Sequence record: PQ464595.1
Length of the DNA: 64,000 bases
Reading direction: 5' to 3' (one strand)
In this document: positions 1 through 64,000 of the stretch, one piece after another
How positions within the stretch are numbered: position 1 is the first letter of the stretch
Layout: the number at the start of each line of letters is the position of its first letter
The notes under the pieces: generated by a model
The model's input: the letters and a program-made list of their open reading frames with translations, nothing else
The model's database searches: none
What the model was told of the DNA's origin: nothing
Translations under genes and position numbers: made by a program

Positions 1-165
1 AGCATTACTGGCCTTTAGTAAGCAAAAAAAATTTGCATAGTCTTTCGATGTTATATACAGAAAAGTCAAGGGATTACCTGTTCATTTTAAAAGTCAACCA
101 TTTTTTAGTTGACTTAACTATTTTTCAGATAATTCCTAAAGTACTGTAATCCTTCGTGTAACGCT

Positions 166-366
166 CTACACGCGGCGTACCGTACAGCCTGAGCCACCGT
201 ACTCTACGTGGTACTCTGAGCCAGCAGCCAGCCGCTGAAGGGCGTTGCCTAACGTGCGTAGCTTCTTATCGCTTAGTGGTATCTGTTGCTGTACGATAGT
301 GATAGCCTCGTCAGTACTGTTAGCCTGGCCTACGATAGATCCTAAGCAACCAATGACAGTGAACAT
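166..366 (-). CDS. hypothetical early protein
   Basis: ORF with GGAG RBS, on the strand used by all neighbours. Confidence 0.6.
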   Translation of the reverse strand: MFTVIGCLGSIVGQANSTDEAITIVQQQIPLSDKKLRTLGNALQRLAAGSEYHVEYGGSGCTVRRV

Positions 367-434
367 GTTTAGTACTCCTATAAAAGAATAAGCCCCGCTA
401 GATTAGCAGGGCTTGTCGGTACTGTCAAGGACTA

Positions 435-842
435 TTACAGCCCTAAGATGATACGGGCTTCGCCCTTCTCACGGATAGCGTTAACGATGAATGATAACGT
501 ATCGGAGTTAATGTCGCCATCAGCCATCGCCTGACGTGCTGGCTTAGTGTAAGCACCGAAGCCGCAACGGTTAATGGTAATGTCATCCAGGTTAGTGACG
601 TACAGGTTAGACAGTACTTTCTCTGCCTTGAATACCGCATCAATGGTATACTCTACGTTACCGTCATTGACGTTCTGTAACTCGATAACCTGACGAGCCG
701 CCCAACGTCTACACTCTCTTACCAGGGCAGGGAAAGCAACATCTACAGTACTGTTCTGTACAGCATAATCCAGGGCAGCGACGCCAAAGTTTTTAGCCAG
801 AACCAGAACATCGTTGAAAGAGTTAGTAGTGAATGTAGCCAT
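435..842 (-). CDS. hypothetical early protein
   Basis: 135-aa ORF, AGGAG RBS, followed by terminator hairpin. Confidence 0.8.
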   Translation of the reverse strand: MATFTTNSFNDVLVLAKNFGVAALDYAVQNSTVDVAFPALVRECRRWAARQVIELQNVNDGNVEYTIDAVFKAEKVLSNLYVTNLDDITINRCGFGAYTKPARQAMADGDINSDTLSFIVNAIREKGEARIILGL

Positions 843-899
843 GATGAATCTCCTGATTAAGAGCGGGAAGCGGTATTGCCTCCCGATGTGTTTAATATA

Positions 900-1166
900 C
901 TACTGTTCGACCTGGGACGCAAGTACTTTTAACTTATTTTTTAAACCTTGTACAACATAAGTTACCAGTACTGTATTGCCATTAATATCGGTAAGCTTAT
1001 ACATTCCATCCTGATATAAGCGAAGGAAGTAAGTAGGCTCGGCTGCATCTTCTTCTGTATCAATAGACCAGAATTCAATTGCTGCATCTTCTTCGTCCTT
1101 AACGTCCATCATATCGCCAAGGGCATACTCGCCAAACAGTTTCTTAATCAGTGTTGTTACTCTCAT
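900..1166 (-). CDS. hypothetical early protein
   Basis: GAGG RBS and TTGCGT-17-TATACT promoter upstream. Confidence 0.8.
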   Translation of the reverse strand: MRVTTLIKKLFGEYALGDMMDVKDEEDAAIEFWSIDTEEDAAEPTYFLRLYQDGMYKLTDINGNTVLVTYVVQGLKNKLKVLASQVEQ

Positions 1167-1257
1167 GTTTACTTCCTCGTGTTGGGTTATGTGTTAAGTA
1201 TACTCCACCAGCAGAAGAACGCAAGTACTTTTTACGATTTAATTTATATTATTTTTT

Positions 1258-1302
1258 GGACGGATCTTGCCACCCTAGAGGGTTAGTGCGTTTCGCCGCA
1301 TT
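1258..1302 (-). ncRNA. two-hairpin small RNA motif, copy A
   Basis: TGCG-GCGAAA-CGCA, ACCC-TCTA-GGGT, tail GGCAAGATCCGTCC; directly after TTGACT-17-TATAGT. Confidence 0.7.
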
Positions 1303-1349
1303 GATAGTACTATAACAAAAGGGCTGACCGAAGTCAACCCCTTTCTGAA

Positions 1350-1547
1350 TTAAAAATCGCAATGAACTGCGTCTTCACCCTGGCCGTGCGGATACAATTG
1401 ATCTTGCACTTCGCTCCACACATCGTTATAAGTGTTCGCGTTCTCTTGAGTGTACTCGCCGAGTACTGCTTCCATTGCCTCATTGATGCCGAGGTGTTTA
1501 CGTGCGAGTACGTTGTTTGCGAGTTGCTTGATTCTTTCAGTAGCCAT
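1350..1547 (-). CDS. hypothetical early protein
   Basis: GGAG RBS, own promoter. Confidence 0.75.
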   Translation of the reverse strand: MATERIKQLANNVLARKHLGINEAMEAVLGEYTQENANTYNDVWSEVQDQLYPHGQGEDAVHCDF

Positions 1548-1618
1548 TCTGTTACTCTCCGTTGTTTCAGTACTGATAGTATATGACAGGGGCTAACTGT
1601 TGTCAACCCCTAATTTGA

Positions 1619-1927
1619 TTAATCCAGTAAACCCATACGATCCGCAACCTGCCATGCTTCTGACCCGTATACTGGTTCAATCTCATTCCAGTGATCCGGG
1701 TTCAGACTTCCACCAGCAGCAAGATGTTTCTCAATTGCCAGGATACGGCGATTCTGTTTCTCACGTACTGCCTGTTGTTCGTGGAGTTCGTGAGTCATTT
1801 CGCTAGAAGTTTTCAGGGCAATGCGACGGCCTGTTTCTGTATCCTGACCAACGATGTAAAAGCTTGAGGCTTCTTGACCGTTATACTCTACCAGGTCATG
1901 ACGTACAAAAAAGGTTAATCTAGACAT
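1619..1927 (-). CDS. hypothetical early protein
   Basis: 102-aa ORF, own promoter. Confidence 0.8.
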   Translation of the reverse strand: MSRLTFFVRHDLVEYNGQEASSFYIVGQDTETGRRIALKTSSEMTHELHEQQAVREKQNRRILAIEKHLAAGGSLNPDHWNEIEPVYGSEAWQVADRMGLLD

Positions 1928-2004
1928 TTGTTTACTTCCTGTTGTTGTTTCAGTACTGATAGAATAGCAAAGGGGCTGAACTATGTCAACCCCTTATTTG
2001 TACT

Positions 2005-2847
2005 TTATGCGGCATCTACTAATGAAGTTGCCAACTGCCACAATTTAGAGTTAAAGTCTAAATTCTTGTCGATGTTAGTCACGCCACGTGTTGTACGGCG
2101 GCGGCCTGTATCAGTGCGGCCTGATTGTCCACCAGCCATTACGTTTTGCTGTACGATGTTAAACGTACTGTAAAGGCTGTTGCTGTTACGATCAGTACTG
2201 TTCACGTTGCGAGTATTCAACAACTGTTCAGGACTGTACAGGAAGTTGATCCCTTCGCCTGGTTTTGGTAAACCTTCTTTGGCGAAGTAACCAGCAACGG
2301 CAAATGATTTGCGTTGTTTGTCGTCTAACTGGATGCGTGACATTTCGCCTTTGTAACGGTCGATAAGGTCGAAGTCTTTAACAACCTCGAATACACCTTC
2401 GATCACGTCATCCATGATGTTATGGCCTTTGTGATAGATCTTAGTGTTGCTTTGAGTGTTACCCATTACCAGGCCGTTAGCACAAACGAAACGGAATTGA
2501 CCACTGATCAACTGATAAGCACTAGTGCCATCATTAGCATTCAGAAGGATGATTTCGTTTGCTTCACCTTCTTTCATACCAGGTTGACGGAAACGCAACA
2601 TATGCTTTGTGAATTCGCGTTTTGATTCATCGCGTACACGTGCTTGCGTTGCGAACATCGGGAAGTAGTTTTCCTGAGCGAGACGATCAATCACGTCGAT
2701 AGTTGGCACTGGTGCGAACTTAGCTGAACGTGATTCGTGTGCATCGTACTGGAATACTGACGGTACTACGTCCAGCAGTTCAGTTCTGGTCAGTGGGCGG
2801 TTTTCTTTGATTGCTTTACCGTTGATACCCTGATACATCTTAATCAT
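2005..2847 (-). CDS. DUF932/DUF945 family protein
   Basis: Recognisable motifs PSVF..HESRS, FTKHMLRFR, EIILLNANDGTSAYQL..GQFRFVCANGLV. Confidence 0.88.
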   Translation of the reverse strand: MIKMYQGINGKAIKENRPLTRTELLDVVPSVFQYDAHESRSAKFAPVPTIDVIDRLAQENYFPMFATQARVRDESKREFTKHMLRFRQPGMKEGEANEIILLNANDGTSAYQLISGQFRFVCANGLVMGNTQSNTKIYHKGHNIMDDVIEGVFEVVKDFDLIDRYKGEMSRIQLDDKQRKSFAVAGYFAKEGLPKPGEGINFLYSPEQLLNTRNVNSTDRNSNSLYSTFNIVQQNVMAGGQSGRTDTGRRRTTRGVTNIDKNLDFNSKLWQLATSLVDAA

Positions 2848-2923
2848 GATTCGTTCCTCTCGTTTGGTGTAAGGTAATAGTACTGGATTTTGTTTATGTT
2901 GTCCAGTACTATTTTGAATTTAA

Positions 2924-3163
2924 TTACTCGATTCCGCCATCAACAGGCCAGCAATCACGAATGAATTTAGAACGGGATGGATCATCTTTCAGTGTCTTTG
3001 TCAAGAGTACTGCGTGATCTTCCGCACCTTTTTCAGTACTGAATTCCGCACCTGGTTGATAGTGCTGGCGGTTGTTGTCGTGGTCAAGGGCTACAACGTC
3101 GAACGGACGAGCATCGCGATCAGACCAGACTCTTACTTTAAATTCAATTCCTGATTTAGCCAT
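2924..3163 (-). CDS. hypothetical protein (start moved to MAKSGIEF)
   Basis: GAGG RBS before ATG at 3163; the track's longer N-terminus runs through the promoter. Confidence 0.7.
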   Translation of the reverse strand: MAKSGIEFKVRVWSDRDARPFDVVALDHDNNRQHYQPGAEFSTEKGAEDHAVLLTKTLKDDPSRSKFIRDCWPVDGGIE

Positions 3164-3293
3164 TTTGTTTTGCCTCATTGCTGTTTCAATAACTTCATTA
3201 TACGTTATCCTGGGTTGAATGCAAGTACTATTCACGTTTTAATTTAAAAATAATTACTGTACATTCATCCAGTACTAATAGATTTTGAATACA

Positions 3294-3332
3294 CTATGCC
3301 ACCCTATAGGGTTAGTCAGTTTCGCCTGATTG
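3294..3332 (-). ncRNA. two-hairpin small RNA motif, copy B
   Basis: TCAG-GCGAAA-CTGA, ACCC-TATA-GGGT; tail diverged after GGCA; own sigma70 promoter. Confidence 0.65.
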
Positions 3333-3376
3333 ATAACAGTATAGCAAAAAAGGGCTGAACGTGTCAACCCTTTCTA

Positions 3377-3547
3377 TTAAAATATTTGCATTTCTTTTGC
3401 TACTGCCAGGCTGTAATAATAAAGAGCATACCAGGGCTTGACAAACGTTGTGGTGCAGTTATTAATATCTGCGTGGTTAAGTGTTAGTACTCCACGATTA
3501 GAATACAATCTAACTTTGCCGTTTCTGAATGATTTAAGTTCACGCAT
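3377..3547 (-). CDS. small hypothetical protein (56 aa, not in ORF track)
   Basis: MRELKSFRNGKV...; ATG 2 nt after the upstream stop. Confidence 0.55.
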   Translation of the reverse strand: MRELKSFRNGKVRLYSNRGVLTLNHADINNCTTTFVKPWYALYYYSLAVAKEMQIF

Positions 3548-3549
3548 GA

Positions 3550-3672
3550 TTAGAATACCAGTACGAAAGCGATGATTGTAATAATAGTAAGACGGATAAT
3601 GTCTTCCATATGTTTAGCTTCAATGTGTGCTAAACTTTCTTCTGTGTACTCTACAACGTATTTGGTTTTCAT
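3550..3672 (-). CDS. small protein with C-terminal hydrophobic helix (40 aa)
   Basis: GGAGG RBS, own promoter; MKTKYVVE...IIRLTIITIIAFVLVF. Confidence 0.6.
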   Translation of the reverse strand: MKTKYVVEYTEESLAHIEAKHMEDIIRLTIITIIAFVLVF

Positions 3673-3742
3673 GTTGCTATCCTCCGTTTCAGTACTGATA
3701 GAATAGCAAAAGGGCTTAACCTAAGTCAAGCCCTATTTTGAA

Positions 3743-4321
3743 TTAAAGGTAAGTTACTGACGCGTCGCGGGGATCTTCTTCAAAGTCCATATCATTTGCG
3801 ATGATAGTTTGTTTAACTTGTTCATCGCTGATAAGATCGTAATACGCTGTATCTAAATCAGAGTAGTATTCTTTACCCTGTTCAGTGATAAAGCCGTCGA
3901 TTTCTTTTTCAAGTTCTTCATACATTTCAGACTTTTTAGAAGTCATTTCGATATACCATTCACCGGACAACTCTGCGGCTGTAGTGTTGTAGTGAACATA
4001 ACGTGAACCGTGATCGCGGCTTACTTTACAGGTAATATCTTTAATGCGAATATGCTCATGTAAGCAACGGTAATGCGTCCAGCGTTTTTGTGAACGTAAA
4101 AACTTCTCAATATCCACATTGCCAGCCGTGAAACTTGCACCGTCGCCTTGTGAACAAAACCCGGAGTACTGAGATTCTACATCTTCAAAACCTACAGCTT
4201 CCAGAATAGAATGATGTTTCTCTTTAACCCAATCATTCCATTCCTGATAGTCAACGTTAATATCTCTGTTCAGTTCAATTGCTTTTTCTTGCTGTTCTGC
4301 GTTCAGTTCGTTAAATTTCAT
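3743..4321 (-). CDS. hypothetical protein (start MKFNELNAEQQEKAIE)
   Basis: Long ORF; GAG RBS before ATG at 4321. Confidence 0.8.
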   Translation of the reverse strand: MKFNELNAEQQEKAIELNRDINVDYQEWNDWVKEKHHSILEAVGFEDVESQYSGFCSQGDGASFTAGNVDIEKFLRSQKRWTHYRCLHEHIRIKDITCKVSRDHGSRYVHYNTTAAELSGEWYIEMTSKKSEMYEELEKEIDGFITEQGKEYYSDLDTAYYDLISDEQVKQTIIANDMDFEEDPRDASVTYL

Positions 4322-4473
4322 TTTGATATTCTCGCTTAAATGATTAAGGCCATTCCCTAATCCATGTAAAAGATTATACAGTACTGGATGAATAACGCAA
4401 GTACTATTCACGATTTAATTTATAAATGTTTACCTGTACAGATATACAGTACTTTTTAGTACTAAAAGCCATT

Positions 4474-4518
4474 GGACGTAACTTGCCACCCTATAGGGTT
4501 AGTCCATTTCGCTGGAGT
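4474..4518 (-). ncRNA. two-hairpin small RNA motif, copy C
   Basis: TCCA-GCGAAA-TGGA, ACCC-TATA-GGGT, GGCAAGTTACGTCC; TTGACT-17-TATACT upstream. Confidence 0.7.
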
Positions 4519-4566
4519 GAATACAGTATAGCAAAAAGGGCTAACCGAAGTCAACCCTTTATTTTC

Positions 4567-4788
4567 TTAATGTACTGCTTTAAAATCTTCCAACGTGAAA
4601 GGCATTGCCAGGGCGTTAATCTTATCCGCGATGATCTGGCGGTTAAAACCACTTAATGCGTTATTGACCAGGAGGCAACCCAACACGTTAAACTGATTGA
4701 AATCGCATACCTGGTTAATAGCTGCGTTTGATGCGATAGTTACTTCATCAGGTTCAGCGAAAAATTCTCTTAACATATCTTCAATCAT
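4567..4788 (-). CDS. hypothetical protein
   Basis: GAGG RBS, own promoter. Confidence 0.7.
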   Translation of the reverse strand: MIEDMLREFFAEPDEVTIASNAAINQVCDFNQFNVLGCLLVNNALSGFNRQIIADKINALAMPFTLEDFKAVH

Positions 4789-4862
4789 GGTAGTACCCTC
4801 GTTTGTTTTCAGTACTGATATTATTGATCAGGGGCGAACATATGTCAACCCCTGGAATGAAA

Positions 4863-5213
4863 TTAATTACAATGATAAACGATCTTGACAGGAAGATAAA
4901 CGCCGTGTTGAGGTACTGACGTTTTCATGGTAAACATAGATCCGGCCTGTTCGATTGTGCCAGTATCATTCCGGTAGATACTGTAATCTTTCCAGAATTG
5001 AACTACGTCCATATCTGTATCTTTCACCTGAACTTCGATCACTGGTTCAGTAACAGTGATTTGAATAATATGTTCAGGAGCGGCATTATCAACTTTCTGA
5101 TAGTTACCGTCGCCAGTACCTTGATACAGTGTGTAGCTAGGGCAAGTATAAACCTGAGTACCAGCGTTCGCGTATGATGCCACCAGCAGACCTAACAGAA
5201 GAAGTTTTCTCAT
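4863..5213 (-). CDS. putative exported protein
   Basis: Signal-peptide-like N-terminus MRKLLLLGLLVASYANA. Confidence 0.7.
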   Translation of the reverse strand: MRKLLLLGLLVASYANAGTQVYTCPSYTLYQGTGDGNYQKVDNAAPEHIIQITVTEPVIEVQVKDTDMDVVQFWKDYSIYRNDTGTIEQAGSMFTMKTSVPQHGVYLPVKIVYHCN

Positions 5214-5254
5214 TTCGTTGTACCTTGTTTGTTTTTCAGTACTGATAGAATAGC

Positions 5255-5283
5255 AAAAGGGTTAACCGAAGTCAACCCTTATT
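5255..5283 (-). terminator. intrinsic terminator overlapping a sigma70 promoter (example of a repeated module)
   Basis: GGGTTGAC-TTCG-GTTAACCC-TTTT immediately after a stop codon; TTGACT in the 5' arm, TATTCT 17 nt downstream. Confidence 0.75.
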
Positions 5284-5284
5284 T

Positions 5285-5755
5285 TTAAACTGATTGTATT
5301 GCGTTCATGATAGCTTCATACTTATCATAAACATCATCTGATTCTGTGTTGTGTGCGGCGTGAAAAACTGCCTTGACAGCGGCTTGATATTGTGCTGGTG
5401 GCACGGCCTTTAATGCTGTAGTAATATCTTTAATGTACGTTGGTTCGTCTTTGAACATAGCACGTAAGACATTAGGCAGATCTTTAATAGATGGTTCTGG
5501 TGTAGGTTCGCGGCCTGGCATGAGTCCTAACGATTTAAAGTACTTTAACTTTTCATCTGGATTCATGCGGGAAGTATCTATACCCTGTGATGGCATAGTG
5601 TTTAGCTTACCTTGTAAGCCTGTTCCCTGGTTACGTGATGAATGTTCGCCACCTTCACCAGCATTATGAGAATTAGATCTACGATTGCCATGACTCCACT
5701 TGTCAGCGTGTCCAGCCATTGTAGCATCTTTTTTGTTAACGAATTTACCTGGCAT
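5285..5755 (-). CDS. hypothetical protein
   Basis: AGGGG RBS before MPGKFVN. Confidence 0.7.
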   Translation of the reverse strand: MPGKFVNKKDATMAGHADKWSHGNRRSNSHNAGEGGEHSSRNQGTGLQGKLNTMPSQGIDTSRMNPDEKLKYFKSLGLMPGREPTPEPSIKDLPNVLRAMFKDEPTYIKDITTALKAVPPAQYQAAVKAVFHAAHNTESDDVYDKYEAIMNAIQSV

Positions 5756-5802
5756 AATAAAATCCCCTATACGATTATTATAATCATATTTAGGGGATTC
5801 TG

Positions 5803-6045
5803 TCAACGTCGAGCAATGAAATTGTTATATTGTTCATGAGTCATTAGGTTAAGTTTGCCATTGTCAATTACAATACGTTCATTGCGTGATACTTCTATCA
5901 CACTGAACAAGCCACAATTCAATTTGCGTGGTCTGACTTGTCCACCTTTATATTCTCGCACAATACGAATAGCCTTGTCAAGTACTTTAGTCTGAGCTTT
6001 AAAATGGATTCGTAATTGTGTATCATCTATCATGATCTTTTTCAT
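5803..6045 (-). CDS. hypothetical protein
   Basis: GGGGTG RBS before MKKIMIDD. Confidence 0.65.
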   Translation of the reverse strand: MKKIMIDDTQLRIHFKAQTKVLDKAIRIVREYKGGQVRPRKLNCGLFSVIEVSRNERIVIDNGKLNLMTHEQYNNFIARR

Positions 6046-6095
6046 TGATACACCCCAGGAATAAACAGGGGGCATATAACCCCCTGTATCGCATT

Positions 6096-6488
6096 TTAAG
6101 AGACTTTCTGTAAGTGTTTAGCCAGACGTACCGCCGTCATACTACGACGCCATGAGACACGGCACGGCTTGTTATTTGGCGTTTTCAGAGTCTGTTCGCC
6201 GATAATACCTGGCCGCTGGTTAGTGATAGTACTGGCATCCATCATCAGACGTTCACGCTTCAGGAAGTCAATAGTACTGTCAATCGCGGTATCCATTGAT
6301 TGATGCATCTCAATCTCTGAATGCTGTACAGTTTCCTGTACTTCTGGTACTTCCACCAGCACCGCCCAACGTTCACCAGTTGCAGCGTCTTTGCCGAAGT
6401 CTTTGAACTTTGCACTTTCGGCAGTACTCTCGTTCAGGAAGTTACGAGCCAGTGTTCTTGTACCGAAAAAGTGAGTCTGAGTAGTCAT
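6096..6488 (-). CDS. hypothetical early protein
   Basis: AAGGA RBS, AGTACTTGCGT-type promoter. Confidence 0.8.
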   Translation of the reverse strand: MTTQTHFFGTRTLARNFLNESTAESAKFKDFGKDAATGERWAVLVEVPEVQETVQHSEIEMHQSMDTAIDSTIDFLKRERLMMDASTITNQRPGIIGEQTLKTPNNKPCRVSWRRSMTAVRLAKHLQKVS

Positions 6489-6559
6489 TGTTTCTTTCCT
6501 TCTGTGTGGTTGATGTAAGTACTATAACAGTACTGATTGAATAACGCAAGTATTATTTT

Positions 6560-6970
6560 TTACTTTACAAAAGCTTTACCAGTTTGATAAATGTCAATAG
6601 CTTTCTTTGCCATTTCGTGCCGTTCAACATTCAAGCCTACAGCTTGCCACAATGCCTGGTATTGTCCGTTATTATTCACAAGGAACATAACCATATCATT
6701 TAATGTCTTTAGCTTGTATTCGCGAGGATGTTCTTTATTATAACGTTCCTTCGCTCGGTTGTACAACCTTTTTCTTTTAGGATCTGTAATATTTCCGAAT
6801 CCTGAAGTCTTGCCACGGTTGATCATTTCGTTATAATAATCATCCTCTGTGCGGTACTTCCTACGAGCACCCTGCCCCGCTGTGTTACGTGCGATCTCGT
6901 CAAGGGCAGTAGCTATACCTTTCGGCAACCCATAAACATTTTGACCCATTATTTCTTTTCCAATACACAA
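6560..6970 (-). CDS. hypothetical basic protein
   Basis: ORF on the coding strand; start uncertain. Confidence 0.65.
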   Translation of the reverse strand: MCIGKEIMGQNVYGLPKGIATALDEIARNTAGQGARRKYRTEDDYYNEMINRGKTSGFGNITDPKRKRLYNRAKERYNKEHPREYKLKTLNDMVMFLVNNNGQYQALWQAVGLNVERHEMAKKAIDIYQTGKAFVK

Positions 6971-7302
6971 TTGAATGATGAATTTTCAGTACTGATAAGC
7001 CCCATCATTTCATTCTTATCAGTATTCCATAAAGGAACGGTAACAACATGATTATGCCCTACAATATCCCCACGTTCCATATTAATGATTTGTGTGGTAG
7101 TTAATGTAAATTCTTCGTTTGAAATATAACGAGAATCATCATGAGTTTTGATAGTACAATTGTAAATTGGATCTACAGTACTAACGGGATTTACAGTTAC
7201 CTTGACAACAGGTGGAGTCTTATTAGATTCTACCCAACGGCCTGTATGAATGCCAGCGGAAAAAGCCAGTACTGCGATTGCTACTACTGCGATTCTTTTC
7301 AT
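6949..7302 (-). CDS. putative exported or membrane-anchored protein
   Basis: GGAG RBS before MKRIAVVAIAVLAFSAG. Confidence 0.7.
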   Translation of the reverse strand: MKRIAVVAIAVLAFSAGIHTGRWVESNKTPPVVKVTVNPVSTVDPIYNCTIKTHDDSRYISNEEFTLTTTQIINMERGDIVGHNHVVTVPLWNTDKNEMMGLISTENSSFNCVLEKK

Positions 7303-7375
7303 TTCAATTCTCCGTTCACTTGATGTAATCATTATAAAGTACTCGCATACATAAAGCAAGTACTTTTGATAATGT

Positions 7376-7501
7376 TTACTCGCAAGTATAGCTATTGCCA
7401 GATTGACCCATTATCAGGGTACAGGTATTATTTGAATACGTGACAGTACAACCACGTAAAGCAAAGAATACCACAACGGCGATAAGTATAAACTTAAGCA
7501 T
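7376..7501 (-). CDS. small putative lipoprotein (41 aa, not in track)
   Basis: MLKFILIAVVVFFALRGC lipobox-like; start overlaps the upstream gene end. Confidence 0.55.
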   Translation of the reverse strand: MLKFILIAVVVFFALRGCTVTYSNNTCTLIMGQSGNSYTCE

Positions 7502-7694
7502 TTGCGATCTCCTGGTTATATGTTACCATCCACGCTTTTTCGTGGGCTTTAAACATCTTGGCAAGATCAAGATCAATCTTACGGAAAGCGTCATCATGTT
7601 TCCATGATCTAGCACCTTTGAGGTACTTAGCACGGCTTTCGCGGTTTTCACGAGCCGCCATAAGTGGGAACGAAATCACTGGACCGATGAACAT
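7494..7694 (-). CDS. hypothetical protein
   Basis: GGAGG RBS before MFIGPV. Confidence 0.65.
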   Translation of the reverse strand: MFIGPVISFPLMAARENRESRAKYLKGARSWKHDDAFRKIDLDLAKMFKAHEKAWMVTYNQEIANA

Positions 7695-7836
7695 ATTGCT
7701 ACCCTCCATGCGATTCACCGTGAACCGCTTCGATGTGATAATAGTACTACTAACAGAAAACAAAAGCAAGAGTTATTTTAAAGAATGCAAAAGAAAAAGC
7801 CCCAATTAAGGGGCTTGACTTTTCAGTACTGTTATG

Positions 7837-8706
7837 TTACTTCTGGCCTGGTAGTGAAACACCAGTCAGTGAGCTATTAGGCACAACAGTAGTCGGGCTA
7901 ATACCGTTCCACGTGGTGGCGTAGGTATACGCTACGAGAGTATCGCCAGCCTGTTTCAACGCTTCGCCTTTAGCACGGATTGCCGATGCTTCTGCGTCGC
8001 CTTTCGCCTTGATACCGTTCGCCTCTGCTACTAACTGAGCATACTTAGAATCAGCGGCGGCTTTCGCATTAGTCAACTGGATCTGAGAAGTAATTTTAGC
8101 TTTTTCCCATTCCTGCTGTGACTGTTCAACGGCTACCTGTGCCGTCATACGAGTTTCAACCGCTTTATCATATGCTGGCGAGAAAGACAAGCCCTCGATC
8201 TGAATACTGGAGATCGTTACAGGTTCGTTCTTCATAGCCTCTTTCACGGCCTTGTTAACGTCAGCCACCAGCCGTGTGCGATCCTGTACAGCACTGATTG
8301 CTGTATACTGACCGAATACGTTTTCCAGGGCTTGCGGAATCTGGCGATCAATAACACGTGCGATCATCGCTTCAACAGTGTTATATTTCTTATACAGATC
8401 CTCGACCTGACCAGGCGTTACGTTGAACGATACAGATACTGCCATATCTGCTGGCTGCTGATCGCGGCTATATGCCTGGAGCTTTTCCCAACGGCGTGAT
8501 TCGCCAGTTACGGAAATGTCTTTAGTACTGGTAACAAACGGCATCACCAGGTGGAAACCGGGTTGAGCCACTTCGACGAATTTACCGTTTCGCAGTACTA
8601 CAGTACGCTCTGTTTCTTGCGTGGTGAATGACGACGCGATAGCTGAGATTAACAGTACTAACGCACCGAAACCAACCAGACCCCAGGACACAAATTTCTT
8701 TGACAT
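7837..8706 (-). CDS. SPFH/band 7/prohibitin family membrane protein
   Basis: N-terminal TM, VVLRNGK...PGFHLVMPF, SPFH core and Ala/Lys coiled coil. Confidence 0.92.
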   Translation of the reverse strand: MSKKFVSWGLVGFGALVLLISAIASSFTTQETERTVVLRNGKFVEVAQPGFHLVMPFVTSTKDISVTGESRRWEKLQAYSRDQQPADMAVSVSFNVTPGQVEDLYKKYNTVEAMIARVIDRQIPQALENVFGQYTAISAVQDRTRLVADVNKAVKEAMKNEPVTISSIQIEGLSFSPAYDKAVETRMTAQVAVEQSQQEWEKAKITSQIQLTNAKAAADSKYAQLVAEANGIKAKGDAEASAIRAKGEALKQAGDTLVAYTYATTWNGISPTTVVPNSSLTGVSLPGQK

Positions 8707-8715
8707 AGTATTACC

Positions 8716-8904
8716 TCATGTTATTTTACCGGATGAATTGTACAGGAAAGATGGAATATCTTTCTTGTTTAAATCTACTACAAAAGAAGGATCGATTGCT
8801 TTACAATGTTCAATCGCTCTTTCCATTGTCATTTTTGGTGCATCAGACTTCTGACGTAAATCGTTCTGAGTCTGAAACATTCTACGAATTGGGATAACTC
8901 TCAT
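8716..8904 (-). CDS. hypothetical protein
   Basis: Coupled to neighbours. Confidence 0.55.
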   Translation of the reverse strand: MRVIPIRRMFQTQNDLRQKSDAPKMTMERAIEHCKAIDPSFVVDLNKKDIPSFLYNSSGKIT

Positions 8905-9125
8905 TTAAAATATTCCTTCGTGATTTCAATGTCACTAATGATAACAGGCTGTTCAGAAGTATGCAAGTACTTTTCAACATATTTTTCAGCTTGTTCTTTC
9001 AGTACGAAAGTTTTAACCTCAAACGAATTATACGCAGGAATCGCATTACATGCAAGGAATTGTCCAGAAATAATTCCACGTCTACCATTAAGTAAAGAAC
9101 TTTTAAAACTAATCGCAAAAGCCAT
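8901..9125 (-). CDS. hypothetical protein
   Basis: GAGG RBS, own promoter. Confidence 0.65.
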   Translation of the reverse strand: MAFAISFKSSLLNGRRGIISGQFLACNAIPAYNSFEVKTFVLKEQAEKYVEKYLHTSEQPVIISDIEITKEYFK

Positions 9126-9240
9126 TTAACAAATCCTCTTAAGTTGATGAAAGAAGTATATCAGTACTAAATCATAAACACAAGGAATTTATTCAAAAAC
9201 TTTTCCTTGACAACAGCATCACGTTCCCCTATAATTACTA

Positions 9241-9287
9241 CATAGACGCGAGAAAGCGGGAACCCCAGGGGGTGGGATAATCCGTCC
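9241..9287 (+). ncRNA. two-hairpin small RNA motif, copy D (antisense to gene flow)
   Basis: TTGACA(9207)-17-TATAAT(9230); CGC-GAGAAA-GCG, ACCCC-AG-GGGGT, GGGATAATCCGTCC. Confidence 0.7.
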
Positions 9288-9346
9288 ATAAGTTATAATG
9301 CTGTATATAAAAACAGTACTGGATATTTCACCAGTACTTTATGTTT

Positions 9347-9646
9347 TTAGCTGAAAATGTAACGTGATCCGCCGAAGTAATCAACGTTGACCATAACAGC
9401 TTTATCTGTTACAATCGTGTGTTGCGTAGTCCAGCCAATCAGGTTAGTACCTTCGAATAAGGCCATATGACCATAACCATATTCGACAAGTGCTGTCAAG
9501 TCGCCTTTTTCTTCAACGACACGCCAGGCATAGGGGGAACCGTCTTTCAGCCACAACGCACAATCTGAATAATCAGGACTGAGCTTATGTTCTTTGTCAG
9601 AAAGTACTTTTGCGACTTCTGCCATCAGTACTGCTAACTTATCCAT
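9347..9646 (-). CDS. hypothetical protein
   Basis: GAGG RBS before MDKLAVL. Confidence 0.7.
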   Translation of the reverse strand: MDKLAVLMAEVAKVLSDKEHKLSPDYSDCALWLKDGSPYAWRVVEEKGDLTALVEYGYGHMALFEGTNLIGWTTQHTIVTDKAVMVNVDYFGGSRYIFS

Positions 9647-9724
9647 CTGTCTATCCTCTCGCTTAATGTGTAACTTCATTATAAAGTACTCGCATTCAAT
9701 AAGCAAGTACTTTTGATAATGATT

Positions 9725-9916
9725 TTACGCCGTGCGGATCACTGTGATATTAGTGTCAATATCAATTGACGTTCCCACTTCCAGATCGATGATAGCACAC
9801 AATTCATCGTTGGTCAAATCTGGTACAGTACTGATAACATCCAGCAGATTTAACCGATGATCCGTGTTATCATCATTGCCGATAGTGTATTCACGTTTCA
9901 CCATTTGAATAGCCAT
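9725..9916 (-). CDS. hypothetical protein
   Basis: GGAGG RBS. Confidence 0.65.
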   Translation of the reverse strand: MAIQMVKREYTIGNDDNTDHRLNLLDVISTVPDLTNDELCAIIDLEVGTSIDIDTNITVIRTA

Positions 9917-9918
9917 TG

Positions 9919-10116
9919 TTACGCCTCCACTGATGACCAGGACGGCTTAACCATTGGTGTATCCATTTCAGCCTTGCGACGGGCGACTTCTTTATCAGCC
10001 AGATCGCGGGTGGCATGAGCAGAAACGAAAGTACCGCAGAAACGAATAACAAACTCTTTCTTTGGTGCTCCGGTGAATTCACCCTGTACTGAGTAACGAC
10101 GATCTTTCTGAGCCAT
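9919..10116 (-). CDS. hypothetical protein
   Basis: GAGG RBS. Confidence 0.65.
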   Translation of the reverse strand: MAQKDRRYSVQGEFTGAPKKEFVIRFCGTFVSAHATRDLADKEVARRKAEMDTPMVKPSWSSVEA

Positions 10117-10203
10117 GATAACTTCCTCTTAATTAATGGTTAGTGTGTTTCAGTAAGTTCATTATATAGTACTCGCATAAGAAAGCAAGTACTATTATTG
10201 AAT

Positions 10204-10434
10204 TTACAGCATAATAACTTTGTGATAACCTGGCAAATCAGACACAAATACTTCATTGCTGTTATTCAGTTTTTCAGTACTGATAGCAATGTTACCATGA
10301 TACTGGTCATTTGCCCATAACTGGATTAAACGGCTTGCTTCTTCCAGGTTATGATATTCTGTCAGTACTAATACTGTATCAGTTCCCGCTGTACCGATTC
10401 CAGTAGTGGTTACTGTTGCTTTAAACTGTGCCAT
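10204..10434 (-). CDS. hypothetical protein
   Basis: GAGG RBS. Confidence 0.65.
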   Translation of the reverse strand: MAQFKATVTTTGIGTAGTDTVLVLTEYHNLEEASRLIQLWANDQYHGNIAISTEKLNNSNEVFVSDLPGYHKVIML

Positions 10435-10445
10435 GATATATCCTC

Positions 10446-10514
10446 TTAATTAAATTCAACAGACAGCATTATAACAATAAAGATAAACAAAAGAAACTCT
10501 ATTTTGCGACTCAT
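10446..10514 (-). CDS. 22-aa hydrophobic micropeptide
   Basis: GAGG RBS, promoter upstream; MSRKIEFLLFIFIVIMLSVEFN. Confidence 0.45.
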   Translation of the reverse strand: MSRKIEFLLFIFIVIMLSVEFN

Positions 10515-10608
10515 TTCTTTATCCTCGTTTGCCCTTCCATGTGATACATATTACCATAACCAACGAACAAAGCAAGTACTATTTTCATTTTAATTTATAA
10601 CTTTTTTT

Positions 10609-10653
10609 GAACGGATCTTGCCACCCTATAGGGTTAGTCAGTTTCGCCTGATT
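10609..10653 (-). ncRNA. two-hairpin small RNA motif, copy E
   Basis: TCAG-GCGAAA-CTGA, ACCC-TATA-GGGT, GGCAAGATCCGTTC; own promoter. Confidence 0.7.
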
Positions 10654-10706
10654 GATAACAGTATAGCAAAAAGGGATTGAACTTGTCAACCCCTATTTTT
10701 GAATCT

Positions 10707-11009
10707 TTACAAATCGCGGATCGCCGTGGTATGTGTAATGTATGGGGAATGACCCATCAAATCCACCTTTGCCATCAGGGATATATGATCCCCTGCTGTT
10801 GGTAATGCTAACGCTTCCTGTACTGTGATCACTTCACCGAAAGAGTACTGATATTGTACAAAGCCCAACCAGCTATTAAAGATCTCGCCTGGTTTACATC
10901 CGTGCTGTACTAAGCACACATTATCAATAACAATCGGTTTACCTGTATGATCTCTCGTAGTACAGCTATAAGTAAATGCTTTCGCGAAGTTATCAATGTT
11001 ATCAGACAT
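10707..11009 (-). CDS. hypothetical protein
   Basis: ORF coupled to the upstream gene. Confidence 0.65.
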   Translation of the reverse strand: MSDNIDNFAKAFTYSCTTRDHTGKPIVIDNVCLVQHGCKPGEIFNSWLGFVQYQYSFGEVITVQEALALPTAGDHISLMAKVDLMGHSPYITHTTAIRDL

Positions 11010-11250
11010 TTTCTAACGTTACCTTAAGTGATTGTGTCATACGATGCCGCATTGCTTTTAGTACCATGCGACACGCTAACACTTTACCTTTATCATCCAG
11101 ACGTTTAAAGCCTGGCCGTTTCATCGTATGGGATTGTAACTGGGTCCAATTGTCTACCCGTTGTCCCTTGCGATAGATTATACAATGAATCTTGTCAGAA
11201 CTACAAGTAAAGATTACAACTAATCGTCTAGTACTATAGAATAGATCCAT
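11002..11250 (-). CDS. hypothetical protein
   Basis: AGGAG RBS. Confidence 0.6.
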   Translation of the reverse strand: MDLFYSTRRLVVIFTCSSDKIHCIIYRKGQRVDNWTQLQSHTMKRPGFKRLDDKGKVLACRMVLKAMRHRMTQSLKVTLENV

Positions 11251-11297
11251 AAGCTCCTGTACAGCGTTTTAAGAGGGGGCAATATGCCCCCTAGTGA

Positions 11298-11675
11298 TTA
11301 TACGTCTACCGTATCGTAAACTGTGCCAGTACCGATCCAGACGCTATAGCGTGGCAATGAATCCCATTGGTCGGAAGTCATGCCCAACGTGTGAAGATAG
11401 TCAGTATTTGCCATGCCTTTGACATTGTGAGCAGTACTGTATAACTTGCCCTTGTATTCATACGCCAGGCACATTTTGCGACTGTTCACATTACAAAGCA
11501 TTGATGTAACCAGGGTATTACATGCGAAGCGTTCACGAACTAATGACAATTCAGTACTGATACGCTTATTCAATCTGTCAACTTCTTTTTTACATTCAGC
11601 TTTTGTTTTCCCCATCATTTCGATATGGGAAAGTGCACCTACAATGTCAGCCTGGATTTCGTAAATCTTATTCAT
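11298..11675 (-). CDS. hypothetical protein
   Basis: AGGAG RBS. Confidence 0.7.
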   Translation of the reverse strand: MNKIYEIQADIVGALSHIEMMGKTKAECKKEVDRLNKRISTELSLVRERFACNTLVTSMLCNVNSRKMCLAYEYKGKLYSTAHNVKGMANTDYLHTLGMTSDQWDSLPRYSVWIGTGTVYDTVDV

Positions 11676-11736
11676 GTGATAACTCCTTTCGTTTAGTGTG
11701 AATACATAGTACTTGAAACTGACATATAACGCAAGT

Positions 11737-12333
11737 TTAAATTGTAGTTTTTATTACTTTCGCAGTGTCATTATTCCACCTTGCCCGATAAAAAGCATTT
11801 ACCACTTTACGATTACAGCCATAATCTAATAACTTAATATTATCATTTCGATCTTTACCCAAGTTGGATGATTTAATATCACCCTCATTACATGAATCAG
11901 AATGTAAATCAATGTCTTTTATTGATTTAAAGAATTTTGAATTTTTAGGGTTATATCGTTTAGCGGCTGCTATTAACCCTTTTTTTGTTTCTGTACTATT
12001 AATTAAACGTTGCATTACAATAAACCGATAATCAAGAGTATCGCACATTTCAGGATAAAGTTTAGCAAAGTACTTTTTATAATGTTCGCATCCAATACTT
12101 AAAGAATCCCATAACCGATATTCACATTCATTTTGTTCTACCCCAATTTCTGATAGACAAATTTTAATTACCCAATTATCGTTTAATTCAAAAACGATTC
12201 TACTAGACCACTTGTTAACTTTGCCTAATTGTTTTAGTCCAGCAGCACGACACATAGCAATGATTTCATCATTGGTTCTATGGTGTAAGCTATTAACAAA
12301 CTTTTTCCAGTAACGCATTGTATTGAACCTCAA
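11737..12333 (-). CDS. protein kinase-like protein
   Basis: SRIVF...WVIKI (subdomains I-II), G..QN..E (helix C), DIKSSNLG (catalytic loop), KLLDYG (DFG-like). Confidence 0.75.
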   Translation of the reverse strand: MRFNTMRYWKKFVNSLHHRTNDEIIAMCRAAGLKQLGKVNKWSSRIVFELNDNWVIKICLSEIGVEQNECEYRLWDSLSIGCEHYKKYFAKLYPEMCDTLDYRFIVMQRLINSTETKKGLIAAAKRYNPKNSKFFKSIKDIDLHSDSCNEGDIKSSNLGKDRNDNIKLLDYGCNRKVVNAFYRARWNNDTAKVIKTTI

Positions 12334-12412
12334 AGAGTATCTGATATAAAGATATTACCATATCCAACAAACAAAGCAAGTACTATTTGCGTTTTAATTT
12401 ATAATATTTTCA

Positions 12413-12458
12413 GGACGGATCTTGCCACCCTATAGGGTTAGTCCATTTCGCTGGAGTG
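12413..12458 (-). ncRNA. two-hairpin small RNA motif, copy F
   Basis: TCCA-GCGAAA-TGGA, ACCC-TATA-GGGT, GGCAAGATCCGTCC; own promoter. Confidence 0.7.
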
Positions 12459-12512
12459 ATTACATAGTACTATAAAAGGGATTGAATAGTCAACCCCTTT
12501 TTTTGTAAAGAT

Positions 12513-12695
12513 TTAAACTTCTTGCCAGCGTCCATTATAGAACGTATGCGTTTCAATATACATGTTGTTAATGTTGCTGATATATCCTACACTATCGGCA
12601 GCCCTGCGAGTAGCGGCATTCTTTGCTCCACGTTCGGACTTCACCTGGATAGGATAAGCCTTAGAACCGATCCCAATTGCGTATACTTTAGCCAT
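12513..12695 (-). CDS. hypothetical protein
   Basis: AGGAG RBS before MAKVYAIG. Confidence 0.65.
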   Translation of the reverse strand: MAKVYAIGIGSKAYPIQVKSERGAKNAATRRAADSVGYISNINNMYIETHTFYNGRWQEV

Positions 12696-12855
12696 TTTTA
12701 CGCTCCTGGATGCCTTTACATTCGCGAGGTAAACGACACTCGCACAACCAACGGGAGACGCCGCCAACATAACGGGCTGTAGGGCATTTGTTCGCGTTCT
12801 CCTGAGTGAACAAAGGCCATTCCACATTACCCCAGGTAGGTCTAACAGTTTTCAT
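12688..12855 (-). CDS. small Cys-containing protein
   Basis: GAGG RBS before MKTVRPTWG. Confidence 0.55.
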   Translation of the reverse strand: MKTVRPTWGNVEWPLFTQENANKCPTARYVGGVSRWLCECRLPRECKGIQERKNG

Positions 12856-12870
12856 TTTAAAACCTCGTTT

Positions 12871-12936
12871 GCTTAAGTGATAACTCATTGTAAAGTACTC
12901 GCCAGTAATAAGCAAGTACTTTTGACAATTAATTAT
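12871..12936 (-). repeat. 66-bp promoter cassette, identical to 13204-13269
   Basis: Exact direct repeat containing TTGCTT-17-TACAAT and two AGTACT sites. Confidence 0.9.
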
Positions 12937-13189
12937 CGGTGTAATTATAATCTAATTCACCTGATTCAATCAGATTATCAACGATCCGAATAACGCGATC
13001 ATTAGTGATCCCATACTCGCTATCTAAATTTTTATTAAGATACGCCAGTACAGTAATACACTGTTCATCTGTCAGGTTTTCCAGATGTTCAGCAGCAGAA
13101 CGAATATCGTCAGCAGTCCAAATATCTGCGACAATCTCTGCATCTTCATTGTACTGTTTCAGTTGTTCAATCAGTTCTGATACTTTCAT
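12929..13189 (-). CDS. hypothetical protein
   Basis: GAGG RBS before MKVSEL. Confidence 0.7.
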   Translation of the reverse strand: MKVSELIEQLKQYNEDAEIVADIWTADDIRSAAEHLENLTDEQCITVLAYLNKNLDSEYGITNDRVIRIVDNLIESGELDYNYTDN

Positions 13190-13203
13190 TTTTACATCCT
13201 CTC

Positions 13204-13269
13204 GCTTAAGTGATAACTCATTGTAAAGTACTCGCCAGTAATAAGCAAGTACTTTTGACAATTAATTAT
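13204..13269 (-). repeat. 66-bp promoter cassette, identical to 12871-12936
   Basis: Exact direct repeat. Confidence 0.9.
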
Positions 13270-13652
13270 AGATCTTTTTTGCGTTTCACGTCTGCCAGGT
13301 TTTCAGATACTGGAATATCATGTTCACGACAAAAACGTGATAACGTGCCGCAATCCGGTACTGGATAAGTACACGCCGCATCAAACAACGCCAGGGCAGT
13401 CTGGTCGAAACAACGCTCATAACCATATTGGAACGTATCTTGTGCCAGGTCGATCCATACTGTACCATCTTCTAACGGGCGATTGTACACGTTAGCTACA
13501 AGCTCGTTAGCACGTTCTACAGGCACCAGGACGCTAACATATACAGAATGATATGTGTTACCATCGCCACGGTTCCACCAGCGTTTAGCCGTCATAGTGA
13601 CCGCGTGAACGTCAGCGAGGTTAACAGTCTGGAAAATGGTTCTGTGTGTCAT
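13266..13652 (-). CDS. hypothetical protein
   Basis: GAGG RBS before MTHRTIF. Confidence 0.7.
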   Translation of the reverse strand: MTHRTIFQTVNLADVHAVTMTAKRWWNRGDGNTYHSVYVSVLVPVERANELVANVYNRPLEDGTVWIDLAQDTFQYGYERCFDQTALALFDAACTYPVPDCGTLSRFCREHDIPVSENLADVKRKKDL

Positions 13653-13761
13653 GGGTATATCCTCAATTAAAAAGTGGTTCACTGCTTCAGTACTGCCTAT
13701 TATACAGATTACTCATTTATGATCAAGTACTATCTCGTTTTAATTTACTTTATTTTAAAAC

Positions 13762-14075
13762 AAAAAATGCCCCAGGCTATGGGGCATTAATTGGTGAATA
13801 CGGTTTCCTTTCGGAAAGTCTAAGACGGCACGAATGCGATCATTAGAACTTCACACCACGCGGCTATTTAATAAGTAAGTTTGTTTAATTTATTAAGTAC
13901 CTGATAATCTTTCAGTACTAACCACAATCACCCTGTAGATGTGCTTTCGCTTTGTGGTTCCTGGTATAGACTTATTTTGTGTGCTATACGTCTTAGGGTT
14001 CTACGTACTGCCAGCAGGATATCAGCCTACTGGTTTCAATCTTAACTCCTTTGGCGTCTCGCCGTGTCGTTTCGA
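13762..14075 (-). ncRNA. candidate ~310-nt structured RNA
   Basis: TTGATC-17-TAATAT promoter, several hairpins, GCCCCA..TGGGGC-T6 terminator, no ORF of 60 aa or more on this strand. Confidence 0.5.
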
Positions 14076-14177
14076 TGTAGCTATATTATCATAACCAGCG
14101 AACCGATCAAGCGATTTAATTACTTATTTTCGATTCTTTTTCCTTGCATTCCTTATTCAGTACTGGCATAATACCTA

Positions 14178-14222
14178 CATACCGGCGAAACGGGAGACTC
14201 TAGAGAGTGGCAAGTTGCGTCT
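14178..14222 (+). ncRNA. two-hairpin small RNA motif, copy G
   Basis: TTGCAT(14144)-17-CATAAT; CCG-GCGAAA-CGG, ACTC-TAGA-GAGT, GGCAAGTTGCGTCT. Confidence 0.7.
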
Positions 14223-14243
14223 AAAATTCATTACTAATTCACT

Positions 14244-14289
14244 GGACGGATCTTCCCACCCTTGAGGGTTAGACCATTTCGCTGGATTG
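14244..14289 (-). ncRNA. two-hairpin small RNA motif, copy H
   Basis: CCA-GCGAAA-TGG, ACCC-TCAA-GGGT, GGGAAGATCCGTCC; convergent with copy G. Confidence 0.7.
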
Positions 14290-14341
14290 ATAGTACTTTA
14301 ACATAAAGGGCTAACCGAAGTCAACCCTAGATTTGTAAAGA

Positions 14342-14557
14342 TTATCTAACTTTCGGATTTACAATTTCAGCTAATCGGATCTGAATGTTTCCGTTGTTTA
14401 GTACTGAATCAGTGAGATCCTTCGCGGGTGATAGTTCCAGGAGTAAATCAGTGTCCAGGTCATCACTCCAAAACTTAATATCTGGATCGAGGTTCCCCGA
14501 TTCTTTCGCCAGCTTGTTAAGTTTCTTCAGTACTTTTCTAATCTCACTTAATCTCAT
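14342..14557 (-). CDS. hypothetical protein
   Basis: GGAG RBS, own promoter. Confidence 0.7.
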   Translation of the reverse strand: MRLSEIRKVLKKLNKLAKESGNLDPDIKFWSDDLDTDLLLELSPAKDLTDSVLNNGNIQIRLAEIVNPKVR

Positions 14558-14634
14558 TTTTGTAACTCCGTTTCCTTAGTGTGATACTAAGGTATCATAA
14601 GGGCTTGATGATTACAAGCCCTGAATTGTAAAGA

Positions 14635-15297
14635 TTATAACTTTTCTAATGCTTCCCTGATCCGTTCCTGTAGGTTCGTCGTGACAATGTTTTCCAGTGT
14701 CAGATCGTCAGGGTAGTTAATATCTGAGTTTTTCAGTACTTCACCCAGGCTAGGATCTTCCTGTACAATCCTCGCCGCCAGGCTATACCAAATTTGGTTG
14801 TTCTCAAAGTCCAGAACATCCCAAACGGCTTCATTAGCAGAATCACGCCATTTCATTTCTGATAACGCGAGGTTATAGTAATGCTGATACATGGTTTCAG
14901 TTAATGGCGTTTTCATCTTCTCTTTAAAGTACTGAATCAGACGATCCACCAGCTTGATCCGGTTCCCGCCGTGGATCGTGTCGTCGTCGTACAAGTTACG
15001 TTGAGCCGTGTACGCAATCCGCATATGATCGCGATTGTCGTTACTCATACCCTCCACCGGATAGGCATGATCTAATCCCATTGCTTCAAAGGCATCACAA
15101 AGAAAGTTAGTGCCGATCCCTGTTACGTCCTGGTTAGGCGTATGGGCGAAAACGTGCCAGCAGATCCCAAAAGTACGGGTAAGGTTGAACGGCTTACCTT
15201 TAACAGTGGTGTAAGTGTCGCCACGGTCTAAGCAGTCTTTCATCTGCTCCAGTACTTCTAAGGCCATTCTATACTGCTCTAATTTAAATGCGTTCAT
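14635..15297 (-). CDS. hypothetical protein
   Basis: 220-aa ORF, GAGGAG RBS. Confidence 0.8.
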   Translation of the reverse strand: MNAFKLEQYRMALEVLEQMKDCLDRGDTYTTVKGKPFNLTRTFGICWHVFAHTPNQDVTGIGTNFLCDAFEAMGLDHAYPVEGMSNDNRDHMRIAYTAQRNLYDDDTIHGGNRIKLVDRLIQYFKEKMKTPLTETMYQHYYNLALSEMKWRDSANEAVWDVLDFENNQIWYSLAARIVQEDPSLGEVLKNSDINYPDDLTLENIVTTNLQERIREALEKL

Positions 15298-15437
15298 GTT
15301 TACTTCTCCTCGTTTCGATAAGTTCTATTATCCATATTTGAACGGACAATGCAAGTACTGATTTACTTTTTTATTCACAAATAAGAAAACCCGCTAAAAC
15401 GCTCTGTAATGCGTTCTAACGGGTTTTATATGTTAGC

Positions 15438-15707
15438 TTATGCCTTTAGTGATTCTGCGTTAAAAGCCCCGCTAATGGGCTTACATTGGAGATTTACGGC
15501 ATAGTTTACTTTCTTGTGAATGATATACATACACGAATCAAATTGATGTGAATAGGGCATATCATAGATCCGACGCTGTACAAGTACGCCGCCAACTACA
15601 AAAGCCAGGTAGCCGCTAAACTCTGTAGTACGCGGCCCCGTTGCGGTCATAGTCTTTGCGATCCTGGTACGCGGATCAATCAGGTCTGAAATGGGTTTAA
15701 GTTCCAT
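15438..15707 (-). CDS. hypothetical protein
   Basis: GAG RBS. Confidence 0.65.
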   Translation of the reverse strand: MELKPISDLIDPRTRIAKTMTATGPRTTEFSGYLAFVVGGVLVQRRIYDMPYSHQFDSCMYIIHKKVNYAVNLQCKPISGAFNAESLKA

Positions 15708-15851
15708 AGGCGTTTACTCTCAATTAAAGGTAGTCTAAAACGCTCTAGGATTGATTCTAAGCGTTTCTAACAGTACTGTGACCCGATGATATTACAGTAC
15801 TGTTAGAACTGCTTAAGGGGGCATATAGCCCCCTTAGTTTACGCCGTGGGA

Positions 15852-16535
15852 TTACTCGCCAGCGGTTTCAGTTTCGACTTTGTACTGTTTGATAAAGTCG
15901 TCGCGGTCGAGCTTGCTTTCTGACAGAATCGCTTTGAGTTCGTTACCCATGTTACCTTTTACCGGCATATCGTACTGTTTGCCGTTGTATTCAACAGTAA
16001 CACGTTCGTAAGACACTACCGGAGCCGCCGCCGCTTTCAGTTTCGCTTTCGCACCAGCTTCAACCGCTGCTTTCGCCATCGTCAGATCCATACCTGAATC
16101 AATCAGCAGTTTCAGCATGGCTTTCTTCTCTTCTTCCAGTGCCTTTTGTGCGGCCTGGGCTTCCGCTTCGCGTTGTGCTTTCGCGGCGTTGCGTGATGCT
16201 TCGCGTTCCTGTTTACGTTTAGCGATGTTTTCCGCTTCGCGTTCCAGTACTGCCGGAATCAGTGCCACCGTCGCAGACAGCAGGCGGGAAATGATTTCTA
16301 CGCTGTCAGACTTATCAACCAGATAATCAGCCAGGGCGTTAGACTGTACGCCGACGAAAGTCGCAACGTCGCTTTCGAACTGAGCCAGTACTTCAGCAGT
16401 ATGTTCGGTCTGACCTTCTGGCAGGTTAGGCAGAACCGGAGTAGTCGCCAGAACGATGCTGTTCAGGGTTACTTTCGGAGCTTTAACAGCAGTTTCAACG
16501 GTAGCAGCAACAACAGTTTTGTTTGACTTAGACAT
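15852..16535 (-). CDS. H-NS/MvaT-like nucleoid-associated protein (putative)
   Basis: Coiled coil ending KAMLKLLIDSGMDL (cf. H-NS MLIADGIDP), flexible linker, C-terminal domain YNGKQYDMPVKGNMGNELK...LDRDDFIK; high-expression codon bias. Confidence 0.55.
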   Translation of the reverse strand: MSKSNKTVVAATVETAVKAPKVTLNSIVLATTPVLPNLPEGQTEHTAEVLAQFESDVATFVGVQSNALADYLVDKSDSVEIISRLLSATVALIPAVLEREAENIAKRKQEREASRNAAKAQREAEAQAAQKALEEEKKAMLKLLIDSGMDLTMAKAAVEAGAKAKLKAAAAPVVSYERVTVEYNGKQYDMPVKGNMGNELKAILSESKLDRDDFIKQYKVETETAGE

Positions 16536-16674
16536 AATATATACCTTCTTAAAAGTGATTGATTAAATTGTTTGTTTGTCTGATTCGCTCTTGCGTCTCA
16601 GTGATTACATCTTACAACATTTCGTTTCTTTCGGTCAAGGACTTTTTCAACTTTCTAGAAACTTTTTTTTCGTT

Positions 16675-16822
16675 TATCTCCAGGCGGTAGATAGGACGCT
16701 AACAGTTAGTTAGCCTTTATAACGCTGCGTTGCCTTACTGGTCATACGCGGTAAACAGTACTATCTAATCTAGCCCTGTTACCGTTTCCGTATCATGCGG
16801 CGAACCTGACCGCCTTTCGATA
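16675..16822 (-). ncRNA. candidate ~150-nt structured RNA
   Basis: Own TTGACT/TAGAAT promoter; closing helix AGGCGGT/ACCGCCT plus internal hairpins; no ORF. Confidence 0.45.
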
Positions 16823-17216
16823 ATTGACATTCTACACTACTCAATCTGACAGTCAAGTACTTTCGCAAATCTTTTTCGCGAAACCGCGTAAGTGTTTGTT
16901 TCAGTACTGAATGCCAGGTTTTTAAAGAGCGGTGTTTCGTGTCGTTGGAGCTATACTATCATAACCATCGAACCATGCAAGGACTATTTCACTATTTCTT
17001 TAAAATACTTTCGATCCTCGCTTTCCTTCCTTATATGCACTTATTGGTTCCTGTATCGCGTTCTAAGCCCTTTAACAGTACTAAGATACATAATCGCCCC
17101 GCTGTGAACCTGGTACGCTTAAACGGCTTTATATTACGTATAAGGAAGGGCTAAAAAGTTTTGTAAAGATTGTAGAAAGTCCTTGCATTATGATCTCAGT
17201 ACTGGCATAATACCTA

Positions 17217-17263
17217 CATAGACGCGAGAAAGCGGGAACCCCAGGGGGTGGGGAGTTGCGTCC
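17217..17263 (+). ncRNA. two-hairpin small RNA motif, copy I
   Basis: TTGCAT(17183)-17-CATAAT; CGC-GAGAAA-GCG, ACCCC-AG-GGGGT, GGGGAGTTGCGTCC. Confidence 0.7.
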
Positions 17264-17284
17264 AAAATTCATATAAAAAACTAC

Positions 17285-17328
17285 AGACGGATCTTGCCAC
17301 CCTCTAGGGTCGCCCATTTCGCTGGTGT
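17285..17328 (-). ncRNA. two-hairpin small RNA motif, copy J
   Basis: CCA-GCGAAA-TGG, ACCC-TAGA-GGGT, GGCAAGATCCGTCT; convergent with copy I. Confidence 0.7.
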
Positions 17329-17499
17329 GTGGATATAGTACTATAAATCGGCCAGGGATGTCAAATTTATTTTTATTAAAAAAAGTACTTGCATCCGTCG
17401 CTCAGTGTGATAATATAGCTCTGTCAACACGAAAAGACAGCTACTGATTCTGCCTGGTATTAACCAGACGCGGAAGGGGAGCTAATGGAAAAAAGCCAG

Positions 17500-17690
17500 A
17501 AAAAACCGTTTAGCCGTCTAAACGTCTAGCCACCTAGACGGATAGCCATCTAGCCTTTTAGCCGTCCAGAAGGATAGCCGTCTATACGTCTATACATCCA
17601 GCTATCTACACTTCCAGAAGTCTATCCATCTTCTGACAGCAGACGGGATAACTCCGTCTATCGAATACCTATACAGTACTATAATTGTAT
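17500..17690. repeat. cluster of short TAGCC/GTCTA iterons
   Basis: TAGCCGTCTA, AACGTCTAGCC, TAGACGGATAGCC, GGATAGCCGTCTA and similar units in a non-coding tract. Confidence 0.6.
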
Positions 17691-18602
17691 CTATAGGACT
17701 CTCTCAATTAAAATTTAACAGTACTGGCACTATACTCTCTAGGGTAATATCTACCGTACAAAAATATAATACCAGTACTGTCGAAGTGCATCAAGTGCTA
17801 CTCAAATACGCTTAGTACTCAATTTCCTAAGCAACGCAAGAAAGGAGGAAAAACTATGAACACGAGGGTTCAAGTCACCAAGCAGTCTACACCACAGGGC
17901 TAGGCTTCAGTACTGGTACGTGTTAAGCACCTCCTGAACCATGTGTGTATATTACCCTATCCCCAGCCTGGACGCAAGGACTTTTCGCAGCTATTTTCAT
18001 TATTCTTCTAGTACTGTACAAGTATCCAGTACTGTACATATACACATGGGTGCTAGAGGTTCGAACATTAGTTACAACATCTTGTTCTATATTCTTTCGG
18101 GGATAGTCTAGTACTGAAATGATTTCTAGCACTATTGAGATTTAGGCTGGAGGTTCAAAGGTACTTCAAAATTTCTAGGATCGGGATTTAGGATAGAGTA
18201 CTTTCCAGATTTTAGCTGAAGTGAGTTCTGGATTTTTCAGTACTGAGATTTTCGTTCGACTTCAGGAACAGATATAGCGGAAGGGGGTTGACAGTACTGA
18301 ACGGTGTATGCTAGGGTATTTCGCACGGTACTGTACGTATCTTCAGTACTGATAACTTATACATAATGTGTATTTTCACAGTACTGTATATTAATACATA
18401 GAATATCGCGAACGCTATTTTGGCCTGTTTGAATCCTTTCGATATCGCTCATGCGTATCTACAGGAATCAAACTAATGGATTGTAGAGCGTTCTATGAGG
18501 TTCTAGGGGGTATATTAGTACTATCTATGATGTTCTTTACTAGGTCGTTGTTTTCCTTATATGGGTAAATACGTATAAGATTTTTATATAAGGAGAGAAA
18601 GT

Positions 18603-19775
18603 ATGTTACCATTTCCACAATTAGTAGTATACGGAAATTCTACAACTCCGATACTGTCTATTAAAAAGTTTGCGACGGGTGCTGCTAATACCGGATTATT
18701 ATATAGTAATGGTGAATTATACATGGGAGGTATAAATTCTAATTATCAGTTAGGATTAGGTACTAACACGACCATGAATGGAACACATAATTTAAGCTTA
18801 ACAGGAGTTGATACTTTTTACATACATTATTATGCTACGATAGCGATAATGAATAATGGTACTATAATGTTTGTGGGAAGGAATGCTAATTTCTTTGGCA
18901 CAGGTGGTAATAGTACAGTATGGATTGATTGCACATCATATTTCAGTTCTAAAGGTTTAACTACTGGAAGTATTTCAGATATACAGATGGGCAATAATGG
19001 TACGGTAGTACTTGACACATCGGGTAATATGTATGGTATAGGAACTAATCAGTACGGGGAGTTTGGTAGAGGTAATTCTACGGCATTAACATCTTTAACA
19101 TTACTTGACACATCTGTACAGAAGATTAGTTATGTAGCTGATTCGTTATATTATTTGAAGGGTAATAATTTATATAGGGCTGGAAGAAATACTAGTGGAG
19201 AATTAGGTGATTCTAGTACTACTAACAAGAATACGTTTTCGGTTTTAACTGGCACGAATTTTAATGGTTTAATAATTGACGTTAAGGGTGGAACTAACAC
19301 CTGTATGATATTAGCAAATCCAGCTACTGGTTTAAGATATTACTATACTGGTTCAAGAGCTTATGGAGTACAGGGGAATGGAGTTGATGCGGCGGCGATA
19401 TCGACATTTACGAATCAATCATCAATGAACAATAAGATTACTGCGTTAACTACTAACACATCTGGAACATCGAATTACATATCACATGTATATGCTACTG
19501 ATGGGATATATGGATGTGGATATGATAATGGTGGAGCGGTAGGTACTGCTGGAGTTGGAAGGAGTGGTTCACCGGTTCGAATATTATCATGGACATTATG
19601 TGCGGGGATACCGAGTACTGACTTAAGTACTATAAAGTTTTTTAGTTCATTTGATGGTATTAATGCTACATTTTTTTCATACAATGATAGTTTATATGCT
19701 TGTGGATTATCGGCCTTTACCGGATTGCCGAGTAATACAACTTCATTTACAAAATTAACAAACACACCATATTAA
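18603..19775 (+). CDS. MLPFP-family protein 1, RCC1/BLIP-II-like beta-propeller; putative virion or adhesin protein
   Basis: Repeats such as G.N.YGEFG.G and AG.N.SGELG. Confidence 0.8.
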   Translation: MLPFPQLVVYGNSTTPILSIKKFATGAANTGLLYSNGELYMGGINSNYQLGLGTNTTMNGTHNLSLTGVDTFYIHYYATIAIMNNGTIMFVGRNANFFGTGGNSTVWIDCTSYFSSKGLTTGSISDIQMGNNGTVVLDTSGNMYGIGTNQYGEFGRGNSTALTSLTLLDTSVQKISYVADSLYYLKGNNLYRAGRNTSGELGDSSTTNKNTFSVLTGTNFNGLIIDVKGGTNTCMILANPATGLRYYYTGSRAYGVQGNGVDAAAISTFTNQSSMNNKITALTTNTSGTSNYISHVYATDGIYGCGYDNGGAVGTAGVGRSGSPVRILSWTLCAGIPSTDLSTIKFFSSFDGINATFFSYNDSLYACGLSAFTGLPSNTTSFTKLTNTPY

Positions 19776-19787
19776 GGAGAAAGAGGA

Positions 19788-21812
19788 ATGTTACCATTTC
19801 CAATATTAAACTATTACGGGAATAATATAGTACCTCCTGTTAAGTTAATTAAGAGATTTTCAATATCATCTAATGGTTCAGGAGTACTATTACATTACAC
19901 TAATGGTGATTTATATGCTTTAGGAACAAACACTTCTGGTAAGTTTGGTACAGGTGATACTACTGCTATCACGGGTGCTTGGAGATTAATAGCAAGTAAT
20001 GTACGTAAGTACGTATGTTCTCATAACTTTACTATAGTAATACACAATGATGGTACTGTACTGTACAGTGGTAATGTGGGTGGTATATTCACATCGGCAT
20101 TAGGGTATTCATTTCCTAACAGTACTGTCTTTGCGGATATGACTTCGGCGTTTAGTACATTTGATATATCTGGCATTAAGTCCTTAGAGGCATGTGAGGA
20201 TTCGGGCACTAGATTCTGGTTAATAGACAAGGATAATGTTCTATGGTGTATAGGTTCAAATCAGTACTACGCACTAGGTTCATCATCATCGTTAGCGACT
20301 GTTAACTGGACACAGGCGGTGAATGGTACTAATGTTGAAAGAGTTATGCCAGGATTACAGGCGGTATGGATTAAGAAGTTAGACGGTACTTACTGGAGAG
20401 CTGGGACCAATGCTTATGGAACATTAATGGGTTCAAATAGTACGGCGACAAATACTACATTTACTATGCAGAATACATATACTGGAACATCAGATGCGAG
20501 TACTATAGTGAACTTAACTATGTCTCAATACAACATGTATCTATTAATGAAGGATGGTACAGTACGAATATATGGTAATAAGGGTGCAGGGCAGGTTGGT
20601 GATGGAACAACAACTGGTACAGCCTTTTCGCCATTCAATCCTAGTCTTACCGGAATAACTAAGATACAAGATAGTACTGGTTCGTTTTACAGTTCATACT
20701 TGGTTGGTCCGAATGGATTATTAGTTTCGGGTCAGGGTACAAACAACATGTTTGGTTTAGGTACTGGAGCATCGCCTACTACATTCACATTATCCAATAC
20801 AGGTGTAATTACCAATTTAGATTATGCTAATTTAGATTACGTTAATTTTGTCACCTCGAACGCGGGATATGTGGTTGTTGGAGATGAAGTATATGCGGCG
20901 GGGAATACTACTTATACATTAGGTGCTGCGGCATATAATACATGGACATTGATGAACACGCCATTGAGTACACATTGGGGTACTGCTGGATTAGTTAGTA
21001 CTGTTACAAATACGAGTACTACATCACCGACAATGACTAGGTACAGTCATAGTAGATGTTCATACGGGGATGATAAGTTCATTATCTATGGTGGATACAA
21101 TGGTAGTACTATTTTCAATGACATTAACATATATGATGGTACAACAGGAACATGGAGTACTGTACCGGTGACGGCGAGTACACAGGCGAGATTTGGTTCA
21201 GGAATTTGTACTATTGGAGATACTATGTATGTCTTTTGTGGTAACAGTACTACATCGACTGCGACAAACACGGTATACTCGGTGGATTTGATTACAGGCG
21301 AGTGGACGTTACTTACAACAACTGGAACACCTACTGCGAGATCGCATGTAAGAGCTTGTACTATAGGAAATATGATATACTTATGGGGTGGTGAGAGTGT
21401 ATCCACGTGGTATTCATTTAATCCTAATACTAATGTGTTTACGTCTATGACGAGTTCACCACTTACTGCGACTATTGATTCGGATATGGTTACTGATGGA
21501 AAGGACATATACATTAACAATAATACTGCTGGATTTTACAAGTACAGTTTCAAGACTAACAGTTGGGTGACATTATCGAACAAGAACAGTGCTGCGATGA
21601 AGATGGCATACAGTAACGGATACATTTATTGTACTATGGCTGGCAATACATTTATGTTCGCATATAAGGTAAGTACTAACATCTGGACGCAATTACCTAA
21701 TCCTTCATTGATTAGTACTAGTCGTCAGTGTTTAGCATCGGCGGCGGGTAAGGTAGTATATACTGGCGGTATAGCTAGTACTAACAGTAATAACTGTTTT
21801 ACAATAACATAA
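19788..21812 (+). CDS. MLPFP-family protein 2, RCC1-like plus Kelch beta-propeller
   Basis: RCC1-like repeats followed by Kelch repeats (IIYGGYNG...YD, YVFCG, YLWGG). Confidence 0.82.
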   Translation: MLPFPILNYYGNNIVPPVKLIKRFSISSNGSGVLLHYTNGDLYALGTNTSGKFGTGDTTAITGAWRLIASNVRKYVCSHNFTIVIHNDGTVLYSGNVGGIFTSALGYSFPNSTVFADMTSAFSTFDISGIKSLEACEDSGTRFWLIDKDNVLWCIGSNQYYALGSSSSLATVNWTQAVNGTNVERVMPGLQAVWIKKLDGTYWRAGTNAYGTLMGSNSTATNTTFTMQNTYTGTSDASTIVNLTMSQYNMYLLMKDGTVRIYGNKGAGQVGDGTTTGTAFSPFNPSLTGITKIQDSTGSFYSSYLVGPNGLLVSGQGTNNMFGLGTGASPTTFTLSNTGVITNLDYANLDYVNFVTSNAGYVVVGDEVYAAGNTTYTLGAAAYNTWTLMNTPLSTHWGTAGLVSTVTNTSTTSPTMTRYSHSRCSYGDDKFIIYGGYNGSTIFNDINIYDGTTGTWSTVPVTASTQARFGSGICTIGDTMYVFCGNSTTSTATNTVYSVDLITGEWTLLTTTGTPTARSHVRACTIGNMIYLWGGESVSTWYSFNPNTNVFTSMTSSPLTATIDSDMVTDGKDIYINNNTAGFYKYSFKTNSWVTLSNKNSAAMKMAYSNGYIYCTMAGNTFMFAYKVSTNIWTQLPNPSLISTSRQCLASAAGKVVYTGGIASTNSNNCFTIT

Positions 21813-21821
21813 GGAGAGAAT

Positions 21822-22973
21822 ATGTTACCATTTCCAATATTATTAGAATACGGAAATTCTGTACAAGCTCCACCAACTATAGAAGCATTATATGAAGTTA
21901 GTCCAGGGACGTACTTACTGTATAGTACTGGAGAATTATTTTATAGAGGTAGAAATACGGGTGGAAAATCTGGTATAGGTACTGGTATAAAAAATGATCA
22001 ATGGTATGCTAGTAATACTAATGTACAGATGATTAATTTTGGTGATGGGCCAGGTTTTCTAATGAAAACCGATGGTTCTTACTGGATTACTGCTTCATCT
22101 AACGTGTTAGGAATATCTGGTTATGTAAGTTCTACATGGTCAGATTGTACATCAAAGGTTACTGCCTTTGCTGCACCAGGTGAAATTAAAGCTATTAGTG
22201 GTACTAGTGGTGGTATAGTCATATTAAAAACAGATGGTACTATTTGGGTAGCAGGTTCAAACACTAACGGTCAATTAGGGTTAGGTGCAACGAGTAGTAC
22301 TCAAACATTTACGCAGGTTGCGTCAGATGCGATTTCAATATATTGTTCTCCACAGAATATATTTTATATTAATTCAAGTAATCAATTATTTGGTACAGGT
22401 TATAATAACTTAGGTCAATTAGGCGATGGCACAGTAAATTCAAGTACTACATTTAAGCAATTAACATCTGGTTCGTTATCTACATATCCATATGTACATT
22501 CGGTATCTGGTATTAGTTCCAATACTATATTAATGTGTAGTGCTACTTCAACATCGGAAAAGGTATTATTAGCATGTGGTTCAGGAAGTAATATAGGATT
22601 AACTACTGGAACATCACAACAAAATTCATTTGTTTTAGTTCCATCAATGAGTTCTAGTACTGCTAGAGTGATAAAGTTAAGTCCTTCGATGGGTTCTGCG
22701 TCGAACATGTTTGTATTAACAACGGATGGATTATATTTCATAGGTAATAGTCAATACAATCAGAGTGGTATAGGAAGTACTGGACAAACATTATATACTA
22801 AGGTTACTACATTACCTGATAGTATAGATAATGTTCAAAACATTTCATATTTTGGTTCAAGTTCTGAGGGTTCAGCAATTCATTATAATAATAAAGTTTA
22901 CAGTACTGGTGCTGCTGGAGCATGGGGTTCAGGAAGTTCCACATGGGTATTAAGAACAGACACACCATATTAA
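21822..22973 (+). CDS. MLPFP-family protein 3, RCC1-like beta-propeller
   Basis: AGSNTNGQLGLG and TGYNNLGQLGDG repeats. Confidence 0.82.
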   Translation: MLPFPILLEYGNSVQAPPTIEALYEVSPGTYLLYSTGELFYRGRNTGGKSGIGTGIKNDQWYASNTNVQMINFGDGPGFLMKTDGSYWITASSNVLGISGYVSSTWSDCTSKVTAFAAPGEIKAISGTSGGIVILKTDGTIWVAGSNTNGQLGLGATSSTQTFTQVASDAISIYCSPQNIFYINSSNQLFGTGYNNLGQLGDGTVNSSTTFKQLTSGSLSTYPYVHSVSGISSNTILMCSATSTSEKVLLACGSGSNIGLTTGTSQQNSFVLVPSMSSSTARVIKLSPSMGSASNMFVLTTDGLYFIGNSQYNQSGIGSTGQTLYTKVTTLPDSIDNVQNISYFGSSSEGSAIHYNNKVYSTGAAGAWGSGSSTWVLRTDTPY

Positions 22974-22985
22974 GGAGAAAAAGGA

Positions 22986-24140
22986 ATGTTACCATTTCCA
23001 ATAATAAATCAGTACGGGAATACTGTACTTAAAAATCAAATAAAGAAAGTAGTGGGTTCAGGTAGAGTTGCTGGATTATTATATAATAATGGAAATTTAT
23101 ACATGAGAGGTTCAAACCAGTATACTAATTTTGGTATAGCTGGTGCATCTGATTATAAAAATTGGGTACTAGTGCATACTAATGTAAAAGAGGTATGGTT
23201 AAATAATTATCACACAGTGATACAGACATATGATGATCAATTCTTATGTGCTGGATATGGAAGGGCAATAGGATATGGTGGAACGAATTATTTGTGGATG
23301 GTGTATGATAGATTATACACATTAACATCTACACCAGCAAGTACTGTTCAGCAAATATGTTTGAATCAATATGGTACATTTGTATTATTGAATACTAATA
23401 ATTTATATGCTTTAGGATTTAACGCAGCTTACTGTTTAGGTGTTGGTGCGTTGAACAGTATTAGTACTGCGTTCACATTAACACGATCCGCGACTAAGTA
23501 CATTCATAGTAATATCAATGGCACTTTTGCTATAGGAACTAATAATTTACTATATGCACGTGGTTCAGCGTCGAACTTTAGGATGGGTAATAACAGTAAT
23601 ACTGACATGTCATCTTGGACTCAGATAACATTACCTACTGGATACACGTATCCAATTTTAGCGTTTGAGGGTTATATACATACATTAATATATGCTGCGT
23701 CAGATAGTTCTTTAAGTAGTACTGCGATATTATATTGTGGTTATACCTCGACCAACCCAGGCGGTGCTATTCCACCATATGGTTCTAACTATACTCCTAT
23801 TTTTAGAGTTGGGGCTGGTGGTACAAATAATTCATTTTCATCATTTGGTACTGGATATCAAGATACAGGCCATAAATCATTTTATACTGATTTTGGTAGT
23901 ACAAATTTATATTCTGCGGGAACTGCGGGACCAAGTTTAGGATCAGCTACTAATAAAAGTTCTGGATTTACTATTATGCCATTACCAAGTACTGGAATAA
24001 CTTCATTTTGTACTGTTGGCACGACTGATACAGTAGGTGCAACATTTGCTGTACATAATAATTTATTGTATGCGTGTGGAGATAGCACATGGTTAGATGC
24101 TACCACATACAATTTTGTTTTACAATCTGTACCAGAATAA
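22986..24140 (+). CDS. MLPFP-family protein 4, RCC1-like beta-propeller
   Basis: RGSNQY.NFG and LGFNAAYCLGVG repeats. Confidence 0.8.
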   Translation: MLPFPIINQYGNTVLKNQIKKVVGSGRVAGLLYNNGNLYMRGSNQYTNFGIAGASDYKNWVLVHTNVKEVWLNNYHTVIQTYDDQFLCAGYGRAIGYGGTNYLWMVYDRLYTLTSTPASTVQQICLNQYGTFVLLNTNNLYALGFNAAYCLGVGALNSISTAFTLTRSATKYIHSNINGTFAIGTNNLLYARGSASNFRMGNNSNTDMSSWTQITLPTGYTYPILAFEGYIHTLIYAASDSSLSSTAILYCGYTSTNPGGAIPPYGSNYTPIFRVGAGGTNNSFSSFGTGYQDTGHKSFYTDFGSTNLYSAGTAGPSLGSATNKSSGFTIMPLPSTGITSFCTVGTTDTVGATFAVHNNLLYACGDSTWLDATTYNFVLQSVPE

Positions 24141-24152
24141 GGAGAAAAAATT

Positions 24153-24662
24153 ATGTTACCATTTCCAATAATGAATCAATATGGAAATATCATTGTACGT
24201 GATGATTATGAGAGGTTTATCCTGGAGTTAACATCTAGCAGTACTAATAAGTTAGTGACGTACAATCAATCTTATAGTCTACTAAATGCGTCAGGAGCTT
24301 ATGATAGAGTTTATATGTATGGTACGTCTTCTGTATCAGGAACTATGTGGGGAACACCTTATGGGAATAAAATGACATGGGATAGTACTTTTTGTAGAGT
24401 TATACAACATGCTTTCCCAACTCAAGATTTATATAATGATTTTATAGCAAATGGTTCTAATAGAGTAGTTTGTTTTGTACGTTCTCCTATTACTTCTATG
24501 TCAAATTACATTTCATTAACTAGAAATGGATATACTAGTTCAACATATTCTACATTTAGTGGGTGCACTATAACACAGTTTATATATTATGATAATAATT
24601 CTGGCAGAGTTATGACATATGATCCTAGTACTATTAGTACTCCAACATTTTATTATCCATAA
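24153..24662 (+). CDS. MLPFP-family protein 5, unrelated small C-terminal domain
   Basis: Shared N-terminal peptide, GGAG RBS. Confidence 0.75.
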   Translation: MLPFPIMNQYGNIIVRDDYERFILELTSSSTNKLVTYNQSYSLLNASGAYDRVYMYGTSSVSGTMWGTPYGNKMTWDSTFCRVIQHAFPTQDLYNDFIANGSNRVVCFVRSPITSMSNYISLTRNGYTSSTYSTFSGCTITQFIYYDNNSGRVMTYDPSTISTPTFYYP

Positions 24663-24671
24663 GGAGGATAT

Positions 24672-25841
24672 ATGTTACCATTTCCACAATTAGTTCAGTA
24701 CGGGAATATAGCACCACAACCCTTACCGATTAAAAAATTACTTACTCACAATAATTCTGTATTTGTTCTTATGTTCTCTGGTCAATTATATGTCAGAGGA
24801 TTTAATACATCGGGCCAATTAGGAGTAGGTAGTACTACAAACGTAACCACCTGGACATTAAGTACTACAAGTGTAGATGATTTATGGGTTGGTGGTACTT
24901 CTACATTAATACGAAAATATGATGGCTCTTATATGTTCGCAGGTAATAATACTGGTGTTGGTAATGCCAACGGTACTAGTACAACGACATGGGCAGCGTG
25001 GACAGTGAAAGATACATTAACTTTAGGTATTATAGATATTGCTCTCAGTACTGGTTCTATTAGCGTATTACTAGAAGATGGTACTATTAAATCAGCAGGC
25101 ATTGGTTCTAACGGTCAATTAGGAAATAACACAACAACAAATAATATAGTTAGTTCATTTGTTAATAGTATTATTCCTGTTGGTGTTACGCCAGTTTCAT
25201 TATTAGCTTCCAATACGATGCATGGTTTTATTGGTGATAATAACAGATTATATCATACTGGTACAATTAATGCGGCAAATACAGTGAGTCCTGGCACAGC
25301 ACAATATACAACATATACATTAAATCCAGTAATAGGTAGTACTAATGCAGTACTTAGCTACATGAACAACTCAAACGGTTTAGCTATGGGTTTAATAAGA
25401 ACGTCAGGAAATGTTGTAAGAATGTACTTTGGTGGCTCTCAAATATTTGGTCAAATGGCTGATGGTGTTAACGGTAGTTTATCAAATTTAAAAGCATTTG
25501 GTGATTTTACTGGTACTCCATATCCATCTGGAACAATTCTTGATATAGCTACAGGATATTCATATTATGCTCAAATGGTTATTACCAGTACTGGTATATT
25601 TGCTGCTGGTCGAAACACAGGTTCTCAGGCTGGAGCATTAAGTACTGGTATTGCGTCGGAGGCATTAACATATACATCGTGTGTATTACCTTCTGGATTT
25701 GATACTACCAACGCTAAGGTTTCTATGTGTCAGGGAAGAACATATTTAACAGATGGCAATTTCATTTATAGTTCAGGTACATTAACAACTTATGGTGGCC
25801 CAAGTACTACTACATTTATTTTAGATGACCCAAGATATTAA
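24672..25841 (+). CDS. MLPFP-family protein 6, RCC1-like beta-propeller
   Basis: RGFNTSGQLGVG and AGIGSNGQLG repeats. Confidence 0.82.
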   Translation: MLPFPQLVQYGNIAPQPLPIKKLLTHNNSVFVLMFSGQLYVRGFNTSGQLGVGSTTNVTTWTLSTTSVDDLWVGGTSTLIRKYDGSYMFAGNNTGVGNANGTSTTTWAAWTVKDTLTLGIIDIALSTGSISVLLEDGTIKSAGIGSNGQLGNNTTTNNIVSSFVNSIIPVGVTPVSLLASNTMHGFIGDNNRLYHTGTINAANTVSPGTAQYTTYTLNPVIGSTNAVLSYMNNSNGLAMGLIRTSGNVVRMYFGGSQIFGQMADGVNGSLSNLKAFGDFTGTPYPSGTILDIATGYSYYAQMVITSTGIFAAGRNTGSQAGALSTGIASEALTYTSCVLPSGFDTTNAKVSMCQGRTYLTDGNFIYSSGTLTTYGGPSTTTFILDDPRY

Positions 25842-25850
25842 GGAGTAATT

Positions 25851-26468
25851 ATGTTACCATTTCCACGAATGCTACAGTACGGCAATACAGTACTGAATAT
25901 ACCGAAATATGAATATACATTTTCAAATAGCACATCTGTAAGTTCTGGATTATTATCTGGAACAGTTAGTGGTGGTTCATATATTTCAGTTCCCGTAAGT
26001 GGTTATACTACTGGTATAGGTGGTGCGACATTAACATTTCCCAGTGCTTTATCTATTGGTACTGGTGATTATTACATGGAGGCCGAATATTACAATAACA
26101 ACAACGTTGTTGGATATAGTATTATCTCCACTTTTAATCAGAATACTGGATTCAGGTACGGTGATGGTGGATATGGAAACCGTATACAGTACGCAGGTAA
26201 TGCAGGAAATCAGGCATTACAGTATGCGGTTCCTAACACACGAAGCAGTACATATCAACAAGTACTTAAGCTTAGATGGGAGCGTAAGTCTGGAATATCT
26301 AAGTTTTACGTAAATGGGGTACAGACTAATTTTGCGATAGGAACTAGTACTACGTACAGTAATTCTGAGATTCAGGACACAATGGATTTTGCCACATTGA
26401 CGCCATTAACTTCTTTAAATTTAGGAAGTACAGGTATGGCATTAATTAATTTAAAATTAAATTTTTAG
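25851..26468 (+). CDS. MLPFP-family protein 7, LamG/lectin-like beta-sandwich (tentative)
   Basis: IGTGDYYMEAEYY...LRWERKSGISKFYVNG resembles a ConA/LamG-type sandwich. Confidence 0.65.
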   Translation: MLPFPRMLQYGNTVLNIPKYEYTFSNSTSVSSGLLSGTVSGGSYISVPVSGYTTGIGGATLTFPSALSIGTGDYYMEAEYYNNNNVVGYSIISTFNQNTGFRYGDGGYGNRIQYAGNAGNQALQYAVPNTRSSTYQQVLKLRWERKSGISKFYVNGVQTNFAIGTSTTYSNSEIQDTMDFATLTPLTSLNLGSTGMALINLKLNF

Positions 26469-26477
26469 GAGAAGAAT

Positions 26478-27116
26478 ATGTTACCATTTCCACGATTATT
26501 AACATATGGAGTTCAGCCGGGTCCAATATATAAAGTAGATCATAATTTTAGTACTAATACAAGTACTGGATCATTAACATCTGTATGGTCTGGTGGTTCA
26601 TATGGAACAATACCAGCAGTCCCAACTAACACATATGGTTATACCCAAGGTGCTACTTCTGGAACATTAACAGTGTCTAGCGGATTTAATATAGGAACTT
26701 CTGATTGTTTTATTGAATGTATATTTTATGTTAATTCAAACTCTAGTACGTTAAATCAGTCATTTCTTAGTTTTGGTGGTCCATATCCTAGTACATCATT
26801 TACTGGAATGCAATACGGTGATTCAGGGCAGAAATATAGATTATCAGCATTTTTAGGTTTAGGTTCAGATGGTAATAAAGTTCACTGTTTAGACAGAACT
26901 GCCAATACTGATTATCAAAATGTATTAAGATTTAGATTAGAAAGAAAATCGGGAATAGAGAAATTATACTTAAACGGAATTCAACAGAATTTTGCTCAAG
27001 GTGGTAGTACTACATATATTCAGAGTATAGCTAATAGTGTCAGTATATCTAATCAAACTTCAATATCGGTAGGTGGTGCTAATTTATATCTAGCACGTTT
27101 AATAATAAATTACTAG
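26478..27116 (+). CDS. MLPFP-family protein 8, paralog of protein 7
   Basis: IGTSDCFIEC...FRLERKSGIEKLYLNG. Confidence 0.65.
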   Translation: MLPFPRLLTYGVQPGPIYKVDHNFSTNTSTGSLTSVWSGGSYGTIPAVPTNTYGYTQGATSGTLTVSSGFNIGTSDCFIECIFYVNSNSSTLNQSFLSFGGPYPSTSFTGMQYGDSGQKYRLSAFLGLGSDGNKVHCLDRTANTDYQNVLRFRLERKSGIEKLYLNGIQQNFAQGGSTTYIQSIANSVSISNQTSISVGGANLYLARLIINY

Positions 27117-27138
27117 GAGAAAATAATATGGCAAATAA

Positions 27139-27170
27139 CAAAAAAAACCCGCTCAAGGCGGGTTTTTTTG
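27139..27170. terminator. bidirectional intrinsic terminator
   Basis: A-run-CCCGC-TCAAG-GCGGG-T7 between convergent genes. Confidence 0.85.
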
Positions 27171-27695
27171 TTATTTGACTGATGGAAGCGACTCAACCAA
27201 CTCGACATAACGTTTGAAAGCTGCGTTGATCATTGAGTCGTTATATCCAACTTCGCAGTACTCATTACGACGCAGGCTGATTAACTGCCCTTCCGTATAT
27301 CCAGTATTGTTAGAGGCATAAAACTTTTCGAATGGTTCAAACAGATTAATCATTCGCATATCTTTATGCTGATTATCAGTGCGATACGGCTGATAGAACT
27401 CATGCTTAATTGATTCAGTATGAGTTATTTTTACAATCTGTAGCTTGTACTTCAATACGATTTCTTTCTTTTCGTCATGAAGTTCTTTGAGCTTAGATTG
27501 TGCTTCTTCAATGGTATTGAATGACAACGGTGATTGCCATTCACGGTCGCGTTCACTGAGGCTTACGAACCGATAACCGCCCATTGTATCGAACAGAACA
27601 GTACTAGCATCATTATCTTTGCTGATATAGAATGATGTACGTACACATTCTGGAAACTTATTAGTACTGATGATATGCATTTTCATATTACCCAC
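27171..27695 (-). CDS. hypothetical protein
   Basis: 174-aa ORF. Confidence 0.7.
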   Translation of the reverse strand: MGNMKMHIISTNKFPECVRTSFYISKDNDASTVLFDTMGGYRFVSLSERDREWQSPLSFNTIEEAQSKLKELHDEKKEIVLKYKLQIVKITHTESIKHEFYQPYRTDNQHKDMRMINLFEPFEKFYASNNTGYTEGQLISLRRNEYCEVGYNDSMINAAFKRYVELVESLPSVK

Positions 27696-28353
27696 CGAAG
27701 CTACGTGAACCAGAAGAATGAGAACTGAAAGAACTTGAGCTATGCGATGATGAACTCATTTTACTTACAGTACCACCAAATCCACCACGTGTTGTTGTGG
27801 TAGTTGTCGCTGCTTTAGGTGCGAGTGAACTTTTAGGAACACTAGCAGTACCTTTAGAAGTAAAGGAACCGAATGAAGTACCTTTACTATCTACGAACTT
27901 ACCGTACATCGGAGAGTTATAACTCCGAGAACTGTACAGTGGTTGGCTTGGATAGTTCGCATGTGATGAACTATAGCCTGACATTAACGGGAACCACATA
28001 AAGGAACTATGAGAACCGTTAGTAGTACTGACATTGTTCGCAGTACTTTGCTGCGAGTTACATTGTCCAATACCGAATTCATCTTCACAGTCTTTCTGAG
28101 AAGAATACTTAGGTGCGACTTTCGCATTTTGAGATAATGCGTTCTGGTAATCCAGAGCACATTGATCCTTTGCGGCCTGATTAGCAGCACTACTTTCACA
28201 GTCCTGGATAGTTTTGTACACTGAAACACTTTCAGCGTCATCACAACCAGTAAGGAACATAGAGCCACCAACAGCAATGAACAGAGCACTATATTTCCAG
28301 AAGGTATGTACTTTGCGAAAACGAGAATAGTTCATTACTTTAGTACGTTTCAT
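27688..28353 (-). CDS. DUF1190 (YgiB/YjfM-like) lipoprotein
   Basis: LTGC lipobox, YKTIQDC...APKY...DCEDEFG..QC, PLMSGY, SQPLY, RGGFG, SFGG C-terminus. Confidence 0.88.
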   Translation of the reverse strand: MKRTKVMNYSRFRKVHTFWKYSALFIAVGGSMFLTGCDDAESVSVYKTIQDCESSAANQAAKDQCALDYQNALSQNAKVAPKYSSQKDCEDEFGIGQCNSQQSTANNVSTTNGSHSSFMWFPLMSGYSSSHANYPSQPLYSSRSYNSPMYGKFVDSKGTSFGSFTSKGTASVPKSSLAPKAATTTTTTRGGFGGTVSKMSSSSHSSSSFSSHSSGSRSFGG

Positions 28354-28517
28354 TTCTTTTTCTTCCCGAATTTCTTTTTCTTCTTAGGACGGTTCGTACC
28401 TACTTTACCACGATCATCACGAGCCAAATGACGTGGGGCAGAATACGTTTGCATAGTACCCATTGTTGCTAAGGTCAATGCTTGGAGAACGATGCGATCA
28501 GCTTCTGAACTATTCAT
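28350..28517 (-). CDS. small basic protein (55 aa, not in track)
   Basis: GAGG RBS; ATGA overlap with the DUF1190 gene. Confidence 0.6.
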   Translation of the reverse strand: MNSSEADRIVLQALTLATMGTMQTYSAPRHLARDDRGKVGTNRPKKKKKFGKKKK

Positions 28518-28567
28518 AATAGTATCCTCTCAATTAAAATTCCCCGTACTATGTACGGGGATAGTTA

Positions 28568-28891
28568 TTACTTCTGTTCGTCTTTCAGCTTACCTTCTTC
28601 GAATTCAGCATCAGCTTCTTTCGTTGGTTCAGCGGTTGCTGCGTCGCGTTTGGCGGATTCAACATCGAACAGAATGTCGAGTTCAACTTCTTTGTACTCA
28701 TAGTACGCAGTGTACGCCAGGTACGCGATGAACATAAGTACTAACCCCAGCCATGACGCCCACAGCAGGCCAGACAGAGCGAGTGCGATGTACAGCGGTG
28801 AACATTCAATGAACTGTTTGAATTCATTCTTTACTTCAACCAGTACACGCTTACCTACCAGTACTACTACATCTTGTGTGTTCTCGTCCAT
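28568..28891 (-). CDS. membrane protein
   Basis: GAGG RBS, central hydrophobic helices. Confidence 0.7.
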   Translation of the reverse strand: MDENTQDVVVLVGKRVLVEVKNEFKQFIECSPLYIALALSGLLWASWLGLVLMFIAYLAYTAYYEYKEVELDILFDVESAKRDAATAEPTKEADAEFEEGKLKDEQK

Positions 28892-28933
28892 CGTTGTTTC
28901 CTCTCGTTTAGTTGATATACGTAGTATACGGAA

Positions 28934-29332
28934 TTACTCAGAGTCCGTCAAGGACTTTTTACGGGCTTTTTCTTCGCGGCGAGCGATGCTAGTATTGCGT
29001 AATTTGGTCAATCCTTTAATCAGTATTGCGAAGCCTACCATAAACACAATGAATGCGATTACCAGAACGCCAAATAAGTTCGCCATGAGGCCGAAGAATA
29101 CTGGATCAAATGGAATAGTCATTAATTTACAGAAGCAACCAATTACAGTTAGCAGTACCAATGGACCAGATGATTCAATTGGTACATAACGACCATAGAA
29201 ATCAAAAAGTTTATTCATTGCGTCACTGACTTTATCAAAACCGAATGACCAATCAACAACGAACAACACAAATACACCAATCCAGAACCACTGATATACA
29301 TCAGCAATGTTTACAAGAATAGGGTTAATCAT
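28934..29332 (-). CDS. membrane protein
   Basis: Three hydrophobic segments. Confidence 0.7.
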   Translation of the reverse strand: MINPILVNIADVYQWFWIGVFVLFVVDWSFGFDKVSDAMNKLFDFYGRYVPIESSGPLVLLTVIGCFCKLMTIPFDPVFFGLMANLFGVLVIAFIVFMVGFAILIKGLTKLRNTSIARREEKARKKSLTDSE

Positions 29333-29682
29333 TAGTTCTTACCTCGTTTTTCAAGACACCAATCCCTGATACATGATAGGAATGACAGGAATAAAATTAT
29401 AGCAACAATCAGTACTACTACACATAGCCACAGTGTCCAGATAGCATAGAAGAATGCTACTGGTGGAGCTACAGCACCCCATAGTACGAATGGGATAGTC
29501 AAGACTACTGACACTACTATATGTGTGATACAAACACCTACAGCATCATCAGTATCAAAGAATGTTTCTTCCAAGAAGTCATATAGATCAGTTCCTAGAG
29601 TCCACAGTACTAACACGATGCCAGCCATTACCATAATGATATATGACGGCACAGGTGCGTAAGTCATAAAGAAGTTGTACAT
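29332..29682 (-). CDS. 3-TM paralog family member
   Basis: GTDLY motif, C-terminal WCLEKRGK. Confidence 0.75.
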   Translation of the reverse strand: MYNFFMTYAPVPSYIIMVMAGIVLVLWTLGTDLYDFLEETFFDTDDAVGVCITHIVVSVVLTIPFVLWGAVAPPVAFFYAIWTLWLCVVVLIVAIILFLSFLSCIRDWCLEKRGKN

Positions 29683-30026
29683 TAGATTTTACCTCGCTTT
29701 TCTAAGCACCAAATGTTGAATGAATGTAGTACATTCGTTACTAAGCGAACACCATACACAAACAGTAATAGTGAACACCAGATGTTCCACGCAGCCCAAC
29801 CATAGATGATATATTCAGTGAAGATAAAGCCAAAGGCGTTAATCACTAATGACCACCAGAAGTACACTTTCATGAAGTCCAGTGAGTTCCACCATAACTT
29901 CTTGAAACGATCATACCAGTCTGTACCGAACAGCCACATCATGTATACTAACAGTGTCAGTACTACATAGATTGCTGATGGTACATAAATGTATGGTTCT
30001 ACGAATAACCAAATATTATGAATCAT
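29682..30026 (-). CDS. 3-TM paralog family member
   Basis: GTDWY motif, WCLEKRGK. Confidence 0.75.
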   Translation of the reverse strand: MIHNIWLFVEPYIYVPSAIYVVLTLLVYMMWLFGTDWYDRFKKLWWNSLDFMKVYFWWSLVINAFGFIFTEYIIYGWAAWNIWCSLLLFVYGVRLVTNVLHSFNIWCLEKRGKI

Positions 30027-30358
30027 ACACGTCCTCGTTTATTTGCGAAGTACTGACGAAGATCAATAATCTTATTACATACAAATACTGCTACAACGAT
30101 AAAAATTAAACAACATATGTATGAAAAGTTTACGTATGGAGCATTGCCAATACCATTGAATGATAGACCAATAACAATCGAGGCAATACTGATTGCTAAT
30201 GAGAACATCATGTGCATGAATAATGGTAAACCATCTTGATAGTCATTAAGTTTATAATAATAGTCAGCACAGGTTAACCAACCAATACCAATTACTATCA
30301 ATGACGATACATTCATGAACAGGCAGATAAGTTCTAGTACTTCAAAGAAGTTTGTCAT
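30023..30358 (-). CDS. 3-TM paralog family member
   Basis: ADYYYKL, YFANKRGR. Confidence 0.75.
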   Translation of the reverse strand: MTNFFEVLELICLFMNVSSLIVIGIGWLTCADYYYKLNDYQDGLPLFMHMMFSLAISIASIVIGLSFNGIGNAPYVNFSYICCLIFIVVAVFVCNKIIDLRQYFANKRGRV

Positions 30359-30406
30359 TTCGTTATCTCGGTTAACAAAGAACTCCCTTGCGGGAGTTCT
30401 TATAGA

Positions 30407-31186
30407 TTATTTTACTTCTTCCAGGTACTGACTACGCTCGTAGATCCAGTCCATGTAGTGAAGCAGATGGCTACGCTTACGCAGCGTTGGATTGGTGCGG
30501 ATTTCGTGAATCGCTTCATCCCAAGTAATGGTTGTGCGGTTCAGTTCAGTCAGAACATCACGACAGTAACGTTGACCAGCATCACATGCTCCAGCACGGT
30601 TTAACGCACGAGCACTGATAGTACGGTTCTTGAAGTCACGCCCGATTTTACGGAATTCTTCAGTAGTCAGGTAACGGAGGTTACGAGTAACATCGGTTCG
30701 TGACTTCAGTACTGCCAGCCCTTCATCAGTAAACATGAAGTGACGGATCGCAGGATTGCGAGAACTGATCAGAATTTCGTTGAATTCACGCCAATCCAGC
30801 AATTTGATAGCATCCAGTACTGGAATGGAATCTTGCGTACAGGCGATTTGTGAACCGAAACGACGAGCATTGCGGTTGTTGCTCAGGATTTCGTTAATCA
30901 CATGGTACGGCATTTGAACAGTATCAAGTACGTTCCAGCCATCCTGATAGTACGCATTTTCCAGGATTTCAAGCCACTGTTCAGTATTCAGATTAGTTGG
31001 CGTAGCACGGTTGTTTTTGATCAGCGATTTGATGATCGGTTTTGACATTTTGAACAGGTAAGTGTTCAGGATCTCAGTGTCTACACCTTCAAGATCACAG
31101 ATACGAATGGATTTCCATTGTACGTGCGGCAGCAATGCTTTGTCCAGAGTCTGAAGTGTTGCGTCTTCAATTTGAAGTTTAATCAT
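30407..31186 (-). CDS. helical-repeat protein with C-terminal C..G...W.E domain
   Basis: LNRAGACDAG...ITWDEA. Confidence 0.75.
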   Translation of the reverse strand: MIKLQIEDATLQTLDKALLPHVQWKSIRICDLEGVDTEILNTYLFKMSKPIIKSLIKNNRATPTNLNTEQWLEILENAYYQDGWNVLDTVQMPYHVINEILSNNRNARRFGSQIACTQDSIPVLDAIKLLDWREFNEILISSRNPAIRHFMFTDEGLAVLKSRTDVTRNLRYLTTEEFRKIGRDFKNRTISARALNRAGACDAGQRYCRDVLTELNRTTITWDEAIHEIRTNPTLRKRSHLLHYMDWIYERSQYLEEVK

Positions 31187-31213
31187 TTTTCACTACCCTT
31201 ACGAAGTTAAAGT

Positions 31214-31552
31214 TTAACGACCACGTTTAGACCAGAAATATTTCCTGGATTGTTCGAACCATTCAAACAGATTAGCACCGATAAACAGTACTAATACTAT
31301 CATGTTTACTGTACCTACAATACCAAATGAAAAGTTGTGTGTCCATTCAGCACTGCGAGTTTGTGTGACTGAAGCCAATACCTGAATAAAGCACCAGAAG
31401 AACCACACAATCGCATTACAGACTGCTAGTATTCCGACGAAATCTTGATTCAGTTTAAAGTAATAGTTAGCACCTGTCCAGTACCCTACTAGGGCAACAA
31501 TCAAGAATGCTAGTACTACGAATGACAGTACTACACAGATTTCAATGAACAT
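31214..31552 (-). CDS. 3-TM paralog family member
   Basis: ANYYFKL, YFWSKRGR. Confidence 0.75.
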   Translation of the reverse strand: MFIEICVVLSFVVLAFLIVALVGYWTGANYYFKLNQDFVGILAVCNAIVWFFWCFIQVLASVTQTRSAEWTHNFSFGIVGTVNMIVLVLFIGANLFEWFEQSRKYFWSKRGR

Positions 31553-31890
31553 TATAGTTTACCCCGCTTTTTGCCGAAGTATTCTTTCAGTTCACAGAAC
31601 CCATAATATAATCCAAATCCAATACCTATTGCGTATATGAATAGGGATAAACCAGTGCACCAGCCTAAGCCATAACGAAAGCCTTTGTAAATGCTTTGTT
31701 CGACTAAAGCCACCAACATAAAGTTCGCCAAGAAACAACCAGCTTGAACGCCGATGATCATGTTAAACATTTGCCGCGTGTCGTGTGCCAGTTTAGTATA
31801 ATAGTCGGCGTATGTCAAGTTCCCGACAAAATAAATTAGTGTGATTCCAATCCACAAAATGAAATTAAGTGGGGCTAACAGATCATACAT
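31552..31890 (-). CDS. 3-TM paralog family member
   Basis: ADYYTKL, YFGKKRGK. Confidence 0.75.
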   Translation of the reverse strand: MYDLLAPLNFILWIGITLIYFVGNLTYADYYTKLAHDTRQMFNMIIGVQAGCFLANFMLVALVEQSIYKGFRYGLGWCTGLSLFIYAIGIGFGLYYGFCELKEYFGKKRGKL

Positions 31891-31892
31891 AG

Positions 31893-32225
31893 TTACACCT
31901 TATTCCGCTTACGTCCGAAGTACTGACGAATGCCACCAGAATGACGCACGAACAGTACTACAGCACCGATTGATAGTATCCATGAACATAGGCAACTAAT
32001 GCCAGTGTACATATCCCAGGGACTTACTTTTTTAACAGCATCTGGCAACGCAGCAGCGAATATCACAAAGGATATTAACGCTGTTACTATTGAAAGGATT
32101 TTGTAATCCATCATGAATTCATCTGAGAACTTGTCATAGTAATCAGCATATGTCAAGTAACCAACGTACAGTACTACGAGGGATACGAGCCATAGATTTG
32201 TCACAATTAAACCATAGACTTCCAT
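31893..32225 (-). CDS. 3-TM paralog family member
   Basis: ADYYDKF, YFGRKRNK. Confidence 0.75.
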   Translation of the reverse strand: MEVYGLIVTNLWLVSLVVLYVGYLTYADYYDKFSDEFMMDYKILSIVTALISFVIFAAALPDAVKKVSPWDMYTGISCLCSWILSIGAVVLFVRHSGGIRQYFGRKRNKV

Positions 32226-32234
32226 AGAATCTCC

Positions 32235-33023
32235 TTATGATTCTAAGCAGACTTTCTCTGCATGTTTTTCCCACTTACTAGGGAACTGAGTATATAAACC
32301 AGCCAACTGTACTGGCATACGCAACGATGGCATACGAAGTTTATCACAGTTATCAAGCATAAAGTTTAGAATATCATCAGCACCTTTCTGATCAATACCA
32401 AGACCTTTCACGATGTTCGTAGTACGCATGATGTTCTCAATGTGAATCATAACACTTTCATTGTCATGGATTTCCAGGTCAATGAACGCACCACGAGTCA
32501 TAAGAGCACATACATGTGGAGCTAATGAACTACGGCCTTTAGAAATCTTAACCAGATCTTTGTTCGTAATGAATACTACTTTACCATTGAACTCGAACTG
32601 AGTAGGAATTCCATTATCACGAAGTACCTGAGAAGAACTCATGTAAGTAATGATACGCTTGTCATCTGATTCCAGTGATGCTTTCAGAAGGTTCAGTTTG
32701 TCTTCGGTATCGAATACATCAACGTCATCCATCAGCAGTACTGAACCCAAATGACGAGCATTATACAACGCCTGGTATAAACCTAAACCAGTACATTTAC
32801 CATTAAGGTAAAAGTAGTTACAAAAACCAGTATCGTGTGCTTCTTCTAAACGCTTAATGACATTGTAAGATTTACCAATACCACTAGCACCTGTCACGGT
32901 CATAGCCTTGATAGGGTTGAACGGATTCAGGATACATTCTACCATATCCATCATTGCGTCGAAGTTATCTGCGATACGTAATTTCAGTTTTTCACGATGT
33001 AATGACATATTGACCTCTCTCAC
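32235..33023 (-). CDS. P-loop/AAA+ ATPase
   Basis: Walker A GASGIGKS, Walker B LLMDD, FITN sensor. Confidence 0.85.
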   Translation of the reverse strand: MREVNMSLHREKLKLRIADNFDAMMDMVECILNPFNPIKAMTVTGASGIGKSYNVIKRLEEAHDTGFCNYFYLNGKCTGLGLYQALYNARHLGSVLLMDDVDVFDTEDKLNLLKASLESDDKRIITYMSSSQVLRDNGIPTQFEFNGKVVFITNKDLVKISKGRSSLAPHVCALMTRGAFIDLEIHDNESVMIHIENIMRTTNIVKGLGIDQKGADDILNFMLDNCDKLRMPSLRMPVQLAGLYTQFPSKWEKHAEKVCLES

Positions 33024-33103
33024 TTAACGGGAATAATTGTATCATCCTGGTAAGCCTACGTCAAGCCAAAAACGAAAAAAGGGAGCCGAAGCTCCCTTTT
33101 CTT

Positions 33104-34102
33104 TTAAGCGATCATTGCCTTGACCGCTTTCACAATCTTCTGCCAGAATGACAGTTCAGCAGGAATCAGAACCATATGTTGTTCATGAACCTTCTGTTGC
33201 ATCTCTGCGGCCTGACGTTCAGTACTGGCAATGTTCTGCTTACGAATAGCATCACGGCGTTCAGCAGCAGCGTTTTTACCTAAATCGAATACTGCTGATT
33301 GAATCTTATTATGAACCAGATTCAGGAAATCATCAGCAGTCATTTTCTTTTTGTTGTACGTCTTGTACACTGAGAAGTTGACTTTCGGATTCTCAATGCG
33401 GAACTTATGTTCACGTTCAATACGACGCACAACCAGTTCATTCATCAAGTCATTCCACGCATCGGTATTATAACGTGTCAGCAATAAATCACTGGTGTAG
33501 TTATATACGTTTTGTGAATCCTTTGAATTGCGAACGAACTTACCTTGTTTCATATACATCTCTACAAGATGTTTACGAAGTGCTGGTGGAAATACTGAAC
33601 CTTTCGCTAAATGCTCCAGGTCTTTCATTGATCCAATATTCTTATTGAACTCAATGTAACAGAAGTTTTGTACCAGCGAACGTGCGGCATTGTACGGGTT
33701 ACGACCAAATGATAATTGTTCATGGAACCACGTTTTAAACTCCGAATACTCCGCGAACAAATTACCACGAGTACTGTTACAGCGTTCACACAACAAATGC
33801 TGATTTTCCAGAGTGTCTGGACCTGCCAGTGATTTCAGGGTATCATGATCCATAGTCATGGCAGTTGGTTTCTTCTTATACAACTGAGAAGATACTAGTA
33901 CTAAACCATGCTGTTCATGAATGGTGAAGTACAGTTTATCATCACCGCAACAATCACATTTCAATCCATCGCGTTTAGCAATGTTGATCAGCATTAAGTT
34001 TCCGCTAGTGATTTTGATTTGTGAACGAACTGCTTCAGTGTTATCCAGGACGTACTGAGCTTTTACTTTCACGTTATTCATGCTATCTGCTAATGCTTTC
34101 AT
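33104..34102 (-). CDS. HNH endonuclease domain protein
   Basis: CDCC...MDHD..KSLAG...N..LLCERCN. Confidence 0.75.
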   Translation of the reverse strand: MKALADSMNNVKVKAQYVLDNTEAVRSQIKITSGNLMLINIAKRDGLKCDCCGDDKLYFTIHEQHGLVLVSSQLYKKKPTAMTMDHDTLKSLAGPDTLENQHLLCERCNSTRGNLFAEYSEFKTWFHEQLSFGRNPYNAARSLVQNFCYIEFNKNIGSMKDLEHLAKGSVFPPALRKHLVEMYMKQGKFVRNSKDSQNVYNYTSDLLLTRYNTDAWNDLMNELVVRRIEREHKFRIENPKVNFSVYKTYNKKKMTADDFLNLVHNKIQSAVFDLGKNAAAERRDAIRKQNIASTERQAAEMQQKVHEQHMVLIPAELSFWQKIVKAVKAMIA

Positions 34103-34193
34103 ATCAGTTCTCTCTTAAAATTTACAGGGAGTCTTTCGTTTCAGTACAGATATAATAGCAAAAGGCTCGCCGGATGGCAAGCCCTTTTTGTGT

Positions 34194-34538
34194 TTACTGT
34201 GGAGTGATTGATTTGCGGTACTTGATCAGTGCCTGAACGATAGCAACCAGAACAAACACGATGCCTAAAATCGAACCACCAAATATAAATGTAAATCCTA
34301 ATGGTGATAATTCTTTAGAAGGTACATCAACTATTGCTTGAGCAACTAGCATAACTACGGCTACTAACCAAAAGAAAACAGAACAAAACAGAGCGTCTCC
34401 ATCAGTTGTGAAGTACTTATTAGCTAATGTTTCTTTCTTGAAATAAATCAGTATCCATCCAATTGATACATATAAAATACCAAATGAAGCAATGAATGGT
34501 GATACTAAGTTACTAAAATGTATTATGTTTTGAAGCAT
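34194..34538 (-). CDS. membrane protein
   Basis: Three hydrophobic helices. Confidence 0.7.
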   Translation of the reverse strand: MLQNIIHFSNLVSPFIASFGILYVSIGWILIYFKKETLANKYFTTDGDALFCSVFFWLVAVVMLVAQAIVDVPSKELSPLGFTFIFGGSILGIVFVLVAIVQALIKYRKSITPQ

Positions 34539-34777
34539 TACGATTCCTCCCCAAATGGAGAACGCAGGTTACGGTTACGCTCACAACGCAGTTTAATACA
34601 TGCGTGAGCAACATTTGAACTGACTTCAGTGAACAGGTATTCAGCAATTTCAGAACGAGAATAACCCTTAGCAAAAAGGGTATTGAATGTGTCCTGTACT
34701 GTTTTAGAGAAAGCCCTTGATACTTCTTCGTTAAGTAATGGACCATTCGGTAGAAGGTCTTTGTTATGGTCTTCCAT
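34538..34777 (-). CDS. hypothetical protein
   Basis: GAGG RBS. Confidence 0.65.
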   Translation of the reverse strand: MEDHNKDLLPNGPLLNEEVSRAFSKTVQDTFNTLFAKGYSRSEIAEYLFTEVSSNVAHACIKLRCERNRNLRSPFGEES

Positions 34778-34828
34778 AGTACTATCCTCTTTAAAAAAGA
34801 AAAGCCCAACGATGTTGGGCTTTATTTG

Positions 34829-35215
34829 TTACTGAACCAGGTCAGGATGATTTTTGCGAATACTCGCCACGATTTGGTCAATCGGTGCGACGAACTGTTT
34901 ACCACCTTTACGCAGAACCATGTTCGTTTGTTTCATGCCGATCAGTTCGAAGTTATCATTAGCGTAGGTAATTACCGCACCGCATACTTCTTCTTTCAGA
35001 CCATACATTGGAGCGTGTGAACGGAGTTTAGCCATCTCTTTCGAGTCGCCGCCAGCGAATACTGCGGAGAGTTTCATTTCGAAACCGTTATCCGTGAAAG
35101 TACAACGTCCACGTTCCAGTTTATCCAGACCATGTTTCGCAGCAATTTGTGCCAGAGCTTCATTCAGATCGATGGTGACTGCGGCGATTTTGGCACGGAT
35201 TTCTTGGTTGCTCAT
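34829..35215 (-). CDS. hypothetical protein
   Basis: GAGG RBS, own promoter. Confidence 0.75.
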   Translation of the reverse strand: MSNQEIRAKIAAVTIDLNEALAQIAAKHGLDKLERGRCTFTDNGFEMKLSAVFAGGDSKEMAKLRSHAPMYGLKEEVCGAVITYANDNFELIGMKQTNMVLRKGGKQFVAPIDQIVASIRKNHPDLVQ

Positions 35216-35282
35216 GATATAACCTCGTTCAGTTAAGATAGTGCTATCTTACACGATAGCTCAGGGTTCGTCAATGAATATT

Positions 35283-35717
35283 TTAAAGTAAATCCAAATA
35301 GTAAGAAGGTAAATCAGTACTGGTATACTTATACCAGGTTGGTTTCATGATAAGTTTCTCAATAATACGAGCACGAGATAATTCAATCTCAGATTCAGTA
35401 GGATTGTAATCATTACAGAATTCACGTGGCAAATCACTAATGCTGTTAATAGCAGTATTGGTAATTTTGATACCACGCCTTAAGCATTCTGTAACTAGAT
35501 CTTCATGACGTTGTTTAAGATACAACAGTTTATCATAAAAGAATGTAACATGACCAGTACCTAACAAATAAGTACTATTGATCTTAAAAGAACTTTTACT
35601 TTTACCTTCCTGAACGTGTTTACGTACAGCACCAAAGACACGTGGCAATTCACGGTACTCAGCCATCAGATGTTGGTCAGCAAGTTCAGTAACAGGGATC
35701 AGATTAATACGGGTCAT
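35283..35717 (-). CDS. denV: pyrimidine dimer DNA glycosylase / endonuclease V
   Basis: MTRINL...[29 protein letters not shown] match T4 DenV. Confidence 0.95.
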
Positions 35718-35787
35718 TTGATTATTTTCACTTAATTTTCAGTACCAGTAGAATAGCAAAAGGGTTGACATGAGTCAACCCTTTTTT

Positions 35788-36027
35788 TTATTTTGATTCG
35801 ATGTGCGTTACTTTTTCAGGATAATAAATGTGGTCAGAACCATCTTCGCCTACAAAGAACCGATAGTTATTAAACCGGCCTTGCTCCCAGGTAATATTAC
35901 CTGTGAAGATTGAACCGTCATCAGTTTTAAACCTGAATGAATCATCATACTCTGGTTTAGAGTATAACGAATCACATGATGCTTGATCGCCGCCAAATTT
36001 TACCCATTTGATTTCTTCAGTACACAT
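35788..36027 (-). CDS. hypothetical protein
   Basis: GAGG RBS. Confidence 0.6.
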   Translation of the reverse strand: MCTEEIKWVKFGGDQASCDSLYSKPEYDDSFRFKTDDGSIFTGNITWEQGRFNNYRFFVGEDGSDHIYYPEKVTHIESK

Positions 36028-36041
36028 AATCGTTATACCTC

Positions 36042-36377
36042 TTAAACGTAAAGTGCGGTGATATTGTAAACCAGCTTATTATCTTTACTGATAAGTGCTT
36101 GTTCGCGTTGTTTTTCAAGATAATCACGAGCGAAAATAGCTAACGCGGTGGCAGTTTCTGAATCAACATAATTCAGATCAGTTTCTGAATCAGCAACATA
36201 ACAATGCGGTTTACCTGATACTGAAATAAGAACGCGAGTACCAGTACGGACATGTTGAATAAAATACGAGTCAGTACGACCATCACTATCAGATTTTACA
36301 GTGAAGTCCTGAGTATATTCAGTCAGCATTTTCAAAAACAGTTTCCCAGCTTCAAACTTTTCCATGATGATCTCCAA
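36042..36377 (-). CDS. hypothetical protein
   Basis: ORF after a terminator/promoter module. Confidence 0.7.
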   Translation of the reverse strand: MEIIMEKFEAGKLFLKMLTEYTQDFTVKSDSDGRTDSYFIQHVRTGTRVLISVSGKPHCYVADSETDLNYVDSETATALAIFARDYLEKQREQALISKDNKLVYNITALYV

Positions 36378-36439
36378 TTAATTTAACAGACCCCATAATA
36401 GCAAAAGGGCTGACTCTCGTCAACCCTTTTTTTTGAAAA

Positions 36440-36718
36440 TTATTGTCCAGTACGGAAAGCTTTATCATTACCTTGTGGGATTCCAGACGAAGCAATTACA
36501 CTGAATGCGTGAACTGGATTTTTATTGTCACCATTAGTATATACTTTAGCGTCATTACGATCAAGTACTACATTAGTTCTTCCATCACGGTCAGTGAATA
36601 CTCTATGATCACCAAAAGAAGCAGTTTTGTTAAAGTTAAAACCTTGTTTCTTTAGCATACTTCCAAGGTCAGCGACTGGCACAGATTGCCATTGTTTGAT
36701 TGCGTTTAAATCAGCCAT
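36440..36718 (-). CDS. hypothetical protein
   Basis: AAGGA RBS. Confidence 0.65.
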   Translation of the reverse strand: MADLNAIKQWQSVPVADLGSMLKKQGFNFNKTASFGDHRVFTDRDGRTNVVLDRNDAKVYTNGDNKNPVHAFSVIASSGIPQGNDKAFRTGQ

Positions 36719-37054
36719 ACTATAATTCCTTTATTCTATGGTTATTATGGAATTATTTATTCTCTAAGCAAAGCTGAACTAAATCATGTACTGGTAAGGA
36801 TAAATCAAACGTGCCTACATTATCTGAACAAAAGCGAATGGCATTACCAATGTCAGTACCGTTCTGTTGTAACTTTTTAAGCTGCTGAATTATCATCTGG
36901 TAAATCACGTTTAGATCCTTTCGTAGTTGGTTCAATTAGACCATTAGCACAGTCAATGATGAACTGACGTTTTTCTTCTCTGCTTAAACCACTAGGCATT
37001 TCAAAGAAATCATCTTCTTCTGCTATGCGGTTCAATTCATTGAATGTTTCTTTG

Positions 37055-37321
37055 CTAAACATTTTTCAGTTTCCCAATAATATCATAGTACTCTAAATTA
37101 ATAAGGTACAATAAGTAATCAATGTATTTGATTTCATCATCATACCTGGAACGTACTTTGGCTTTTTCAGCTTCAGTCTTAGCATTCCGAAGTTCCTTAT
37201 TACGGGTCTTCTGTAGAAGTACTAACTTTTCTTTCTGCTGTTGAATAGTACTGTTAACCTCATGGCGTGTTTTCCATGAAGCCTTGTACTTATTCATTGC
37301 CGCTGTTACGCTCCGTTTCAT
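37055..37321 (-). CDS. hypothetical basic coiled-coil protein
   Basis: Coupled ORF. Confidence 0.6.
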   Translation of the reverse strand: MKRSVTAAMNKYKASWKTRHEVNSTIQQQKEKLVLLQKTRNKELRNAKTEAEKAKVRSRYDDEIKYIDYLLYLINLEYYDIIGKLKNV

Positions 37322-37505
37322 CGCATTTCACCTTAGATACGTATTTCATTTTATAATACAGGTTATCTAAACGCACAGTATATATAGTATCAGCTATAAG
37401 TGCGTCCACTTCCTGTTCTGTTTCAGCACGGATCTGAATAGGAATTTCTTCGTATATATCTTCACCGAACTTTAAACCTTTTAGAAGTACATTATATACT
37501 AACAT
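37290..37505 (-). CDS. hypothetical protein
   Basis: GAGG RBS. Confidence 0.55.
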   Translation of the reverse strand: MLVYNVLLKGLKFGEDIYEEIPIQIRAETEQEVDALIADTIYTVRLDNLYYKMKYVSKVKCDETERNSGNE

Positions 37506-37521
37506 GAAATGTTATCCTCTG

Positions 37522-37833
37522 TCAAGCAGATTCTTTTGCGAAATAGTTTTTAATTAGTACCACAAAATACCAATATGATCCTACCACAAGAGCGACGTTA
37601 ATACCAGCGTCCAATTCAATATTGTTCAGGAAAATCACGTTTATGAAGTTCACCAGACCAATACCAACTATAGTATATGATGCATAGCTATTTAGCTGCC
37701 ACTTCTTTCTAAACACTGAATCATCAAAATTCGTATTGAAGATCAATTGAACCAGATTACTTAGATTGGCATATAAGAATAGTGCTGCTGGAATTATGGC
37801 AATGATTAGAATTACGGATAGAATAAAATCCAT
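37522..37833 (-). CDS. membrane protein
   Basis: Hydrophobic helices. Confidence 0.65.
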   Translation of the reverse strand: MDFILSVILIIAIIPAALFLYANLSNLVQLIFNTNFDDSVFRKKWQLNSYASYTIVGIGLVNFINVIFLNNIELDAGINVALVVGSYWYFVVLIKNYFAKESA

Positions 37834-37879
37834 TTATATTTCCCTATAAAAAGGGATACCGAAGTATCCCTAAGTTTGA

Positions 37880-39070
37880 TTACATGAAACCTGAACCAGT
37901 CATGCCTTCGGTGGCACGTTCGTTCATAACTTCTGCGAGTGATTGATGTTCTGCGGTACATACTTCAACATCAAGACCCAGGAACTGGCGAACGTTGAAC
38001 TGCTGTTCTTGTTCGAGTTTAAGGAACTCCAAAGTTTTGAAACAACGTCCAGGACGAATCAAAGCACTGTCAATGTCTGCCAGATTCTTGATATTCGTAC
38101 TGATGATGATCTTAACATCAGGTGATGCTAGACCTTCGGCGGCGTTCAACAGTCCAGCCATAATATCATTACCTTCTTCACGTGAATAAAGATGACGATC
38201 CACATCTTCAAAGATGAAAATATCTTTGTGTTTAGATGTGTAGATATTATTAACTAGTTCAGGAGAGTTCATAACTCCTGGAGTGTCGATAACACTTATG
38301 GTACGTTCGTCTGCGAACCCAATTCCCTGTAACATACGTTTGATGAACGTAGTTTTACCAGTGCCGGGATCTCCGTACAGTACCAAAACATTTGGTGCTG
38401 CTGCCATAAACGCACGTGCGAAATCTTCTGGTGATTCATTGAACCACGGATACATGATATTCGCTGGCATGTTGATTTTTGGTGCGTTGAACAGGATACT
38501 ATTCTCTACCATGTTTCCACGGTTATCCATACTTAGACGAGTAAGGATAGGCGTATCATTGATGTTCTCACGTTTGCTAATAGCAGTTTTGAAATCATCT
38601 GCTAAAGCAATATCCAACATGAAGGTGAACCCGAAGGTCTTATCTGTACAGTAGTTGAATTCGATACAACCATGTACTTCGTTTTCACTATAGATAAGTT
38701 CTTGGAAACCCATACTGATAGCACCCAGGTTATGTTCTTCACAGAACTTCTGGATTACTTCTTTGTAGGTTTTCTTACCTTCTTTTTCGTTCTCACTGAC
38801 GTAATAGATAGTCTCACTATGTGAATTAATGAAACGACCAGCCAGTTTATAACGAACTACGTCGCGGAAACGCAGGTTATTTGAATACTCAAGAGATGCG
38901 TGAACAATGTCTTGTACTTGTTCACGTACAGATTGTGATAGATTAGTCATATCAGGTAATTCGATCCTCGGAACGGGGTTTAAATCAATTGCGGTGCGTT
39001 GATGCTGAGGGGTTTCAAGTTTAACCGTGATTCCCCTGTCAGCAAGATAGTTTCGTAGAAGGTTACTCAT
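37880..39070 (-). CDS. AAA+ family ATPase
   Basis: GDPGTGKT, FEDVD, ISTN, IDSALIRPGR second region of homology. Confidence 0.9.
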   Translation of the reverse strand: MSNLLRNYLADRGITVKLETPQHQRTAIDLNPVPRIELPDMTNLSQSVREQVQDIVHASLEYSNNLRFRDVVRYKLAGRFINSHSETIYYVSENEKEGKKTYKEVIQKFCEEHNLGAISMGFQELIYSENEVHGCIEFNYCTDKTFGFTFMLDIALADDFKTAISKRENINDTPILTRLSMDNRGNMVENSILFNAPKINMPANIMYPWFNESPEDFARAFMAAAPNVLVLYGDPGTGKTTFIKRMLQGIGFADERTISVIDTPGVMNSPELVNNIYTSKHKDIFIFEDVDRHLYSREEGNDIMAGLLNAAEGLASPDVKIIISTNIKNLADIDSALIRPGRCFKTLEFLKLEQEQQFNVRQFLGLDVEVCTAEHQSLAEVMNERATEGMTGSGFM

Positions 39071-39389
39071 TCTCTTTCTTTAAGTCTGGTACTTTCCATT
39101 TGTAGTACAGGTAAGTACTGATGCTGTACATTGTGATATACCACAACCAAAATAACCCAGCGGTTATTACTTGGAAGGCAGTAATGAAGTTACCGGATAA
39201 TAGTCCAAAGAACCATAACACGGCAAGTGTATAGAACGGGATTATCGACGCTAACGGCGATAACCCCACTACAACGGTCATTGTGGAACCCCACAATGAC
39301 TTACGTTGCTGGAATTTGGTGACGTACAGATCGAACAGGAACAAACTGTTAATCAATGTAGTACCAACCACAAATCCAAAGATGGTCAT
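39063..39389 (-). CDS. membrane protein
   Basis: Hydrophobic ORF coupled to neighbours. Confidence 0.65.
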   Translation of the reverse strand: MTIFGFVVGTTLINSLFLFDLYVTKFQQRKSLWGSTMTVVVGLSPLASIIPFYTLAVLWFFGLLSGNFITAFQVITAGLFWLWYITMYSISTYLYYKWKVPDLKKENE

Positions 39390-40219
39390 TAATTACCGCC
39401 TAAGATGGCATGTGACCACCACCAATTCAGATGTTCCATGATTTCATGATTTTCATATGACTCAGGATTAGCACGAATGTAGTTCACGGCTTCATCCCAA
39501 GTAATGGAATCTTTCTGACCATTAGTTACCGTTGCGATCCATTTCTTCGCAATCCGCGTTCCGTGCTCACAAGCGTCACGACGACGCAGGAACGATGGAG
39601 AGAGATCACAGATTGGAGAATAACCTGCTGATTTCAGCATATGGTTATGTACAAGTACTGGATACTCGTCGTGCTCATAAGCATCTTCCAGTACTTCGTA
39701 GATGTAGTTAAGCAACGATGGATACATAACACCATCAAACGCAAATGGTGCGTTGAATTCATCCAGAGTAGTTTTCGGGTTTGCGAGGAACCAATAACCA
39801 TCTGTTTGATACTGGAATTGATCACCATGTTGATGAATGAACGCAGTTACTGATTCACCATCAATTTCACCAGTTTCAATCTTATAGGCAAATTCAAATG
39901 CTGAGAACCATTCGGAATGATTCGTCATCATAGCACTTTTGGTTTCTAAATTTGCTGAACGCCACAACTGTTGAGCAACATAAGTTTCATTGAACGCAGC
40001 AACCACATTCCAGAATGCCAATGGCTTAGAAGTGTAATCATGGAGGTGTCCATTAACAAACTGGCGACCTTCGATAGTCAGTTTGCTGTACGTTTCAGCA
40101 TCGAGATATTGCATCTGCTCGTCGAATGGAAAAGAAGCCCAATCAATGTTCTGGACTTCTTTGCGTTTCAGTTCATTGAAATTCGAATCAGTTTTAACGA
40201 GTAACTTAATCTTAGCCAT
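39389..40219 (-). CDS. protein with C-terminal C..G...W.E domain
   Basis: FLRRRDACEHG...ITWDEA; GAGG RBS before MAKIKL. Confidence 0.75.
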   Translation of the reverse strand: MAKIKLLVKTDSNFNELKRKEVQNIDWASFPFDEQMQYLDAETYSKLTIEGRQFVNGHLHDYTSKPLAFWNVVAAFNETYVAQQLWRSANLETKSAMMTNHSEWFSAFEFAYKIETGEIDGESVTAFIHQHGDQFQYQTDGYWFLANPKTTLDEFNAPFAFDGVMYPSLLNYIYEVLEDAYEHDEYPVLVHNHMLKSAGYSPICDLSPSFLRRRDACEHGTRIAKKWIATVTNGQKDSITWDEAVNYIRANPESYENHEIMEHLNWWWSHAILGGN

Positions 40220-40223
40220 TACT

Positions 40224-40754
40224 TTAATCCTCAATCTTAATAAGTGAAGTACCGAATAACGGATGTTTGTATTCTTGATACTTAACACCATTCATTTCAA
40301 CGATACGTGTAGGAACTGATTTATTCTGGCTCGGAAGTACTGTAATGTTTGAATCAGTACTCGGAGTACTTTTAGATCCGAAACCTTTGTTAAGGCGAAG
40401 GAATGATCCGCTACGTTTAACGGAAGCACCACGCTTAACAAAAACCTCTGTACTCTTTGGCTTCTCACGTAAGTATGAGAAGTTTTTAACTTTAGGTAAT
40501 GGTTCATCTGACCAGTACCAGTCAATATATTCCTGGAGTCCAGCAAACAAATCAGCACGAGTCTGATTACAATCGTAGCACATGGACACGAGGTTGTCAA
40601 GGGAATTTGAACCACCGAGTGAGCGAAGTTTATCATGGTCTAGCGTGTGACGAACTAGAGTACCATCTAAGCGTTGGAAGTACTTAGGCGATACCTGCGG
40701 GATACCACAGCAAGCACAGCATGTATTACGATATATAATGGCTTCATTAATCAT
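40224..40754 (-). CDS. HNH endonuclease domain protein
   Basis: CACCG...LDHD..RSLGG.N..DNLV.MCYDCN. Confidence 0.8.
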   Translation of the reverse strand: MINEAIIYRNTCCACCGIPQVSPKYFQRLDGTLVRHTLDHDKLRSLGGSNSLDNLVSMCYDCNQTRADLFAGLQEYIDWYWSDEPLPKVKNFSYLREKPKSTEVFVKRGASVKRSGSFLRLNKGFGSKSTPSTDSNITVLPSQNKSVPTRIVEMNGVKYQEYKHPLFGTSLIKIED

Positions 40755-40827
40755 TTTGGACTCCTTTCACGTTGAATAGGAGTCCATTTTATATACAGAG
40801 TTGACACGTGTCAACCCTTTTTACGCC

Positions 40828-41622
40828 TTACTGGTCGAATAAGTCCAATTCATCAGCGACGGATTCAGCCAGCCAAACCAGGTCACACTTAGCAGAATCA
40901 ACCGCATCAGTACTGGACATGATATGACGAGCAATAAATTCATTCCATGAGTACTGAACATCTGAACGGCCCGCCCACTTCATGGTACGACGCCAACCTT
41001 CAGCACAAGGTTCATGAGAACGAAGTTCTTCAGAACTCATTGGTGGACGAACCTTACCAAACAGTTTACGACTATCGTTGTCTGAAAGAATCAGAGAACC
41101 AAAAGTAATAAACAGATGGTACTGGAAGTCTGTTACTTCTTCGTCTTGTGTACCTGGCAATTCATCCCATGACTTGACAATGAACTTAGCCCAATCAGGA
41201 TTACGAGCTTCGCCAATAGCATTAGCAAGTTCTTCGGGGTCGAAGTAATCACCAGTAGTCATGATAGTTTTGAATTGTGCCAGAGACAGATTCTGATTAG
41301 AGATAAGACCAGTTTTCTCATAGTCAATATCAGTACTAGCAATGAGTTTCTTGATCATTGAAGGCTTGAGCTTAGAATGAAAAATGAAATCATCGTAGTC
41401 TAGACCAGAAGATACAAGTACTTCTACAACTGCGTCAGGTAGTTCTTCCTGTACTTGTTCAAGTACATCCTGATAGATCAGATGGCGGTACTGACGAGGG
41501 TTCATGTTCTCGAAAAGTTGTGTGAATTCCTCTAATGAGATTGGTGATTCGAAACGGTAATCTTCGATATTCTGAGCGACTTCTACAATATCGAATTGAC
41601 CAGTGATTTGAATATGTGCCAT
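40828..41622 (-). CDS. helical-repeat protein with C-terminal C..G...W.E domain
   Basis: ELRSHEPCAEG...YSWNEF. Confidence 0.75.
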   Translation of the reverse strand: MAHIQITGQFDIVEVAQNIEDYRFESPISLEEFTQLFENMNPRQYRHLIYQDVLEQVQEELPDAVVEVLVSSGLDYDDFIFHSKLKPSMIKKLIASTDIDYEKTGLISNQNLSLAQFKTIMTTGDYFDPEELANAIGEARNPDWAKFIVKSWDELPGTQDEEVTDFQYHLFITFGSLILSDNDSRKLFGKVRPPMSSEELRSHEPCAEGWRRTMKWAGRSDVQYSWNEFIARHIMSSTDAVDSAKCDLVWLAESVADELDLFDQ

Positions 41623-41638
41623 TATATACTACTTTCCT

Positions 41639-42163
41639 TTATGCGATGATTTTCAGTACTTCTTCACGAACATCAGTTTTTTCTGATACGCGGAGTAAAC
41701 TACGCATATCCAGTTGTGCGTGATACTTCTGAACAAATGCTACGTCAATGCTTTTAACACGTTCAACGTGATACAGCGAGATCAATTCCTGTTCAGCTAA
41801 GGTATTCAATTGTTCGATACTTACGTCCAGAGATGGAATCTCGATGAACAGTTTCTTCTCGATAGTTTTGTTGGTGAGTTCTTCGATCAGTTGCGGTACT
41901 GAAATACCAGCTTTATTAGAAAACTGTTCGAGGAAAGTTGGACTACGGAAAGCTGCGATTAGCAGACCACGTAGAGTTTCATCATTAGCGTTCTGAAACA
42001 ATTCAGTATACGCTTCAACGGTGAAACCATGTTCTACTGAATTCTCAATAATATCAGCGAACCATGAACAGGTAATATTTTCAAAACCAAAGTTACGTCC
42101 AGCGGCTACAATCTCATTGATAGAGTTGATGCCAACTGTTTTAATTGCGGTGATTGTTGCCAT
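41639..42163 (-). CDS. helical-repeat protein
   Basis: xFVxKYxxxLD-type repeat. Confidence 0.7.
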   Translation of the reverse strand: MATITAIKTVGINSINEIVAAGRNFGFENITCSWFADIIENSVEHGFTVEAYTELFQNANDETLRGLLIAAFRSPTFLEQFSNKAGISVPQLIEELTNKTIEKKLFIEIPSLDVSIEQLNTLAEQELISLYHVERVKSIDVAFVQKYHAQLDMRSLLRVSEKTDVREEVLKIIA

Positions 42164-42218
42164 GTTGCTTCCTTTGTTTACTCAATTAAAAAGCCCAACT
42201 ATGTTGGGCTGTATATAC

Positions 42219-43454
42219 TTAGTCTTCGTCGGGTTCATCAGTTCCCGATTCATCCGGTTCAGATGAAGCTGGTGTATCAGTACTGCTACCCGCTTCCATG
42301 AATCCACTGAATGTAGGCATCCGCAGAATTGGATTGAAGAACGTAGGCTCCCTCATGTATGGAGCCATCGGTTGTACCCGAAGTGTGGCGACATTTACAG
42401 CTTCCGTTTCAGCCATCACCTGATTGATAGCTGCGAATGCTGCTGCTGGATTAGCATGTGGAGCTTCACCAGTATTATCAGAAGTACTAACTACTGGTTC
42501 AGGTTGTGCTGGTGGAGGATCAATAACGTCAGCGAACTCAACGTTATAATCTTCGTTACCAGTACTTTCATCAGTACCAGTAATGTGACGGTACGCATCA
42601 CGTTCTACACGTTTAGGGTTGAAACTTAAACGTGCTGGGTACTGAGCTACTTCCTCTGGTGTATTCTCCAGGCAGCGACCCATGATCCAATCAACATATC
42701 CGTTCTGGTTCAAACGTGGATGTGATTTCATCAGCGTCAGCATTTCGTTCCACGTTGGATAGTCATTTACACGACCAGTGACGCGACGGAACTTACGAAG
42801 CCAGATAGTGAATGAACGTTGACCATCATCACACGGCTGGCCTGACATGATACGTTGTTCAGTAATCACTGTATCGTAATAGTCCGGTACTGGCTGGTCC
42901 AGGTCTTCCAGTGCTTCACGGTTCAGATAACGCATACTACGTGATTGCATAATGAAGCGACGGAACATACCATCTTTATACATCAGGAACTCACGAAGTA
43001 CATCTGAATCACGAGCCTGAAGGAAACGATCAAAGAAGCGGTTATAGCTAATCTGATGTTCGAACTTCTCCAGGAATTCAGGAGTAATACTCAACTGCTG
43101 GTGAGCATGATCCAGATACAAATGACGTGCGTTGTTAGTCAGGAATTCCAGACTATACTGCTTGCCATTACTCCAAATATCACTATCCAGATGGAAGCTT
43201 GAACGTGGTGATGCCTGTTTACGAGAACTGATAACGAACTCAAGGGCAGGTTCTTCCATTACGTTGAGGATAGAACCCCAATCAATCCATTCGGCAATTG
43301 TGCGACGAGCCGCATAGTTGACACGAGCGAGGAAGTTCAGATCATTGAAGTCCTCCACGAATTCACTTGGCTCAATATGATGCCAAGCTACACGGCGAAG
43401 TTCAGCGATTGTTAAATCACGTAAACTTGTCTTTTCAGACGTTACTGTTAACAT
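42219..43454 (-). CDS. helical-repeat protein with C..G...W.E domain and acidic tail
   Basis: YSLEFL, ITPEFLEKF, IMSGQPCDDG...PTWNEM. Confidence 0.75.
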   Translation of the reverse strand: MLTVTSEKTSLRDLTIAELRRVAWHHIEPSEFVEDFNDLNFLARVNYAARRTIAEWIDWGSILNVMEEPALEFVISSRKQASPRSSFHLDSDIWSNGKQYSLEFLTNNARHLYLDHAHQQLSITPEFLEKFEHQISYNRFFDRFLQARDSDVLREFLMYKDGMFRRFIMQSRSMRYLNREALEDLDQPVPDYYDTVITEQRIMSGQPCDDGQRSFTIWLRKFRRVTGRVNDYPTWNEMLTLMKSHPRLNQNGYVDWIMGRCLENTPEEVAQYPARLSFNPKRVERDAYRHITGTDESTGNEDYNVEFADVIDPPPAQPEPVVSTSDNTGEAPHANPAAAFAAINQVMAETEAVNVATLRVQPMAPYMREPTFFNPILRMPTFSGFMEAGSSTDTPASSEPDESGTDEPDED

Positions 43455-43478
43455 GTTTATTTGTCCTGTTAGTTGTTA

Positions 43479-44282
43479 TTAGTCGTCGAAACCGAGCATA
43501 TCGAAGAACGGTCCACGGAAGTATGAGTTAAACCAAGTATCTGCTAAACCATCAGCACCTGATTCTTTACATTCATCAGTGTATTCTTCCCAATTGGTGT
43601 ACTTCTCTTTACGAGAGTTATTACGCCAGTACTGAGTTACTACGTCTTCACGGTAATGAGCACGTTCCTGATCTTTATAATCATTGATCAGTTTTTCAAT
43701 ATCAATCGGGCAATCGAACCACTGGTTCAGGAACTGATGAATGTTCTGAAGAACTTCAGGAGTATAACCACAGTTCTGAACGGCCTGAAGAATAGTCGCT
43801 TTACTTGAACGCCATGAAATATGACGACGCAGGTAACGATTACAGAGTTCAGGAGTAACCAGGAAGTCCAGTGTATCGCCGAAACGATCACGGTACTGAA
43901 GCAGTGAACCAACATGTAAACGCTCATGGAACTGACGAGCGAATTCAGGCGTAATGTTACGCTGACCTTCGATGTTCAGACGTGCTAGTTTTTCACCATG
44001 TTCCATAAGGAATTCAGAACTGTACTCATGAAGCTGGCCTATGTCATCCCAAAGTTCTTCACTATTGCGAACGATAGTTTCACATTCTTCTTTAGTCAGA
44101 CGTTCATAGCGATGGATGTAGTACTGAACATGCGTTGTAGTTGGGATCTGAAGCAAAAGATTACGATGACCAGCACGAATCAGTTCGTACACTTCATCAC
44201 AATCTAATTGATTGATATTGAACTGGCTAATGTTCTCTGCTGTAACATTAGTCAGATCTGCTTTCAAATAGATAGTACCCAT
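43479..44282 (-). CDS. helical-repeat protein
   Basis: YSSEFL, ITPEFARQF repeats. Confidence 0.72.
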   Translation of the reverse strand: MGTIYLKADLTNVTAENISQFNINQLDCDEVYELIRAGHRNLLLQIPTTTHVQYYIHRYERLTKEECETIVRNSEELWDDIGQLHEYSSEFLMEHGEKLARLNIEGQRNITPEFARQFHERLHVGSLLQYRDRFGDTLDFLVTPELCNRYLRRHISWRSSKATILQAVQNCGYTPEVLQNIHQFLNQWFDCPIDIEKLINDYKDQERAHYREDVVTQYWRNNSRKEKYTNWEEYTDECKESGADGLADTWFNSYFRGPFFDMLGFDD

Positions 44283-44389
44283 TATTGTTGTACCTCTTTC
44301 CTATTAATGAACCAGTTAAATTTCGTTGATGGGATCGTACTTTACTCGCCTCGCTCTTGCGAGTCAAGGATTTTCTTTCGCTTCGCAGC

Positions 44390-44920
44390 AAGAAAATCTA
44401 AATTAAAATCTAATTTACCTCATTTACATCTGACGAGATTTGTTGAGGCATTTTCATCCCCCCGCTGGGGGCTTGAAACCTGACGATGATAGTCGTCGGC
44501 ATTATTGTATTGAGAATTACTTTTGGAGAAGTGCAGAAGCGGGTTGTTCGGTATTCTTCTTATCTCAGTTCTAACAACGGTCGAGGTCTTAGCTCGCATA
44601 ATACTAAATCTATACAATCAAATCTAGTACTTGAAAACAGCAAAATTTGGACGTGACTATATTGTACAAATTCCGGTGCTTTCTCCCTTATCGGTTATTG
44701 GTAAGGTAGCATCCTTATATGTCTATCGAGGAAGTACGTGACGATTGTAGTACTTCTTTATAGAGCCGCATTGCCGTGGACGGTACAAACTATGCCGATT
44801 CCTAACGGGTTTCTTTTGCTCTTTGAACTGCCTGAACTTCTCAACTATCCAATTACATTGTCATCGGAAATAGGGTTACAATATTAGGGACAAATTGCCC
44901 CTATCAAACAGAATTGTATT
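44390..44920 (-). ncRNA. candidate ~530-nt structured RNA
   Basis: Extended -10 TGCTATAAT, many hairpins, no RBS-supported ORF. Confidence 0.45.
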
Positions 44921-44972
44921 GGTACATTATAGCACAGAAAATCGTGCCGTTTCATGTTTCTGTTAAATTTTT

Positions 44973-45134
44973 TCAGTCACCAGTGACCTCAAATTTAATA
45001 ACATTATAAGTTTGTTCAGAAATTTCTTGCCAAAGATGACCATCATAATTTTCAACTGACCAGAAGAATTTACCATCTTCTTCTTTAATATGAAGACCAC
45101 CATATGCATTTCCAACTTCACAATCAGTAATCAT
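44973..45134 (-). CDS. small hypothetical protein (53 aa, not in track)
   Basis: GAGGT RBS; MITDCEVGNAYGGLHIKE. Confidence 0.65.
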   Translation of the reverse strand: MITDCEVGNAYGGLHIKEEDGKFFWSVENYDGHLWQEISEQTYNVIKFEVTGD

Positions 45135-45138
45135 AATT

Positions 45139-45399
45139 TTACCTCAATTGAGAATCTTTAGACCCACGACGATTGTACGTTTCTTTGAAAGTACTTTCAT
45201 GTGTACTCTGACACTTAACACAGTACTTAACACCTTTCAATGCTAAGCGACGTTTTTCTGGAATCTCATTCCCACAATCCAGACAATACATTTCTGATTC
45301 ACCTTGCGGTAATTGGGAACGAGCAAAGTCGATCCCATTATCTAATGTAGCCTGGATTGTTTCCTGAAAGTTATCTACTGAACCGAAACCACTTGCCAT
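45139..45399 (-). CDS. TraR/DksA C4-type zinc finger protein (YbiI-like)
   Basis: MASGF...CLDCGNEIPEKRRLAL.GVKYCVKCQ. Confidence 0.92.
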   Translation of the reverse strand: MASGFGSVDNFQETIQATLDNGIDFARSQLPQGESEMYCLDCGNEIPEKRRLALKGVKYCVKCQSTHESTFKETYNRRGSKDSQLR

Positions 45400-45410
45400 G
45401 ATTTTCCACT

Positions 45411-45761
45411 TTAATAATAGTTATCATTATCGTATAGTTCAATCATACCAGGTTCATAAATGAACCCCATTTTCTCTAAGATATTGATTAATTTTTCAAT
45501 ATCAAAAAGTGAAGTACAATCTGAACCATTGGGATGAATAGCACATATTACACTATTACAATCTACAATGGTATAACCAAAATCATTTTCACCTTCAGTA
45601 AAACCGACTGATTGATATGTTACACAATCAATAAGTTCGTTATTTTTTTCCCAATGATATTTTGGGACAAAGGCTAAACTGTTAAATTCAAATTCACCAT
45701 CTCCTTTGAGAACATCGAACAGAATTTGCGTTTCATTTATATCTAAATCTAAGAGTGTCAT
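45411..45761 (-). CDS. hypothetical protein
   Basis: ORF on the coding strand. Confidence 0.65.
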   Translation of the reverse strand: MTLLDLDINETQILFDVLKGDGEFEFNSLAFVPKYHWEKNNELIDCVTYQSVGFTEGENDFGYTIVDCNSVICAIHPNGSDCTSLFDIEKLINILEKMGFIYEPGMIELYDNDNYY

Positions 45762-45770
45762 AGAATCCCC

Positions 45771-46019
45771 TTAAAAGCCTTCCAGATTCAGTTCAATTTT
45801 TTCAATACCTGCCTGAACCAAGTACAAAGGATCTTTAACTTCGTTCCAAAACTTAACTGCTTTAGACAGAAAGGCTTTACCCTGAACTTCAGTACCATCA
45901 GGCAAAGTCAACGTGTAGTTGATGTTTTGCATCTTTGGTGGTGCTGATGGGCGAACCATTTTACCAACAACTTGATTGGTATCATTGTCAACAACAGCGT
46001 ACATATGGATGATAGTCAT
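45771..46019 (-). CDS. hypothetical protein
   Basis: GAGG RBS. Confidence 0.65.
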   Translation of the reverse strand: MTIIHMYAVVDNDTNQVVGKMVRPSAPPKMQNINYTLTLPDGTEVQGKAFLSKAVKFWNEVKDPLYLVQAGIEKIELNLEGF

Positions 46020-46086
46020 TTCTGAATCCTCTCAATTAAAAGCGTGAGTGAATAATATCACTCCGCATCAGCCCCGTCAAGGACTT

Positions 46087-46338
46087 TCAATCGCCATTCA
46101 TGAATTGAATAGCCATTGTATCACCTACTATACCGCCACCAAACGCACTACACATCGCTATTGAGCAATCATCGTCCATATCAGCTTTGGCTTGTTCTAA
46201 ACGCTTCTGCTCAGCCTGGATGCGGCTATATGGCGTTACTTTGGGTTGTTCTGGTTTAGGTTCATGAATAGAAAATAACAGAACTTCTCCAGCAATAAAC
46301 ACCAGTACTACCAATAATGCTACACAGAATTGTTTCAT
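46087..46338 (-). CDS. membrane-anchored protein
   Basis: N-terminal TM. Confidence 0.6.
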   Translation of the reverse strand: MKQFCVALLVVLVFIAGEVLLFSIHEPKPEQPKVTPYSRIQAEQKRLEQAKADMDDDCSIAMCSAFGGGIVGDTMAIQFMNGD

Positions 46339-46347
46339 AGTACTTCC

Positions 46348-46722
46348 TTAGATTAGTACTGAATCGTCGAACATACAAACGCCGTTCTCAAATACTTTCT
46401 TACCATCACTAATCATATAGCGAGATGTATTTGATACTGTATCAATCAACAGGAGAATACTATTCTTCGTATATTGTGATTTGTAGGTAACAGCAATAGC
46501 AGTACCACTAACTTGTTCACCTTCGTGGTAGTACTTTTCAGCACCGAATACAAATGAACCACTGTTCGTGTCAGCTTGTACATGTGTGATAGTTGGTGTA
46601 GTACCTTCTTTAATACAGTTCAGGTTATATACACCTGGAGATGGACTAACAGAAGCAGTACTGAAGAATGAAGCACCCAGCAGGGCAATACCTAAGAGGA
46701 ATTTTCTCATAATAGTTTCCAA
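46348..46722 (-). CDS. putative exported protein
   Basis: Signal-peptide-like MRKFLLGIALLGASFFSTA. Confidence 0.65.
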   Translation of the reverse strand: METIMRKFLLGIALLGASFFSTASVSPSPGVYNLNCIKEGTTPTITHVQADTNSGSFVFGAEKYYHEGEQVSGTAIAVTYKSQYTKNSILLLIDTVSNTSRYMISDGKKVFENGVCMFDDSVLI

Positions 46723-46751
46723 AAGAAAGTGGGGCTATTGCCCCACAATGA

Positions 46752-47459
46752 TTAACATGAACAGGTAAAGAAGGAACCGCGATCACTGTCGTCAGTGGTA
46801 CGTCCACGGACAATATCATAGTGATTCCAGAACTCGTCTGATACGTATTCACCTTCCAGCAGTCCACCGTAGCACAGGTAGTCATGATAACCTTGTACCC
46901 AGCGATCTGCGTAATCCATCAGTACATCACAATCAATGCCGAGATTGTCAGCATAGTTATTGATCCACTGAATGGCTGATTGTTCAGTACTAGCACGTTT
47001 TTGTGCTTCAAGCAGTTCAGTATTAACTGGTTCTGCTACAGTACTGACAGTGTTGTTCTGAGCCAGGCGTTTCTGAATTTCCAGCATCAGTTCTTCACTA
47101 CTCATGTCAGCAATTGATTTCTCTTTTACTGAACTTGGGAAATCAGGATGTTCCCACACATGAGCCAGCGAGGTAATCTGACGTGGATACACCACTAACC
47201 AGAACTTTTCACCTTTCTGTACTTTCTCGGTCAGGAATGGGTCAACAATACCCACAGCTTTGATGTACTGATTGAAGTCTGAACCATACGCTTTACCGTC
47301 TTCGCCGATCCCGATGTTTGAACCAACAGTAAGGTCTTCACCAGCTTCCACAGGTTCAACACCTAAGTGGATTGCGTCGCGACGTTCTTCGCGAGTGTGA
47401 ATAGTGCCGAGAGTTTCAAGAGCATCAGTAGCTACTGAACGTTTATCTTTGTGTGCCAT
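46752..47459 (-). CDS. hypothetical phage protein
   Basis: 235-aa ORF, GGAG RBS. Confidence 0.8.
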   Translation of the reverse strand: MAHKDKRSVATDALETLGTIHTREERRDAIHLGVEPVEAGEDLTVGSNIGIGEDGKAYGSDFNQYIKAVGIVDPFLTEKVQKGEKFWLVVYPRQITSLAHVWEHPDFPSSVKEKSIADMSSEELMLEIQKRLAQNNTVSTVAEPVNTELLEAQKRASTEQSAIQWINNYADNLGIDCDVLMDYADRWVQGYHDYLCYGGLLEGEYVSDEFWNHYDIVRGRTTDDSDRGSFFTCSC

Positions 47460-47462
47460 GTA

Positions 47463-47960
47463 TTACTCCGGGATCAGCTTGTTCAGATGCTTAGTAAGCA
47501 CTGGACTGTTCGGGTTAGTTTTCATGTAGTACGCAATCATTGCTAAGCGTAAACGTTTCTGATATTCTTCAGAAAGGTTACTGTTACTGTTAGACAGATA
47601 AGAGCTTACTTTATTACGCATTGCTTTATCTGTTTCCAGTACTTCAACAATTTGTGGTACTGATTTGAAACGTAGTGACGTTGGATTATTTTCAACCCAT
47701 TGCTCACGCCTTGCCTGGATGTTCGCATTAACACGTGCTGCTGTTTCTGCTTTGCGAACTTTCCAACGTTCAAGACGAAGGATGCGGAACAAGTCATATG
47801 ACAGTTTCGCGTGTTCGCGTGTTTTGTCATTCATGTTTTGGTTGTTACTGTACAGCTTTACTTTGTTTTCCAGTTGAGGATCAACAAGCATTTTATTAGC
47901 AAGTTCTTCAATTGTAAAATTGTTGATACTTGATACTAAACCGCGACGACCACCAGCCAT
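47463..47960 (-). CDS. hypothetical protein
   Basis: 165-aa ORF. Confidence 0.75.
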   Translation of the reverse strand: MAGGRRGLVSSINNFTIEELANKMLVDPQLENKVKLYSNNQNMNDKTREHAKLSYDLFRILRLERWKVRKAETAARVNANIQARREQWVENNPTSLRFKSVPQIVEVLETDKAMRNKVSSYLSNSNSNLSEEYQKRLRLAMIAYYMKTNPNSPVLTKHLNKLIPE

Positions 47961-47971
47961 AATATATACCT

Positions 47972-48967
47972 TTAATCAAAGTTGATATTGTTACGTTCAA
48001 CGATGCGACGTACTTTATCCATCATATCATTGTAACGACGAGAGAGAGTTGCTTTAGAAGTTACGAACTTACCTTTACCATCAATATAACCGGATGAAAT
48101 GATTTCATCAAAGGTATGCATCTTATAACCATCTAAGCCATGACATAAACCAAGTAACACACGTTCATGTTCTTCCAGTTCATCCATGATTTCATCCATC
48201 ACGGTAAGGAAGTCTTTGTTCATAACACGTTCATCAACTACATAATCAGCACTATCAGAAGTAATCACATCTTTCAGTGTTTGTTCTGAACCTTCTTCGC
48301 CACGATTCATCGGAGTGTCGATGCTGAATGTGTTTGCGTTGTAGTTCATTATACGCTTCACAGCCCGAATGTCAATCCCTGAGCCAGCAGAAATTTGCTC
48401 ATTCGTTGGATAGCCAGTGTTTTCTGTCATGTAACGTTCAATGAATGCCTGGATACGGATGTTATCACGCGACAAGTGTTCTGGTAGGGCAACCATACGT
48501 ACTTCGTTGTTTCCATTGCGGTACATATGCTGACGAATAGTAGTAGTTGCGTAAGTACTGAAACGTGTAGTGAATTGACCGTTAAATCCGTAGATCGCTT
48601 TCATCAATCCTTCGAAACCATATTGCACTTTATCCTGGAAAGGAATGTTACAGGTACAGTTCTTCGCTTCGTTGTAAACTAGACCGCTATTGAACAGAAT
48701 GATCTTGTTCTTCGCTTCTTCTACATTTACACCTTCTTGAACCATTTTTACTAGTTCTTCGTTGCTGATATATTGTTCCGCTTTAACCGCCGCTTTGAGT
48801 TTATCCAGAGTTAGACCACCTTCAGGAACTGAATCATCTGAACCTTCTTCTTCATCGTCATCCGACAATTCCAAAAGATCATTGTTTTCATCTTCGAAGC
48901 ACTCATTCAGTACTTCATCTTGGATTTCTTCTAAGTTTAGTTTTTTCGGACCCACAGCAATCTCCAT
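47972..48967 (-). CDS. sigma70-family RNA polymerase sigma factor
   Basis: Region 2 (N.GLV...AK, D..Q.G..GLMKAI..F...RFSTYA...IRQ), region 3 (PT.EQI, SIDTP), region 4 (L.E.ER..L.L..G). Confidence 0.88.
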   Translation of the reverse strand: MEIAVGPKKLNLEEIQDEVLNECFEDENNDLLELSDDDEEEGSDDSVPEGGLTLDKLKAAVKAEQYISNEELVKMVQEGVNVEEAKNKIILFNSGLVYNEAKNCTCNIPFQDKVQYGFEGLMKAIYGFNGQFTTRFSTYATTTIRQHMYRNGNNEVRMVALPEHLSRDNIRIQAFIERYMTENTGYPTNEQISAGSGIDIRAVKRIMNYNANTFSIDTPMNRGEEGSEQTLKDVITSDSADYVVDERVMNKDFLTVMDEIMDELEEHERVLLGLCHGLDGYKMHTFDEIISSGYIDGKGKFVTSKATLSRRYNDMMDKVRRIVERNNINFD

Positions 48968-49044
48968 GTATATATTTTGTACGACAATTTATTTCCAATA
49001 AAAAAGGCCATCATATGATGGCCTTTCATCTTTCTTAATAGTTA

Positions 49045-49194
49045 TTATGCTTCGCGAGTAGTACGAATGATAATATCATTCCCCTTCTCACGCTTCGCAG
49101 CGGTACGTGCTTCTTCCGGTGAACGAGCACCCTGACGAGTACTGAGCGGAACAGAACTACCTTTCTGGAAGTACTCAACGATGTATTCTTTCAT
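49045..49194 (-). CDS. small hypothetical protein
   Basis: AGGGG RBS before MKEYIVEY. Confidence 0.55.
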   Translation of the reverse strand: MKEYIVEYFQKGSSVPLSTRQGARSPEEARTAAKREKGNDIIIRTTREA

Positions 49195-49198
49195 AGTA

Positions 49199-49420
49199 TT
49201 ACCCCTTTGGAGATACGTTGATTTCGACATTGAAGCCCAGGGCTTCTACACAGTTCAGCAGTTCATCGACGGTGAACATGTACAGACGTTCATCCAGAAG
49301 ATTTGAAACACGTGCTTGATGGAGGTCGAACTTACGTGCTAGGTCACGTTGACCAAGACCCTGCTCAGCAGCAGTGACTTTGATAAGATTGACCAGACGA
49401 ATTTTGATTTGATTGCTCAT
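49199..49420 (-). CDS. XRE-family helix-turn-helix protein
   Basis: LGQRDLARKFDLHQARVSNLL...FTVDELL..VEALG. Confidence 0.85.
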   Translation of the reverse strand: MSNQIKIRLVNLIKVTAAEQGLGQRDLARKFDLHQARVSNLLDERLYMFTVDELLNCVEALGFNVEINVSPKG

Positions 49421-49444
49421 GATAACACCTTACTTAAAGAAGTT

Positions 49445-49560
49445 CAATTAAAAGTTGCCGGATTTCTCCGGCGGTTCGGTTACGACGTTTATCGTCTCAC
49501 CTTCCGAAACACCTTTACCGCACTAGGGCTGACCATCTCACAGGTAGTGGGGAATCTATG
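49445..49560 (-). ncRNA. structured leader or small RNA
   Basis: TTGACA-17-TATACT promoter; hairpins GACG-ATAAA-CGTC and GCCGGA-GAAA-TCCGGC. Confidence 0.4.
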
Positions 49561-49599
49561 CTTTACAGTATAGTCGGCTGTTCCCTGGTTGTCAAGGCC

Positions 49600-50545
49600 A
49601 GATGTGACTTATGGAACACATCGCAGAGACAACTCATTTTTGAAGAACGCTATGTGCTAGTCCTCTCCGAACAGATTATAGCACACAACTTCGTAGTACT
49701 TCAATCCTGGATTGGTCTTTGTTCGGAAAGACCGGACATACATCGCTAATCAAGCACTCTCGAAAGAGGTCAGTACCTACGCTGTACTGATAATGTATGC
49801 TGAAACACTCACGGCATGGTCTATCACCGTACCCCATCAGACGATTAAGGAAAGCCCACTGTTGGCTTCATCTAACTATGATCAGTTAGTCGTGTTTCTA
49901 CTCATATACTATGCGACTGGTAAATCCCTTCCGACCATCATTAAAAATGTGAATCGGACAAGACGTACACTACCCGCAATGCTCACTACATTTTCGCAAT
50001 TCCCCGCACCAATGCGGCGGGGTATTGTATATTCGAGTTCAGGTATCGACGCTATAAACAGTCATCCTCTTTATACCGGAGATATTATCCCATTCTCGAA
50101 GTTGTTTGCCATTCATATTGAATGGCGAAGTCAGACATGAACAGGTTTCACAGAATCTCTATCGGGCAAAGCCCAACTTCATCTCCACCTTGGATCTCAT
50201 AGTATCCTAAGTTCATTCGCAATTTGTCAGTTCTTTCTACATTATGAGCCATACGTATTTGCTTAACGTACCTCTGTCAGACAAGAACTCGCATCATTTA
50301 TAAGTAAGTTTGGTTGAAACGTTAATTACTTCATGACGGCGATCTCCTATAGTTCCGATTCGCGGGGCTACGCTGCTCCCGCTAGGGTTCTACACGGCAG
50401 TCTACACGCTGTAGTACTGCTACTTTTGCTCATTTAGAGCCGCAAATTCAAGAGTTTTCTAAGATCAGTTTTGGTTTAGATTATCTGTTACATCTGCGTT
50501 CAATCCTCTTTGTCAGTTATCGTCGTTTTCACGTTCACTTCAGAG
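49600..50545 (-). ncRNA. candidate large (~950 nt) ornate ncRNA
   Basis: No minus-strand ORF of 60 aa or more, at least 11 hairpins, three tandem consensus promoters upstream. Confidence 0.6.
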
Positions 50546-50550
50546 TCTTC

Positions 50551-50783
50551 ATCATACTATCTAGCGAATCGGCTGTCAAGTACTTTTTCTATTTCTTTCA
50601 ACTTTTCACCCTTAAGTACTTTTAAGTACCAGACAGTGCGAGTTAGCTTCCTGTCTTGAGGTGTCCAGTATATCACACCAGGTTAGGGTGTCAATGACTT
50701 TTTTACATCTTTTTCACCATCAGGTATTTTGGTGAACTTCCTTCTTAGCAATTCCAGTATATCAAGTCCAGATGGTTTGTCAA
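50551..50783 (-). promoter_or_regulatory. three tandem sigma70 promoters
   Basis: TTGACA at 50778-83, 50689-94 and 50574-79 with -10 TATACT, TATACT and TATGAT (spacers 16, 16, 17; first two with TGn extension). Confidence 0.75.
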
Positions 50784-50787
50784 GGAC

Positions 50788-50871
50788 TTAATTGAAAAGA
50801 TGCATCTCAGGTGAGACAACTAACAAGATGATAATCAATATCATCAGTACTAATTCTTCACCCCAGGACAT
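50788..50871 (-). CDS. 27-aa hydrophobic micropeptide
   Basis: MSWGEELVLMILIIILLVVSPEMHLFN with weak RBS. Confidence 0.4.
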   Translation of the reverse strand: MSWGEELVLMILIIILLVVSPEMHLFN

Positions 50872-50924
50872 AATGCTTCTCACTTAATAGGAGGGGATAC
50901 TTCCCCTCGATGTAGAACATCTTA

Positions 50925-51191
50925 TCACTTCACCGCTTTCGCGTCAAGCACCCATTTGCCTTTTGAGTTCTGTACGTAGTGGCAAGTACTCTTTACAATT
51001 TCCTGTAACTCGACAACTTCATGGACATGGTGAGTACTAACCAGCATGAACTTCCTGGCGTACTCTACAGCGGCTTCAGCCGTTTCGAATAGCTTCGCAT
51101 CACTTTGTACATTTGTTCGTACTGGAGTCTCCCAGCGGTCTTCACGGATGTACTTATATTCACTTTCAGTCTGAACACGAATGAAGAACAT
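50925..51191 (-). CDS. hypothetical protein
   Basis: GGAGGT RBS before MFFIRV. Confidence 0.65.
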   Translation of the reverse strand: MFFIRVQTESEYKYIREDRWETPVRTNVQSDAKLFETAEAAVEYARKFMLVSTHHVHEVVELQEIVKSTCHYVQNSKGKWVLDAKAVK

Positions 51192-51192
51192 G

Positions 51193-51753
51193 TTAACCTC
51201 CGATACGGAATGACTTGAATTTACGATCCACATCATACATTATGTGTTCACGAATGACAACACCTTCTTCGATATGGAACACACGTTCAGCATTTGGAGT
51301 ACTTATAGTGATCTGTTTCAGATCAGTAAGTTCCAGGGCTACTTCACCAGAGTACTTAATGAAACCGTACTTCTTGCGATTGTAAGTATACGCCACTGAC
51401 TTAGGCTTAATGGTAATCTCAGTAACCCCTTCTTCTTCGATGGTATTACCATCTTGATAGGTTACGATGATTTTGAATGAACCATAACCCGATTCATCAA
51501 CTGTTTCAGTATGTTCCTCGTTACGTGGAATTACTTCAAAACATAATATGATTTCACGGTTATAGATACCACAGTCTGTTGATTTACCATTCAGAATAAC
51601 ACACTGAACATCACCTGACCCATTAATTTTAGAAACTTGAATTTTCTTGTTTCCAATACTAGCAACAATTTCAGCATTGCTACTATGTAATGAACAGAAT
51701 AATGCTTTATCTTTTAAACGAATGTAATCACCAACATTAACTAAATTAGCCAT
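51193..51753 (-). CDS. hypothetical protein
   Basis: GAGG RBS. Confidence 0.75.
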   Translation of the reverse strand: MANLVNVGDYIRLKDKALFCSLHSSNAEIVASIGNKKIQVSKINGSGDVQCVILNGKSTDCGIYNREIILCFEVIPRNEEHTETVDESGYGSFKIIVTYQDGNTIEEEGVTEITIKPKSVAYTYNRKKYGFIKYSGEVALELTDLKQITISTPNAERVFHIEEGVVIREHIMYDVDRKFKSFRIGG

Positions 51754-51804
51754 AGCATGTTCCTCTTAATTAAAATGTCCAGTACTGAAGTACTGGACTA
51801 TGAT

Positions 51805-52257
51805 TTACTTGAAATCAATGAACGGGCAGATCTTACGCTTCTTCGCCTTAATGAACTCGACCGTTACAGAAGGCTTATACGTACCTTCCTCGATCTTGAC
51901 TTCACGACGATACTGAGTGTAAATCCGTAGGAATACACCGCCAACCAATGTTGTCCAGATCAACAGTGACGCAACGATGAAACGCCAGTTGAATTCGCCT
52001 TTCGGTAGAATCCACGAATCCGGTAAGAATGAATGGAACAGTGTCATAACAAACCCACCAACCGCATAGGTAAGGAACCACAACAGACCAATACATACAC
52101 CAACCACGACCAGTGTACCTACCAGGATCATGAATGGTGCAAGTACCATTTGCCAGAAGAATACACACAGTGACGGTGAAGGATCAATGTCGAAGAACCC
52201 CCATGCTTTAGCCGTCATGCGATACACGAACGAACTCTTACTTAGTGAAAGGCTCAT
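51805..52257 (-). CDS. membrane protein
   Basis: Two to three TM segments, GGAGGT RBS. Confidence 0.75.
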   Translation of the reverse strand: MSLSLSKSSFVYRMTAKAWGFFDIDPSPSLCVFFWQMVLAPFMILVGTLVVVGVCIGLLWFLTYAVGGFVMTLFHSFLPDSWILPKGEFNWRFIVASLLIWTTLVGGVFLRIYTQYRREVKIEEGTYKPSVTVEFIKAKKRKICPFIDFK

Positions 52258-52371
52258 TACTTACCTCCCAGGATCGAGTTCACACAGTCACCCATTGTCG
52301 GGGCTTTAGTACCGAGTTGATAGCCACCATAGGCAGCACCAGCGGCAATGATTGCGATTAACAGCAATGGT

Positions 52372-53085
52372 TTAAGCATCGTCTTTCTCCAGTTCAGTTA
52401 TGATTGCTGACAGTTCAGCATACGTTTTTTTCATATGCATGATACTTTGGTAATACATTCCACCAGGCATACGAGAATTATCAACTTCTTCTTGCGTTAA
52501 GTATAACCCATTCTCGATGTAGTAGTCAAGCACAATTTTCCAGGCTTTCGCCGTACACAGTGCTAATTCTACCAGTACTGGATCGTCGGTCTTACGAACC
52601 AATGTGATGAATGAGTACTCACAGATTGGATAAGGAGTACGCCAGTGATCACCACCCCAACGTTTATCTTTCTCTGAATTGGTTTTAGCAATGCTTTCAG
52701 CAGCAACCATTTCTGGATTGAAATAGTATTCACGATCCATGAGTTTGAACTCTGGAATTGCGTATGCTGCTTTAGCATCACGTACCATTTCTAGAATACG
52801 TTCAGGTACTTCCATATCTTCGTAGTCAGCTAAGTACTTGTCATATTCAACCGCTGTTTTATTATAACGGTCAGTATGATACTGAACTGCTTTATCGAAG
52901 TCGTGTACCTGTGATTCCAATAACCCTTTACCATCATAGATTGGTCCACGTACTGGATCATAATCATAACCATTCCCGATTACAAGGAATAAATGATCCA
53001 GTTGTTCAAGGGCAGTTTCTGAAATAGTATTGTATTCGTATTTCGAGAAACTTAAGTTCGTAAGAAGATTAATTAGCGATGACAT
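52372..53085 (-). CDS. hypothetical protein
   Basis: 237-aa ORF. Confidence 0.75.
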   Translation of the reverse strand: MSSLINLLTNLSFSKYEYNTISETALEQLDHLFLVIGNGYDYDPVRGPIYDGKGLLESQVHDFDKAVQYHTDRYNKTAVEYDKYLADYEDMEVPERILEMVRDAKAAYAIPEFKLMDREYYFNPEMVAAESIAKTNSEKDKRWGGDHWRTPYPICEYSFITLVRKTDDPVLVELALCTAKAWKIVLDYYIENGLYLTQEEVDNSRMPGGMYYQSIMHMKKTYAELSAIITELEKDDA

Positions 53086-53086
53086 A

Positions 53087-53332
53087 TTACTCCAGTAATG
53101 TTTTCAGGATCACATTCTTTTGTGAACGAACGTGAGCTTCGAGTTTTGCTTTTGCGTTAAAGGTACTGTCAATCTGTTTGTACAGTTGATCAATTTCAGA
53201 AGTGCGAACGCCATTGGTCGCAACGAAAGCTAACGTGATTTGATCGTACAATCCTTTAACACGATTGCTCATGTCATTGATCTGTACTTCAACGTCTTTG
53301 ATGTTTTGTGCGATACCAGAAAGATGATCCAT
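53087..53332 (-). CDS. hypothetical coiled-coil protein
   Basis: GGAG RBS. Confidence 0.65.
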   Translation of the reverse strand: MDHLSGIAQNIKDVEVQINDMSNRVKGLYDQITLAFVATNGVRTSEIDQLYKQIDSTFNAKAKLEAHVRSQKNVILKTLLE

Positions 53333-53408
53333 TTTTTCGAACTCCAGGCTTGTTTAAGATGATACGATTATACCCGCTCACAGCCAGGCTGTCAACGGGT
53401 ATTTTCGA

Positions 53409-54056
53409 TTACCAGTCAGAACTTGATGACGAGCTTGAACCGCTGTCATACGAAGAACTTGAAGAACTTGAAGAACTCCATGATGAACTTGAATCATCAC
53501 TTGAAGAACTCCAACGTGAAGAAGATGAACTATCATCACTTGAAGATGAACGCCATGATGACGAGCTATCATCCGAGGATGATGAACGCCAAGATGAAGT
53601 ACTGTCATCTACAGAACTAGAACGACTAGAAGATGTATCAACATCAACTGATTTCGATTCAGTACTAACAGGTGCTTCCCATCGTGTTTCACGTTCTTCA
53701 ACGAATGATGCTTTTTCAGTAACTACTTCAGGAATAGATTCAATGGTTGTTTGAATTTCTTCAATAGCGTTGTTCTGCTCAGTTACATCCTGAACAATAT
53801 CATCCATCTGATCCATATATACATTCGCCAGTACTACCTGAGTTACCAAGTCTGGAGAAGTACCAGGATCAATAATAGAACTGGTAGTATATGAAGATTG
53901 TGTAGCACGACGCAGTTCACTTTCTTTGAACTTTGTACTGTTACCAACAATCTTATAACGTTCCTGCCGGAAGATATTTTTAGTCACTGCTTCAATGGTA
54001 CTGGACTCGCCAGTACTTACTACTTCAACTTCATCACCGATGTTAAATGCTGCCAT
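53409..54056 (-). CDS. protein with Ser-rich low-complexity C-terminus
   Basis: FNIGDEVEV N-terminus; SSSW(R)SSSSDD repeats ending in SSSDW. Confidence 0.75.
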   Translation of the reverse strand: MAAFNIGDEVEVVSTGESSTIEAVTKNIFRQERYKIVGNSTKFKESELRRATQSSYTTSSIIDPGTSPDLVTQVVLANVYMDQMDDIVQDVTEQNNAIEEIQTTIESIPEVVTEKASFVEERETRWEAPVSTESKSVDVDTSSSRSSSVDDSTSSWRSSSSDDSSSSWRSSSSDDSSSSSRWSSSSDDSSSSWSSSSSSSSSYDSGSSSSSSSDW

Positions 54057-54066
54057 AAATGCCCTC

Positions 54067-54501
54067 TTAGGTTTTCAGTACTTGTACTGATGCTTTGCGA
54101 ACGATGCTACTATGCATCATCCTGAACGTCATGATGTTGAAACCGATGCCGAGTAAACCAATACTTACTAAGTAGTAACCGTATTGGAATAGGATTCCGG
54201 TCATCAGGAATACAACAATCTGCCAAGCAATGCTTAGCTGTTTATCGCCTAACGCATTGTATAATTCTACACGCATTTGACGACATGACTTATCGACTTC
54301 GAATAACAAACAAAGGTGGAATGGTACTAAGCACCATGACGCCATTGAGAGTAACGAAACCAGTACTGCTGTCAGTGTATACCATTGTCCTGAAAGGAAC
54401 GTTGGTAAATGGAACTGAGTAGCACAGAACTTATAGAAGAAGATCGCCAGGATTGCGAATACTCCGATAAGTGAATTTTTGAGTGTACGTGAATATGACA
54501 T
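54067..54501 (-). CDS. membrane protein
   Basis: Four hydrophobic helices. Confidence 0.7.
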   Translation of the reverse strand: MSYSRTLKNSLIGVFAILAIFFYKFCATQFHLPTFLSGQWYTLTAVLVSLLSMASWCLVPFHLCLLFEVDKSCRQMRVELYNALGDKQLSIAWQIVVFLMTGILFQYGYYLVSIGLLGIGFNIMTFRMMHSSIVRKASVQVLKT

Positions 54502-54512
54502 TGTATTGTTCC

Positions 54513-54977
54513 TTACAGTAAGTCATCTGAACTGTTTAACACAACGGGCTTACGTGCCTGAATCTTTGCTTCTTCGATTTCGTATTCTAAAGCATACTTG
54601 TTCTGGTTATCACGGTGAACATAGTTGTGAACCCAAAACATTAAGCAACCCATGATACACCACGGCCAGGCACTAACGTAGAAACAAAGTACTGCGAACA
54701 GAAGGAAATGGTATGTGAATAGAAAACCCACACGCTCTTGTCCAAATGCTTCAAGGTATTTTTTACGTTTAGTATTCGGACCATCATCTGCAATTGTAAC
54801 TAAGTGGAATACTGACAGTACTGTAGCACCCACATACAGGATGGTACATACGAGCCAGTATTTGAATTCCAAAGTACTGTTAATGAAACGGAACTTCTCG
54901 TTGAATTCAACACCCAATACGATCAATTCCACAATAGCAGCTAAGGAAGTAAACATAACAATATTAGAACGCTTCAT
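54513..54977 (-). CDS. membrane protein
   Basis: Four hydrophobic helices, GGAG RBS. Confidence 0.7.
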   Translation of the reverse strand: MKRSNIVMFTSLAAIVELIVLGVEFNEKFRFINSTLEFKYWLVCTILYVGATVLSVFHLVTIADDGPNTKRKKYLEAFGQERVGFLFTYHFLLFAVLCFYVSAWPWCIMGCLMFWVHNYVHRDNQNKYALEYEIEEAKIQARKPVVLNSSDDLL

Positions 54978-55020
54978 AGCATCTCCAGTTAAAAAAGGGG
55001 AACGATGTTCCCCTTTGTTG

Positions 55021-55554
55021 TTATTTGAGGGTTACGCCCCAATTCTTCGCCATCGCTTCTTTGAGATTCTTAATCTCCGCGTTGCTCAGTACTGTTTTGT
55101 CGGCTTTACGCTGTACAGGTTGTGCTACCTGAACATCAACACCAACTGAAGTACGACGAGTTAGCCCTTCCGTTACGAACTTCTGAACAGCTTTCGCGTT
55201 CATGAACTTACCATTAACGATATGACCGAACGTAGTATTACTGTTACCCGGCATCACGCCAATTTCAGAGATAGGTACTTCGGTTTTACTAAGAATAGCA
55301 ATCTTCACGAAGCCATTAACCAGTTTATCCGCTTTTACATCACAGACAACTGCGAACGGTACACCTTCCCAATAGCAAACCCATTTGTTAAAGCTTGCGT
55401 CCTGAACTTTCAGGCAGTCTTTGAAAGTGTAGTACATGAAACTTTCATCGAAAATACCCAGGAAACCACCTTCATCAGTAATAGTTTCCAGCGGAATATA
55501 ACCAGCACGGTTAATCATCGCTTTAGTAATTTTAGTTGCGAGTACAGATGACAT
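55021..55554 (-). CDS. hypothetical protein
   Basis: GAGGT RBS. Confidence 0.75.
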   Translation of the reverse strand: MSSVLATKITKAMINRAGYIPLETITDEGGFLGIFDESFMYYTFKDCLKVQDASFNKWVCYWEGVPFAVVCDVKADKLVNGFVKIAILSKTEVPISEIGVMPGNSNTTFGHIVNGKFMNAKAVQKFVTEGLTRRTSVGVDVQVAQPVQRKADKTVLSNAEIKNLKEAMAKNWGVTLK

Positions 55555-55622
55555 AGCGGAACCTCTCGTACAGTTAATTTTGTTTACATCTTGGATTATA
55601 GCACATACGCTAAGTATGTCAA

Positions 55623-56105
55623 TTATATTACACGTTTCCGCTTAGATTCTTCTTCACGGTTTTCTTCATCCAGAAGTTTTTCGTACACTTTCTGTGCTAA
55701 GAAAAACACTGATGGAGAAAGTATAAAGTACTGACCATTTATTTCACTACGTTGAAATCCAAAATGTACTGTTTCCGATGAATTGTCCAGCTTACGATCT
55801 TTTTGGATACGTAGTGTTTTAGCACCATCATCCCGCCAACTGGTAGAATATCCAACACCAACTTCTTCAGTTAATGCTAGAGATAACAACTTCTCTAGTT
55901 TATCATTAACTTCAGGAATGAAGGTTTTGAATTCATGTATCTGTTTGTACGTTAAGTGGTAAGACCACAAGTAGTTCTTAACGAATGCCAGTACTGAATT
56001 AGAAACCTTATAGGCATATACTGACCGTAAGATAACACCGCCACTCATAAACGCATGTACGATGCTGAATATGATTATGAAGGTATAGATGACTATTCCA
56101 ATCAT
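55623..56105 (-). CDS. membrane-anchored protein
   Basis: N-terminal TM. Confidence 0.65.
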   Translation of the reverse strand: MIGIVIYTFIIIFSIVHAFMSGGVILRSVYAYKVSNSVLAFVKNYLWSYHLTYKQIHEFKTFIPEVNDKLEKLLSLALTEEVGVGYSTSWRDDGAKTLRIQKDRKLDNSSETVHFGFQRSEINGQYFILSPSVFFLAQKVYEKLLDEENREEESKRKRVI

Positions 56106-56407
56106 GGCATCCTCCGCTTATAGGCTTCTTCGCATTTAGTGATTAGATTATTGCTGATAGCTACATCAGTACGAACTAACTCTGAACCGCTTTGATAGTA
56201 TTCAGAAGTGATGGCATCAACATCTGGCTCTTGTACTTTAGAGTCGAAGTAGAATTGCATATCGCGATAGTACTTCATCTTATATACTTGAGCCATCTTA
56301 CCTGCGTACCCTGAACAGTACGCATTGGTATGTATTTCACTTGCTTTCGCTTCTGGAGTAATAATGTAAGCCACCAGAATAATAAAAAGCAATGTACAGA
56401 ATTTCAT
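56102..56407 (-). CDS. putative exported protein
   Basis: Signal-peptide-like N-terminus. Confidence 0.65.
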   Translation of the reverse strand: MKFCTLLFIILVAYIITPEAKASEIHTNAYCSGYAGKMAQVYKMKYYRDMQFYFDSKVQEPDVDAITSEYYQSGSELVRTDVAISNNLITKCEEAYKRRMP

Positions 56408-56408
56408 T

Positions 56409-56987
56409 TTATGCCCCTAAAGCAAGATCTTGTAGTGGTTTCAGAATACTAATTACTGGATAGTTCTCAATCTTCTCACGACCTTCAGCACCAGTCATGA
56501 TAGTTGGAATTGCCGCAATTTCTGACACGAGATTATAACCCTCGAATGTGAATTCCTGGCACTTCTCGTTATACAACGCCCACAGTACTATGTCAGCTTT
56601 CTTTTGAATCTTAGTAAGTTGACGAGAACTAATACATGGACCGAATCGTAACCATGAACCGTACTTAATACCTTTCACTTCAATGCGAACGCCACCTACA
56701 TAGAGATCACATTCCCCTTCACGCTTTTCATCCTGGAACGCAGGATCGATATTGAGATCACGATTAGTCAATGCTTCAATCTCATTGAACAGTAACCACG
56801 ACGCATGTTCCGCAGCCATCCCAACTAAGTGAGAGTGAGCATGATTGAAGCCATAAGGCGACTTTCCTGCTGGAGCGATCTTAGAGAACTTATCAGCCTT
56901 AGCAATTGCTTTAGCCATAAAGGACTCCGCTTCGTCATGATGTAAACGGATCTTCATTTTATCTTCACGGATGATTAGACGTGTCAT
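56409..56987 (-). CDS. PD-(D/E)xK nuclease-fold protein (tentative)
   Basis: GMAAE...CDLYV...IEVK spacing; GAGGT RBS before MTRLII. Confidence 0.5.
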   Translation of the reverse strand: MTRLIIREDKMKIRLHHDEAESFMAKAIAKADKFSKIAPAGKSPYGFNHAHSHLVGMAAEHASWLLFNEIEALTNRDLNIDPAFQDEKREGECDLYVGGVRIEVKGIKYGSWLRFGPCISSRQLTKIQKKADIVLWALYNEKCQEFTFEGYNLVSEIAAIPTIMTGAEGREKIENYPVISILKPLQDLALGA

Positions 56988-57164
56988 ATTTTGTACCTCA
57001 ATTAATTGAACCCCATTATAACAAAATCTTATCCTCCCGTCAAGGAGGAATATTATTGGAGGCTCTTTTGCACTCCATAAAATAATAGCATTTATGTGCC
57101 GAAAATTCAAGGAAAAATAAAGAAAACGGGATAAATACTGAAAATAACTTCGGAGGATACCCAT

Positions 57165-58298
57165 ATGGCTCACCCAATAGCAGGTGTTAATGAATATAGA
57201 TATGGTGAATGTGGTTATATCGTTGATGGAGCATTACTTAAAAATAATGTTAAGTTAAAGAATATACGCATTTATAAACAACGTTCAGTAAACATCTTTG
57301 ATTTAATGGACTATGATACAAATGTCATTTATCAGTATGTACGTATTACCGGTTATGATTCTAATACTGATGTTCTTGATTATTCAAAAACTGATGATGA
57401 ACTTTTAAATGAAATTCCAGTTAATACATTCTTTGTTCGTGGATATAATAATGACATGTCCGTAACAGGTTTTGTTATTCGTTTCCAAAACAATAAAGTC
57501 TGCCTAGCAGATGGTAGATACATGTTTGATATGTACGTACCTGAATGTAGCATTGGACCAGTTGATATTGGTGAAGTAACTGTTAGTACTATCGCAATCG
57601 GAACAACTACTGTAACTGGTACTATCAGTGCTGTTAGTGGTTCTCTAGATACTACTGGAATGGTTGTTACAATGGAAATCGACGGTGTTACTTATACAGC
57701 AACACTAGATGGTCGTAACTTCACATTCACTGATGTTGTAGTAACTTCTACTGGTACTGCTGTAATTACCATTACCTCTCCAAAATACAACACTAAAGAA
57801 GTTGATGTACCTATCGTTGCTGACGCCGATACTGATTACGTAACAATGTACGCAGTTGCTGGTTCTCAAATGACTGATAATGGTGACGGTACTTATACCT
57901 TCACACTATCTAATACAGTACACAACCGTGGTTCTAATGTTGTAGTTCAGATTCAAAACATTGTTGGTACTATCTATAATCCTGATGTGAGTGTAGATAA
58001 TGCTGGTAACATCACCGTGACTCAAACTGATAATACAGATTATGATATTATAATCGTTGGCCCAACTAATGTAAGAACTGTTTACAGTACTGCTCTAGCA
58101 TGGACTACAAGTGGATCTAATTTCACTATGACTATTCCATATAGCACTCACTTGAAACAAAGCCCATCACTATCAGTATATGATTCTGCTGGTGAAATGG
58201 TTCAAGTACTTGTTAGTATTGACAACACCGATAATATTACTCTTGAAAGTTCTGAGAACTTCATAGGTAAAGTTGTTATCACTGGCGTAACCGCTTAA
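57165..58298 (+). CDS. putative virion structural protein with Ig-like beta domains
   Basis: Thr/Val-rich beta repeats, isolated plus-strand gene with GGAGG RBS and terminator. Confidence 0.65.
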   Translation: MAHPIAGVNEYRYGECGYIVDGALLKNNVKLKNIRIYKQRSVNIFDLMDYDTNVIYQYVRITGYDSNTDVLDYSKTDDELLNEIPVNTFFVRGYNNDMSVTGFVIRFQNNKVCLADGRYMFDMYVPECSIGPVDIGEVTVSTIAIGTTTVTGTISAVSGSLDTTGMVVTMEIDGVTYTATLDGRNFTFTDVVVTSTGTAVITITSPKYNTKEVDVPIVADADTDYVTMYAVAGSQMTDNGDGTYTFTLSNTVHNRGSNVVVQIQNIVGTIYNPDVSVDNAGNITVTQTDNTDYDIIIVGPTNVRTVYSTALAWTTSGSNFTMTIPYSTHLKQSPSLSVYDSAGEMVQVLVSIDNTDNITLESSENFIGKVVITGVTA

Positions 58299-58313
58299 CG
58301 CAAAAAGGCACTC

Positions 58314-58853
58314 TTATGAGTGCCTTTCTTTTTGGTATACTATTGCTCTTGATTTCTGGAACTTACACTGATGTACTTCCAGCCATATAGCAGGATCAAT
58401 CACGTGCGAATTAGGACGTATCAATATAAGAGTATCAGTGTAAGTACTTAAAGCATATAACAGCTTTTGACGGTACGACTCTGGTACTAAATCAAATGCG
58501 TAACTACATATGATTACATCGTAACGCTTTTCGAAGATACAATTAAAATCGGCTATATCTTCAAAGGAATAAGGATAGCATACAAATCCAGTTTCCTCTG
58601 TATATCTATCATGCATGTACTTATCAGCACCTTCAATATCAGATACGCCACGGTGTTTAAGTAGATTGCTTACAAGGCCATTGCCACAAGCTAGATCCAG
58701 TACTGAAGCGTCTTCAGTGAAGTACTGATAGAACGAGTTCATTAAGCAATCATTGACATAATCCTGATGTGGATTCTCATATGTAGCTTGTGTATTAGGA
58801 TCTTGATAGTACTGTTGAACGCCAAGCGTTCGGTACTGTTCAGTTATTTTCAT
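58314..58853 (-). CDS. class I SAM-dependent methyltransferase
   Basis: VLDLACGNG motif I, GAD motif II, YDVIICSYAF. Confidence 0.85.
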   Translation of the reverse strand: MKITEQYRTLGVQQYYQDPNTQATYENPHQDYVNDCLMNSFYQYFTEDASVLDLACGNGLVSNLLKHRGVSDIEGADKYMHDRYTEETGFVCYPYSFEDIADFNCIFEKRYDVIICSYAFDLVPESYRQKLLYALSTYTDTLILIRPNSHVIDPAIWLEVHQCKFQKSRAIVYQKERHS

Positions 58854-58907
58854 ATAACCTCAAACGTAAAAAGGGAGCCATAGGCTCCCTTTGTGTTGGT
58901 TTGCGAA

Positions 58908-59582
58908 TTAACGCAGGATTTGAGCAACAATCTGGTTCAGAGTCAGGCTGCCGTTCTGACGAGCGAACTGGAACACCTGGTCTTTACGAACTGCGATTAC
59001 TTCTTCAACCTGAGCGTCAGAGTAGAAACGACGCAGTTGAGCTACCATCGCCTGAACACGTGCGTCAGACTCAATCAGCGAAGCTGCTTTGTCTTCAATC
59101 GCGGTACGCAGTGCTGCGTCGGTCAGGTCAGATACTACAGTGTCAGCAGCATCGGTACGAGCGGTACGGTTAGTACCGAACACGTCATTCGCTTCGGAAG
59201 CGGTAGAACGTGCCGCTGGACGAGTGGTAGAAGCACCACGACCGCCAGCCAGAGCCTGTTCCAGAATATCGGTCAGGGTGGTAGCAACGTCTTCGGCAGA
59301 CTTCGCAGAGCTTGCTTTGGTCACTTTTGCTTTCGCAGAACCGAACAGACCGGACAGCAGACCAGTTACGGCAGCAGCCGCTTCGGTGATGACGCCAGAT
59401 ACTGAGCCTACGGAATCCAGTACTTCGCCGAGTTCAGCCTGAGCTTCCAGAGCTTCAGCTTCGGTATCGAAATCCAGATCGATTTCTGCGTTTTCCAGAA
59501 CGATGGTCAGGGTAGAACCGTTAACAACGGCGAAAGCGAACAGAGCGGAATCGAACAGAGCGTTTTTGAATTGAACTTGCAT
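58908..59582 (-). CDS. hypothetical, probably highly expressed protein
   Basis: Strong codon bias, GAGGT RBS, Ala/Ser-rich linker. Confidence 0.8.
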   Translation of the reverse strand: MQVQFKNALFDSALFAFAVVNGSTLTIVLENAEIDLDFDTEAEALEAQAELGEVLDSVGSVSGVITEAAAAVTGLLSGLFGSAKAKVTKASSAKSAEDVATTLTDILEQALAGGRGASTTRPAARSTASEANDVFGTNRTARTDAADTVVSDLTDAALRTAIEDKAASLIESDARVQAMVAQLRRFYSDAQVEEVIAVRKDQVFQFARQNGSLTLNQIVAQILR

Positions 59583-59640
59583 GGTGTTACCTCTATGGTT
59601 TATTGAGTTTCTTTGTTACATTCATTGTACTACAAATTTT

Positions 59641-59765
59641 TGGCATACGCAACAGGAATTTCACCTGTATCCCCAGAACCCCTCGTGGGCGAACCAGAAT
59701 CCTATCTAATCTATTATATCCCTTCTTTGGACAATACGCAAGATTAAACATTAGACGATACGTAA
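59641..59765 (-). pseudogene. tRNA-like remnant
   Basis: Acceptor TTACGTA/TGCGTAT-G-CCA and T-arm ACAGG-TGAAATT-CCTGT; no proper anticodon arm; internal promoter. Confidence 0.35.
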
Positions 59766-59837
59766 TATCATGAAGATGGTCAAGCGTGTTGACCCCTGGC
59801 AGCAGCCAGCCGTAAGTCGTACTTTTCAATCTTCTAG

Positions 59838-59910
59838 TGGAGCTATGCGGATTTGAACCGCAGACCTACTACGTGCAAGGCAGTTGCTCTACCAACTGAG
59901 CTATAGCCCC
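59838..59910 (-). tRNA. tRNA-Ala(TGC)
   Basis: Cloverleaf GGGGCTA/TAGCTCC, anticodon loop CT-TGC-AC. Confidence 0.95.
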
Positions 59911-59991
59911 TTATCACGTCCTTACTTATACCGAGTCGGCTTTCGGGCAGACGTGATACACCCCGAAGCACATTGGCTTTGTATAAGTTTG

Positions 59992-60064
59992 ATGCGGGAG
60001 AGGGATTTGAACCCCCGACCTCCAGGTTATGAGCCTGGCAAGCTGACCGCTGCTCTACCCCGCA
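59992..60064 (-). tRNA. tRNA-Met(CAT), initiator-like
   Basis: TGCGGGG..AGCAG, anticodon arm CCAGG-CTCATAA-CCTGG. Confidence 0.9.
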
Positions 60065-60201
60065 TTTCCTATGTGATTATTATACCACATTTTTTTGAGC
60101 CGTTCCAATTTTTTTCAACATTTTTCAATTTCAGAATCAAGCGGCTATCTCTCAATTCATGCTAACATTATACCAGAATTTTTCTAGTCGTTCCAACTTT
60201 T

Positions 60202-60396
60202 TTACAACGCTAAGAAAAAACTTAACGCGGGTAAACCAATGAACAGTACGATTAAACCTAACCAAAATAACGTGTAGTATTTCAGTTTGAATTTTTTAGT
60301 ACCGTATTGCGGGGCAGCAATGCCAAAGTTAATGAAGAACAACAACCCTACTACCCAACAGATTACGCTGAACAGTACTGCTACAGTGATGTACAT
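60202..60396 (-). CDS. small membrane protein
   Basis: GGAG RBS before MYITVAV; two TMs. Confidence 0.6.
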   Translation of the reverse strand: MYITVAVLFSVICWVVGLLFFINFGIAAPQYGTKKFKLKYYTLFWLGLIVLFIGLPALSFFLAL

Positions 60397-60416
60397 TGTA
60401 CCATCTCCATCATTAG

Positions 60417-60489
60417 TGGTCAATACTGGATTCGAACCAGTGACAGCGACATTATGAGTATCGTGCTCTACCAACTGAGCTAATTGACC
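60417..60489 (-). tRNA. tRNA with CAT anticodon (elongator Met or Ile2)
   Basis: GGTCAAT/ATTGACC acceptor, CGATA-CTCATAA-TGTCG. Confidence 0.9.
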
Positions 60490-60683
60490 CTTGGATAATT
60501 TTGTACGTTGTGAGCTAGTGCTTTGATCTCACAACGTGCTTTGTTGATATTACTAACAGCACGATTTTGGTACTCATTAGTAACTGGTTGTACTGAGCTA
60601 TCAACAATTATATACTGCTGTAGCTCATGTTGTAAAGCCATTAATTCACTCTCAATCTGTACTAACCGTTCAGTACTGAGCAT
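60480..60683 (-). CDS. hypothetical coiled-coil protein
   Basis: GAGG RBS before MLSTERL. Confidence 0.6.
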   Translation of the reverse strand: MLSTERLVQIESELMALQHELQQYIIVDSSVQPVTNEYQNRAVSNINKARCEIKALAHNVQNYPRVN

Positions 60684-60757
60684 GATTTTATCCTCTCGCT
60701 TAAAACGTGTAAGCATTATTACACGTTGCCTCGCACTCGTCAAGGACTTTTTTAAGA

Positions 60758-60834
60758 TGGTGGGCTTTCAGGGATTCGAACCCTGGACCGTCACTTTAAG
60801 AGAGTGCTACTCTAACCTACTGAGTTAAAAGCCC
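60758..60834 (-). tRNA. tRNA-Lys(CTT)
   Basis: GGGCTTT/AAAGCCC-A-CCA, loop CT-CTT-AA. Confidence 0.93.
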
Positions 60835-61187
60835 ATATCCTTAACTGCTCTCGTTAAAATGTAATTGAAGCGACAGCAATCATAAAACGTTAGACCGAAC
60901 CTTTCTTCCTTCACTATATCACGATATTCTACGATGCTTAGTTTATCTTTTCCTGAATCATCTAAGTTCAGTAGTAGACCAAAATCAACAACGCATACTA
61001 GAATGTGAAGATCACCTTCATCATCATAATATCCAAGTCGTAGTAATGGTACTGGTGCATCTTCTGCGAAGTACATAACGTATGTAGTGCCGTTATAATC
61101 AATAGTACCATCTTCATAACGTAAGAAATGATGATAGTTAGTATCGAAGAACTTCGCTATATCCTTTAGTGAGTTAAGTTCGTTCAT
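60825..61187 (-). CDS. hypothetical protein
   Basis: AAGGA RBS before MNELNSL. Confidence 0.65.
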   Translation of the reverse strand: MNELNSLKDIAKFFDTNYHHFLRYEDGTIDYNGTTYVMYFAEDAPVPLLRLGYYDDEGDLHILVCVVDFGLLLNLDDSGKDKLSIVEYRDIVKEERFGLTFYDCCRFNYILTRAVKDMGF

Positions 61188-61219
61188 ATATATTTCCTTA
61201 TATATACAGTTCATTTTAG

Positions 61220-61296
61220 AGCGTGGAGAGGGATTTGAACCCCCGATTTTACGGATTTGCAATCCGTTCCAATTGACCAGACTCTGGCATCCACGC
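61220..61296 (-). tRNA. tRNA-Cys(GCA)
   Basis: GCGTGGA/TCCACGC-T, ACGGA-TTGCAAA-TCCGT. Confidence 0.93.
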
Positions 61297-61304
61297 TAGA
61301 TTCT

Positions 61305-61895
61305 TTATAAGTACAGGTGTACTTTTATATCAGGAGTAGCTTGTACAAGTGAACCAAACTCTTTACAGCGTTCTAATATCTCCCAAATGGCAATACATTC
61401 AGGTAATTCCAGTATTAAACCATCAGTGGTCATACGTTGGAAATGAGATTCTTCTGAATCTGGAAGTACCTTATATTCGGTATTTAATGTTGTCTGAAGT
61501 TCCTTGGTATTAAAAATAGTACCGTCAGGCCGCTGCTTAGCAACATATGAGAATCTTATCCAGTTGTTGTCAGCACCAGCATTTACCATACTGAACTTCC
61601 CATTGAGAAATCTAATAACTTCAACTTCTTGGTTATAAGAATTCTGTACTTTTCTATAACCACTACCACCAGGTACGGCAAAGTTATGATCAACATATTC
61701 TTCTTCAGTAACAGTACATCCTAGTACCATTTTGAAAATGAGTTCATTTGTAGCAATGATTCTAATTATCTTGAGTTCTTTAGTTCCAATAACTGTTCTT
61801 TCAGTATTAGAAAGCTCTCTTGATAATTCCATGTTAGGCATTTCACGAATGAAACGCCTAACAATGTTTGTTCTGTTTATTAACGAATCTTCCAT
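61305..61895 (-). CDS. hypothetical protein
   Basis: 196-aa ORF. Confidence 0.7.
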   Translation of the reverse strand: MEDSLINRTNIVRRFIREMPNMELSRELSNTERTVIGTKELKIIRIIATNELIFKMVLGCTVTEEEYVDHNFAVPGGSGYRKVQNSYNQEVEVIRFLNGKFSMVNAGADNNWIRFSYVAKQRPDGTIFNTKELQTTLNTEYKVLPDSEESHFQRMTTDGLILELPECIAIWEILERCKEFGSLVQATPDIKVHLYL

Positions 61896-62413
61896 TTAGA
61901 TTCTAAATCCTTTAATACAGCTTCCTTTATTTTACGAATATCAGTAAGACATTCAAATGGAAGTACATTATCATGTACTGTCATTTGTTGAAACCATTGT
62001 TCTTCAGTTTCATAGTAACGGTACTTTTTATAGGTAACATGTTTTTTAGGTTCACCAATTAATAATGTTAACTGGTTTCTAACCATAGATGCCATAACCG
62101 AACGAATAGAAGGATCAGTTTGTTCATCTAATGTTGAATTGAGAATTTCTGCATAATGAGCGTACTGTACTTTTCGTTGTTCATATTCAAGTTGTGATAA
62201 TGAATCGTTTAACGCATCACCATAAATGTCACGAACTTCAATTTCTGTATCAGTAATTCCTAAACAATATCCTTCATTAGAACTAAGGCGTATAGTTCCA
62301 TCTGGATCAATTTCGTATTGATACAAATCAAAAGATGTATTCAGCAATTCACCTAAACCAGAAAGTACTGCTATTGTAAATTCTTCATTATTAGTAACCG
62401 TAGTTTCTTCCAT
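61880..62413 (-). CDS. hypothetical protein (C-terminus resembles 61305-61895)
   Basis: EEQWFQQMT...LPFEC vs EESHFQRMT...ELPEC. Confidence 0.7.
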   Translation of the reverse strand: MEETTVTNNEEFTIAVLSGLGELLNTSFDLYQYEIDPDGTIRLSSNEGYCLGITDTEIEVRDIYGDALNDSLSQLEYEQRKVQYAHYAEILNSTLDEQTDPSIRSVMASMVRNQLTLLIGEPKKHVTYKKYRYYETEEQWFQQMTVHDNVLPFECLTDIRKIKEAVLKDLESKWKIR

Positions 62414-62458
62414 ATTGTACCTATAAAAATAGGGAGCAATTTGCTCCCTTCATAATCA

Positions 62459-62647
62459 TTAATTAGATTGGTTTTGACTTGGGTCTACTGGAGCATCAGG
62501 TTGAACAGCAGATTCGTCAGTACTTGGTGCGTCAATGCCATTAGGATCGGCAGGGATACCAACATCGAGAACTGAATTTTCAGGCTCTTTGTTGAGTGCG
62601 GCAAATACTGATTTGATCCAAGACCAAATTTTACTTAATAGATTCAT
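62459..62647 (-). CDS. small protein with amphipathic N-terminus and acidic tail
   Basis: AGGAG RBS. Confidence 0.6.
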   Translation of the reverse strand: MNLLSKIWSWIKSVFAALNKEPENSVLDVGIPADPNGIDAPSTDESAVQPDAPVDPSQNQSN

Positions 62648-62723
62648 GTAAGTACTCCTAAAATGAACAGAACTTTGTTCTGCTAATTATTTAATTCAAG
62701 AGTACTTACACAGAAGGTAAATT

Positions 62724-63302
62724 TTATTTTCCAGTTGTAACAGTTGTAACAGGAGGCACTTGTTCCTTCTTCATATGTACATTAACTGCTGGAACACAGC
62801 TTACGGATGTATCCCAAGTTACACTATTGGAAACCACGTAACAATTAGCATCCGGTTGTTCTACTTTTTTCATATAGTAAACATCTTTGCCCGAAGTACC
62901 GATAATCTGAAGCTTACCAGCATTAGGAGCCAGTTGAGGTGAATCATCTTCTGATTCCTCTTGCTGAACTTCTGCTGGTTCAGGTTCTTCCGGTTTAGCT
63001 ACTGGAGTATTCTCAGAACTGGTGCTTTGAACTTCCTTTTGCTCAACAACCGGAGCTTCGTCTACTGAAGTACTAGTTGTAGTACTTGTCGTAGGTGACG
63101 CATCAGACTGTTTCTCCGTACCAGATGTGGTAGGAGTATTAACCGCTGGAGCTTTCGCTTGTTCAGGTGTTTTAGTCGGTTTATCAGCAGCAGGTGATGA
63201 TACCGGAACATCTGAAGGAAACGGTTCACAACCGGATAGCAGTACTGAAGTTGTTGCTACTACGAGTGTCATAACTATTGCTAAACGTTTCATTATATAC
63301 AT
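62724..63302 (-). CDS. putative lipoprotein with low-complexity linker
   Basis: LLSGC lipobox, P/T/S/E-rich middle. Confidence 0.7.
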   Translation of the reverse strand: MYIMKRLAIVMTLVVATTSVLLSGCEPFPSDVPVSSPAADKPTKTPEQAKAPAVNTPTTSGTEKQSDASPTTSTTTSTSVDEAPVVEQKEVQSTSSENTPVAKPEEPEPAEVQQEESEDDSPQLAPNAGKLQIIGTSGKDVYYMKKVEQPDANCYVVSNSVTWDTSVSCVPAVNVHMKKEQVPPVTTVTTGK

Positions 63303-63504
63303 ATACCCTGTTAGTGTTTGTAATCACCTGGTACTTCTTACATTTCACCTAAGTAGCGAGCTACAATATAGTAATCTGGAGTTTCTTCAGGTAAATCTTT
63401 ATTACATTCAGTTACAGCAGCATTGGCTTCTTCAATGGTATCAAAACCACGATGCCAAATTTCACCCCAACCACGTTCTGATTCAATATACTTAACGATG
63501 TGTT

Positions 63505-63939
63505 TCATACAATATCCTTCATAAAGTCAAACCATTTAAGATGTTTACTAAGAACACTTGTTCGTTGATCATCACTATCACGTTCAACCGCAGGTATTAT
63601 TTCTTCATCATAATTTCCGTCTTTAACTAATTCAATAAAAATTGAACCTTCATCATAACCAATGATAAGTTCTTGGTTATCATAATCGGATGGCAATTTT
63701 TTGTTCAGTTTATTTTTCATAAAACATGAAGATAAACTTAAAGCTTTTTTAAAATTTTCATATGATTTTTCACTTTTAAAATCATCACGATGAATTAATG
63801 ATTCATCGGCAACATTAAAATATCGCTGCTCAGCACCTGTTACTTTGTGTACAGGTTTATCCCAGCGACTGTACATAACTATTGTTAATTGTTTAATATC
63901 AACAACAGAGTCGTCATCTTCAAAGCTAAATCCCCACAA
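63505..63939 (-). CDS. hypothetical protein (may start outside the window)
   Basis: ORF on the coding strand. Confidence 0.6.
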   Translation of the reverse strand: MWGFSFEDDDSVVDIKQLTIVMYSRWDKPVHKVTGAEQRYFNVADESLIHRDDFKSEKSYENFKKALSLSSCFMKNKLNKKLPSDYDNQELIIGYDEGSIFIELVKDGNYDEEIIPAVERDSDDQRTSVLSKHLKWFDFMKDIV

Positions 63940-64000
63940 TCCAGTGTACGGATTACGTTCAATTCGTGATACGGTATTGCATAGATTTCCACTTTTGAAT

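Follow-up and report, generated by a model that had tools for sequence, protein, structure and literature searches.

Avoidance of short palindromes is a known trait of phage genomes, and AGTACT is the recognition sequence of type II restriction-modification systems (ScaI/Eco255I). Short palindromes are also repeated in promoters as the operators of phage and toxin-antitoxin repressors; yefM-yoeB, for example, has TGTACA repeats. Chi (GCTGGTGG) and DNA uptake sequences are asymmetric, strand-biased words with known readers, dispersed in weakly selected, interchangeable copies that tell own from foreign DNA. HIP1 (GCGATCGC) of cyanobacteria is a short perfect palindrome in genome-wide excess that contains methylated CGATCG/GATC (PMC6604393). 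The AGTACT of Erwinia phage Kaldavass (genome, 366.6 kb) resembles HIP1 in its perfect symmetry, its genome-wide excess in coding and non-coding DNA, its independence of codon usage, its sharing by a clade and its influence on codon choice. Unlike HIP1, it is 6 bp long (weakly 8 bp), occurs in a virus, is denser (3 per kb) and has no methylation reported in published data, and the phage genomes rich in it also eliminate most other palindromes. It is dispersed in the manner of Chi and uptake sequences, but it is its own reverse complement and therefore carries no direction, so that the asymmetry and strand bias of that class are not seen. With the yefM-yoeB type of operator it shares a GTAC-core hexamer palindrome of which each promoter has two copies, spaced at the helical repeat and overlapping the -35/-10 region, whereas repressor operators are few per genome and AGTACT numbers ~1100. 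AGTACT and the ScaI/Eco255I site are identical in sequence, a 6-bp palindrome, and alike in their hexamer-level specificity; restriction targets, however, are avoided by phages (PA5oct has no AGTACT against 14 expected), while AGTACT is here multiplied and not reported to be modified. We found no report of AGTACT iteration in jumbo phages in the searchable literature.

The stretch analyzed, hereafter the window, comprised bases 1-64000 of the Kaldavass genome. It contained 262 copies of AGTACT, against 21.6 +/- 4.4 (maximum 33) in dinucleotide-preserving shuffles, a 12-fold excess; in the whole genome, 1114 copies were found against 118 expected (~9-fold). AGTACT was the commonest hexamer in both, with a z score of 82 compared with 20 for the next unrelated word, and thus showed the many-fold, genome-wide excess of a short perfect palindrome that characterizes HIP-type words. 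A sequence-only reading of this DNA had counted at least 27 sites in the first 5 kb, which our recount put at exactly 27; the GC content that it had assumed (~37%) was too low, the window measuring 39.7%. It had also proposed that the excess persists across the window, and this held, with ~21 copies per 4 kb over the first 32 kb and ~10 in the remainder. A maximal-order Markov model, which predicted 218 copies in the window against the 262 observed, could be taken to suggest a compositional or codon-usage artefact. However, this expectation is so high because the 5-mers AGTAC and GTACT are equally inflated themselves. Models of order 1 to order 3, dinucleotide shuffles and synonymous shuffles all rejected a compositional origin, and relatives of similar GC content showed no excess; such an artefact is almost certainly not the cause.

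The enrichment survived correction for codon and dinucleotide usage, the check on which the earlier proposal had been staked: 195 copies lay in coding DNA (3.5/kb), against 48.8 +/- 5.9 (maximum 65) after synonymous shuffling within genes. As had been described, they occurred as Ser-Thr (AGT-ACT, 94), Val-Leu (A-GTA-CTn, 73) and x-Tyr-x (nAG-TAC-Tnn, 28), and the other 67 copies were non-coding or at boundaries (8.6/kb). The excess was thus present in all three frames and in intergenic DNA, independently of codon, amino-acid and dinucleotide usage, as in HIP-type iteration. Genome-wide, 453 of 704 Ser-Thr pairs (64%) were written AGT-ACT against 11% expected (log-odds 2.7), with a share of 54-74% in each 50-kb block and genes of every class affected, and the dipeptides QY, VL and ST were over-represented in their own right. 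AGTACT was often embedded in CAGTACTG, as noted before (62 of the 262 window copies). The flanks at -1 and +6 were biased, yet mutually independent, and no linked asymmetry was seen around the hexamer. Contexts past +/-3 bases were nearly all unique, as were almost all 18-mer contexts, indicating that AGTACT is not part of a longer repeat element; flank complementarity outside the hexamer was at chance level, which gave no indication of an interspersed REP/MITE-like element.

The AGTACT excess is a trait of one clade, comprising Mimas-, Eneladus-, Asterius- and Alcyoneusvirus together with Hallingskeid. In a tree of MCP and portal, the AGTACT-rich genomes formed a single clade with support of 100/100, and the sister Vibrio phage, PA5oct, Atu_ph07 and environmental relatives lacked the excess; like a HIP-type trait, it was confined to one phylogenetic group, with sister and outgroup lineages not enriched. 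AGT-ACT made up 54-66% of Ser-Thr pairs in RaK2, phAPEC6, fHe-Yen9-04 and an IMG/VR locus (L017), compared with 0-7% in Vibrio phage 2.275.O, PA5oct, Atu_ph07 and E. coli. The density of 3.0/kb in the phage was ~50-fold that in E. coli K-12 (0.06/kb in one 50-kb sample, E. coli not being the Erwinia host), so that, relative to this one sample, AGTACT is much denser in the phage's own DNA, as a self-recognition word would be.

Aligned AGTACT sites were conserved barely above background (e.g., 0.37 vs. 0.33 and 0.30 vs. 0.16), indicating that positions turn over while density is kept, and their spacing was slightly more even than random (coefficient of variation, 0.89-0.92). Turnover with little positional conservation, near-random spacing and equal strength all over the genome would also fit a non-adaptive drive, in which biased mismatch repair or gene conversion, similar to very-short-patch repair, makes AGTACT from near-matches faster than mutation removes it, and the log-odds of ~2.7 could reflect conversion bias as well as selection. 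Such a drive is, however, expected to deplete its substrates. The ratio for the deamination product AGTATT/AATACT was 1.32 compared with 1.39 in AGTACT-poor relatives, and no single-mismatch neighbour fell below its ratio in those relatives; this lack of depletion among the precursor words speaks against a repair drive. The methyltransferases had no Vsr-like gene beside them, and the fixed promoter copies conserved across genera (below) indicate function. We therefore consider a drive rather unlikely. The enrichment of one-mismatch words was graded, at 1.9-4.0 times for outer-position variants (NGTACT) and 0.8-1.8 times for inner ones, the pattern that a binding site would be expected to leave.

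Evenly spread, weakly selected and position-independent copies, unmodified according to published data, might instead reflect a physical property of the DNA, for example a flexible central TA step that aids bending, packing or ejection of the 366-kb genome. The sister Vibrio phage (349 kb) and Atu_ph07 (490 kb), however, pack similar or larger genomes without the motif. Moreover, the TA-centred words TGTACA, GTATAC and TATATA were not enriched, GGTACC and CGTACG were absent, and mechanics would not require hexamer-level specificity, all of which makes a purely physical cause highly improbable.

Approximately 30 of the 262 window copies belonged to fixed-position modules of two predicted early-promoter types (Table 1), bearing out the two promoter classes of the sequence-only reading. 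In type A (AGTACTTGC[GTA]T), in which AGTACT overlaps the -35 box, we found 14 elements, 13 of them on the gene strand and all between 917 and 17394. A second spacer copy, claimed for some promoters, was present in 6 of the 14, lying 20-21 bp downstream and abutting TATAAT or TACAAT, a distance that places both sites on the same helix face. Type B (TCAGTACTGAAA) was found 10 times between 1565 and 18246, always on the minus strand; five of these showed TTGAC-N17-19 followed by a -10 hexamer and ATC, so that AGTACT falls at about -3 to +3, that is, at the predicted transcription start. An independent consensus scan recovered TTGACA-17-TATACT at 1606-1578, in a promoter whose -35 sits within a G+C-rich hairpin.

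Table 1. AGTACT copies and associated predicted elements in the window.
Feature	Position	Strand	Remarks
Dispersed AGTACT, 262 copies	1..64000	.	Flank preference H-AGTACT-D, C/G favoured, G at -1 rare
Predicted early promoter type A, two-site	12887..12920	-	Last T of AGTACT shared with -35-like TTGCTT; second AGTACT 21 bp downstream abuts TACAAT
Further two-site type A modules (n=5)	4371-4405, 7331-7364, 9678-9711, 10161-10193, 13220-13253		Same layout as 12887..12920
Single-copy type A element AGTACTTGCGT	917..927	-	1 of 14 in window
Other type A starts	1219, 3219, 4395, 7354, 8961, 9701, 10183, 10570, 12374, 12910, 13243, 15349	-
Type A start	17384	+	Pattern search
Predicted early promoter type B	1565..1606	-	TTGACA, 17 bases, TATACT, ATC, AGTACT-GAAA; AGTACT about -3 to +3
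Same type B geometry	1948-1989, 3687-3729, 4807-4848, 5234-5275	-
Type B variant with GGTACT	35737-35778
AGTACT pair, 11 bp apart	6518..6534	-	Between -35-like TTGCGT and start of gene 6096-6488
Terminator-like hairpin, arms AGTACTGG and CCAGTACT	9315..9338	-	Same one listed as terminator Torf26 in phage CBB
AGTACT pair, 24 bp apart	15772..15801	-	Inside arms of longer inverted repeat, upstream of gene 15438-15707

In promoters orthologous to that at 6518..6534 (121Q, RCIP0023, Serratia BF, fHe-Yen9-04 and an IMG/VR contig), AGTACT was located at the edge of the -35 and immediately ahead of the -10, and promoter-linked copies held their position in orthologous promoters of four genera despite diverged flanks. 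The layout of a promoter-embedded operator was thus found in the 14 type A and 10 type B predicted promoters, with the same geometry in BF, 121Q, RCIP0023, fHe-Yen9-04 and IMG/VR contigs. Constant placement at the edge of the -35, ahead of the -10 and at +1, conserved in other genera, together with a non-coding density of 8.2/kb in the first 50 kb, would fit a transcription element alone, with AGTACT belonging to an early-promoter consensus that RNA polymerase or a phage sigma factor reads, while the other copies would be incidental. The modules, however, hold only the ~30 window copies noted above, the contexts are otherwise unique, elsewhere in the genome non-coding DNA was no richer than coding DNA, and the recoding of 64% of Ser-Thr pairs extends genome-wide to all gene classes. 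The chance that transcription accounts for the whole pattern is therefore slim.

The sequence-only reading had further suggested that AGTACT is a genome-wide self tag or a site bound by a phage nucleoid, regulatory or methylating protein. The tag or binding part of this suggestion fits the codon-independent, uniform and clade-wide excess, the ~50-fold density relative to the E. coli sample and the retention of promoter copies; the methylation part is contradicted by published data. A methylation-linked iterated palindrome, as proposed for HIP1, would be modified by a phage or host methyltransferase and kept for protection or epigenetic marking, and both the identity of AGTACT with a restriction-modification site and the three DNA methyltransferases encoded by Kaldavass (C5, N6/N4 and Dam type) are in keeping with it. 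In the Kaldavass paper, however, native DNA was compared with amplified DNA by Nanopore sequencing, and GATC, CCWGG and TGCAT were the only modified motifs reported, from a list compiled by manual inspection of virion DNA and not aimed at AGTACT. For AGTACT-rich Hallingskeid, which has two methyltransferases, Nanopore-reported modification was confined to GATC and CCWGG, so that methyltransferases and modified motifs agree in number in both phages (three and three, two and two). Since motifs with 454 (CCWGG) and 352 (TGCAT) sites were detected, a modified motif with 1114 sites should not have escaped. The published data thus argue against AGTACT methylation, and these lists, though not aimed at AGTACT, offer no HIP1-like link to a cognate methyltransferase. 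Restriction protection would, moreover, leave the multiplication of a site unexplained, and we judge a methylation-based origin very unlikely.

Two genes named earlier as candidates for a binding protein did not co-distribute with the trait: 15852-16535 was restricted to Mimas-/Eneladus-like phages and 49199-49420 to Kaldavass, XbC2, CBB and GAP32, while the trait reaches Asteriusvirus and RaK2, beyond the range of either. A clade-specific gene pair encodes a ParE-like protein and a conserved partner; no DNA-binding fold could be recognised in the model of the partner (mean pLDDT 79; E-value of the best Foldseek match to the PDB, 0.2), and the partner's N-terminal domain also occurs in AGTACT-poor contigs. 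No DNA-binding Pfam domain was present among 30 small early proteins. Because no AGTACT-binding protein was identified among the two candidates, the clade-specific pair and these early proteins, we can only infer a role for AGTACT as a self tag.

The reading that we favour, tentatively and at somewhat less than even chance, is that AGTACT serves as a positively maintained site recognised by a putative sequence-specific, dimeric dsDNA-binding protein, with the promoter copies doubling as operators. The putative reader would bind double-stranded AGTACT as a symmetric dimer; its gene may belong to the phage and have been gained on the stem of the enterobacterial jumbo-phage clade, or the protein may come from the Enterobacterales host. 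Most of the ~1100 copies per genome would be interchangeable and each of small benefit, so that density would be held while positions drift. Together they would mark phage DNA (~3/kb against ~0.06/kb in the E. coli sample), and a minority would be fixed in strong early promoters, bordering the -35 on its upstream side, lying directly upstream of the -10 or spanning the transcription start, where the same protein would regulate by occluding or recruiting RNA polymerase. Against a binding protein, strict 6-bp palindromes are found more typically with restriction-modification enzymes than with regulators, and a non-adaptive drive would also be compatible with the near-random spacing and high turnover. 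A more specific version, which we regard as speculative and unlikely as it stands, is that these "group 2.2" enterobacterial jumbo phages use an unmodified AGTACT tag, not a modified base, read by the putative dimeric protein, the ~1100 copies either marking self versus host or acting as a replication-dependent sink that draws the protein off AGTACT-bearing early promoters. If the sink existed, genome multiplication would titrate the protein, and early transcription would shut off in step with replication.

A clade that purges palindromes to an extreme, yet multiplies AGTACT tenfold and even bends protein sequences, implies a strong, clade-wide function at the DNA level that is so far undescribed. 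Isolation for therapy and biocontrol is under way for phages of this clade (121Q/PBECO4, RaK2, GAP32, CBB and Erwinia phages). Their small genome, fast life cycle, many sequenced relatives and non-enriched sister lineage make them an experimentally tractable counterpart to the long-unsolved HIP1 problem, and they may reveal self/host discrimination or the timing of early-gene shut-off in T4-related phages without modified bases. In practice, AGTACT density is a simple signature for spotting the clade in metagenomes. Two further features of word usage were observed. The Kaldavass clade eliminates most other palindromes while multiplying AGTACT, with 24 hexamer palindromes and GCGC missing from the entire 366-kb genome, and host Chi accumulates in the same phage, which has 34 copies where an order-1 model predicts 3.6.

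The window corresponded exactly to bases 1-64000 of the genome of Erwinia phage Kaldavass (PQ464595.1), a jumbo myovirus with a linear genome of 366,556 bp, whose isolation host is Erwinia aphidicola and which is a member of 'group 2.2' of the T4-derived jumbo phages, alongside XbC2, GAP32, CBB, fHe-Yen9-04, 121Q/PBECO4/phAPEC6, and RaK2. The first 18 kb are occupied by approximately 55 small genes, all but a few of them on the minus strand; next come a plus-strand array of RCC1-repeat genes, more genes on the minus strand, and the beginning of a tRNA cluster. In the window, 262 copies of the palindromic hexamer AGTACT were counted, where dinucleotide-preserving shuffles gave 21.6 ± 4.4, and the whole genome contained 1114, against 118 expected, the word ranking first among hexamers in both; CAGTACTG was the top-ranked octamer of the genome. 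Under an order-2 model, the z value of AGTACT was 82, while that of the next unrelated word was 20. The sequence-only reading had counted at least 27 copies in the first 5 kb, and the number there was exactly 27.

The excess went beyond codon and dinucleotide usage in the two kinds of analysis that the sequence-only reading had suggested, k-mer (Markov) and synonymous-codon: 195 coding copies were observed against 48.8 ± 5.9 after synonymous codons had been shuffled within each gene. The maximal-order Markov expectation was high (218) for one reason only: the component 5-mers, AGTAC and GTACT, show the same inflation. Together, the dinucleotide shuffles, Markov models, and synonymous shuffles ruled out a codon or dinucleotide artefact. 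Genome-wide, 453 of the 704 Ser-Thr pairs (64%) were encoded as AGT-ACT, compared with 11% expected from how often these two codons are used elsewhere (log-odds 2.7); the share was 54-74% in each 50-kb block, indicating a uniform codon-level pressure. Of the 170 Val-Leu pairs of the window, 73 were encoded as A-GTA-CTn, and the Gln-Tyr, Val-Leu, and Ser-Thr dipeptides were themselves in excess, so that the word shapes protein sequence as well. Densities in coding (2.95 per kb) and non-coding DNA (3.74 per kb) of the whole genome were similar. The non-coding surplus noted in the sequence-only reading was limited to the first 50 kb (8.2 per kb), beyond which non-coding DNA was no richer than coding DNA.

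The earlier contrast between this excess and the usual avoidance of palindromes by phages was, if anything, understated, since GCGC was absent from all 366 kb of the genome (371 copies expected) and 24 of the 64 hexamer palindromes had no copy at all. AGTACT was rejected as a by-product of purging GGTACC and CGTACG, because each of these is expected only approximately 40 times and could not yield 1100 sites. TGCA was also depleted (372 copies; 1495 expected).

The bases flanking AGTACT followed the preference C > T ~ A >> G at position -1, and its complement at +6; the left and right flanks were statistically independent, and the flank analysis revealed no extended palindromy. The 14- to 18-base contexts were nearly all unique. 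AGTACT is thus a bare hexamer that belongs to no mobile or repeated element, and these unique contexts, together with the independent flanks, excluded a longer repeat element or hairpin. One-mismatch variants were enriched 1.9- to 4.0-fold when altered at an outer position (NGTACT) and 0.8- to 1.8-fold at an inner one, and GGTACT and CGGTACTG were still among the top words once AGTACT had been masked, so that specificity is graded, as for a protein-binding site. The SlmA-binding site (SBS) has the sequence GTGAGTACTCAC. The AGTACT copies were rejected as SBSs, as G at -1 was their rarest flank (6.5%), the outer GT/AC preference was lacking, and only eight SBS-like matches were found. The spacing of AGTACT was near random and slightly more even (coefficient of variation, 0.89-0.92; longest gap, 2 kb), with no regular spacing or helical periodicity found genome-wide. 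That the word is kept for DNA mechanics seems to us scarcely credible.

Approximately 30 of the window's AGTACT copies lay within two repeated promoter modules, types A and B, whose geometries are predictions from sequence (Table). In 6 of the 14 type A promoters, a second AGTACT was located 20-21 bp downstream, immediately before TATAAT or TACAAT; type B promoters were also picked up by an independent consensus scan. These predicted modules bear out the proposal that AGTACT occupies fixed promoter positions, namely overlapping the -35 box, as a second copy, and at the transcription start. Both modules were also present in Serratia phage BF and a 371-kb IMG/VR contig. When IMG/VR was scanned with an exact 15-mer of the type B module, most matches were due to chance. 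One conserved gene pair has AGTACT in its promoter, both at the -35 edge and ahead of the -10, in fHe-Yen9-04, BF, 121Q, and a RaK2-like phage, and the bases around it have diverged. A purely transcriptional element, for which these promoter copies would be the whole function, is in our judgment highly improbable. The TTGAC -35 of the following promoter lies within each of four terminator-like, G+C-rich hairpins, whose T-run extends into the -10, so that each small early gene looks like a self-contained terminator-promoter unit.

Table. Predicted promoter modules and coordinates of the features discussed (window positions unless stated otherwise)
Feature	Coordinates	Strand	Description
Predicted promoter type A			AAA-AGTACT-TGC(T/G/A)T; 14 in window; last T of motif = first T of -35-like TTGCNT
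Predicted promoter type B			TTGAC(A/T) in G+C-rich hairpin, 17-19 bases, -10 hexamer, ATC, AGTACT-GAAA; AGTACT at about -3 to +3
Terminator-like hairpins	3711-3734, 5257-5280, 10672-10694, 14307-14328	minus	
Chi copies, CCACCAGC	1205, 1710, 2129, 5180, 6353, 8265, 13575, 14946		
ParE-like gene	5803-6075	minus	PF24732, E = 9e-12
Partner gene	6096-6488	minus	130 aa, conserved
Proposed reader	15852-16535	minus	227 aa, rich in Ala, Lys, Glu
RCC1-repeat array	18603-25841	plus	five paralogous genes
Proposed reader, HTH	49199-49420		
PA5oct region (L093)	65850-107010 of PA5oct		

A tie between AGTACT and DNA methylation had been suggested by analogy with the iterated palindrome HIP1 of cyanobacteria. 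Kaldavass carries one C5, one N6/N4, and one Dam-type DNA methyltransferase, and a Nanopore comparison of native with amplified DNA reported only GATC, CCWGG, and TGCAT as modified motifs (PMC11780129). AGTACT is missing from this list; motifs with 350-450 sites were detected, and a modified motif with 1114 sites would hardly escape. Hallingskeid is AGTACT-rich, yet it has only two methyltransferases, and its modified motifs are GATC and CCWGG only (PMC11780129). These motif lists contradict the suggestion, and a HIP1-style methylation link is thus not supported and appears to us quite improbable. HIP1 is the nearest known phenomenon, from which the present case differs in its occurrence in a virus, its sequence, its higher density, and its apparent lack of methylation. 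No mention of the enrichment was found in full-text searches on AGTACT or CAGTACTG in phages or in the CBB, RaK2, Kaldavass, and jumbo-phage genomics papers.

The distribution of the trait was examined in the capsid-gene neighbourhood of 80 IMG/VR relatives and in regions of named phages. AGTACT was enriched 3.5- to 10-fold in Kaldavass-like contigs, fHe-Yen9-04, Hallingskeid (84 copies; 10.8 expected), phAPEC6, and RaK2, and no enrichment was observed in Vibrio phage 2.275.O (8 copies; 12 expected), Atu_ph07 (3 copies; 5 expected), or approximately 40 environmental relatives. In a maximum-likelihood tree of capsid and portal proteins, the enriched genomes grouped in a single clade (support, 100/100) whose sister was the non-enriched Vibrio phage; the trait therefore arose once. 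Its origin is placed by this tree at the stem of the lineage infecting Enterobacterales, ancestry and host not being separable in these data. A 41-kb region of Pseudomonas phage PA5oct contained no AGTACT (14 expected), and none of its 77 Ser-Thr pairs was encoded as AGT-ACT; this phage avoids the very word multiplied by the enterobacterial clade.

Across six enriched genomes aligned over 21 kb, the sharing of AGTACT was barely above the conservation of any hexamer (0.37 versus 0.33 at 79% identity; 0.30 versus 0.16 at 66% identity). The positions drift, and density and codon-level saturation are unchanged in all lineages. A rough count gave approximately 3200 one-mismatch loci against 1114 sites, which puts neutral loss about six-fold above neutral gain and implies that AGTACT is continuously favoured. 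A non-adaptive drive, in which VSP-like repair or conversion generates the word, should deplete its substrates, but no one-mismatch neighbour fell below its ratio in AGTACT-poor relatives; the ratio of AGTATT/AATACT, the deamination product, was 1.32 versus 1.39 in these control genomes, and no Vsr-like domain was found among the neighbours of the Kaldavass methyltransferases. As the precursor words are not depleted, weak per-site selection is favoured over repair bias; some kinds of drive could still operate, and we consider a repair drive unlikely. We tentatively prefer the explanation that the AGTACT copies are unmethylated recognition sites for a putative symmetric DNA-binding protein. Weak selection on each site (scaled coefficient, approximately 2.7) would hold the word genome-wide, the copies, approximately 50 times denser than in an E. 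coli sample, would tag phage DNA, and this protein would also be active at the promoter copies of fixed position. Such a tag might help a T4 relative that lacks modified bases to tell self from non-self, compact the genome, or form a sink, coupled to replication, that switches off early promoters.

Neither protein proposed earlier as the reader of these putative sites fits the clade: the 227-aa protein was found only in Mimas-/Eneladus-like phages, Asteriusvirus and RaK2 both lacking it, and the HTH protein occurs in only four phages. The former matched only PHROG families of unknown function, and a resemblance of its C-terminal 45 residues to the H-NS DNA-binding domain was unsupported by Pfam and by PDB sequence search. 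No DNA-binding Pfam domain was found in 30 small early proteins. One gene, which encodes a ParE-like toxin domain, had homologues in 70 phage records, every one of them from an AGTACT-rich genus, and none was found in Pseudomonas, Vibrio, or Agrobacterium phages; one relative annotates the gene as 'putative structural protein'. It always follows the partner gene, whose promoter has paired AGTACT sites. The partner itself was rejected as the reader: no significant counterpart to its predicted structure (mean pLDDT 79) was found, and none among known DNA-binding folds, and AGTACT-poor contigs share its N-terminal domain. The pair is a candidate, a lead and not a result, and many further genes must share its clade-specific pattern. 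The N-terminal domain of the partner (approximately 40 residues, FFATRTLAR...GKDA..G.RW) was found in small proteins of two unrelated AGTACT-poor phage contigs from IMG/VR (L193, 102 kb; L194, 89 kb), in one of which it constitutes an entire stand-alone 43-aa protein.

The genes of the RCC1-repeat array are annotated 'regulator of chromosome condensation', lie on the strand opposite to the surrounding genes, and contain many internal AGTACT copies at spacings that are multiples of three bases. Host Chi (GCTGGTGG) was also enriched in Kaldavass, with 34 copies versus 3.6 (order-1) or 13.4 (order-3) expected. Eight copies clustered within the first 15 kb are all oriented for RecBCD entry from the left end of the record, and they may protect this end.

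Follow-up and report, generated by a model that had tools for sequence, protein, structure and literature searches.

What does a ~45-nt element do that recurs ten times among the early genes of a jumbo phage, each time directly behind a promoter? The window analysed here, 64 kb in length, comprises positions 1-64000 of the 366-kb genome of Erwinia phage Kaldavass. A sequence-only reading of this DNA had rightly taken it for a jumbo phage and had described ten individually promoted copies of a two-hairpin RNA that it could assign to no named family; as checks it proposed a covariance model, a search of related jumbo phages and a covariation test on homologues. Relatives show that the early-gene block of Kaldavass is a direct terminal repeat of ~20 kb, and the ten leader-bearing promoters sit inside it. 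Roughly 19 early promoters in the block lack the motif, and this leaderless type forms the majority.

Ten leader copies and their promoters

A covariance model, R1, was made from the ten copies and run with filters off on both strands of the whole 64-kb window. It recovered exactly these ten copies and none besides, with scores of 57.9-75.5 bits (E 1e-16 to 1e-22 for the 64-kb window), while the best match beyond them reached only 10.7 bits and corresponds to the palindromic hairpin 2 on the opposite strand; chance is therefore excluded. The positions and strands given earlier hold (Table 1), with a correction for copy B only: its strand and site were right, and its motif reaches further, to ~3287, ending in a tail of a different type (GTGTATTC), as in Eneladusvirus copies. 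The ten are not equivalent, as had been assumed, since D, G and I run against the genes, and G and I belong to conserved face-to-face pairs. Also overlooked were the terminator hairpin that bears the -35, the tandem second promoter, the terminal-repeat context and the likeness of the leader tail to an iteron-like array.

Table 1. Leader copies and associated elements in the Kaldavass window
Feature	Position	Strand	Description
Leader A	1258..1302	-	stem 1 UGCG/CGCA; R1 74.3 bits
Leader B	3287..3332	-	stem 1 UCAG/CUGA; CM match 3282-3334, 64.1 bits
Leader C	4474..4518	-	stem 1 UCCA/UGGA; CM 71.9 bits
Leader D	9241..9287	+	reverse type, against gene direction; CM 57.9 bits
Leader E	10609..10653	-	CM 75.5 bits
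Leader F	12413..12458	-	CM 74.8 bits
Leader G	14178..14222	+	reverse type, facing H; stem 2 ACUC/GAGU; CM 66.2 bits
Leader H	14244..14289	-	forward partner of G; CM 67.7 bits
Leader I	17217..17263	+	reverse type, face to face with J; CM 58.9 bits
Leader J	17285..17328	-	from first forward promoter of early block; CM 64.7 bits
P1 of A	1309..1340	-	GC hairpin 1340-1321 and T-run bearing -35 TTGAC; -10 TATAGT; PeSL-like
P1 of B	3338..3372	-	hairpin 3372-3350; TTGACA-18-TATACT
P1 of C	4525..4558	-	hairpin 4558-4537
P1 of E	10660..10694	-	hairpin 10694-10672
P1 of F	12464..12499	-	hairpin 12499-12476
P1 of H	14295..14328	-	hairpin 14328-14307
P1 of J	17335..17364	-	TTGACA-18-TACTAT; without upstream hairpin
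Promoter of D	9207..9235	+	perfect TTGACA-17-TATAAT
Promoter of G	14144..14172	+	TTGCAT-17-CATAAT; AGTACTG within spacer
Promoter of I	17179..17211	+	GTCCTTGCAT...AGTACTGGCATAAT, general early-promoter type
UP-like A/T-rich block and tandem P2, 3' of leader A	1197..1245	-	GTACTTGCGT-16-TATACT
UP-like block and P2, 3' of leader B	3197..3245	-	
UP-like block and P2, 3' of leader C	4373..4421	-	
UP-like block and P2, 3' of leader E	10548..10596	-	
UP-like block and P2, 3' of leader F	12352..12400	-	
Bidirectional terminator hairpin	9315..9338		AGTACTGG-loop-CCAGTACT; ends D transcript and minus-strand gene 9347-9646
Iteron-like array	17500..17665		AGCC(G/A)TC(T/C)A units, both orientations

As had been claimed, each copy has its own promoter: a sigma70-type promoter lies directly 5' of every one, and in every copy inspected, in the window or in relatives, the motif begins a few nt past the -10 box. 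The -35/-10 survey covered the listed copies with enough upstream sequence, all of which were positive. The promoter of D matches the consensus at 12/12 positions, those of B and E (TTGACA-18-TATACT) at 11/12. The forward copies are embedded in terminator/promoter cassettes resembling the promoter-early stem-loops (PeSLs) of T4-type phages, and a second tandem promoter follows. J has no hairpin upstream, which is what one expects of the promoter that opens the block, and the same is true of its orthologues in BF, fHe-Yen9-03 and XbC2. Plain PeSLs that lead directly into a ribosome-binding site also occur in the window, as two further cassettes at 3734-3690 and 5280-5237. Two promoter architectures bear the motif, one with the -35 embedded in a hairpin and one of the GTACTTGC type; it is therefore tied to the transcript start and not to one promoter. 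The forward transcripts are predicted to start 7 nt past the -10, on the A within a conserved CA.

Covariation and distribution of the leader

In hairpin 1 a G-N-G-A-A-A loop, which is conserved, caps a stem of 3-4 bp that is free in sequence; the sequence of hairpin 2 (ACCC-N3-4-GGGU) is conserved, and a semi-conserved tail follows it. The two-hairpin fold with covariation and a conserved first loop thus stands as proposed, with hairpin 2 conserved too. The stem 1 variants and the ACTC/GAGT stem 2 of copy G are also as described, and the loop 2 variants listed are correct, the list being incomplete because D and I have CAGG.

Single-copy folding energies are ordinary (z-scores -1.2 to +0.4), and the case for structure, made from sequence comparison, rests on covariation and is strong once homologues are included. 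The 54 distinct copies compared, drawn from the window together with 10 related loci, had 95.1% of their cells paired, and the covariation score was 0.395 against 0.113 in shuffles, of which 0/500 reached 0.395; slid partners gave at most 0.047. The three pairs of the helix 1 core are 100% paired, show three pair types each and hold the top mutual-information ranks. More than ten different stems occur at stem 1, all of them compensated, and the covariation there is strong. In hairpin 2, double compensated changes are seen (ACUC/GAGU, ACCU/AGGU, ACGC/GCGU), and its G-U pairs are compatible with the transcribed strand only. The structure is under selection as RNA, and there is good support for the motif being a genuine structured leader that makes up the 5'-most ~45 nt of transcripts started by host sigma70 RNA polymerase.

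A small peptide could also have underlain the conservation: the GenBank record annotates tiny CDSs over several copies (1249-1362, 3275-3367, 4462-4554, 10585-10689), and an open frame that would yield a similar peptide runs through the forward copies. The reverse copies, however, share the nucleotides while the frame shifts past hairpin 1; 5/56 copies have internal stops, the linker and loop 2 tolerate 1-nt indels, and the predicted transcript start, 2 nt before the motif, leaves no start codon or ribosome-binding site. Such ORFs are unannotated in the other phage records fetched. On these grounds the peptide was rejected as very improbable.

The search of related jumbo phages found ~60 homologues in four genera, Mimasvirus, Eneladusvirus, Alcyoneusvirus and Asteriusvirus, so that the leader is distributed clade-wide. 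There are 10-11 copies in each of Kaldavass, XbC2, BF and fHe-Yen9-03, and 3-5 in the examined stretches of Hallingskeid and fEgEco12. Loop 1, the linker and hairpin 2 are fixed from Erwinia to E. coli and Salmonella phages, with stem 1 randomised repeatedly, and D/I-type copies are 91-95% identical over 39-56 nt in Asteriusvirus and Salmonella jumbo phages; between genera, by contrast, ANI over whole genomes reaches only ~23-30% (PMC13070987). Leader I belongs to the type with the highest conservation in the clade and faces the probable boundary of the terminal repeat. In the 9 kb examined of Asteriusvirus, the copies found all lie <5 kb from the left end, at the start of the early block, with three of them at 1.1-1.35 kb. 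Within one genome, recombination may homogenise the copies, as in PeSLs, and inflate their conservation.

That no named family fits was confirmed: the motif matched no Rfam family, CRISPR-repeat and ToxI families included, and was not found in the CBB, RaK2, Eneladusvirus and fEgEco12 papers. It is thus an element common to RaK2-like giant phages and absent from RNA databases and the papers searched.

A possible role in cis and its alternatives

By analogy, we tentatively propose, with a probability of about 0.3, that the leader works in cis as nascent RNA and modifies early transcription, nut/put-like in its logic and a member of neither family. The nascent leader would act on the polymerase that has just made it, either directly or via a host or phage protein reading loop 1 and hairpin 2. 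Leader-bearing transcripts would then pass the hairpin terminators of the block, and Rho on long untranslated stretches, by a logic like that of lambda nut and HK022 put; we infer both the recognition by a factor and the effect on termination. If the leader acts in this way, these transcripts should behave unlike those of the ~19 leaderless early promoters.

Several features fit such read-through control. Hairpin and T-run terminators stand between neighbouring cassettes, genes lie 3' of the minus-strand terminators 9338-9315 and 7816-7797 with no recognisable promoter in between, and the 590-1390 nt downstream of J, H and I hold no plausible ORFs on the strand of each. The Asteriusvirus copies that head the early block, and the two hairpins of putL right after pL, fit as well. 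Against a cis-acting role, the stems of the hairpins span just 3-4 bp and their folding energies are unexceptional; put requires 63-73 nt, a triplex and stems that are long, which makes it doubtful that RNA alone could do the work here. A look through 38 early ORFs, a weak test, gave no Arg-rich protein resembling N. Each forward leader, moreover, leads to its own gene-proximal P2, and the next cassette restarts transcription, so that read-through is not obviously needed.

Copy D looks like a small-RNA gene in which the leader is the 5' domain of a ~100-nt unit: a perfect consensus promoter and the motif are followed by a 25-nt AU-rich linker and a conserved terminator. This anatomy is kept across genera, the promoter as well as the stem and loop of the terminator being retained in XbC2, L008, BF and fHe-Yen9-03. 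With this terminator 25 nt past D, and no gene downstream of G or D on their strand, a stand-alone small RNA fits better than an operon antiterminator. Abundant short RNAs, transcribed immediately from the DNA that enters the cell first and kept short by face-to-face promoters and the AU-rich stretch past the tail, might act in trans; the motif would be their functional part and would titrate a host protein such as a factor of defence or RNA decay. The copies with the highest conservation lie 1.1-1.3 kb from the confirmed left physical end, within the terminal repeat, and in PA5oct, a jumbo phage only distantly related, an ncRNA is extremely abundant, which is a parallel only. We nevertheless regard such a small RNA or decoy as rather unlikely: the forward copies have no terminator past the tail and continue into a promoter and genes, a known target is lacking, no Rfam family matches, and the copies are dispersed, not tandem, which is also why the ToxI analogy drawn earlier fails.

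The gap between motifs is 21 nt in both G/H and I/J, and start-to-start spacing in the relatives' pairs is roughly 110-125 nt; both pairs are kept in XbC2, BF, fHe-Yen9-03 and Hallingskeid, with a diverged pair in fEgEco12. G/H folds to one long hairpin at -42.2 kcal/mol (z -4.5) and I/J folds at -45.1 kcal/mol (z -4.1), and the transcripts of each pair have fully complementary 5' segments of ~114 nt carrying small stem-loops. An antisense or RNase III module, whose essential unit would be the face-to-face promoter pair, would draw on just these features, with each transcript able to form a long imperfect hairpin and the small hairpins offering loops for fast RNA-RNA pairing; read-through RNA of G and I, which has an antisense copy, could pair with all other forward leaders. 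The topology matches that of ColE1 RNA I/II and P22 sar/ant, countertranscript systems with face-to-face promoters. This explanation is unlikely, as 6/10 copies are unpaired and the covariation of stem 1 beside a fixed loop 1 is left unexplained; any overlapping sequence would do for antisense pairing, so the same motif on both partners is unexplained too. Under the cis-acting reading, too, every transcript of a pair would gain an imperfect hairpin of ~45 bp as well as a partner to which it is fully complementary, and antisense or RNase III effects may therefore overlie it.

The motif's attachment to transcript 5' ends on two promoter types, with only ~2 unpaired nt ahead of stem 1 at the predicted start of forward copies, would also suit a terminal tag that protects against 5'-end-dependent decay or marks phage origin, with or without a protein. 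We doubt this: reverse copies would keep ~5 unpaired nt, plain protection needs neither a conserved loop nor a sequence-conserved second hairpin, one 5' tag could not protect the distal cistrons of long operons, and most early promoters lack the motif.

Finally, the CCGTCY core is common to the leader tails and the iteron-like array, which lies 280-450 nt downstream of the start of I, and 11/20 CCGTC[CT] sites in the window fall within leader tails or the array; under the cis-acting reading the tail may form a protein site apart from the hairpins, in common with the terminal array. One could go further and see mainly a recombination cassette or DNA-level site, a ~190-bp PeSL-type mobile block (hairpin/P1, leader, UP, P2) kept alike by recombination, its palindromes and tail being DNA sites for a protein such as a binder of the terminal array. 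The PeSL architecture is present in the window (PMC4122927 for PeSL), copy number varies among relatives, and copy E differs from its XbC2 orthologue by a whole stem type that occurs in other copies. More than ten compensated stems and strand-specific G-U pairs are, however, unexpected for a double-stranded DNA site or mere homology, as are the compensated double changes in hairpin 2, and described PeSLs have no structured leader; we consider this quite improbable.

Comparison with known systems

The face-to-face pairs resemble ColE1 RNA I/II and P22 sar/ant in their complementary 5' segments with stem-loops, but carry the same sense motif on both partners and no known controlled replication or immunity gene, and most leader copies are unpaired. 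As in T4-type PeSLs, the cassettes join a stem-loop terminator to an early promoter of sigma70-like type and recur between small ORFs in a plastic early region (PMC4122927). They differ in having the -35 within the hairpin stem. In described PeSLs the promoter runs straight to a Shine-Dalgarno, and neither a conserved structured leader nor a second promoter in tandem is present (PMC4122927).

Like lambda N/nut (boxA + boxB), the leader is a small RNA signal shortly 3' of an early promoter, and hairpin 1 is boxB-like in style, with a short GC stem and a purine-rich G...A loop. It differs by a loop of six nt instead of five and by a second hairpin that is conserved, and no Arg-rich counterpart of N was seen among the early ORFs; with the boxA pattern used, no boxA-like element was found adjoining the leaders, which serves as a lead only.

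HK022 put, a processive antiterminator made of RNA alone, is 63-73 nt in size, has long stems as well as an RNA triplex and binds the beta' zinc-binding domain (PMC9378689), whereas the leader has ~33-45 nt and stems of 3-4 bp. Host range and phage type are unrelated (T4-related jumbo versus lambdoid), R1 has no match at putL or putR, and HK022 has no counterpart to ten copies, some antisense to genes. The put analogy drawn earlier therefore fails in size, stem length and model similarity and holds in position: putL (L127:2505-2567, minus strand; pL -10 at 2583-2588) is, like the leader, transcribed immediately from an early promoter (PMC9378689), and both are nascent-RNA elements of two adjacent hairpins in a terminator-punctuated phage early region.

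A covarying two-hairpin RNA at the 5' end of early transcripts

Re-inspection of the window, which corresponds exactly to positions 1-64000 of Erwinia phage Kaldavass (PQ464595.1, 366,556 bp), found the ten copies of the ~45-nt leader at the positions proposed by the sequence-only reading (copies A to J, see table). A covariance model built from these ten copies (R1), the check that reading had suggested, recovered exactly the same ten when run unfiltered over the whole window, with scores of 58-75 bits, and no other match in the 64 kb exceeded 11 bits. The copies are 1.2-4.7 kb apart or form inverted pairs, and are never in tandem; the suggested analogy to ToxI, for which tandem direct repeats beside a toxin gene would be expected, does not hold for copies that are dispersed or inverted. 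The compensatory changes described for stem 1 are already visible in the ten copies alone (RNAalifold). The predicted stability of copies folded singly is ordinary (z -1.2 to +0.4), and folding energy by itself thus lends no support to structure.

The alignment was extended with homologues from regions of Serratia phage BF, RaK2, fHe-Yen9-03, XbC2, CBB and Hallingskeid and from four IMG/VR contigs, giving 56 copies, 54 of them distinct. A scan of IMG/VR with a loose pattern returned 118 loci, mostly chance matches, with real copies only in those we label L008, L009, L026, L065, L086 and L117. Across the 54 distinct copies 95.1% of cells are paired, and the covariation score is 0.395, against 0.113 ± 0.016 for shuffled alignments (0 of 500 reach 0.395) and at most 0.047 for slid partners, values that are to be read with the bias in favour of structure of an alignment fitted to the model. 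However, the sequences themselves already display more than ten distinct versions of stem 1. Every sequence keeps the three core pairs of helix 1, each of which occurs in three pair types, and these pairs rank first in mutual information over all column pairs. Helix 2 (ACCC/GGGU) is near-invariant, with four compensated double changes and one G-U. The same analysis over all column pairs gave no tail pairing, extra pairs or pseudoknot, and its remaining signals reflect only the forward and reverse subfamilies. Loop 1 reads G-N-G-A-A-A; a few copies in CBB and Hallingskeid have G-N-G-U-A-A or a shorter loop instead. Two copies, in RaK2 (L121:1137) and Hallingskeid (L125:2464), have lost hairpin 1 and retain hairpin 2 and the tail.

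A peptide-coding reading was rejected on the grounds that reverse copies are frame-shifted, stops occur in 5 of the 56 copies and 1-nt indels are tolerated.

These results show that the leader is a structured RNA under selection at the 5' end, as defined by a predicted start site, of a subset of early transcripts. Since its sequence-specific parts are conserved, we infer that it is recognised by a factor. To a role as a 5' stability tag we give a low probability.

Coordinates of leader copies and associated features (Kaldavass unless another phage is named)
Feature	Positions	Strand	Remark
Copy A	1258-1302	-	forward
Copy B	3294-3332	-	forward
Copy C	4474-4518	-	forward
Copy D	9241-9287	+	reverse
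Copy E	10609-10653	-	forward
Copy F	12413-12458	-	forward
Copy G	14178-14222	+	reverse, faces H
Copy H	14244-14289	-	forward, faces G
Copy I	17217-17263	+	reverse, faces J
Copy J	17285-17328	-	forward, faces I
fEgEco12 reverse-type leader	1298-1349	-	opposite a diverged forward partner
fEgEco12 further copies	1082-1132, 4768-4818		
Leaderless early promoters, examples	926, 7363, 9710, 10192, 12919, 13252, 13730, 15358, 16642, 16860, 16984	-	
AGTACT palindrome, examples	312, 3690, 5237, 9314, 13688, 17719-18379		
Tiny CDSs over cassettes	1249-1362, 3275-3367, 4462-4554, 9167-9289, 10585-10689, 17129-17317		
Iteron-like array	17500-17665	both	AGCC(G/A)TC(T/C)A units
Array counterparts	BF L002:680-800; fEgEco12 L128:780-920		
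tRNA cluster	59837-61296	-	Ala-TGC, Met-CAT (two copies), Lys-CTT, Cys-GCA

Promoter architectures and cassette layout

In every copy inspected, in all phages and wherever the upstream sequence sufficed, a -35/-10 pair lies directly upstream of the motif. Transcription likely starts at the A of a conserved CA, 7 nt past the -10 box, a predicted start that leaves ~2 unpaired nt in forward copies and ~5 in reverse copies. The motif is found on two promoter architectures. In forward copies A, B, C, E, F and H a GC hairpin with a T-run behind it contains the -35 TTGAC; this hairpin itself covaries (6 of 7 forward copies) and is the predicted terminator of the upstream unit. Copy J, the first promoter of the block, has no upstream hairpin, nor have its orthologues. 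Reverse copies D, G and I use the general early-promoter type of Kaldavass, A-rich/GTACTTGC...AGTACTG-TATAAT, of which ~19 further examples without leader are present on the minus strand of 1-18 kb. That two architectures carry the motif indicates that its link is to the transcript 5' end and not to a particular kind of promoter.

Downstream of each forward leader come an A/T-rich UP-like block and, at a distance of 75-90 nt, a second promoter (P2) of the general type, then a short 5' UTR and the gene. BF, fHe-Yen9-03, RaK2, Hallingskeid and CBB share this tandem layout.

The leaderless promoters, spread over 432-17981 on the minus strand, have an A-rich UP-like block, GTACTTGC at -35 and often GAGTACT before TATAAT. 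Three of them form a tandem series within the ORF-free stretch at 16.6-17.0 kb downstream of J, and those at 12919 and 13252 represent a local duplication of promoter and 5' UTR, their regions (12840-12950 and 13175-13285) being almost the same for 80 nt or more. The palindrome AGTACT is strongly over-represented: 1-18 kb has 98 occurrences where 5.6 are expected, and 18-64 kb has 164 where 15 are expected; CAGTACTG is located in promoter spacers just before the -10 box, at leaderless transcript starts and in terminator stems. AGTACT is probably a second, genome-wide regulatory word of Kaldavass.

Concerning the annotation, GenBank carries tiny 'hypothetical protein' CDSs over the hairpin/promoter/leader cassettes, which are most likely artefacts of gene callers that put spurious small CDSs over the motif. 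The annotated GTG start (4411) of CDS 3743-4411 overlaps P2 of cassette C, and the likely start, matching the BF homologue, is the ATG at 4321. An unannotated 22-codon ORF with a ribosome-binding site (10446-10514, minus strand), encoding a hydrophobic peptide, lies between P2 of cassette E and gene 10204-10434.

Reverse copies, face-to-face pairs and the genome end

In 1-17 kb every gene is encoded by the minus strand, but copies D, G and I read from the plus strand. Copy D has a perfect consensus promoter and, 25 nt after the motif, a bidirectional terminator hairpin whose stem and loop are conserved in five phages; it is predicted to form an sRNA-like unit of ~100 nt. This unit, together with copy G, which leads to no gene, favours a small RNA acting in trans, a reading to which we give a low probability.

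In the face-to-face promoter pairs G/H and I/J the motifs are separated by 21 nt, and the read-through RNA of each pair is predicted to form an imperfect hairpin of ~45 bp (-42 kcal/mol, z -4.5 for G/H; -45 kcal/mol, z -4.1 for I/J). Both pairs are kept in XbC2, BF and fHe-Yen9-03, and one in Hallingskeid. This conservation speaks for antisense or RNase III control, whose layout of face-to-face promoters with overlapping complementary 5' RNAs exists only at G/H and I/J and not at A-F; we rate it below the trans-acting small RNA. The transcripts of H, J and I begin with ORF-free leaders of 590-1390 nt.

The H and J transcripts cross 13790-14180 and 16540-17215, 400-650 nt with no minus-strand ORF of at least 30 codons. 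The plus-strand CDSs annotated at 13939-14171 and 16576-17107 seem spurious, since the corresponding stretches carry no annotation in XbC2. The reverse-type leaders open with 8 nt (9241-9248, 17217-17224) that equal an 8-mer at the HK022 pL/putL transcript start in phage O276, which carries the HK022 immunity region (L127:2570-2578), probably by chance.

Xanthomonas phage XbC2 is a close relative of Kaldavass (88.7% identity), and Eneladusvirus, GAP32 and CBB are more distant; all belong to the RaK2-like, T4-related jumbo myoviruses. The homologous block lies inside the terminal repeats of CBB (22,456 bp), Muenster (20,030 bp, PhageTerm) and fEgEco12 (20,993 bp), and the termini of the last were confirmed by restriction digests (fEgEco12 paper). 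Position 1 of XbC2 aligns at Kaldavass ~18274, so that the probable repeat boundary lies ~1 kb from I/J. Over 39-56 nt the reverse-type leader shows 91-95% identity to its counterparts in Salmonella jumbo phages and in Asteriusvirus coliphages (121Q, PBECO4, G17, fEgEco12, Sharanji and others), and the fEgEco12 copy near the left end, with its facing partner, indicates that the left-end pair is clade-wide. Mimasvirus and Eneladusvirus show an expansion of dispersed forward copies. A 68-nt non-coding block at 18154-18221 is 84% identical to fEgEco12 L128:176-243, a counterpart ~180-240 nt from the confirmed physical genome end.

The leader tail is of the GATCCGTCC type in Kaldavass and of the GTGTATCTA type in BF and copy B. 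Its core is common to the units of an iteron-like array, conserved across three genera, in a ~1.2-kb gene-free stretch beside the probable terminal-repeat boundary. The whole window has 20 CCGTC[CT] sites on both strands, five in leader tails and six in the array; given these shared sites, the 3' third of the motif may be a protein site of its own, at the DNA or RNA level. The array could be an origin or a packaging/terminase site. That the motif is a recombination cassette or DNA site we consider the least probable of the readings that we retain.

Possible modes of action and known systems

Taking into consideration that (i) the leader heads the early block, (ii) terminators at 9338 and 7816 have no following promoter, (iii) H, J and I lead into long ORF-free stretches and (iv) putL is placed in a parallel position, we tentatively rank first, with a probability of about 0.3, a cis-acting effect on the transcribing polymerase. 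The leader would act in a nut- or put-like way, letting the polymerase pass hairpin terminators and, on long untranslated stretches, Rho. With less confidence, one may envisage a minimal nascent-RNA module of ~35-45 nt that reprograms host RNA polymerase or recruits a host factor seconds after DNA entry, clade-wide and including E. coli K-12 phages, and that at the face-to-face pair ~1.2 kb from the genome end is coupled to its antisense partner and the iteron array as one control unit for early transcription and the genome end (replication or packaging). If true, such a combined unit would be undescribed for T4-related phages.

In giant T4-related phages dependent on host RNA polymerase, the organisation of the first minutes of transcription is little understood, and the motif offers a testable handle: a conserved, covarying element at the extreme 5' end of a subset of early transcripts, with a range that extends from Erwinia phages to coliphages growing on laboratory E. 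coli, a new structured-RNA family for databases, and a link between early promoters and terminal-repeat and genome-end features. To our knowledge, the extension of immediate-early transcription into delayed-early genes is still unsettled even in T4. The clade promoters, given as 38-nt -35 to -10 strings only (CBB paper), and terminator-promoter cassettes (PeSLs) are already known, and ncRNAs are reported in the PA5oct RNA-seq preprint. Neither promoters nor leaders are treated in the RaK2, Eneladusvirus and fEgEco12 papers, and in Rfam and the searchable literature the leader motif, its covariation, the tandem promoters, the face-to-face pairs and the iteron link are undescribed.

At gathering thresholds Rfam 15 returned five tRNAs in the window and no match to the motif, and at E<=5 over 1-18700 only noise (17-23 bits against thresholds of 40-84). 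The impression that the leader belongs to no named family thus agrees with Rfam 15, CRISPR direct repeats, ToxI, phage RNAs, small ribozymes and riboswitches included. Resemblances to CRISPR repeats, promoters of single-subunit RNA polymerases, the ops element, coat-protein operators and rRNA loops seemed weak and were set aside.

The analogy to HK022 put RNA drawn from sequence holds for position: the copies start a few nt past a promoter and have hairpin terminators downstream, as putL is annotated right after pL. It fails for size, stem length and similarity to R1. The put RNA, of about 63-73 nt, forms two long stem-loops and contains a triplex in stem I (PMC9378689), whereas the motif has ~45 nt and stems of 3-4 bp, and R1 with filters off gave no match overlapping putL (2505-2567) or putR (3728-3784) in phage O276, where its best match elsewhere reached 7.5 bits; put membership or homology was rejected on these grounds. 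A lambda-type nut site has a single-stranded boxA beside a boxB hairpin that an Arg-rich N protein binds; hairpin 1 of the motif has its conserved G-N-G-A-A-A hexaloop. A boxA-core pattern has four matches on both strands of 18.7 kb, about the number expected by chance, none adjoining a leader, a result to be taken as a lead only. An N-like protein is not obvious among the early ORFs, none of which begins with an Arg-rich segment (no stretch of 20 residues has more than 5 Arg). The leader is not a put member and is probably not a nut member.

The PeSL of T4-type phages is a stem-loop terminator fused to an early promoter, without a structured leader (PMC4122927). In the Kaldavass cassettes, which recur between small early ORFs, a terminator hairpin is likewise joined to an early promoter of sigma70-like type. 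The copy number of the leader differs between relatives. Unlike in PeSLs, the 45-nt leader, the UP-like block and P2 intervene before the Shine-Dalgarno sequence and start codon; only two hairpin-promoters, at 3734-3690 and 5280-5237, lack leader and P2 and run straight into genes, in the direct PeSL manner.

Follow-up and report, generated by a model that had tools for sequence, protein, structure and literature searches.

In phage T4, the internal proteins IPI, IPII, and IPIII have a single feature in common, a capsid-targeting sequence (CTS) of ∼10 residues at the extreme N terminus, through which they enter the particle. The CTS terminates in a prohead-protease site (Leu/Ile-x-Glu) and is cleaved off, and the cargo is small, charged, and internal. 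The CTS loci are very variable among related phages. Receptor-binding protein (RBP) anchors, found in T7-type fibers, the multi-tailspikes of CBA120 and G7C, and the branched fibers of RaK2 and phiKp24, use a conserved N terminus to fix interchangeable C-terminal modules for binding or enzymatic activity to the virion, several of which are carried per particle, with mosaic boundaries at the junction between anchor and head. These anchors are folded domains of ∼100 to 300 residues, usually trimeric. In polymorphic toxin loci, the CdiA-CT and Rhs orphan arrays consist of tandem variable modules, each placed after a short conserved stretch used as homology for swapping; the modules are toxins and are mostly silent until recombined onto the main gene. 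Decoration proteins such as T4 Hoc, with Ig-like or lectin-like domains, are dispensable-looking surface modules that are thought to be weakly adherent; they are encoded by single genes and bound to the capsid by a folded domain.

Here we describe a locus of Erwinia phage Kaldavass, a Rak2-like jumbo myovirus (366.5 kb) that belongs to jumbo phages distantly descended from T4-like phages. As with the T4 CTS, a short N-terminal peptide (the tag) is common to unrelated virion proteins, and as with RBP anchors, a conserved N terminus precedes interchangeable C-terminal modules (the heads). The tag differs from an RBP anchor, however, in that it is 12 residues long, is predicted to be unstructured, and sits on monomer-type folds, and it is thus no autonomously folded domain of at least ∼100 residues. 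Unlike T4 Hoc, the proteins are encoded in a tagged multigene array, and unlike the CdiA-CT and Rhs modules, each cassette comes with a Shine-Dalgarno (SD) site and a start codon of its own, and the heads are without signs of toxicity. On balance, we think it probable that the tag addresses these proteins to the virion and that the genes are swappable cassettes.

Organization of the array

The window analyzed is the stretch of 64,000 nucleotides formed by bases 1 to 64000 of the genome. Eight tandem plus-strand genes, g1 to g8, occupy positions 18603 to 27116, with a single terminator at the 3′ end.

17450-18602, plus strand: noncoding leader, 5′ of the array, separating divergent transcription units
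18603-19775, plus strand: g1, tag (18603-18638) and RCC1-like β-propeller, 390 aa (Pfam, PHROG, PDB)
19788-21812, plus strand: g2, tag, RCC1-like propeller (∼19788-20987), and Kelch propeller (∼20997-21743), 674 aa
21822-22973, plus strand: g3, tag and RCC1-like propeller, 383 aa (Pfam)
22986-24140, plus strand: g4, tag and RCC1-like propeller, 384 aa (PHROG, Pfam)
24153-24662, plus strand: g5, tag and small α/β head, fold without match, 169 aa (AF2, PHROG)
24672-25841, plus strand: g6, tag and RCC1-like propeller, 389 aa (Pfam, PHROG)
25851-26468, plus strand: g7, tag and ConA/LamG-like jelly-roll head, 205 aa (AF2, Foldseek)
26478-27116, plus strand: g8, YGV tag and ConA/LamG-like head, paralogue of g7, 212 aa
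27141-27169, both strands: bidirectional intrinsic terminator, closing the array and a convergent minus-strand unit

The 15-mer ATGTTACCATTTCCA is present in exactly eight copies in the window (18603, 19788, 21822, 22986, 24153, 24672, 25851, and 26478), each on the start codon of a consecutive plus-strand ORF; a shuffle control gave 0.25 matches with two mismatches tolerated. Each protein begins with MLPFP, four variable residues, and YG, which is extended to YGN in seven and to YGV in g8. The genes are separated by 9 to 12 nt, and the SD, AGGAG or GGAG, overlaps or abuts the preceding stop codon. The initial annotation had described the identical 15-nt start, the spaced peptide motif, and the ribosome-binding site directly after the prior stop, and we confirm them. 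A six-frame scan of genome bases 1 to 114000 with a relaxed motif found the tag on no further ORF.

The leader contains no ORF of at least 50 aa at 17318 to 17922 or 18133 to 18602; short overlapping ORFs at 17923 to 18132 look spurious. Searches of the leader for tRNAs and for a T4-type late promoter motif found neither; TAAATA occurs once, at 18566, and CAGTACTG has a density of 6.7 copies/kb. Positions 18345 to 18509 are 87 to 88% identical to XbC2 and CBB. The terminator stem comprises 13 pairs, of which 5 are GC, and both strands have T runs; no site as strong was found in the interior of the array, which gave only three 7-pair matches.

Structural classes of the heads

Five heads are RCC1-like (g1, g2, g3, g4, and g6), two look ConA/LamG-like in fold (g7 and g8), and one is an unmatched α/β domain (g5); Pfam, AF2, and Foldseek agree with the fold calls made earlier from the sequence, including the added Kelch propeller. 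g1 matched PF25390 (E = 6e-23), PF00415 (25.5 bits; cutoff, 21.7), and PHROG 4219 (E = 2e-54, with the alignment starting at residue 1), and its PDB matches were UVR8, RPGR, HERC, and RCC1 chains. PF00415 and PF13540 scored above their cutoffs in g3 (31 and 27 bits), and g6 gave 26.5 and 23.4 bits with the same two families and E = 1e-53 with PHROG 4219. The RCC1-like part of g2 and that of g4 fall below the Pfam repeat cutoffs and match PF25390 (E = 6e-19 and 4e-13) and PHROG 4219 (E = 1e-51, spanning residues 1 to 409 of g2, and E = 3e-75). The Kelch propeller of g2 spans residues 405 to 652; PF24681 scored 138 bits (cutoff, 50) over residues 407 to 557, Kelch_1, 2, 3, 4, and 6 were above their cutoffs, and phrog_12615 covers residues 404 to 652. 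The g4 DNA is 81% identical to BF_0546 and to the pEa_SNUABM orthologues.

The AF2 model of g7 is a β-sandwich (pLDDT, 85.1; pTM, 0.83). Foldseek returned 72 PDB matches at E ≤ 1e-3, with a TM score of ∼0.5 and ∼10% identity, among them lectin-like subdomains, CBMs, galectin, and ERGIC-53; by sequence, Pfam gave no ConA/LamG family match for g7. Its DNA is 81% identical to XbC2_588. g8 is 38% identical to g7 (BLASTP, E = 1e-36); in Pfam, its similarity to the Sialidase N-terminal lectin domain is weak and subthreshold (19.7 bits; cutoff, 26). The tagged relatives XbC2_582, XbC2_584, and CBB_551 score above the Laminin_G_3 cutoff. For g5, Pfam and PDB sequence searches gave no hits, and a comparison of its AF2 model (pLDDT, 75.5) with PDB structures gave no fold match; it matched phrog_6409 (E = 1e-31), and the viral proteins resembling it include one of 719 aa, by its C-terminal domain.

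Between fold classes, BLASTP aligned the first 11 to 15 residues in most pairs and 39 at most, the latter at insignificant E values. By this comparison, residues 1 to 12 appear to be the sole part common to the array proteins across fold classes, in keeping with the early observation that sharing is limited to the N-terminal peptide.

S, T, N, G, and Y make up ∼50% of the array proteins, versus 28% in neighboring ORFs, and K, R, D, and E make up ∼9% (7.8 to 11.8%), versus a mean of 22.5%; net charges lie between −3 and +3. This low-charge, S/T/N/G/Y-rich composition is typical of exposed fiber or adhesin proteins. Relatives' genes have been annotated as encoding a “DNA condensation protein” or a component of the inner body, a role that is unsupported here, as the charge content and net charges are not those expected of a DNA-associated protein with a basic surface; the phAPEC6 authors offered it as a hypothesis only (PMC7247149). 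The label itself was carried over from eukaryotic RCC1.

Exchange of cassettes at the joints

Each head is preceded by a joint of SD and tag codons.

18588-18638, plus strand: first joint, SD and tag codons 1 to 12 of g1; homology to a metagenomic relative (L013) changes partner here
19773-19823, plus strand: joint g1/g2, stop fused to SD, spacer, and tag codons 1 to 12
21810-21857, plus strand: joint g2/g3; an L013 homology block ends at 21839
22971-23021, plus strand: joint g3/g4
24138-24188, plus strand: joint g4/g5; an L013 homology block begins at 24137
24660-24707, plus strand: joint g5/g6
25839-25886, plus strand: joint g6/g7; an L013 homology block ends at 25886
26466-26513, plus strand: joint g7/g8

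The arrays of close relatives differ by gain or loss of whole genes. At the array, Serratia phage BF shares ∼99% identity with Erwinia phage pEa_SNUABM_12, yet one whole gene differs, and the crossover falls in a 19-nt stretch containing the 15-mer. Another indel lies between copies of a 95-nt repeat that combines intergenic sequence with tag. The suggestion that the 15-mer could be a recombination point is supported by the comparison of relatives' arrays, which supports the reading of the genes as swappable cassettes. CBB carries an ectopic tagged cassette, and the equivalent site in Kaldavass is empty.

Conservation and position of the tag

A blastn search with the g5/g6 joint (24660-24707) matched 62 phage records. 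The tag, carried by at least 14 head families in these jumbo-phage records, forms a clade-wide system with a second flavor, two features that the initial annotation had missed. Heads 53% and 46% identical occur under different flavors, with homology from about residue 15 or 16; the nearest head to that of g3, on contig UViG_3300031414 (46% identity over 375 aa), is under the other flavor. Head domains start at about residue 15 to 20. The modular design of tag plus head that had been proposed is correct.

A codon census was taken of 85 tagged proteins from 10 genomes, 62 with the first flavor and 23 with the second. Positions 2 to 4 showed no amino acid change in the 85 proteins, and codon 3 had a synonymous variant in 25. 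Within the first flavor, Y10 is invariant (TAC in 43, TAT in 19), and G11 is present in 59 of 62, over four codons. The number of codons in use is four for P3, two for Y10, four for G11, and two for N12. The counts indicate that the tag is selected at the protein level.

Conservation might instead lie at the level of nucleic acid only, the SD and first codons serving to initiate or couple translation and as a seam for recombination, with a peptide that has no role. Codons 2 to 5 are identical in all eight genes (chance, ∼1.5e-6, given array codon usage and independent genes), 80 of the 85 tagged genes use TTA as codon 2, the preceding stop merges with the SD in 70 of the 85, crossovers fall in the stretch of SD and tag, and tag similarity is 0.83 within a genome (0.93 in phAPEC6) versus 0.75 between genomes. 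However, synonymous changes are frequent while residues 2 to 4 and 10 are fixed, conservation reaches residue 12, far past the initiation region, and the tag profile retrieves proteins across genera, beyond DNA matches. The present codon counts argue against this explanation, and we consider it highly improbable.

A search of 1.84 billion proteins with the tag profile gave 25 hits at E ≤ 1e-3, of which 24 begin at residue 1 and none is an internal copy. Both AF2 models made, of g5 and g7, predict an unstructured tag: residues 1 to 14 of g7 have a pLDDT below 50 and no secondary structure, and residues 1 to 13 of g5 have a pLDDT below 50 and a single three-residue helical turn at 6 to 8, low values that any N-terminal overhang receives by default. 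No solved structure containing the tag was found.

Tagged proteins in the virions of relatives

Eight of the 10 tagged proteins of CBB were detected in its virions by mass spectrometry (247, 536, 537, 548, 549, 551, 552, and 553) (PMC5259590). The phAPEC6 virion proteome contains gp003, 005, 006, 007, 009, and 010, every one tagged (PMC7247149), and tagged gp001 of GAP32 is in a published virion proteome, so that the virion association predicted for the array proteins is found in their homologues; whole-virion mass spectrometry is blind to inside versus outside. The CBB peptides LFEYANVIIPPNYK, LLQYGNK, and YANVIVEYATK correspond to tag residues 7 to 20, 7 to 13, and 10 to 20. The tag is therefore not removed in the fashion of the T4 CTS; the peptides reach back to residue 7, with none for residues 1 to 6, so the first residues could still be trimmed. 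These data support the reading of the tag as a virion address.

The same proteomes fit equally well with a tag that acts like the CTS of the T4 internal proteins, with the tagged proteins loaded on the scaffolding core, ending inside the head, and ejected with the DNA to act in the host, for instance by inhibiting defense enzymes. T4, to which the Kaldavass lineage is distantly related, loads diverse proteins into its head through a short N-terminal peptide; phAPEC6 has an inner body, for which its authors proposed the RCC1-like proteins (PMC7247149); and antidefense genes typically sit in hypervariable arrays too. RCC1-like propellers can also inhibit other proteins, an activity that would suit an antidefense role and that counts against the explanation that we favor. 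The tag lacks a conserved protease site, however: position 9 is Q in 19, E in 16, K in 16, and another residue in 11 of the 62 first-flavor tags, and E is absent from the 23 of the second flavor. Unlike a CTS, residues 7 to 20 are present in mature CBB virions, and unlike the small, charged T4 internal proteins, the cargo consists of propeller binding modules and lectin-like folds of 169 to 674 aa with ∼9% charged residues. Longer proteins, some of them annotated as tail fiber or virion structural proteins, carry related heads as their C-terminal domains. We regard capsid targeting as unlikely.

Hairs and fibers with terminal globules have been reported for relatives, and the CBB authors liken the hairs to accessory decoration proteins; the TEM description of Kaldavass gives globule-tipped short fibers and does not mention hairs. 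The capsid appendages of phAPEC6 look trimeric or dimeric (PMC7247149), which would also suit a tag that serves in assembly, as a recognition signal for a chaperone or modifying enzyme or as a strand joining heads into oligomers, with virion attachment through other surfaces. The constant placement of the tag on a free N terminus, its predicted lack of structure when alone, and the two flavors, which could represent two assembly routes, are in line with such a signal. Yet the unrelated heads have no other common surface for one site, the tag persists in mature virions, and no candidate chaperone gene lies beside the array in any relative examined. An assembly signal seems to us improbable.

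A proposed cassette array for accessory virion proteins

In the explanation that we favor, of a virion-addressed tag on swappable cassettes, the locus would be transcribed as one unit and would consist of a hypervariable series of cassettes, each encoding an accessory virion protein of Rak2-like jumbo phages. A cassette would comprise an SD fused to the upstream stop, the 12-residue N-terminal tag, and one autonomous, β-rich, binding-type domain, be it an RCC1-like or Kelch propeller, a ConA/LamG jelly roll, a glycine-rich domain, or another. The tag, which would have no fold of its own and would stay in the mature particle, would act through its free N terminus as a common address that fastens unrelated heads to one particle site, and the two flavors would lead to two sites. 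We infer that the tag docks to a socket, that the proteins are external, and that the heads have a binding (adhesin) role; the likeliest site would be on the exterior, in the hair-like or globule-tipped fibers borne by the tail and capsid of relatives. The ∼45-nt joint of SD and tag, probably the sole sequence common to all cassettes, would supply the homology for gain, loss, and re-tagging of heads, and each virion would show a mixture of heads.

Organization of the array

The window matches bases 1-64000 of the Erwinia phage Kaldavass record (PQ464595.1) at 100% identity. Kaldavass is a Rak2-like jumbo myovirus of Erwinia aphidicola with a genome of 366,556 bp; Pectobacterium phage CBB and Xanthomonas phage XbC2 are near relatives. 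The window has exactly eight copies of the 15-mer ATGTTACCATTTCCA, each at the beginning of a plus-strand ORF, and these ORFs, g1 to g8, are consecutive, as the initial annotation had described; a shuffled control gave 0.25 matches, with two mismatches permitted. Each gene is a cassette consisting of a Shine-Dalgarno sequence, a common N-terminal tag of 12 residues, and a variable head. The array and its borders are as follows.

17450-18602, leader, non-coding, upstream of g1
18603-27116, plus strand, the eight tandem genes g1 to g8
27141-27169, no strand assigned, strong bidirectional terminator 3' of g8

Gaps within the array measure 9 to 12 nt, and the Shine-Dalgarno sequence overlaps or abuts the preceding stop codon. 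Terminator-like sites inside the array amount to three weak 7-pair matches, none near the strength of the terminator after g8, and the array thus reads as one operon. No leader promoter was found by motif search or by alignment of the relatives' leaders; a T4-type late promoter was sought upstream of g1, and only TAAATA, at 18566, was present. Neither leader nor array contains tRNA or other RNA genes, Rfam matches being sub-threshold and confined to the terminator. The array (18000-28000) is a compositional island, with a GC content of 0.34-0.39 versus 0.40-0.445 in the flanks and a positive GC skew. TTA supplies 78% of its leucine codons and TTT 84% of its phenylalanine codons; the values in neighboring genes are 24% and 32%.

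Part of the leader (18345-18509) shows 87-88% identity to XbC2 and CBB. Its CBB counterpart lies ∼80 nt ahead of the boundary annotated for the 22-kb terminal repeat, so the array probably adjoins the physical end of the genome. The 1.1-kb non-coding stretch at 17450-18560 also holds short repeats (TAGCCGTCT-like and GTCTAT-like) at 17500-17660, and the 30- to 40-aa "hypothetical proteins" placed there in GenBank look spurious.

The palindrome CAGTACTG is strongly overrepresented in the window, with 62 exact copies, and 213 copies when up to one mismatch is allowed, versus 26 expected. Its density is 6.7 per kb in the array leader (densest at 17400-18600) versus ∼0.6 per kb within and after the array. 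Many copies lie immediately 3' of the -10 element of sigma-70-like promoters (TTGACA, a spacer of ∼17 nt, TAT.CT) of minus-strand genes, and because of this position the palindrome looks like a conserved start-site element of early promoters. Just past the array, on the minus strand (28934-32225), are runs of membrane-protein paralogues of ∼110 aa; the same block of 3-TM proteins lies beside the array in CBB, phage GAP32, Serratia phage BF, and Erwinia phage pEa_SNUABM_12. A long tRNA-rich region begins at 59837-61296, with five tRNAs in the window, and continues in the adjoining 64-114 kb of the genome (stretch L017), where the annotation has ∼30 more, as far as 113 kb, one of them labeled a suppressor; very small ORFs are interspersed among the tRNAs.

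Unrelated heads behind a common N terminus

The domain assignments made from the sequence alone held up. RCC1-like propellers are encoded by g1, g2, g3, g4, and g6, with mutual identities of 25-38% in best local alignments, and g2 carries a Kelch-type second propeller. The two proteins first described as LamG-like sandwiches, g7 and g8, are paralogues (38% identity); the g7 model is a jelly roll (pLDDT 85, pTM 0.83) that matches lectin-like subdomains and carbohydrate-binding modules at fold level only (TM ∼0.5, ∼10% identity). The remaining protein, g5, is a small alpha/beta domain whose fold matches nothing in the PDB; it has look-alikes in other jumbo phages, one of which is the C-terminal domain of a 719-aa protein. 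An NCBIfam search gave no matches, and PDB sequence searches with g5, g7, and the tag profile returned nothing significant.

BLASTP comparisons across fold classes aligned the first 11-15 residues in most pairs, and at most 39 at insignificant E values. All eight proteins share a composition far from that of their genomic neighbors, with S, T, N, G, and Y together making up ∼50%, charged residues ∼9%, and a net charge of ∼0. A reading of the array products as DNA-condensation proteins was rejected on this composition, which has few charges and is unlike that of DNA-associated proteins.

The tag peptide

Our collection of tagged proteins comprises 85 from 10 genomes. All 85 have M, L, P, and F at positions 1-4, and the remaining positions define two flavors. 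The first (n = 62), to which all eight Kaldavass proteins belong, has Y10 in 62, G11 in 59, and N12 in 61 members, with a small residue at position 5 and a hydrophobic one at position 7. The second (n = 23, none in Kaldavass) has I6, I7, and S8 in 23, 22, and 22 members. Synonymous codon changes are common at these fixed positions, with four codons used for P3, two for Y10, four for G11, and two for N12; selection therefore acts on the tag peptide and not on the DNA alone. A function purely at the nucleic acid level appears highly improbable.

We searched 1.84 billion representative proteins with a profile built from residues 1-32 (E ≤ 1e-3). Of 25 matches, 24 began with residue 1 of the matched protein (protein lengths, 29-688 aa), and the alignment of the other lay outside the tag positions. 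In the AlphaFold2 models, pLDDT values stay below 50 from residue 1 to residue 14 in g7 and to residue 13 in g5; DSSP assigned no secondary structure to residues 1-14 of g7 and a single three-residue helical turn, at 6-8, to g5. Many RCC1-type members have a Pro-rich stretch after the tag. By profile search of the PDB, the tag is absent from all solved structures, and a full-text search of the searchable literature gave no mention of the tag letters in a phage context.

Tagged proteins in the virions of relatives

Virion association, which the initial annotation had suggested, is supported by the proteomes of three relatives. CBB has 10 tagged proteins (CBB_247, 536, 537, and 548-554); its published virion proteome includes 8 of them, each represented by 2-8 peptides (PMC5259590). 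The authors of that proteome singled out six structural proteins that are absent from GAP32, and five of these carry the tag. The structural proteome of phage phAPEC6 includes six RCC1-type proteins, all tagged (PMC7247149), and GAP32 gp001, reported as structural by mass spectrometry, also carries the tag. The supplementary CBB peptide report includes tag-region peptides covering residues 7-20 of CBB_536, 7-13 of CBB_553, and 10-20 of CBB_548; the tag is therefore present in mature CBB particles, where it is seen from residue 7 on.

These data bear on a possible role of the tag as a T4-like capsid-targeting signal (CTS), with the heads as internal cargo that is ejected. The concept and the phage lineage fit, but the protease site is missing, the tag is retained, and the size and composition of the cargo speak against it; we consider this explanation, the main alternative, unlikely. 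Its strict form, a cleaved T4-like CTS, was rejected because of the tag residue counts and the CBB peptides. That the tag is instead a signal for assembly or oligomerization seems to us quite unlikely.

The reading that we favor, at somewhat better than even confidence, is that the array encodes accessory virion proteins. The free N-terminal peptide would be a joint address directing the heads to a common site on the particle, probably on its exterior, and the tag coding sequence would be a seam at which heads are shuffled.

Exchange of whole cassettes

BF and pEa_SNUABM_12 are ∼99% identical across the array, apart from three whole-gene indels. In the first, one gene's upstream sequence is fused to the body of the next, and the crossover is confined to 19 nt that include the 15-mer, in agreement with the earlier proposal, which called for comparison of arrays across relatives, that the 15-mer could be a recombination point. 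In the second, an extra Kelch-type gene lies between 95-nt direct repeats of intergenic sequence plus tag; the third is bounded by stop codons. Kaldavass and a 371-kb metagenomic relative are homologous in blocks whose five ends all lie close to a start codon (-16 to +36 nt). As read from the alignments, these ends show whole-cassette exchange and not exact crossover points, because alignments are expected to run into any common tag. Kaldavass and XbC2 have a genome similarity of 84.6% and hold only three heads in common (g2, g7, and g8), of 8 and 11, respectively. Different tag flavors were also found on heads with 53% and 46% identity.

Tag-only ORFs occur in CBB (10 codons, just upstream of CBB_554, at ∼17500-17560 of stretch L005) and, as BF_0547 (32 codons, 2121-2219 of stretch L002), in BF and pEa_SNUABM_12; these ORFs look like traces that lost cassettes left behind. 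The LamG-like virion protein CBB_247 (2515-3249 of stretch L016) is tagged and is encoded by itself in the main structural region, immediately following endonuclease VII, and the corresponding Kaldavass site is an empty 14-nt gap (2977-2992 of stretch L022), which indicates that cassettes can land outside the array.

Distribution among jumbo phages

A blastn search with one joint (Shine-Dalgarno sequence plus tag codons) found 214 places in 62 phage records, nearly all of them jumbo phages of 310-386 kb, with hosts in Escherichia, Salmonella, Erwinia, Yersinia, Serratia, Cronobacter, Pectobacterium, Xanthomonas, and Klebsiella. The Kaldavass record contributed exactly eight. An exact-pattern scan of viral contigs matched almost only contigs of 355-371 kb, with one match on a 7.9-kb contig. 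BLAST sorts the heads into at least 14 families, including propellers, Laminin_G_3 lectin folds, and glycine-rich domains. Within 114-366 kb of Kaldavass, no further tagged gene was found by the joint census, by tblastn with CBB_247, or at the syntenic site; a diverged copy is possible.

No independent tag system was seen in Erwinia phage Y3, of another "hairy" jumbo lineage, in which the genes near Y3_088 have no common short N terminus. A CBB_247-related LamG-like head forms the C-terminal part of Y3_088 itself (5524-6609 of stretch L021), a tagless protein of 361 aa. The deposited linear GAP32 record starts and ends within the array (stretches L019 and L020), with GAP32_531, which has no start, at the record end and gp001 and gp002 at its beginning; the array is thus split by an arbitrary numbering origin. 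In the phAPEC6 array, at least two full-length tagged RCC1-type ORFs (3-1145 and 6063-7253 of stretch L018) are unannotated in GenBank.

Implications

The T4 CTS and the anchor domains of receptor-binding proteins are precedents for the principle of a common N-terminal address. The combination seen here, an uncleaved two-flavor tag of 12 residues on at least 14 head families in expressed tandem cassettes, was not found in the searchable literature and databases. Relatives of the phage bear tail and capsid hairs and fibers with terminal globules, and published accounts, up to a 2026 review, leave the hair and globule proteins of the clade unassigned.

A fuller proposal, which we hold tentatively and at a little under even confidence, is that the uncleaved tag, in two orthogonal flavors, may be enough to mount at least 14 unrelated head families outside the particle, that its sequence is a seam for both shuffling and retagging, and that the tagged proteins are those of the hairs and globules. 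Candidate mounting sites would be hair tips, fiber tips, and sites on the capsid. If true, this would be a natural plug-and-display system, and it would reveal which proteins form the hairs and globules that are unexplained in the "hairy" jumbo phages.

Recognition of one common address tag makes a single system of at least 14 protein families and explains the grouping of five of the six CBB structural proteins without a GAP32 counterpart. It also removes a misleading annotation. Across dozens of jumbo-phage genomes, these genes are labeled "Kelch-like" or "hypothetical," among other names. Questions about the hairs and the RCC1-like proteins become structural ones, namely, which pocket holds the tag peptide. 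The arrays offer a clean natural case of short-homology cassette exchange in a virus, and a short peptide sufficient for virion incorporation would be of interest for the assembly of large virions.
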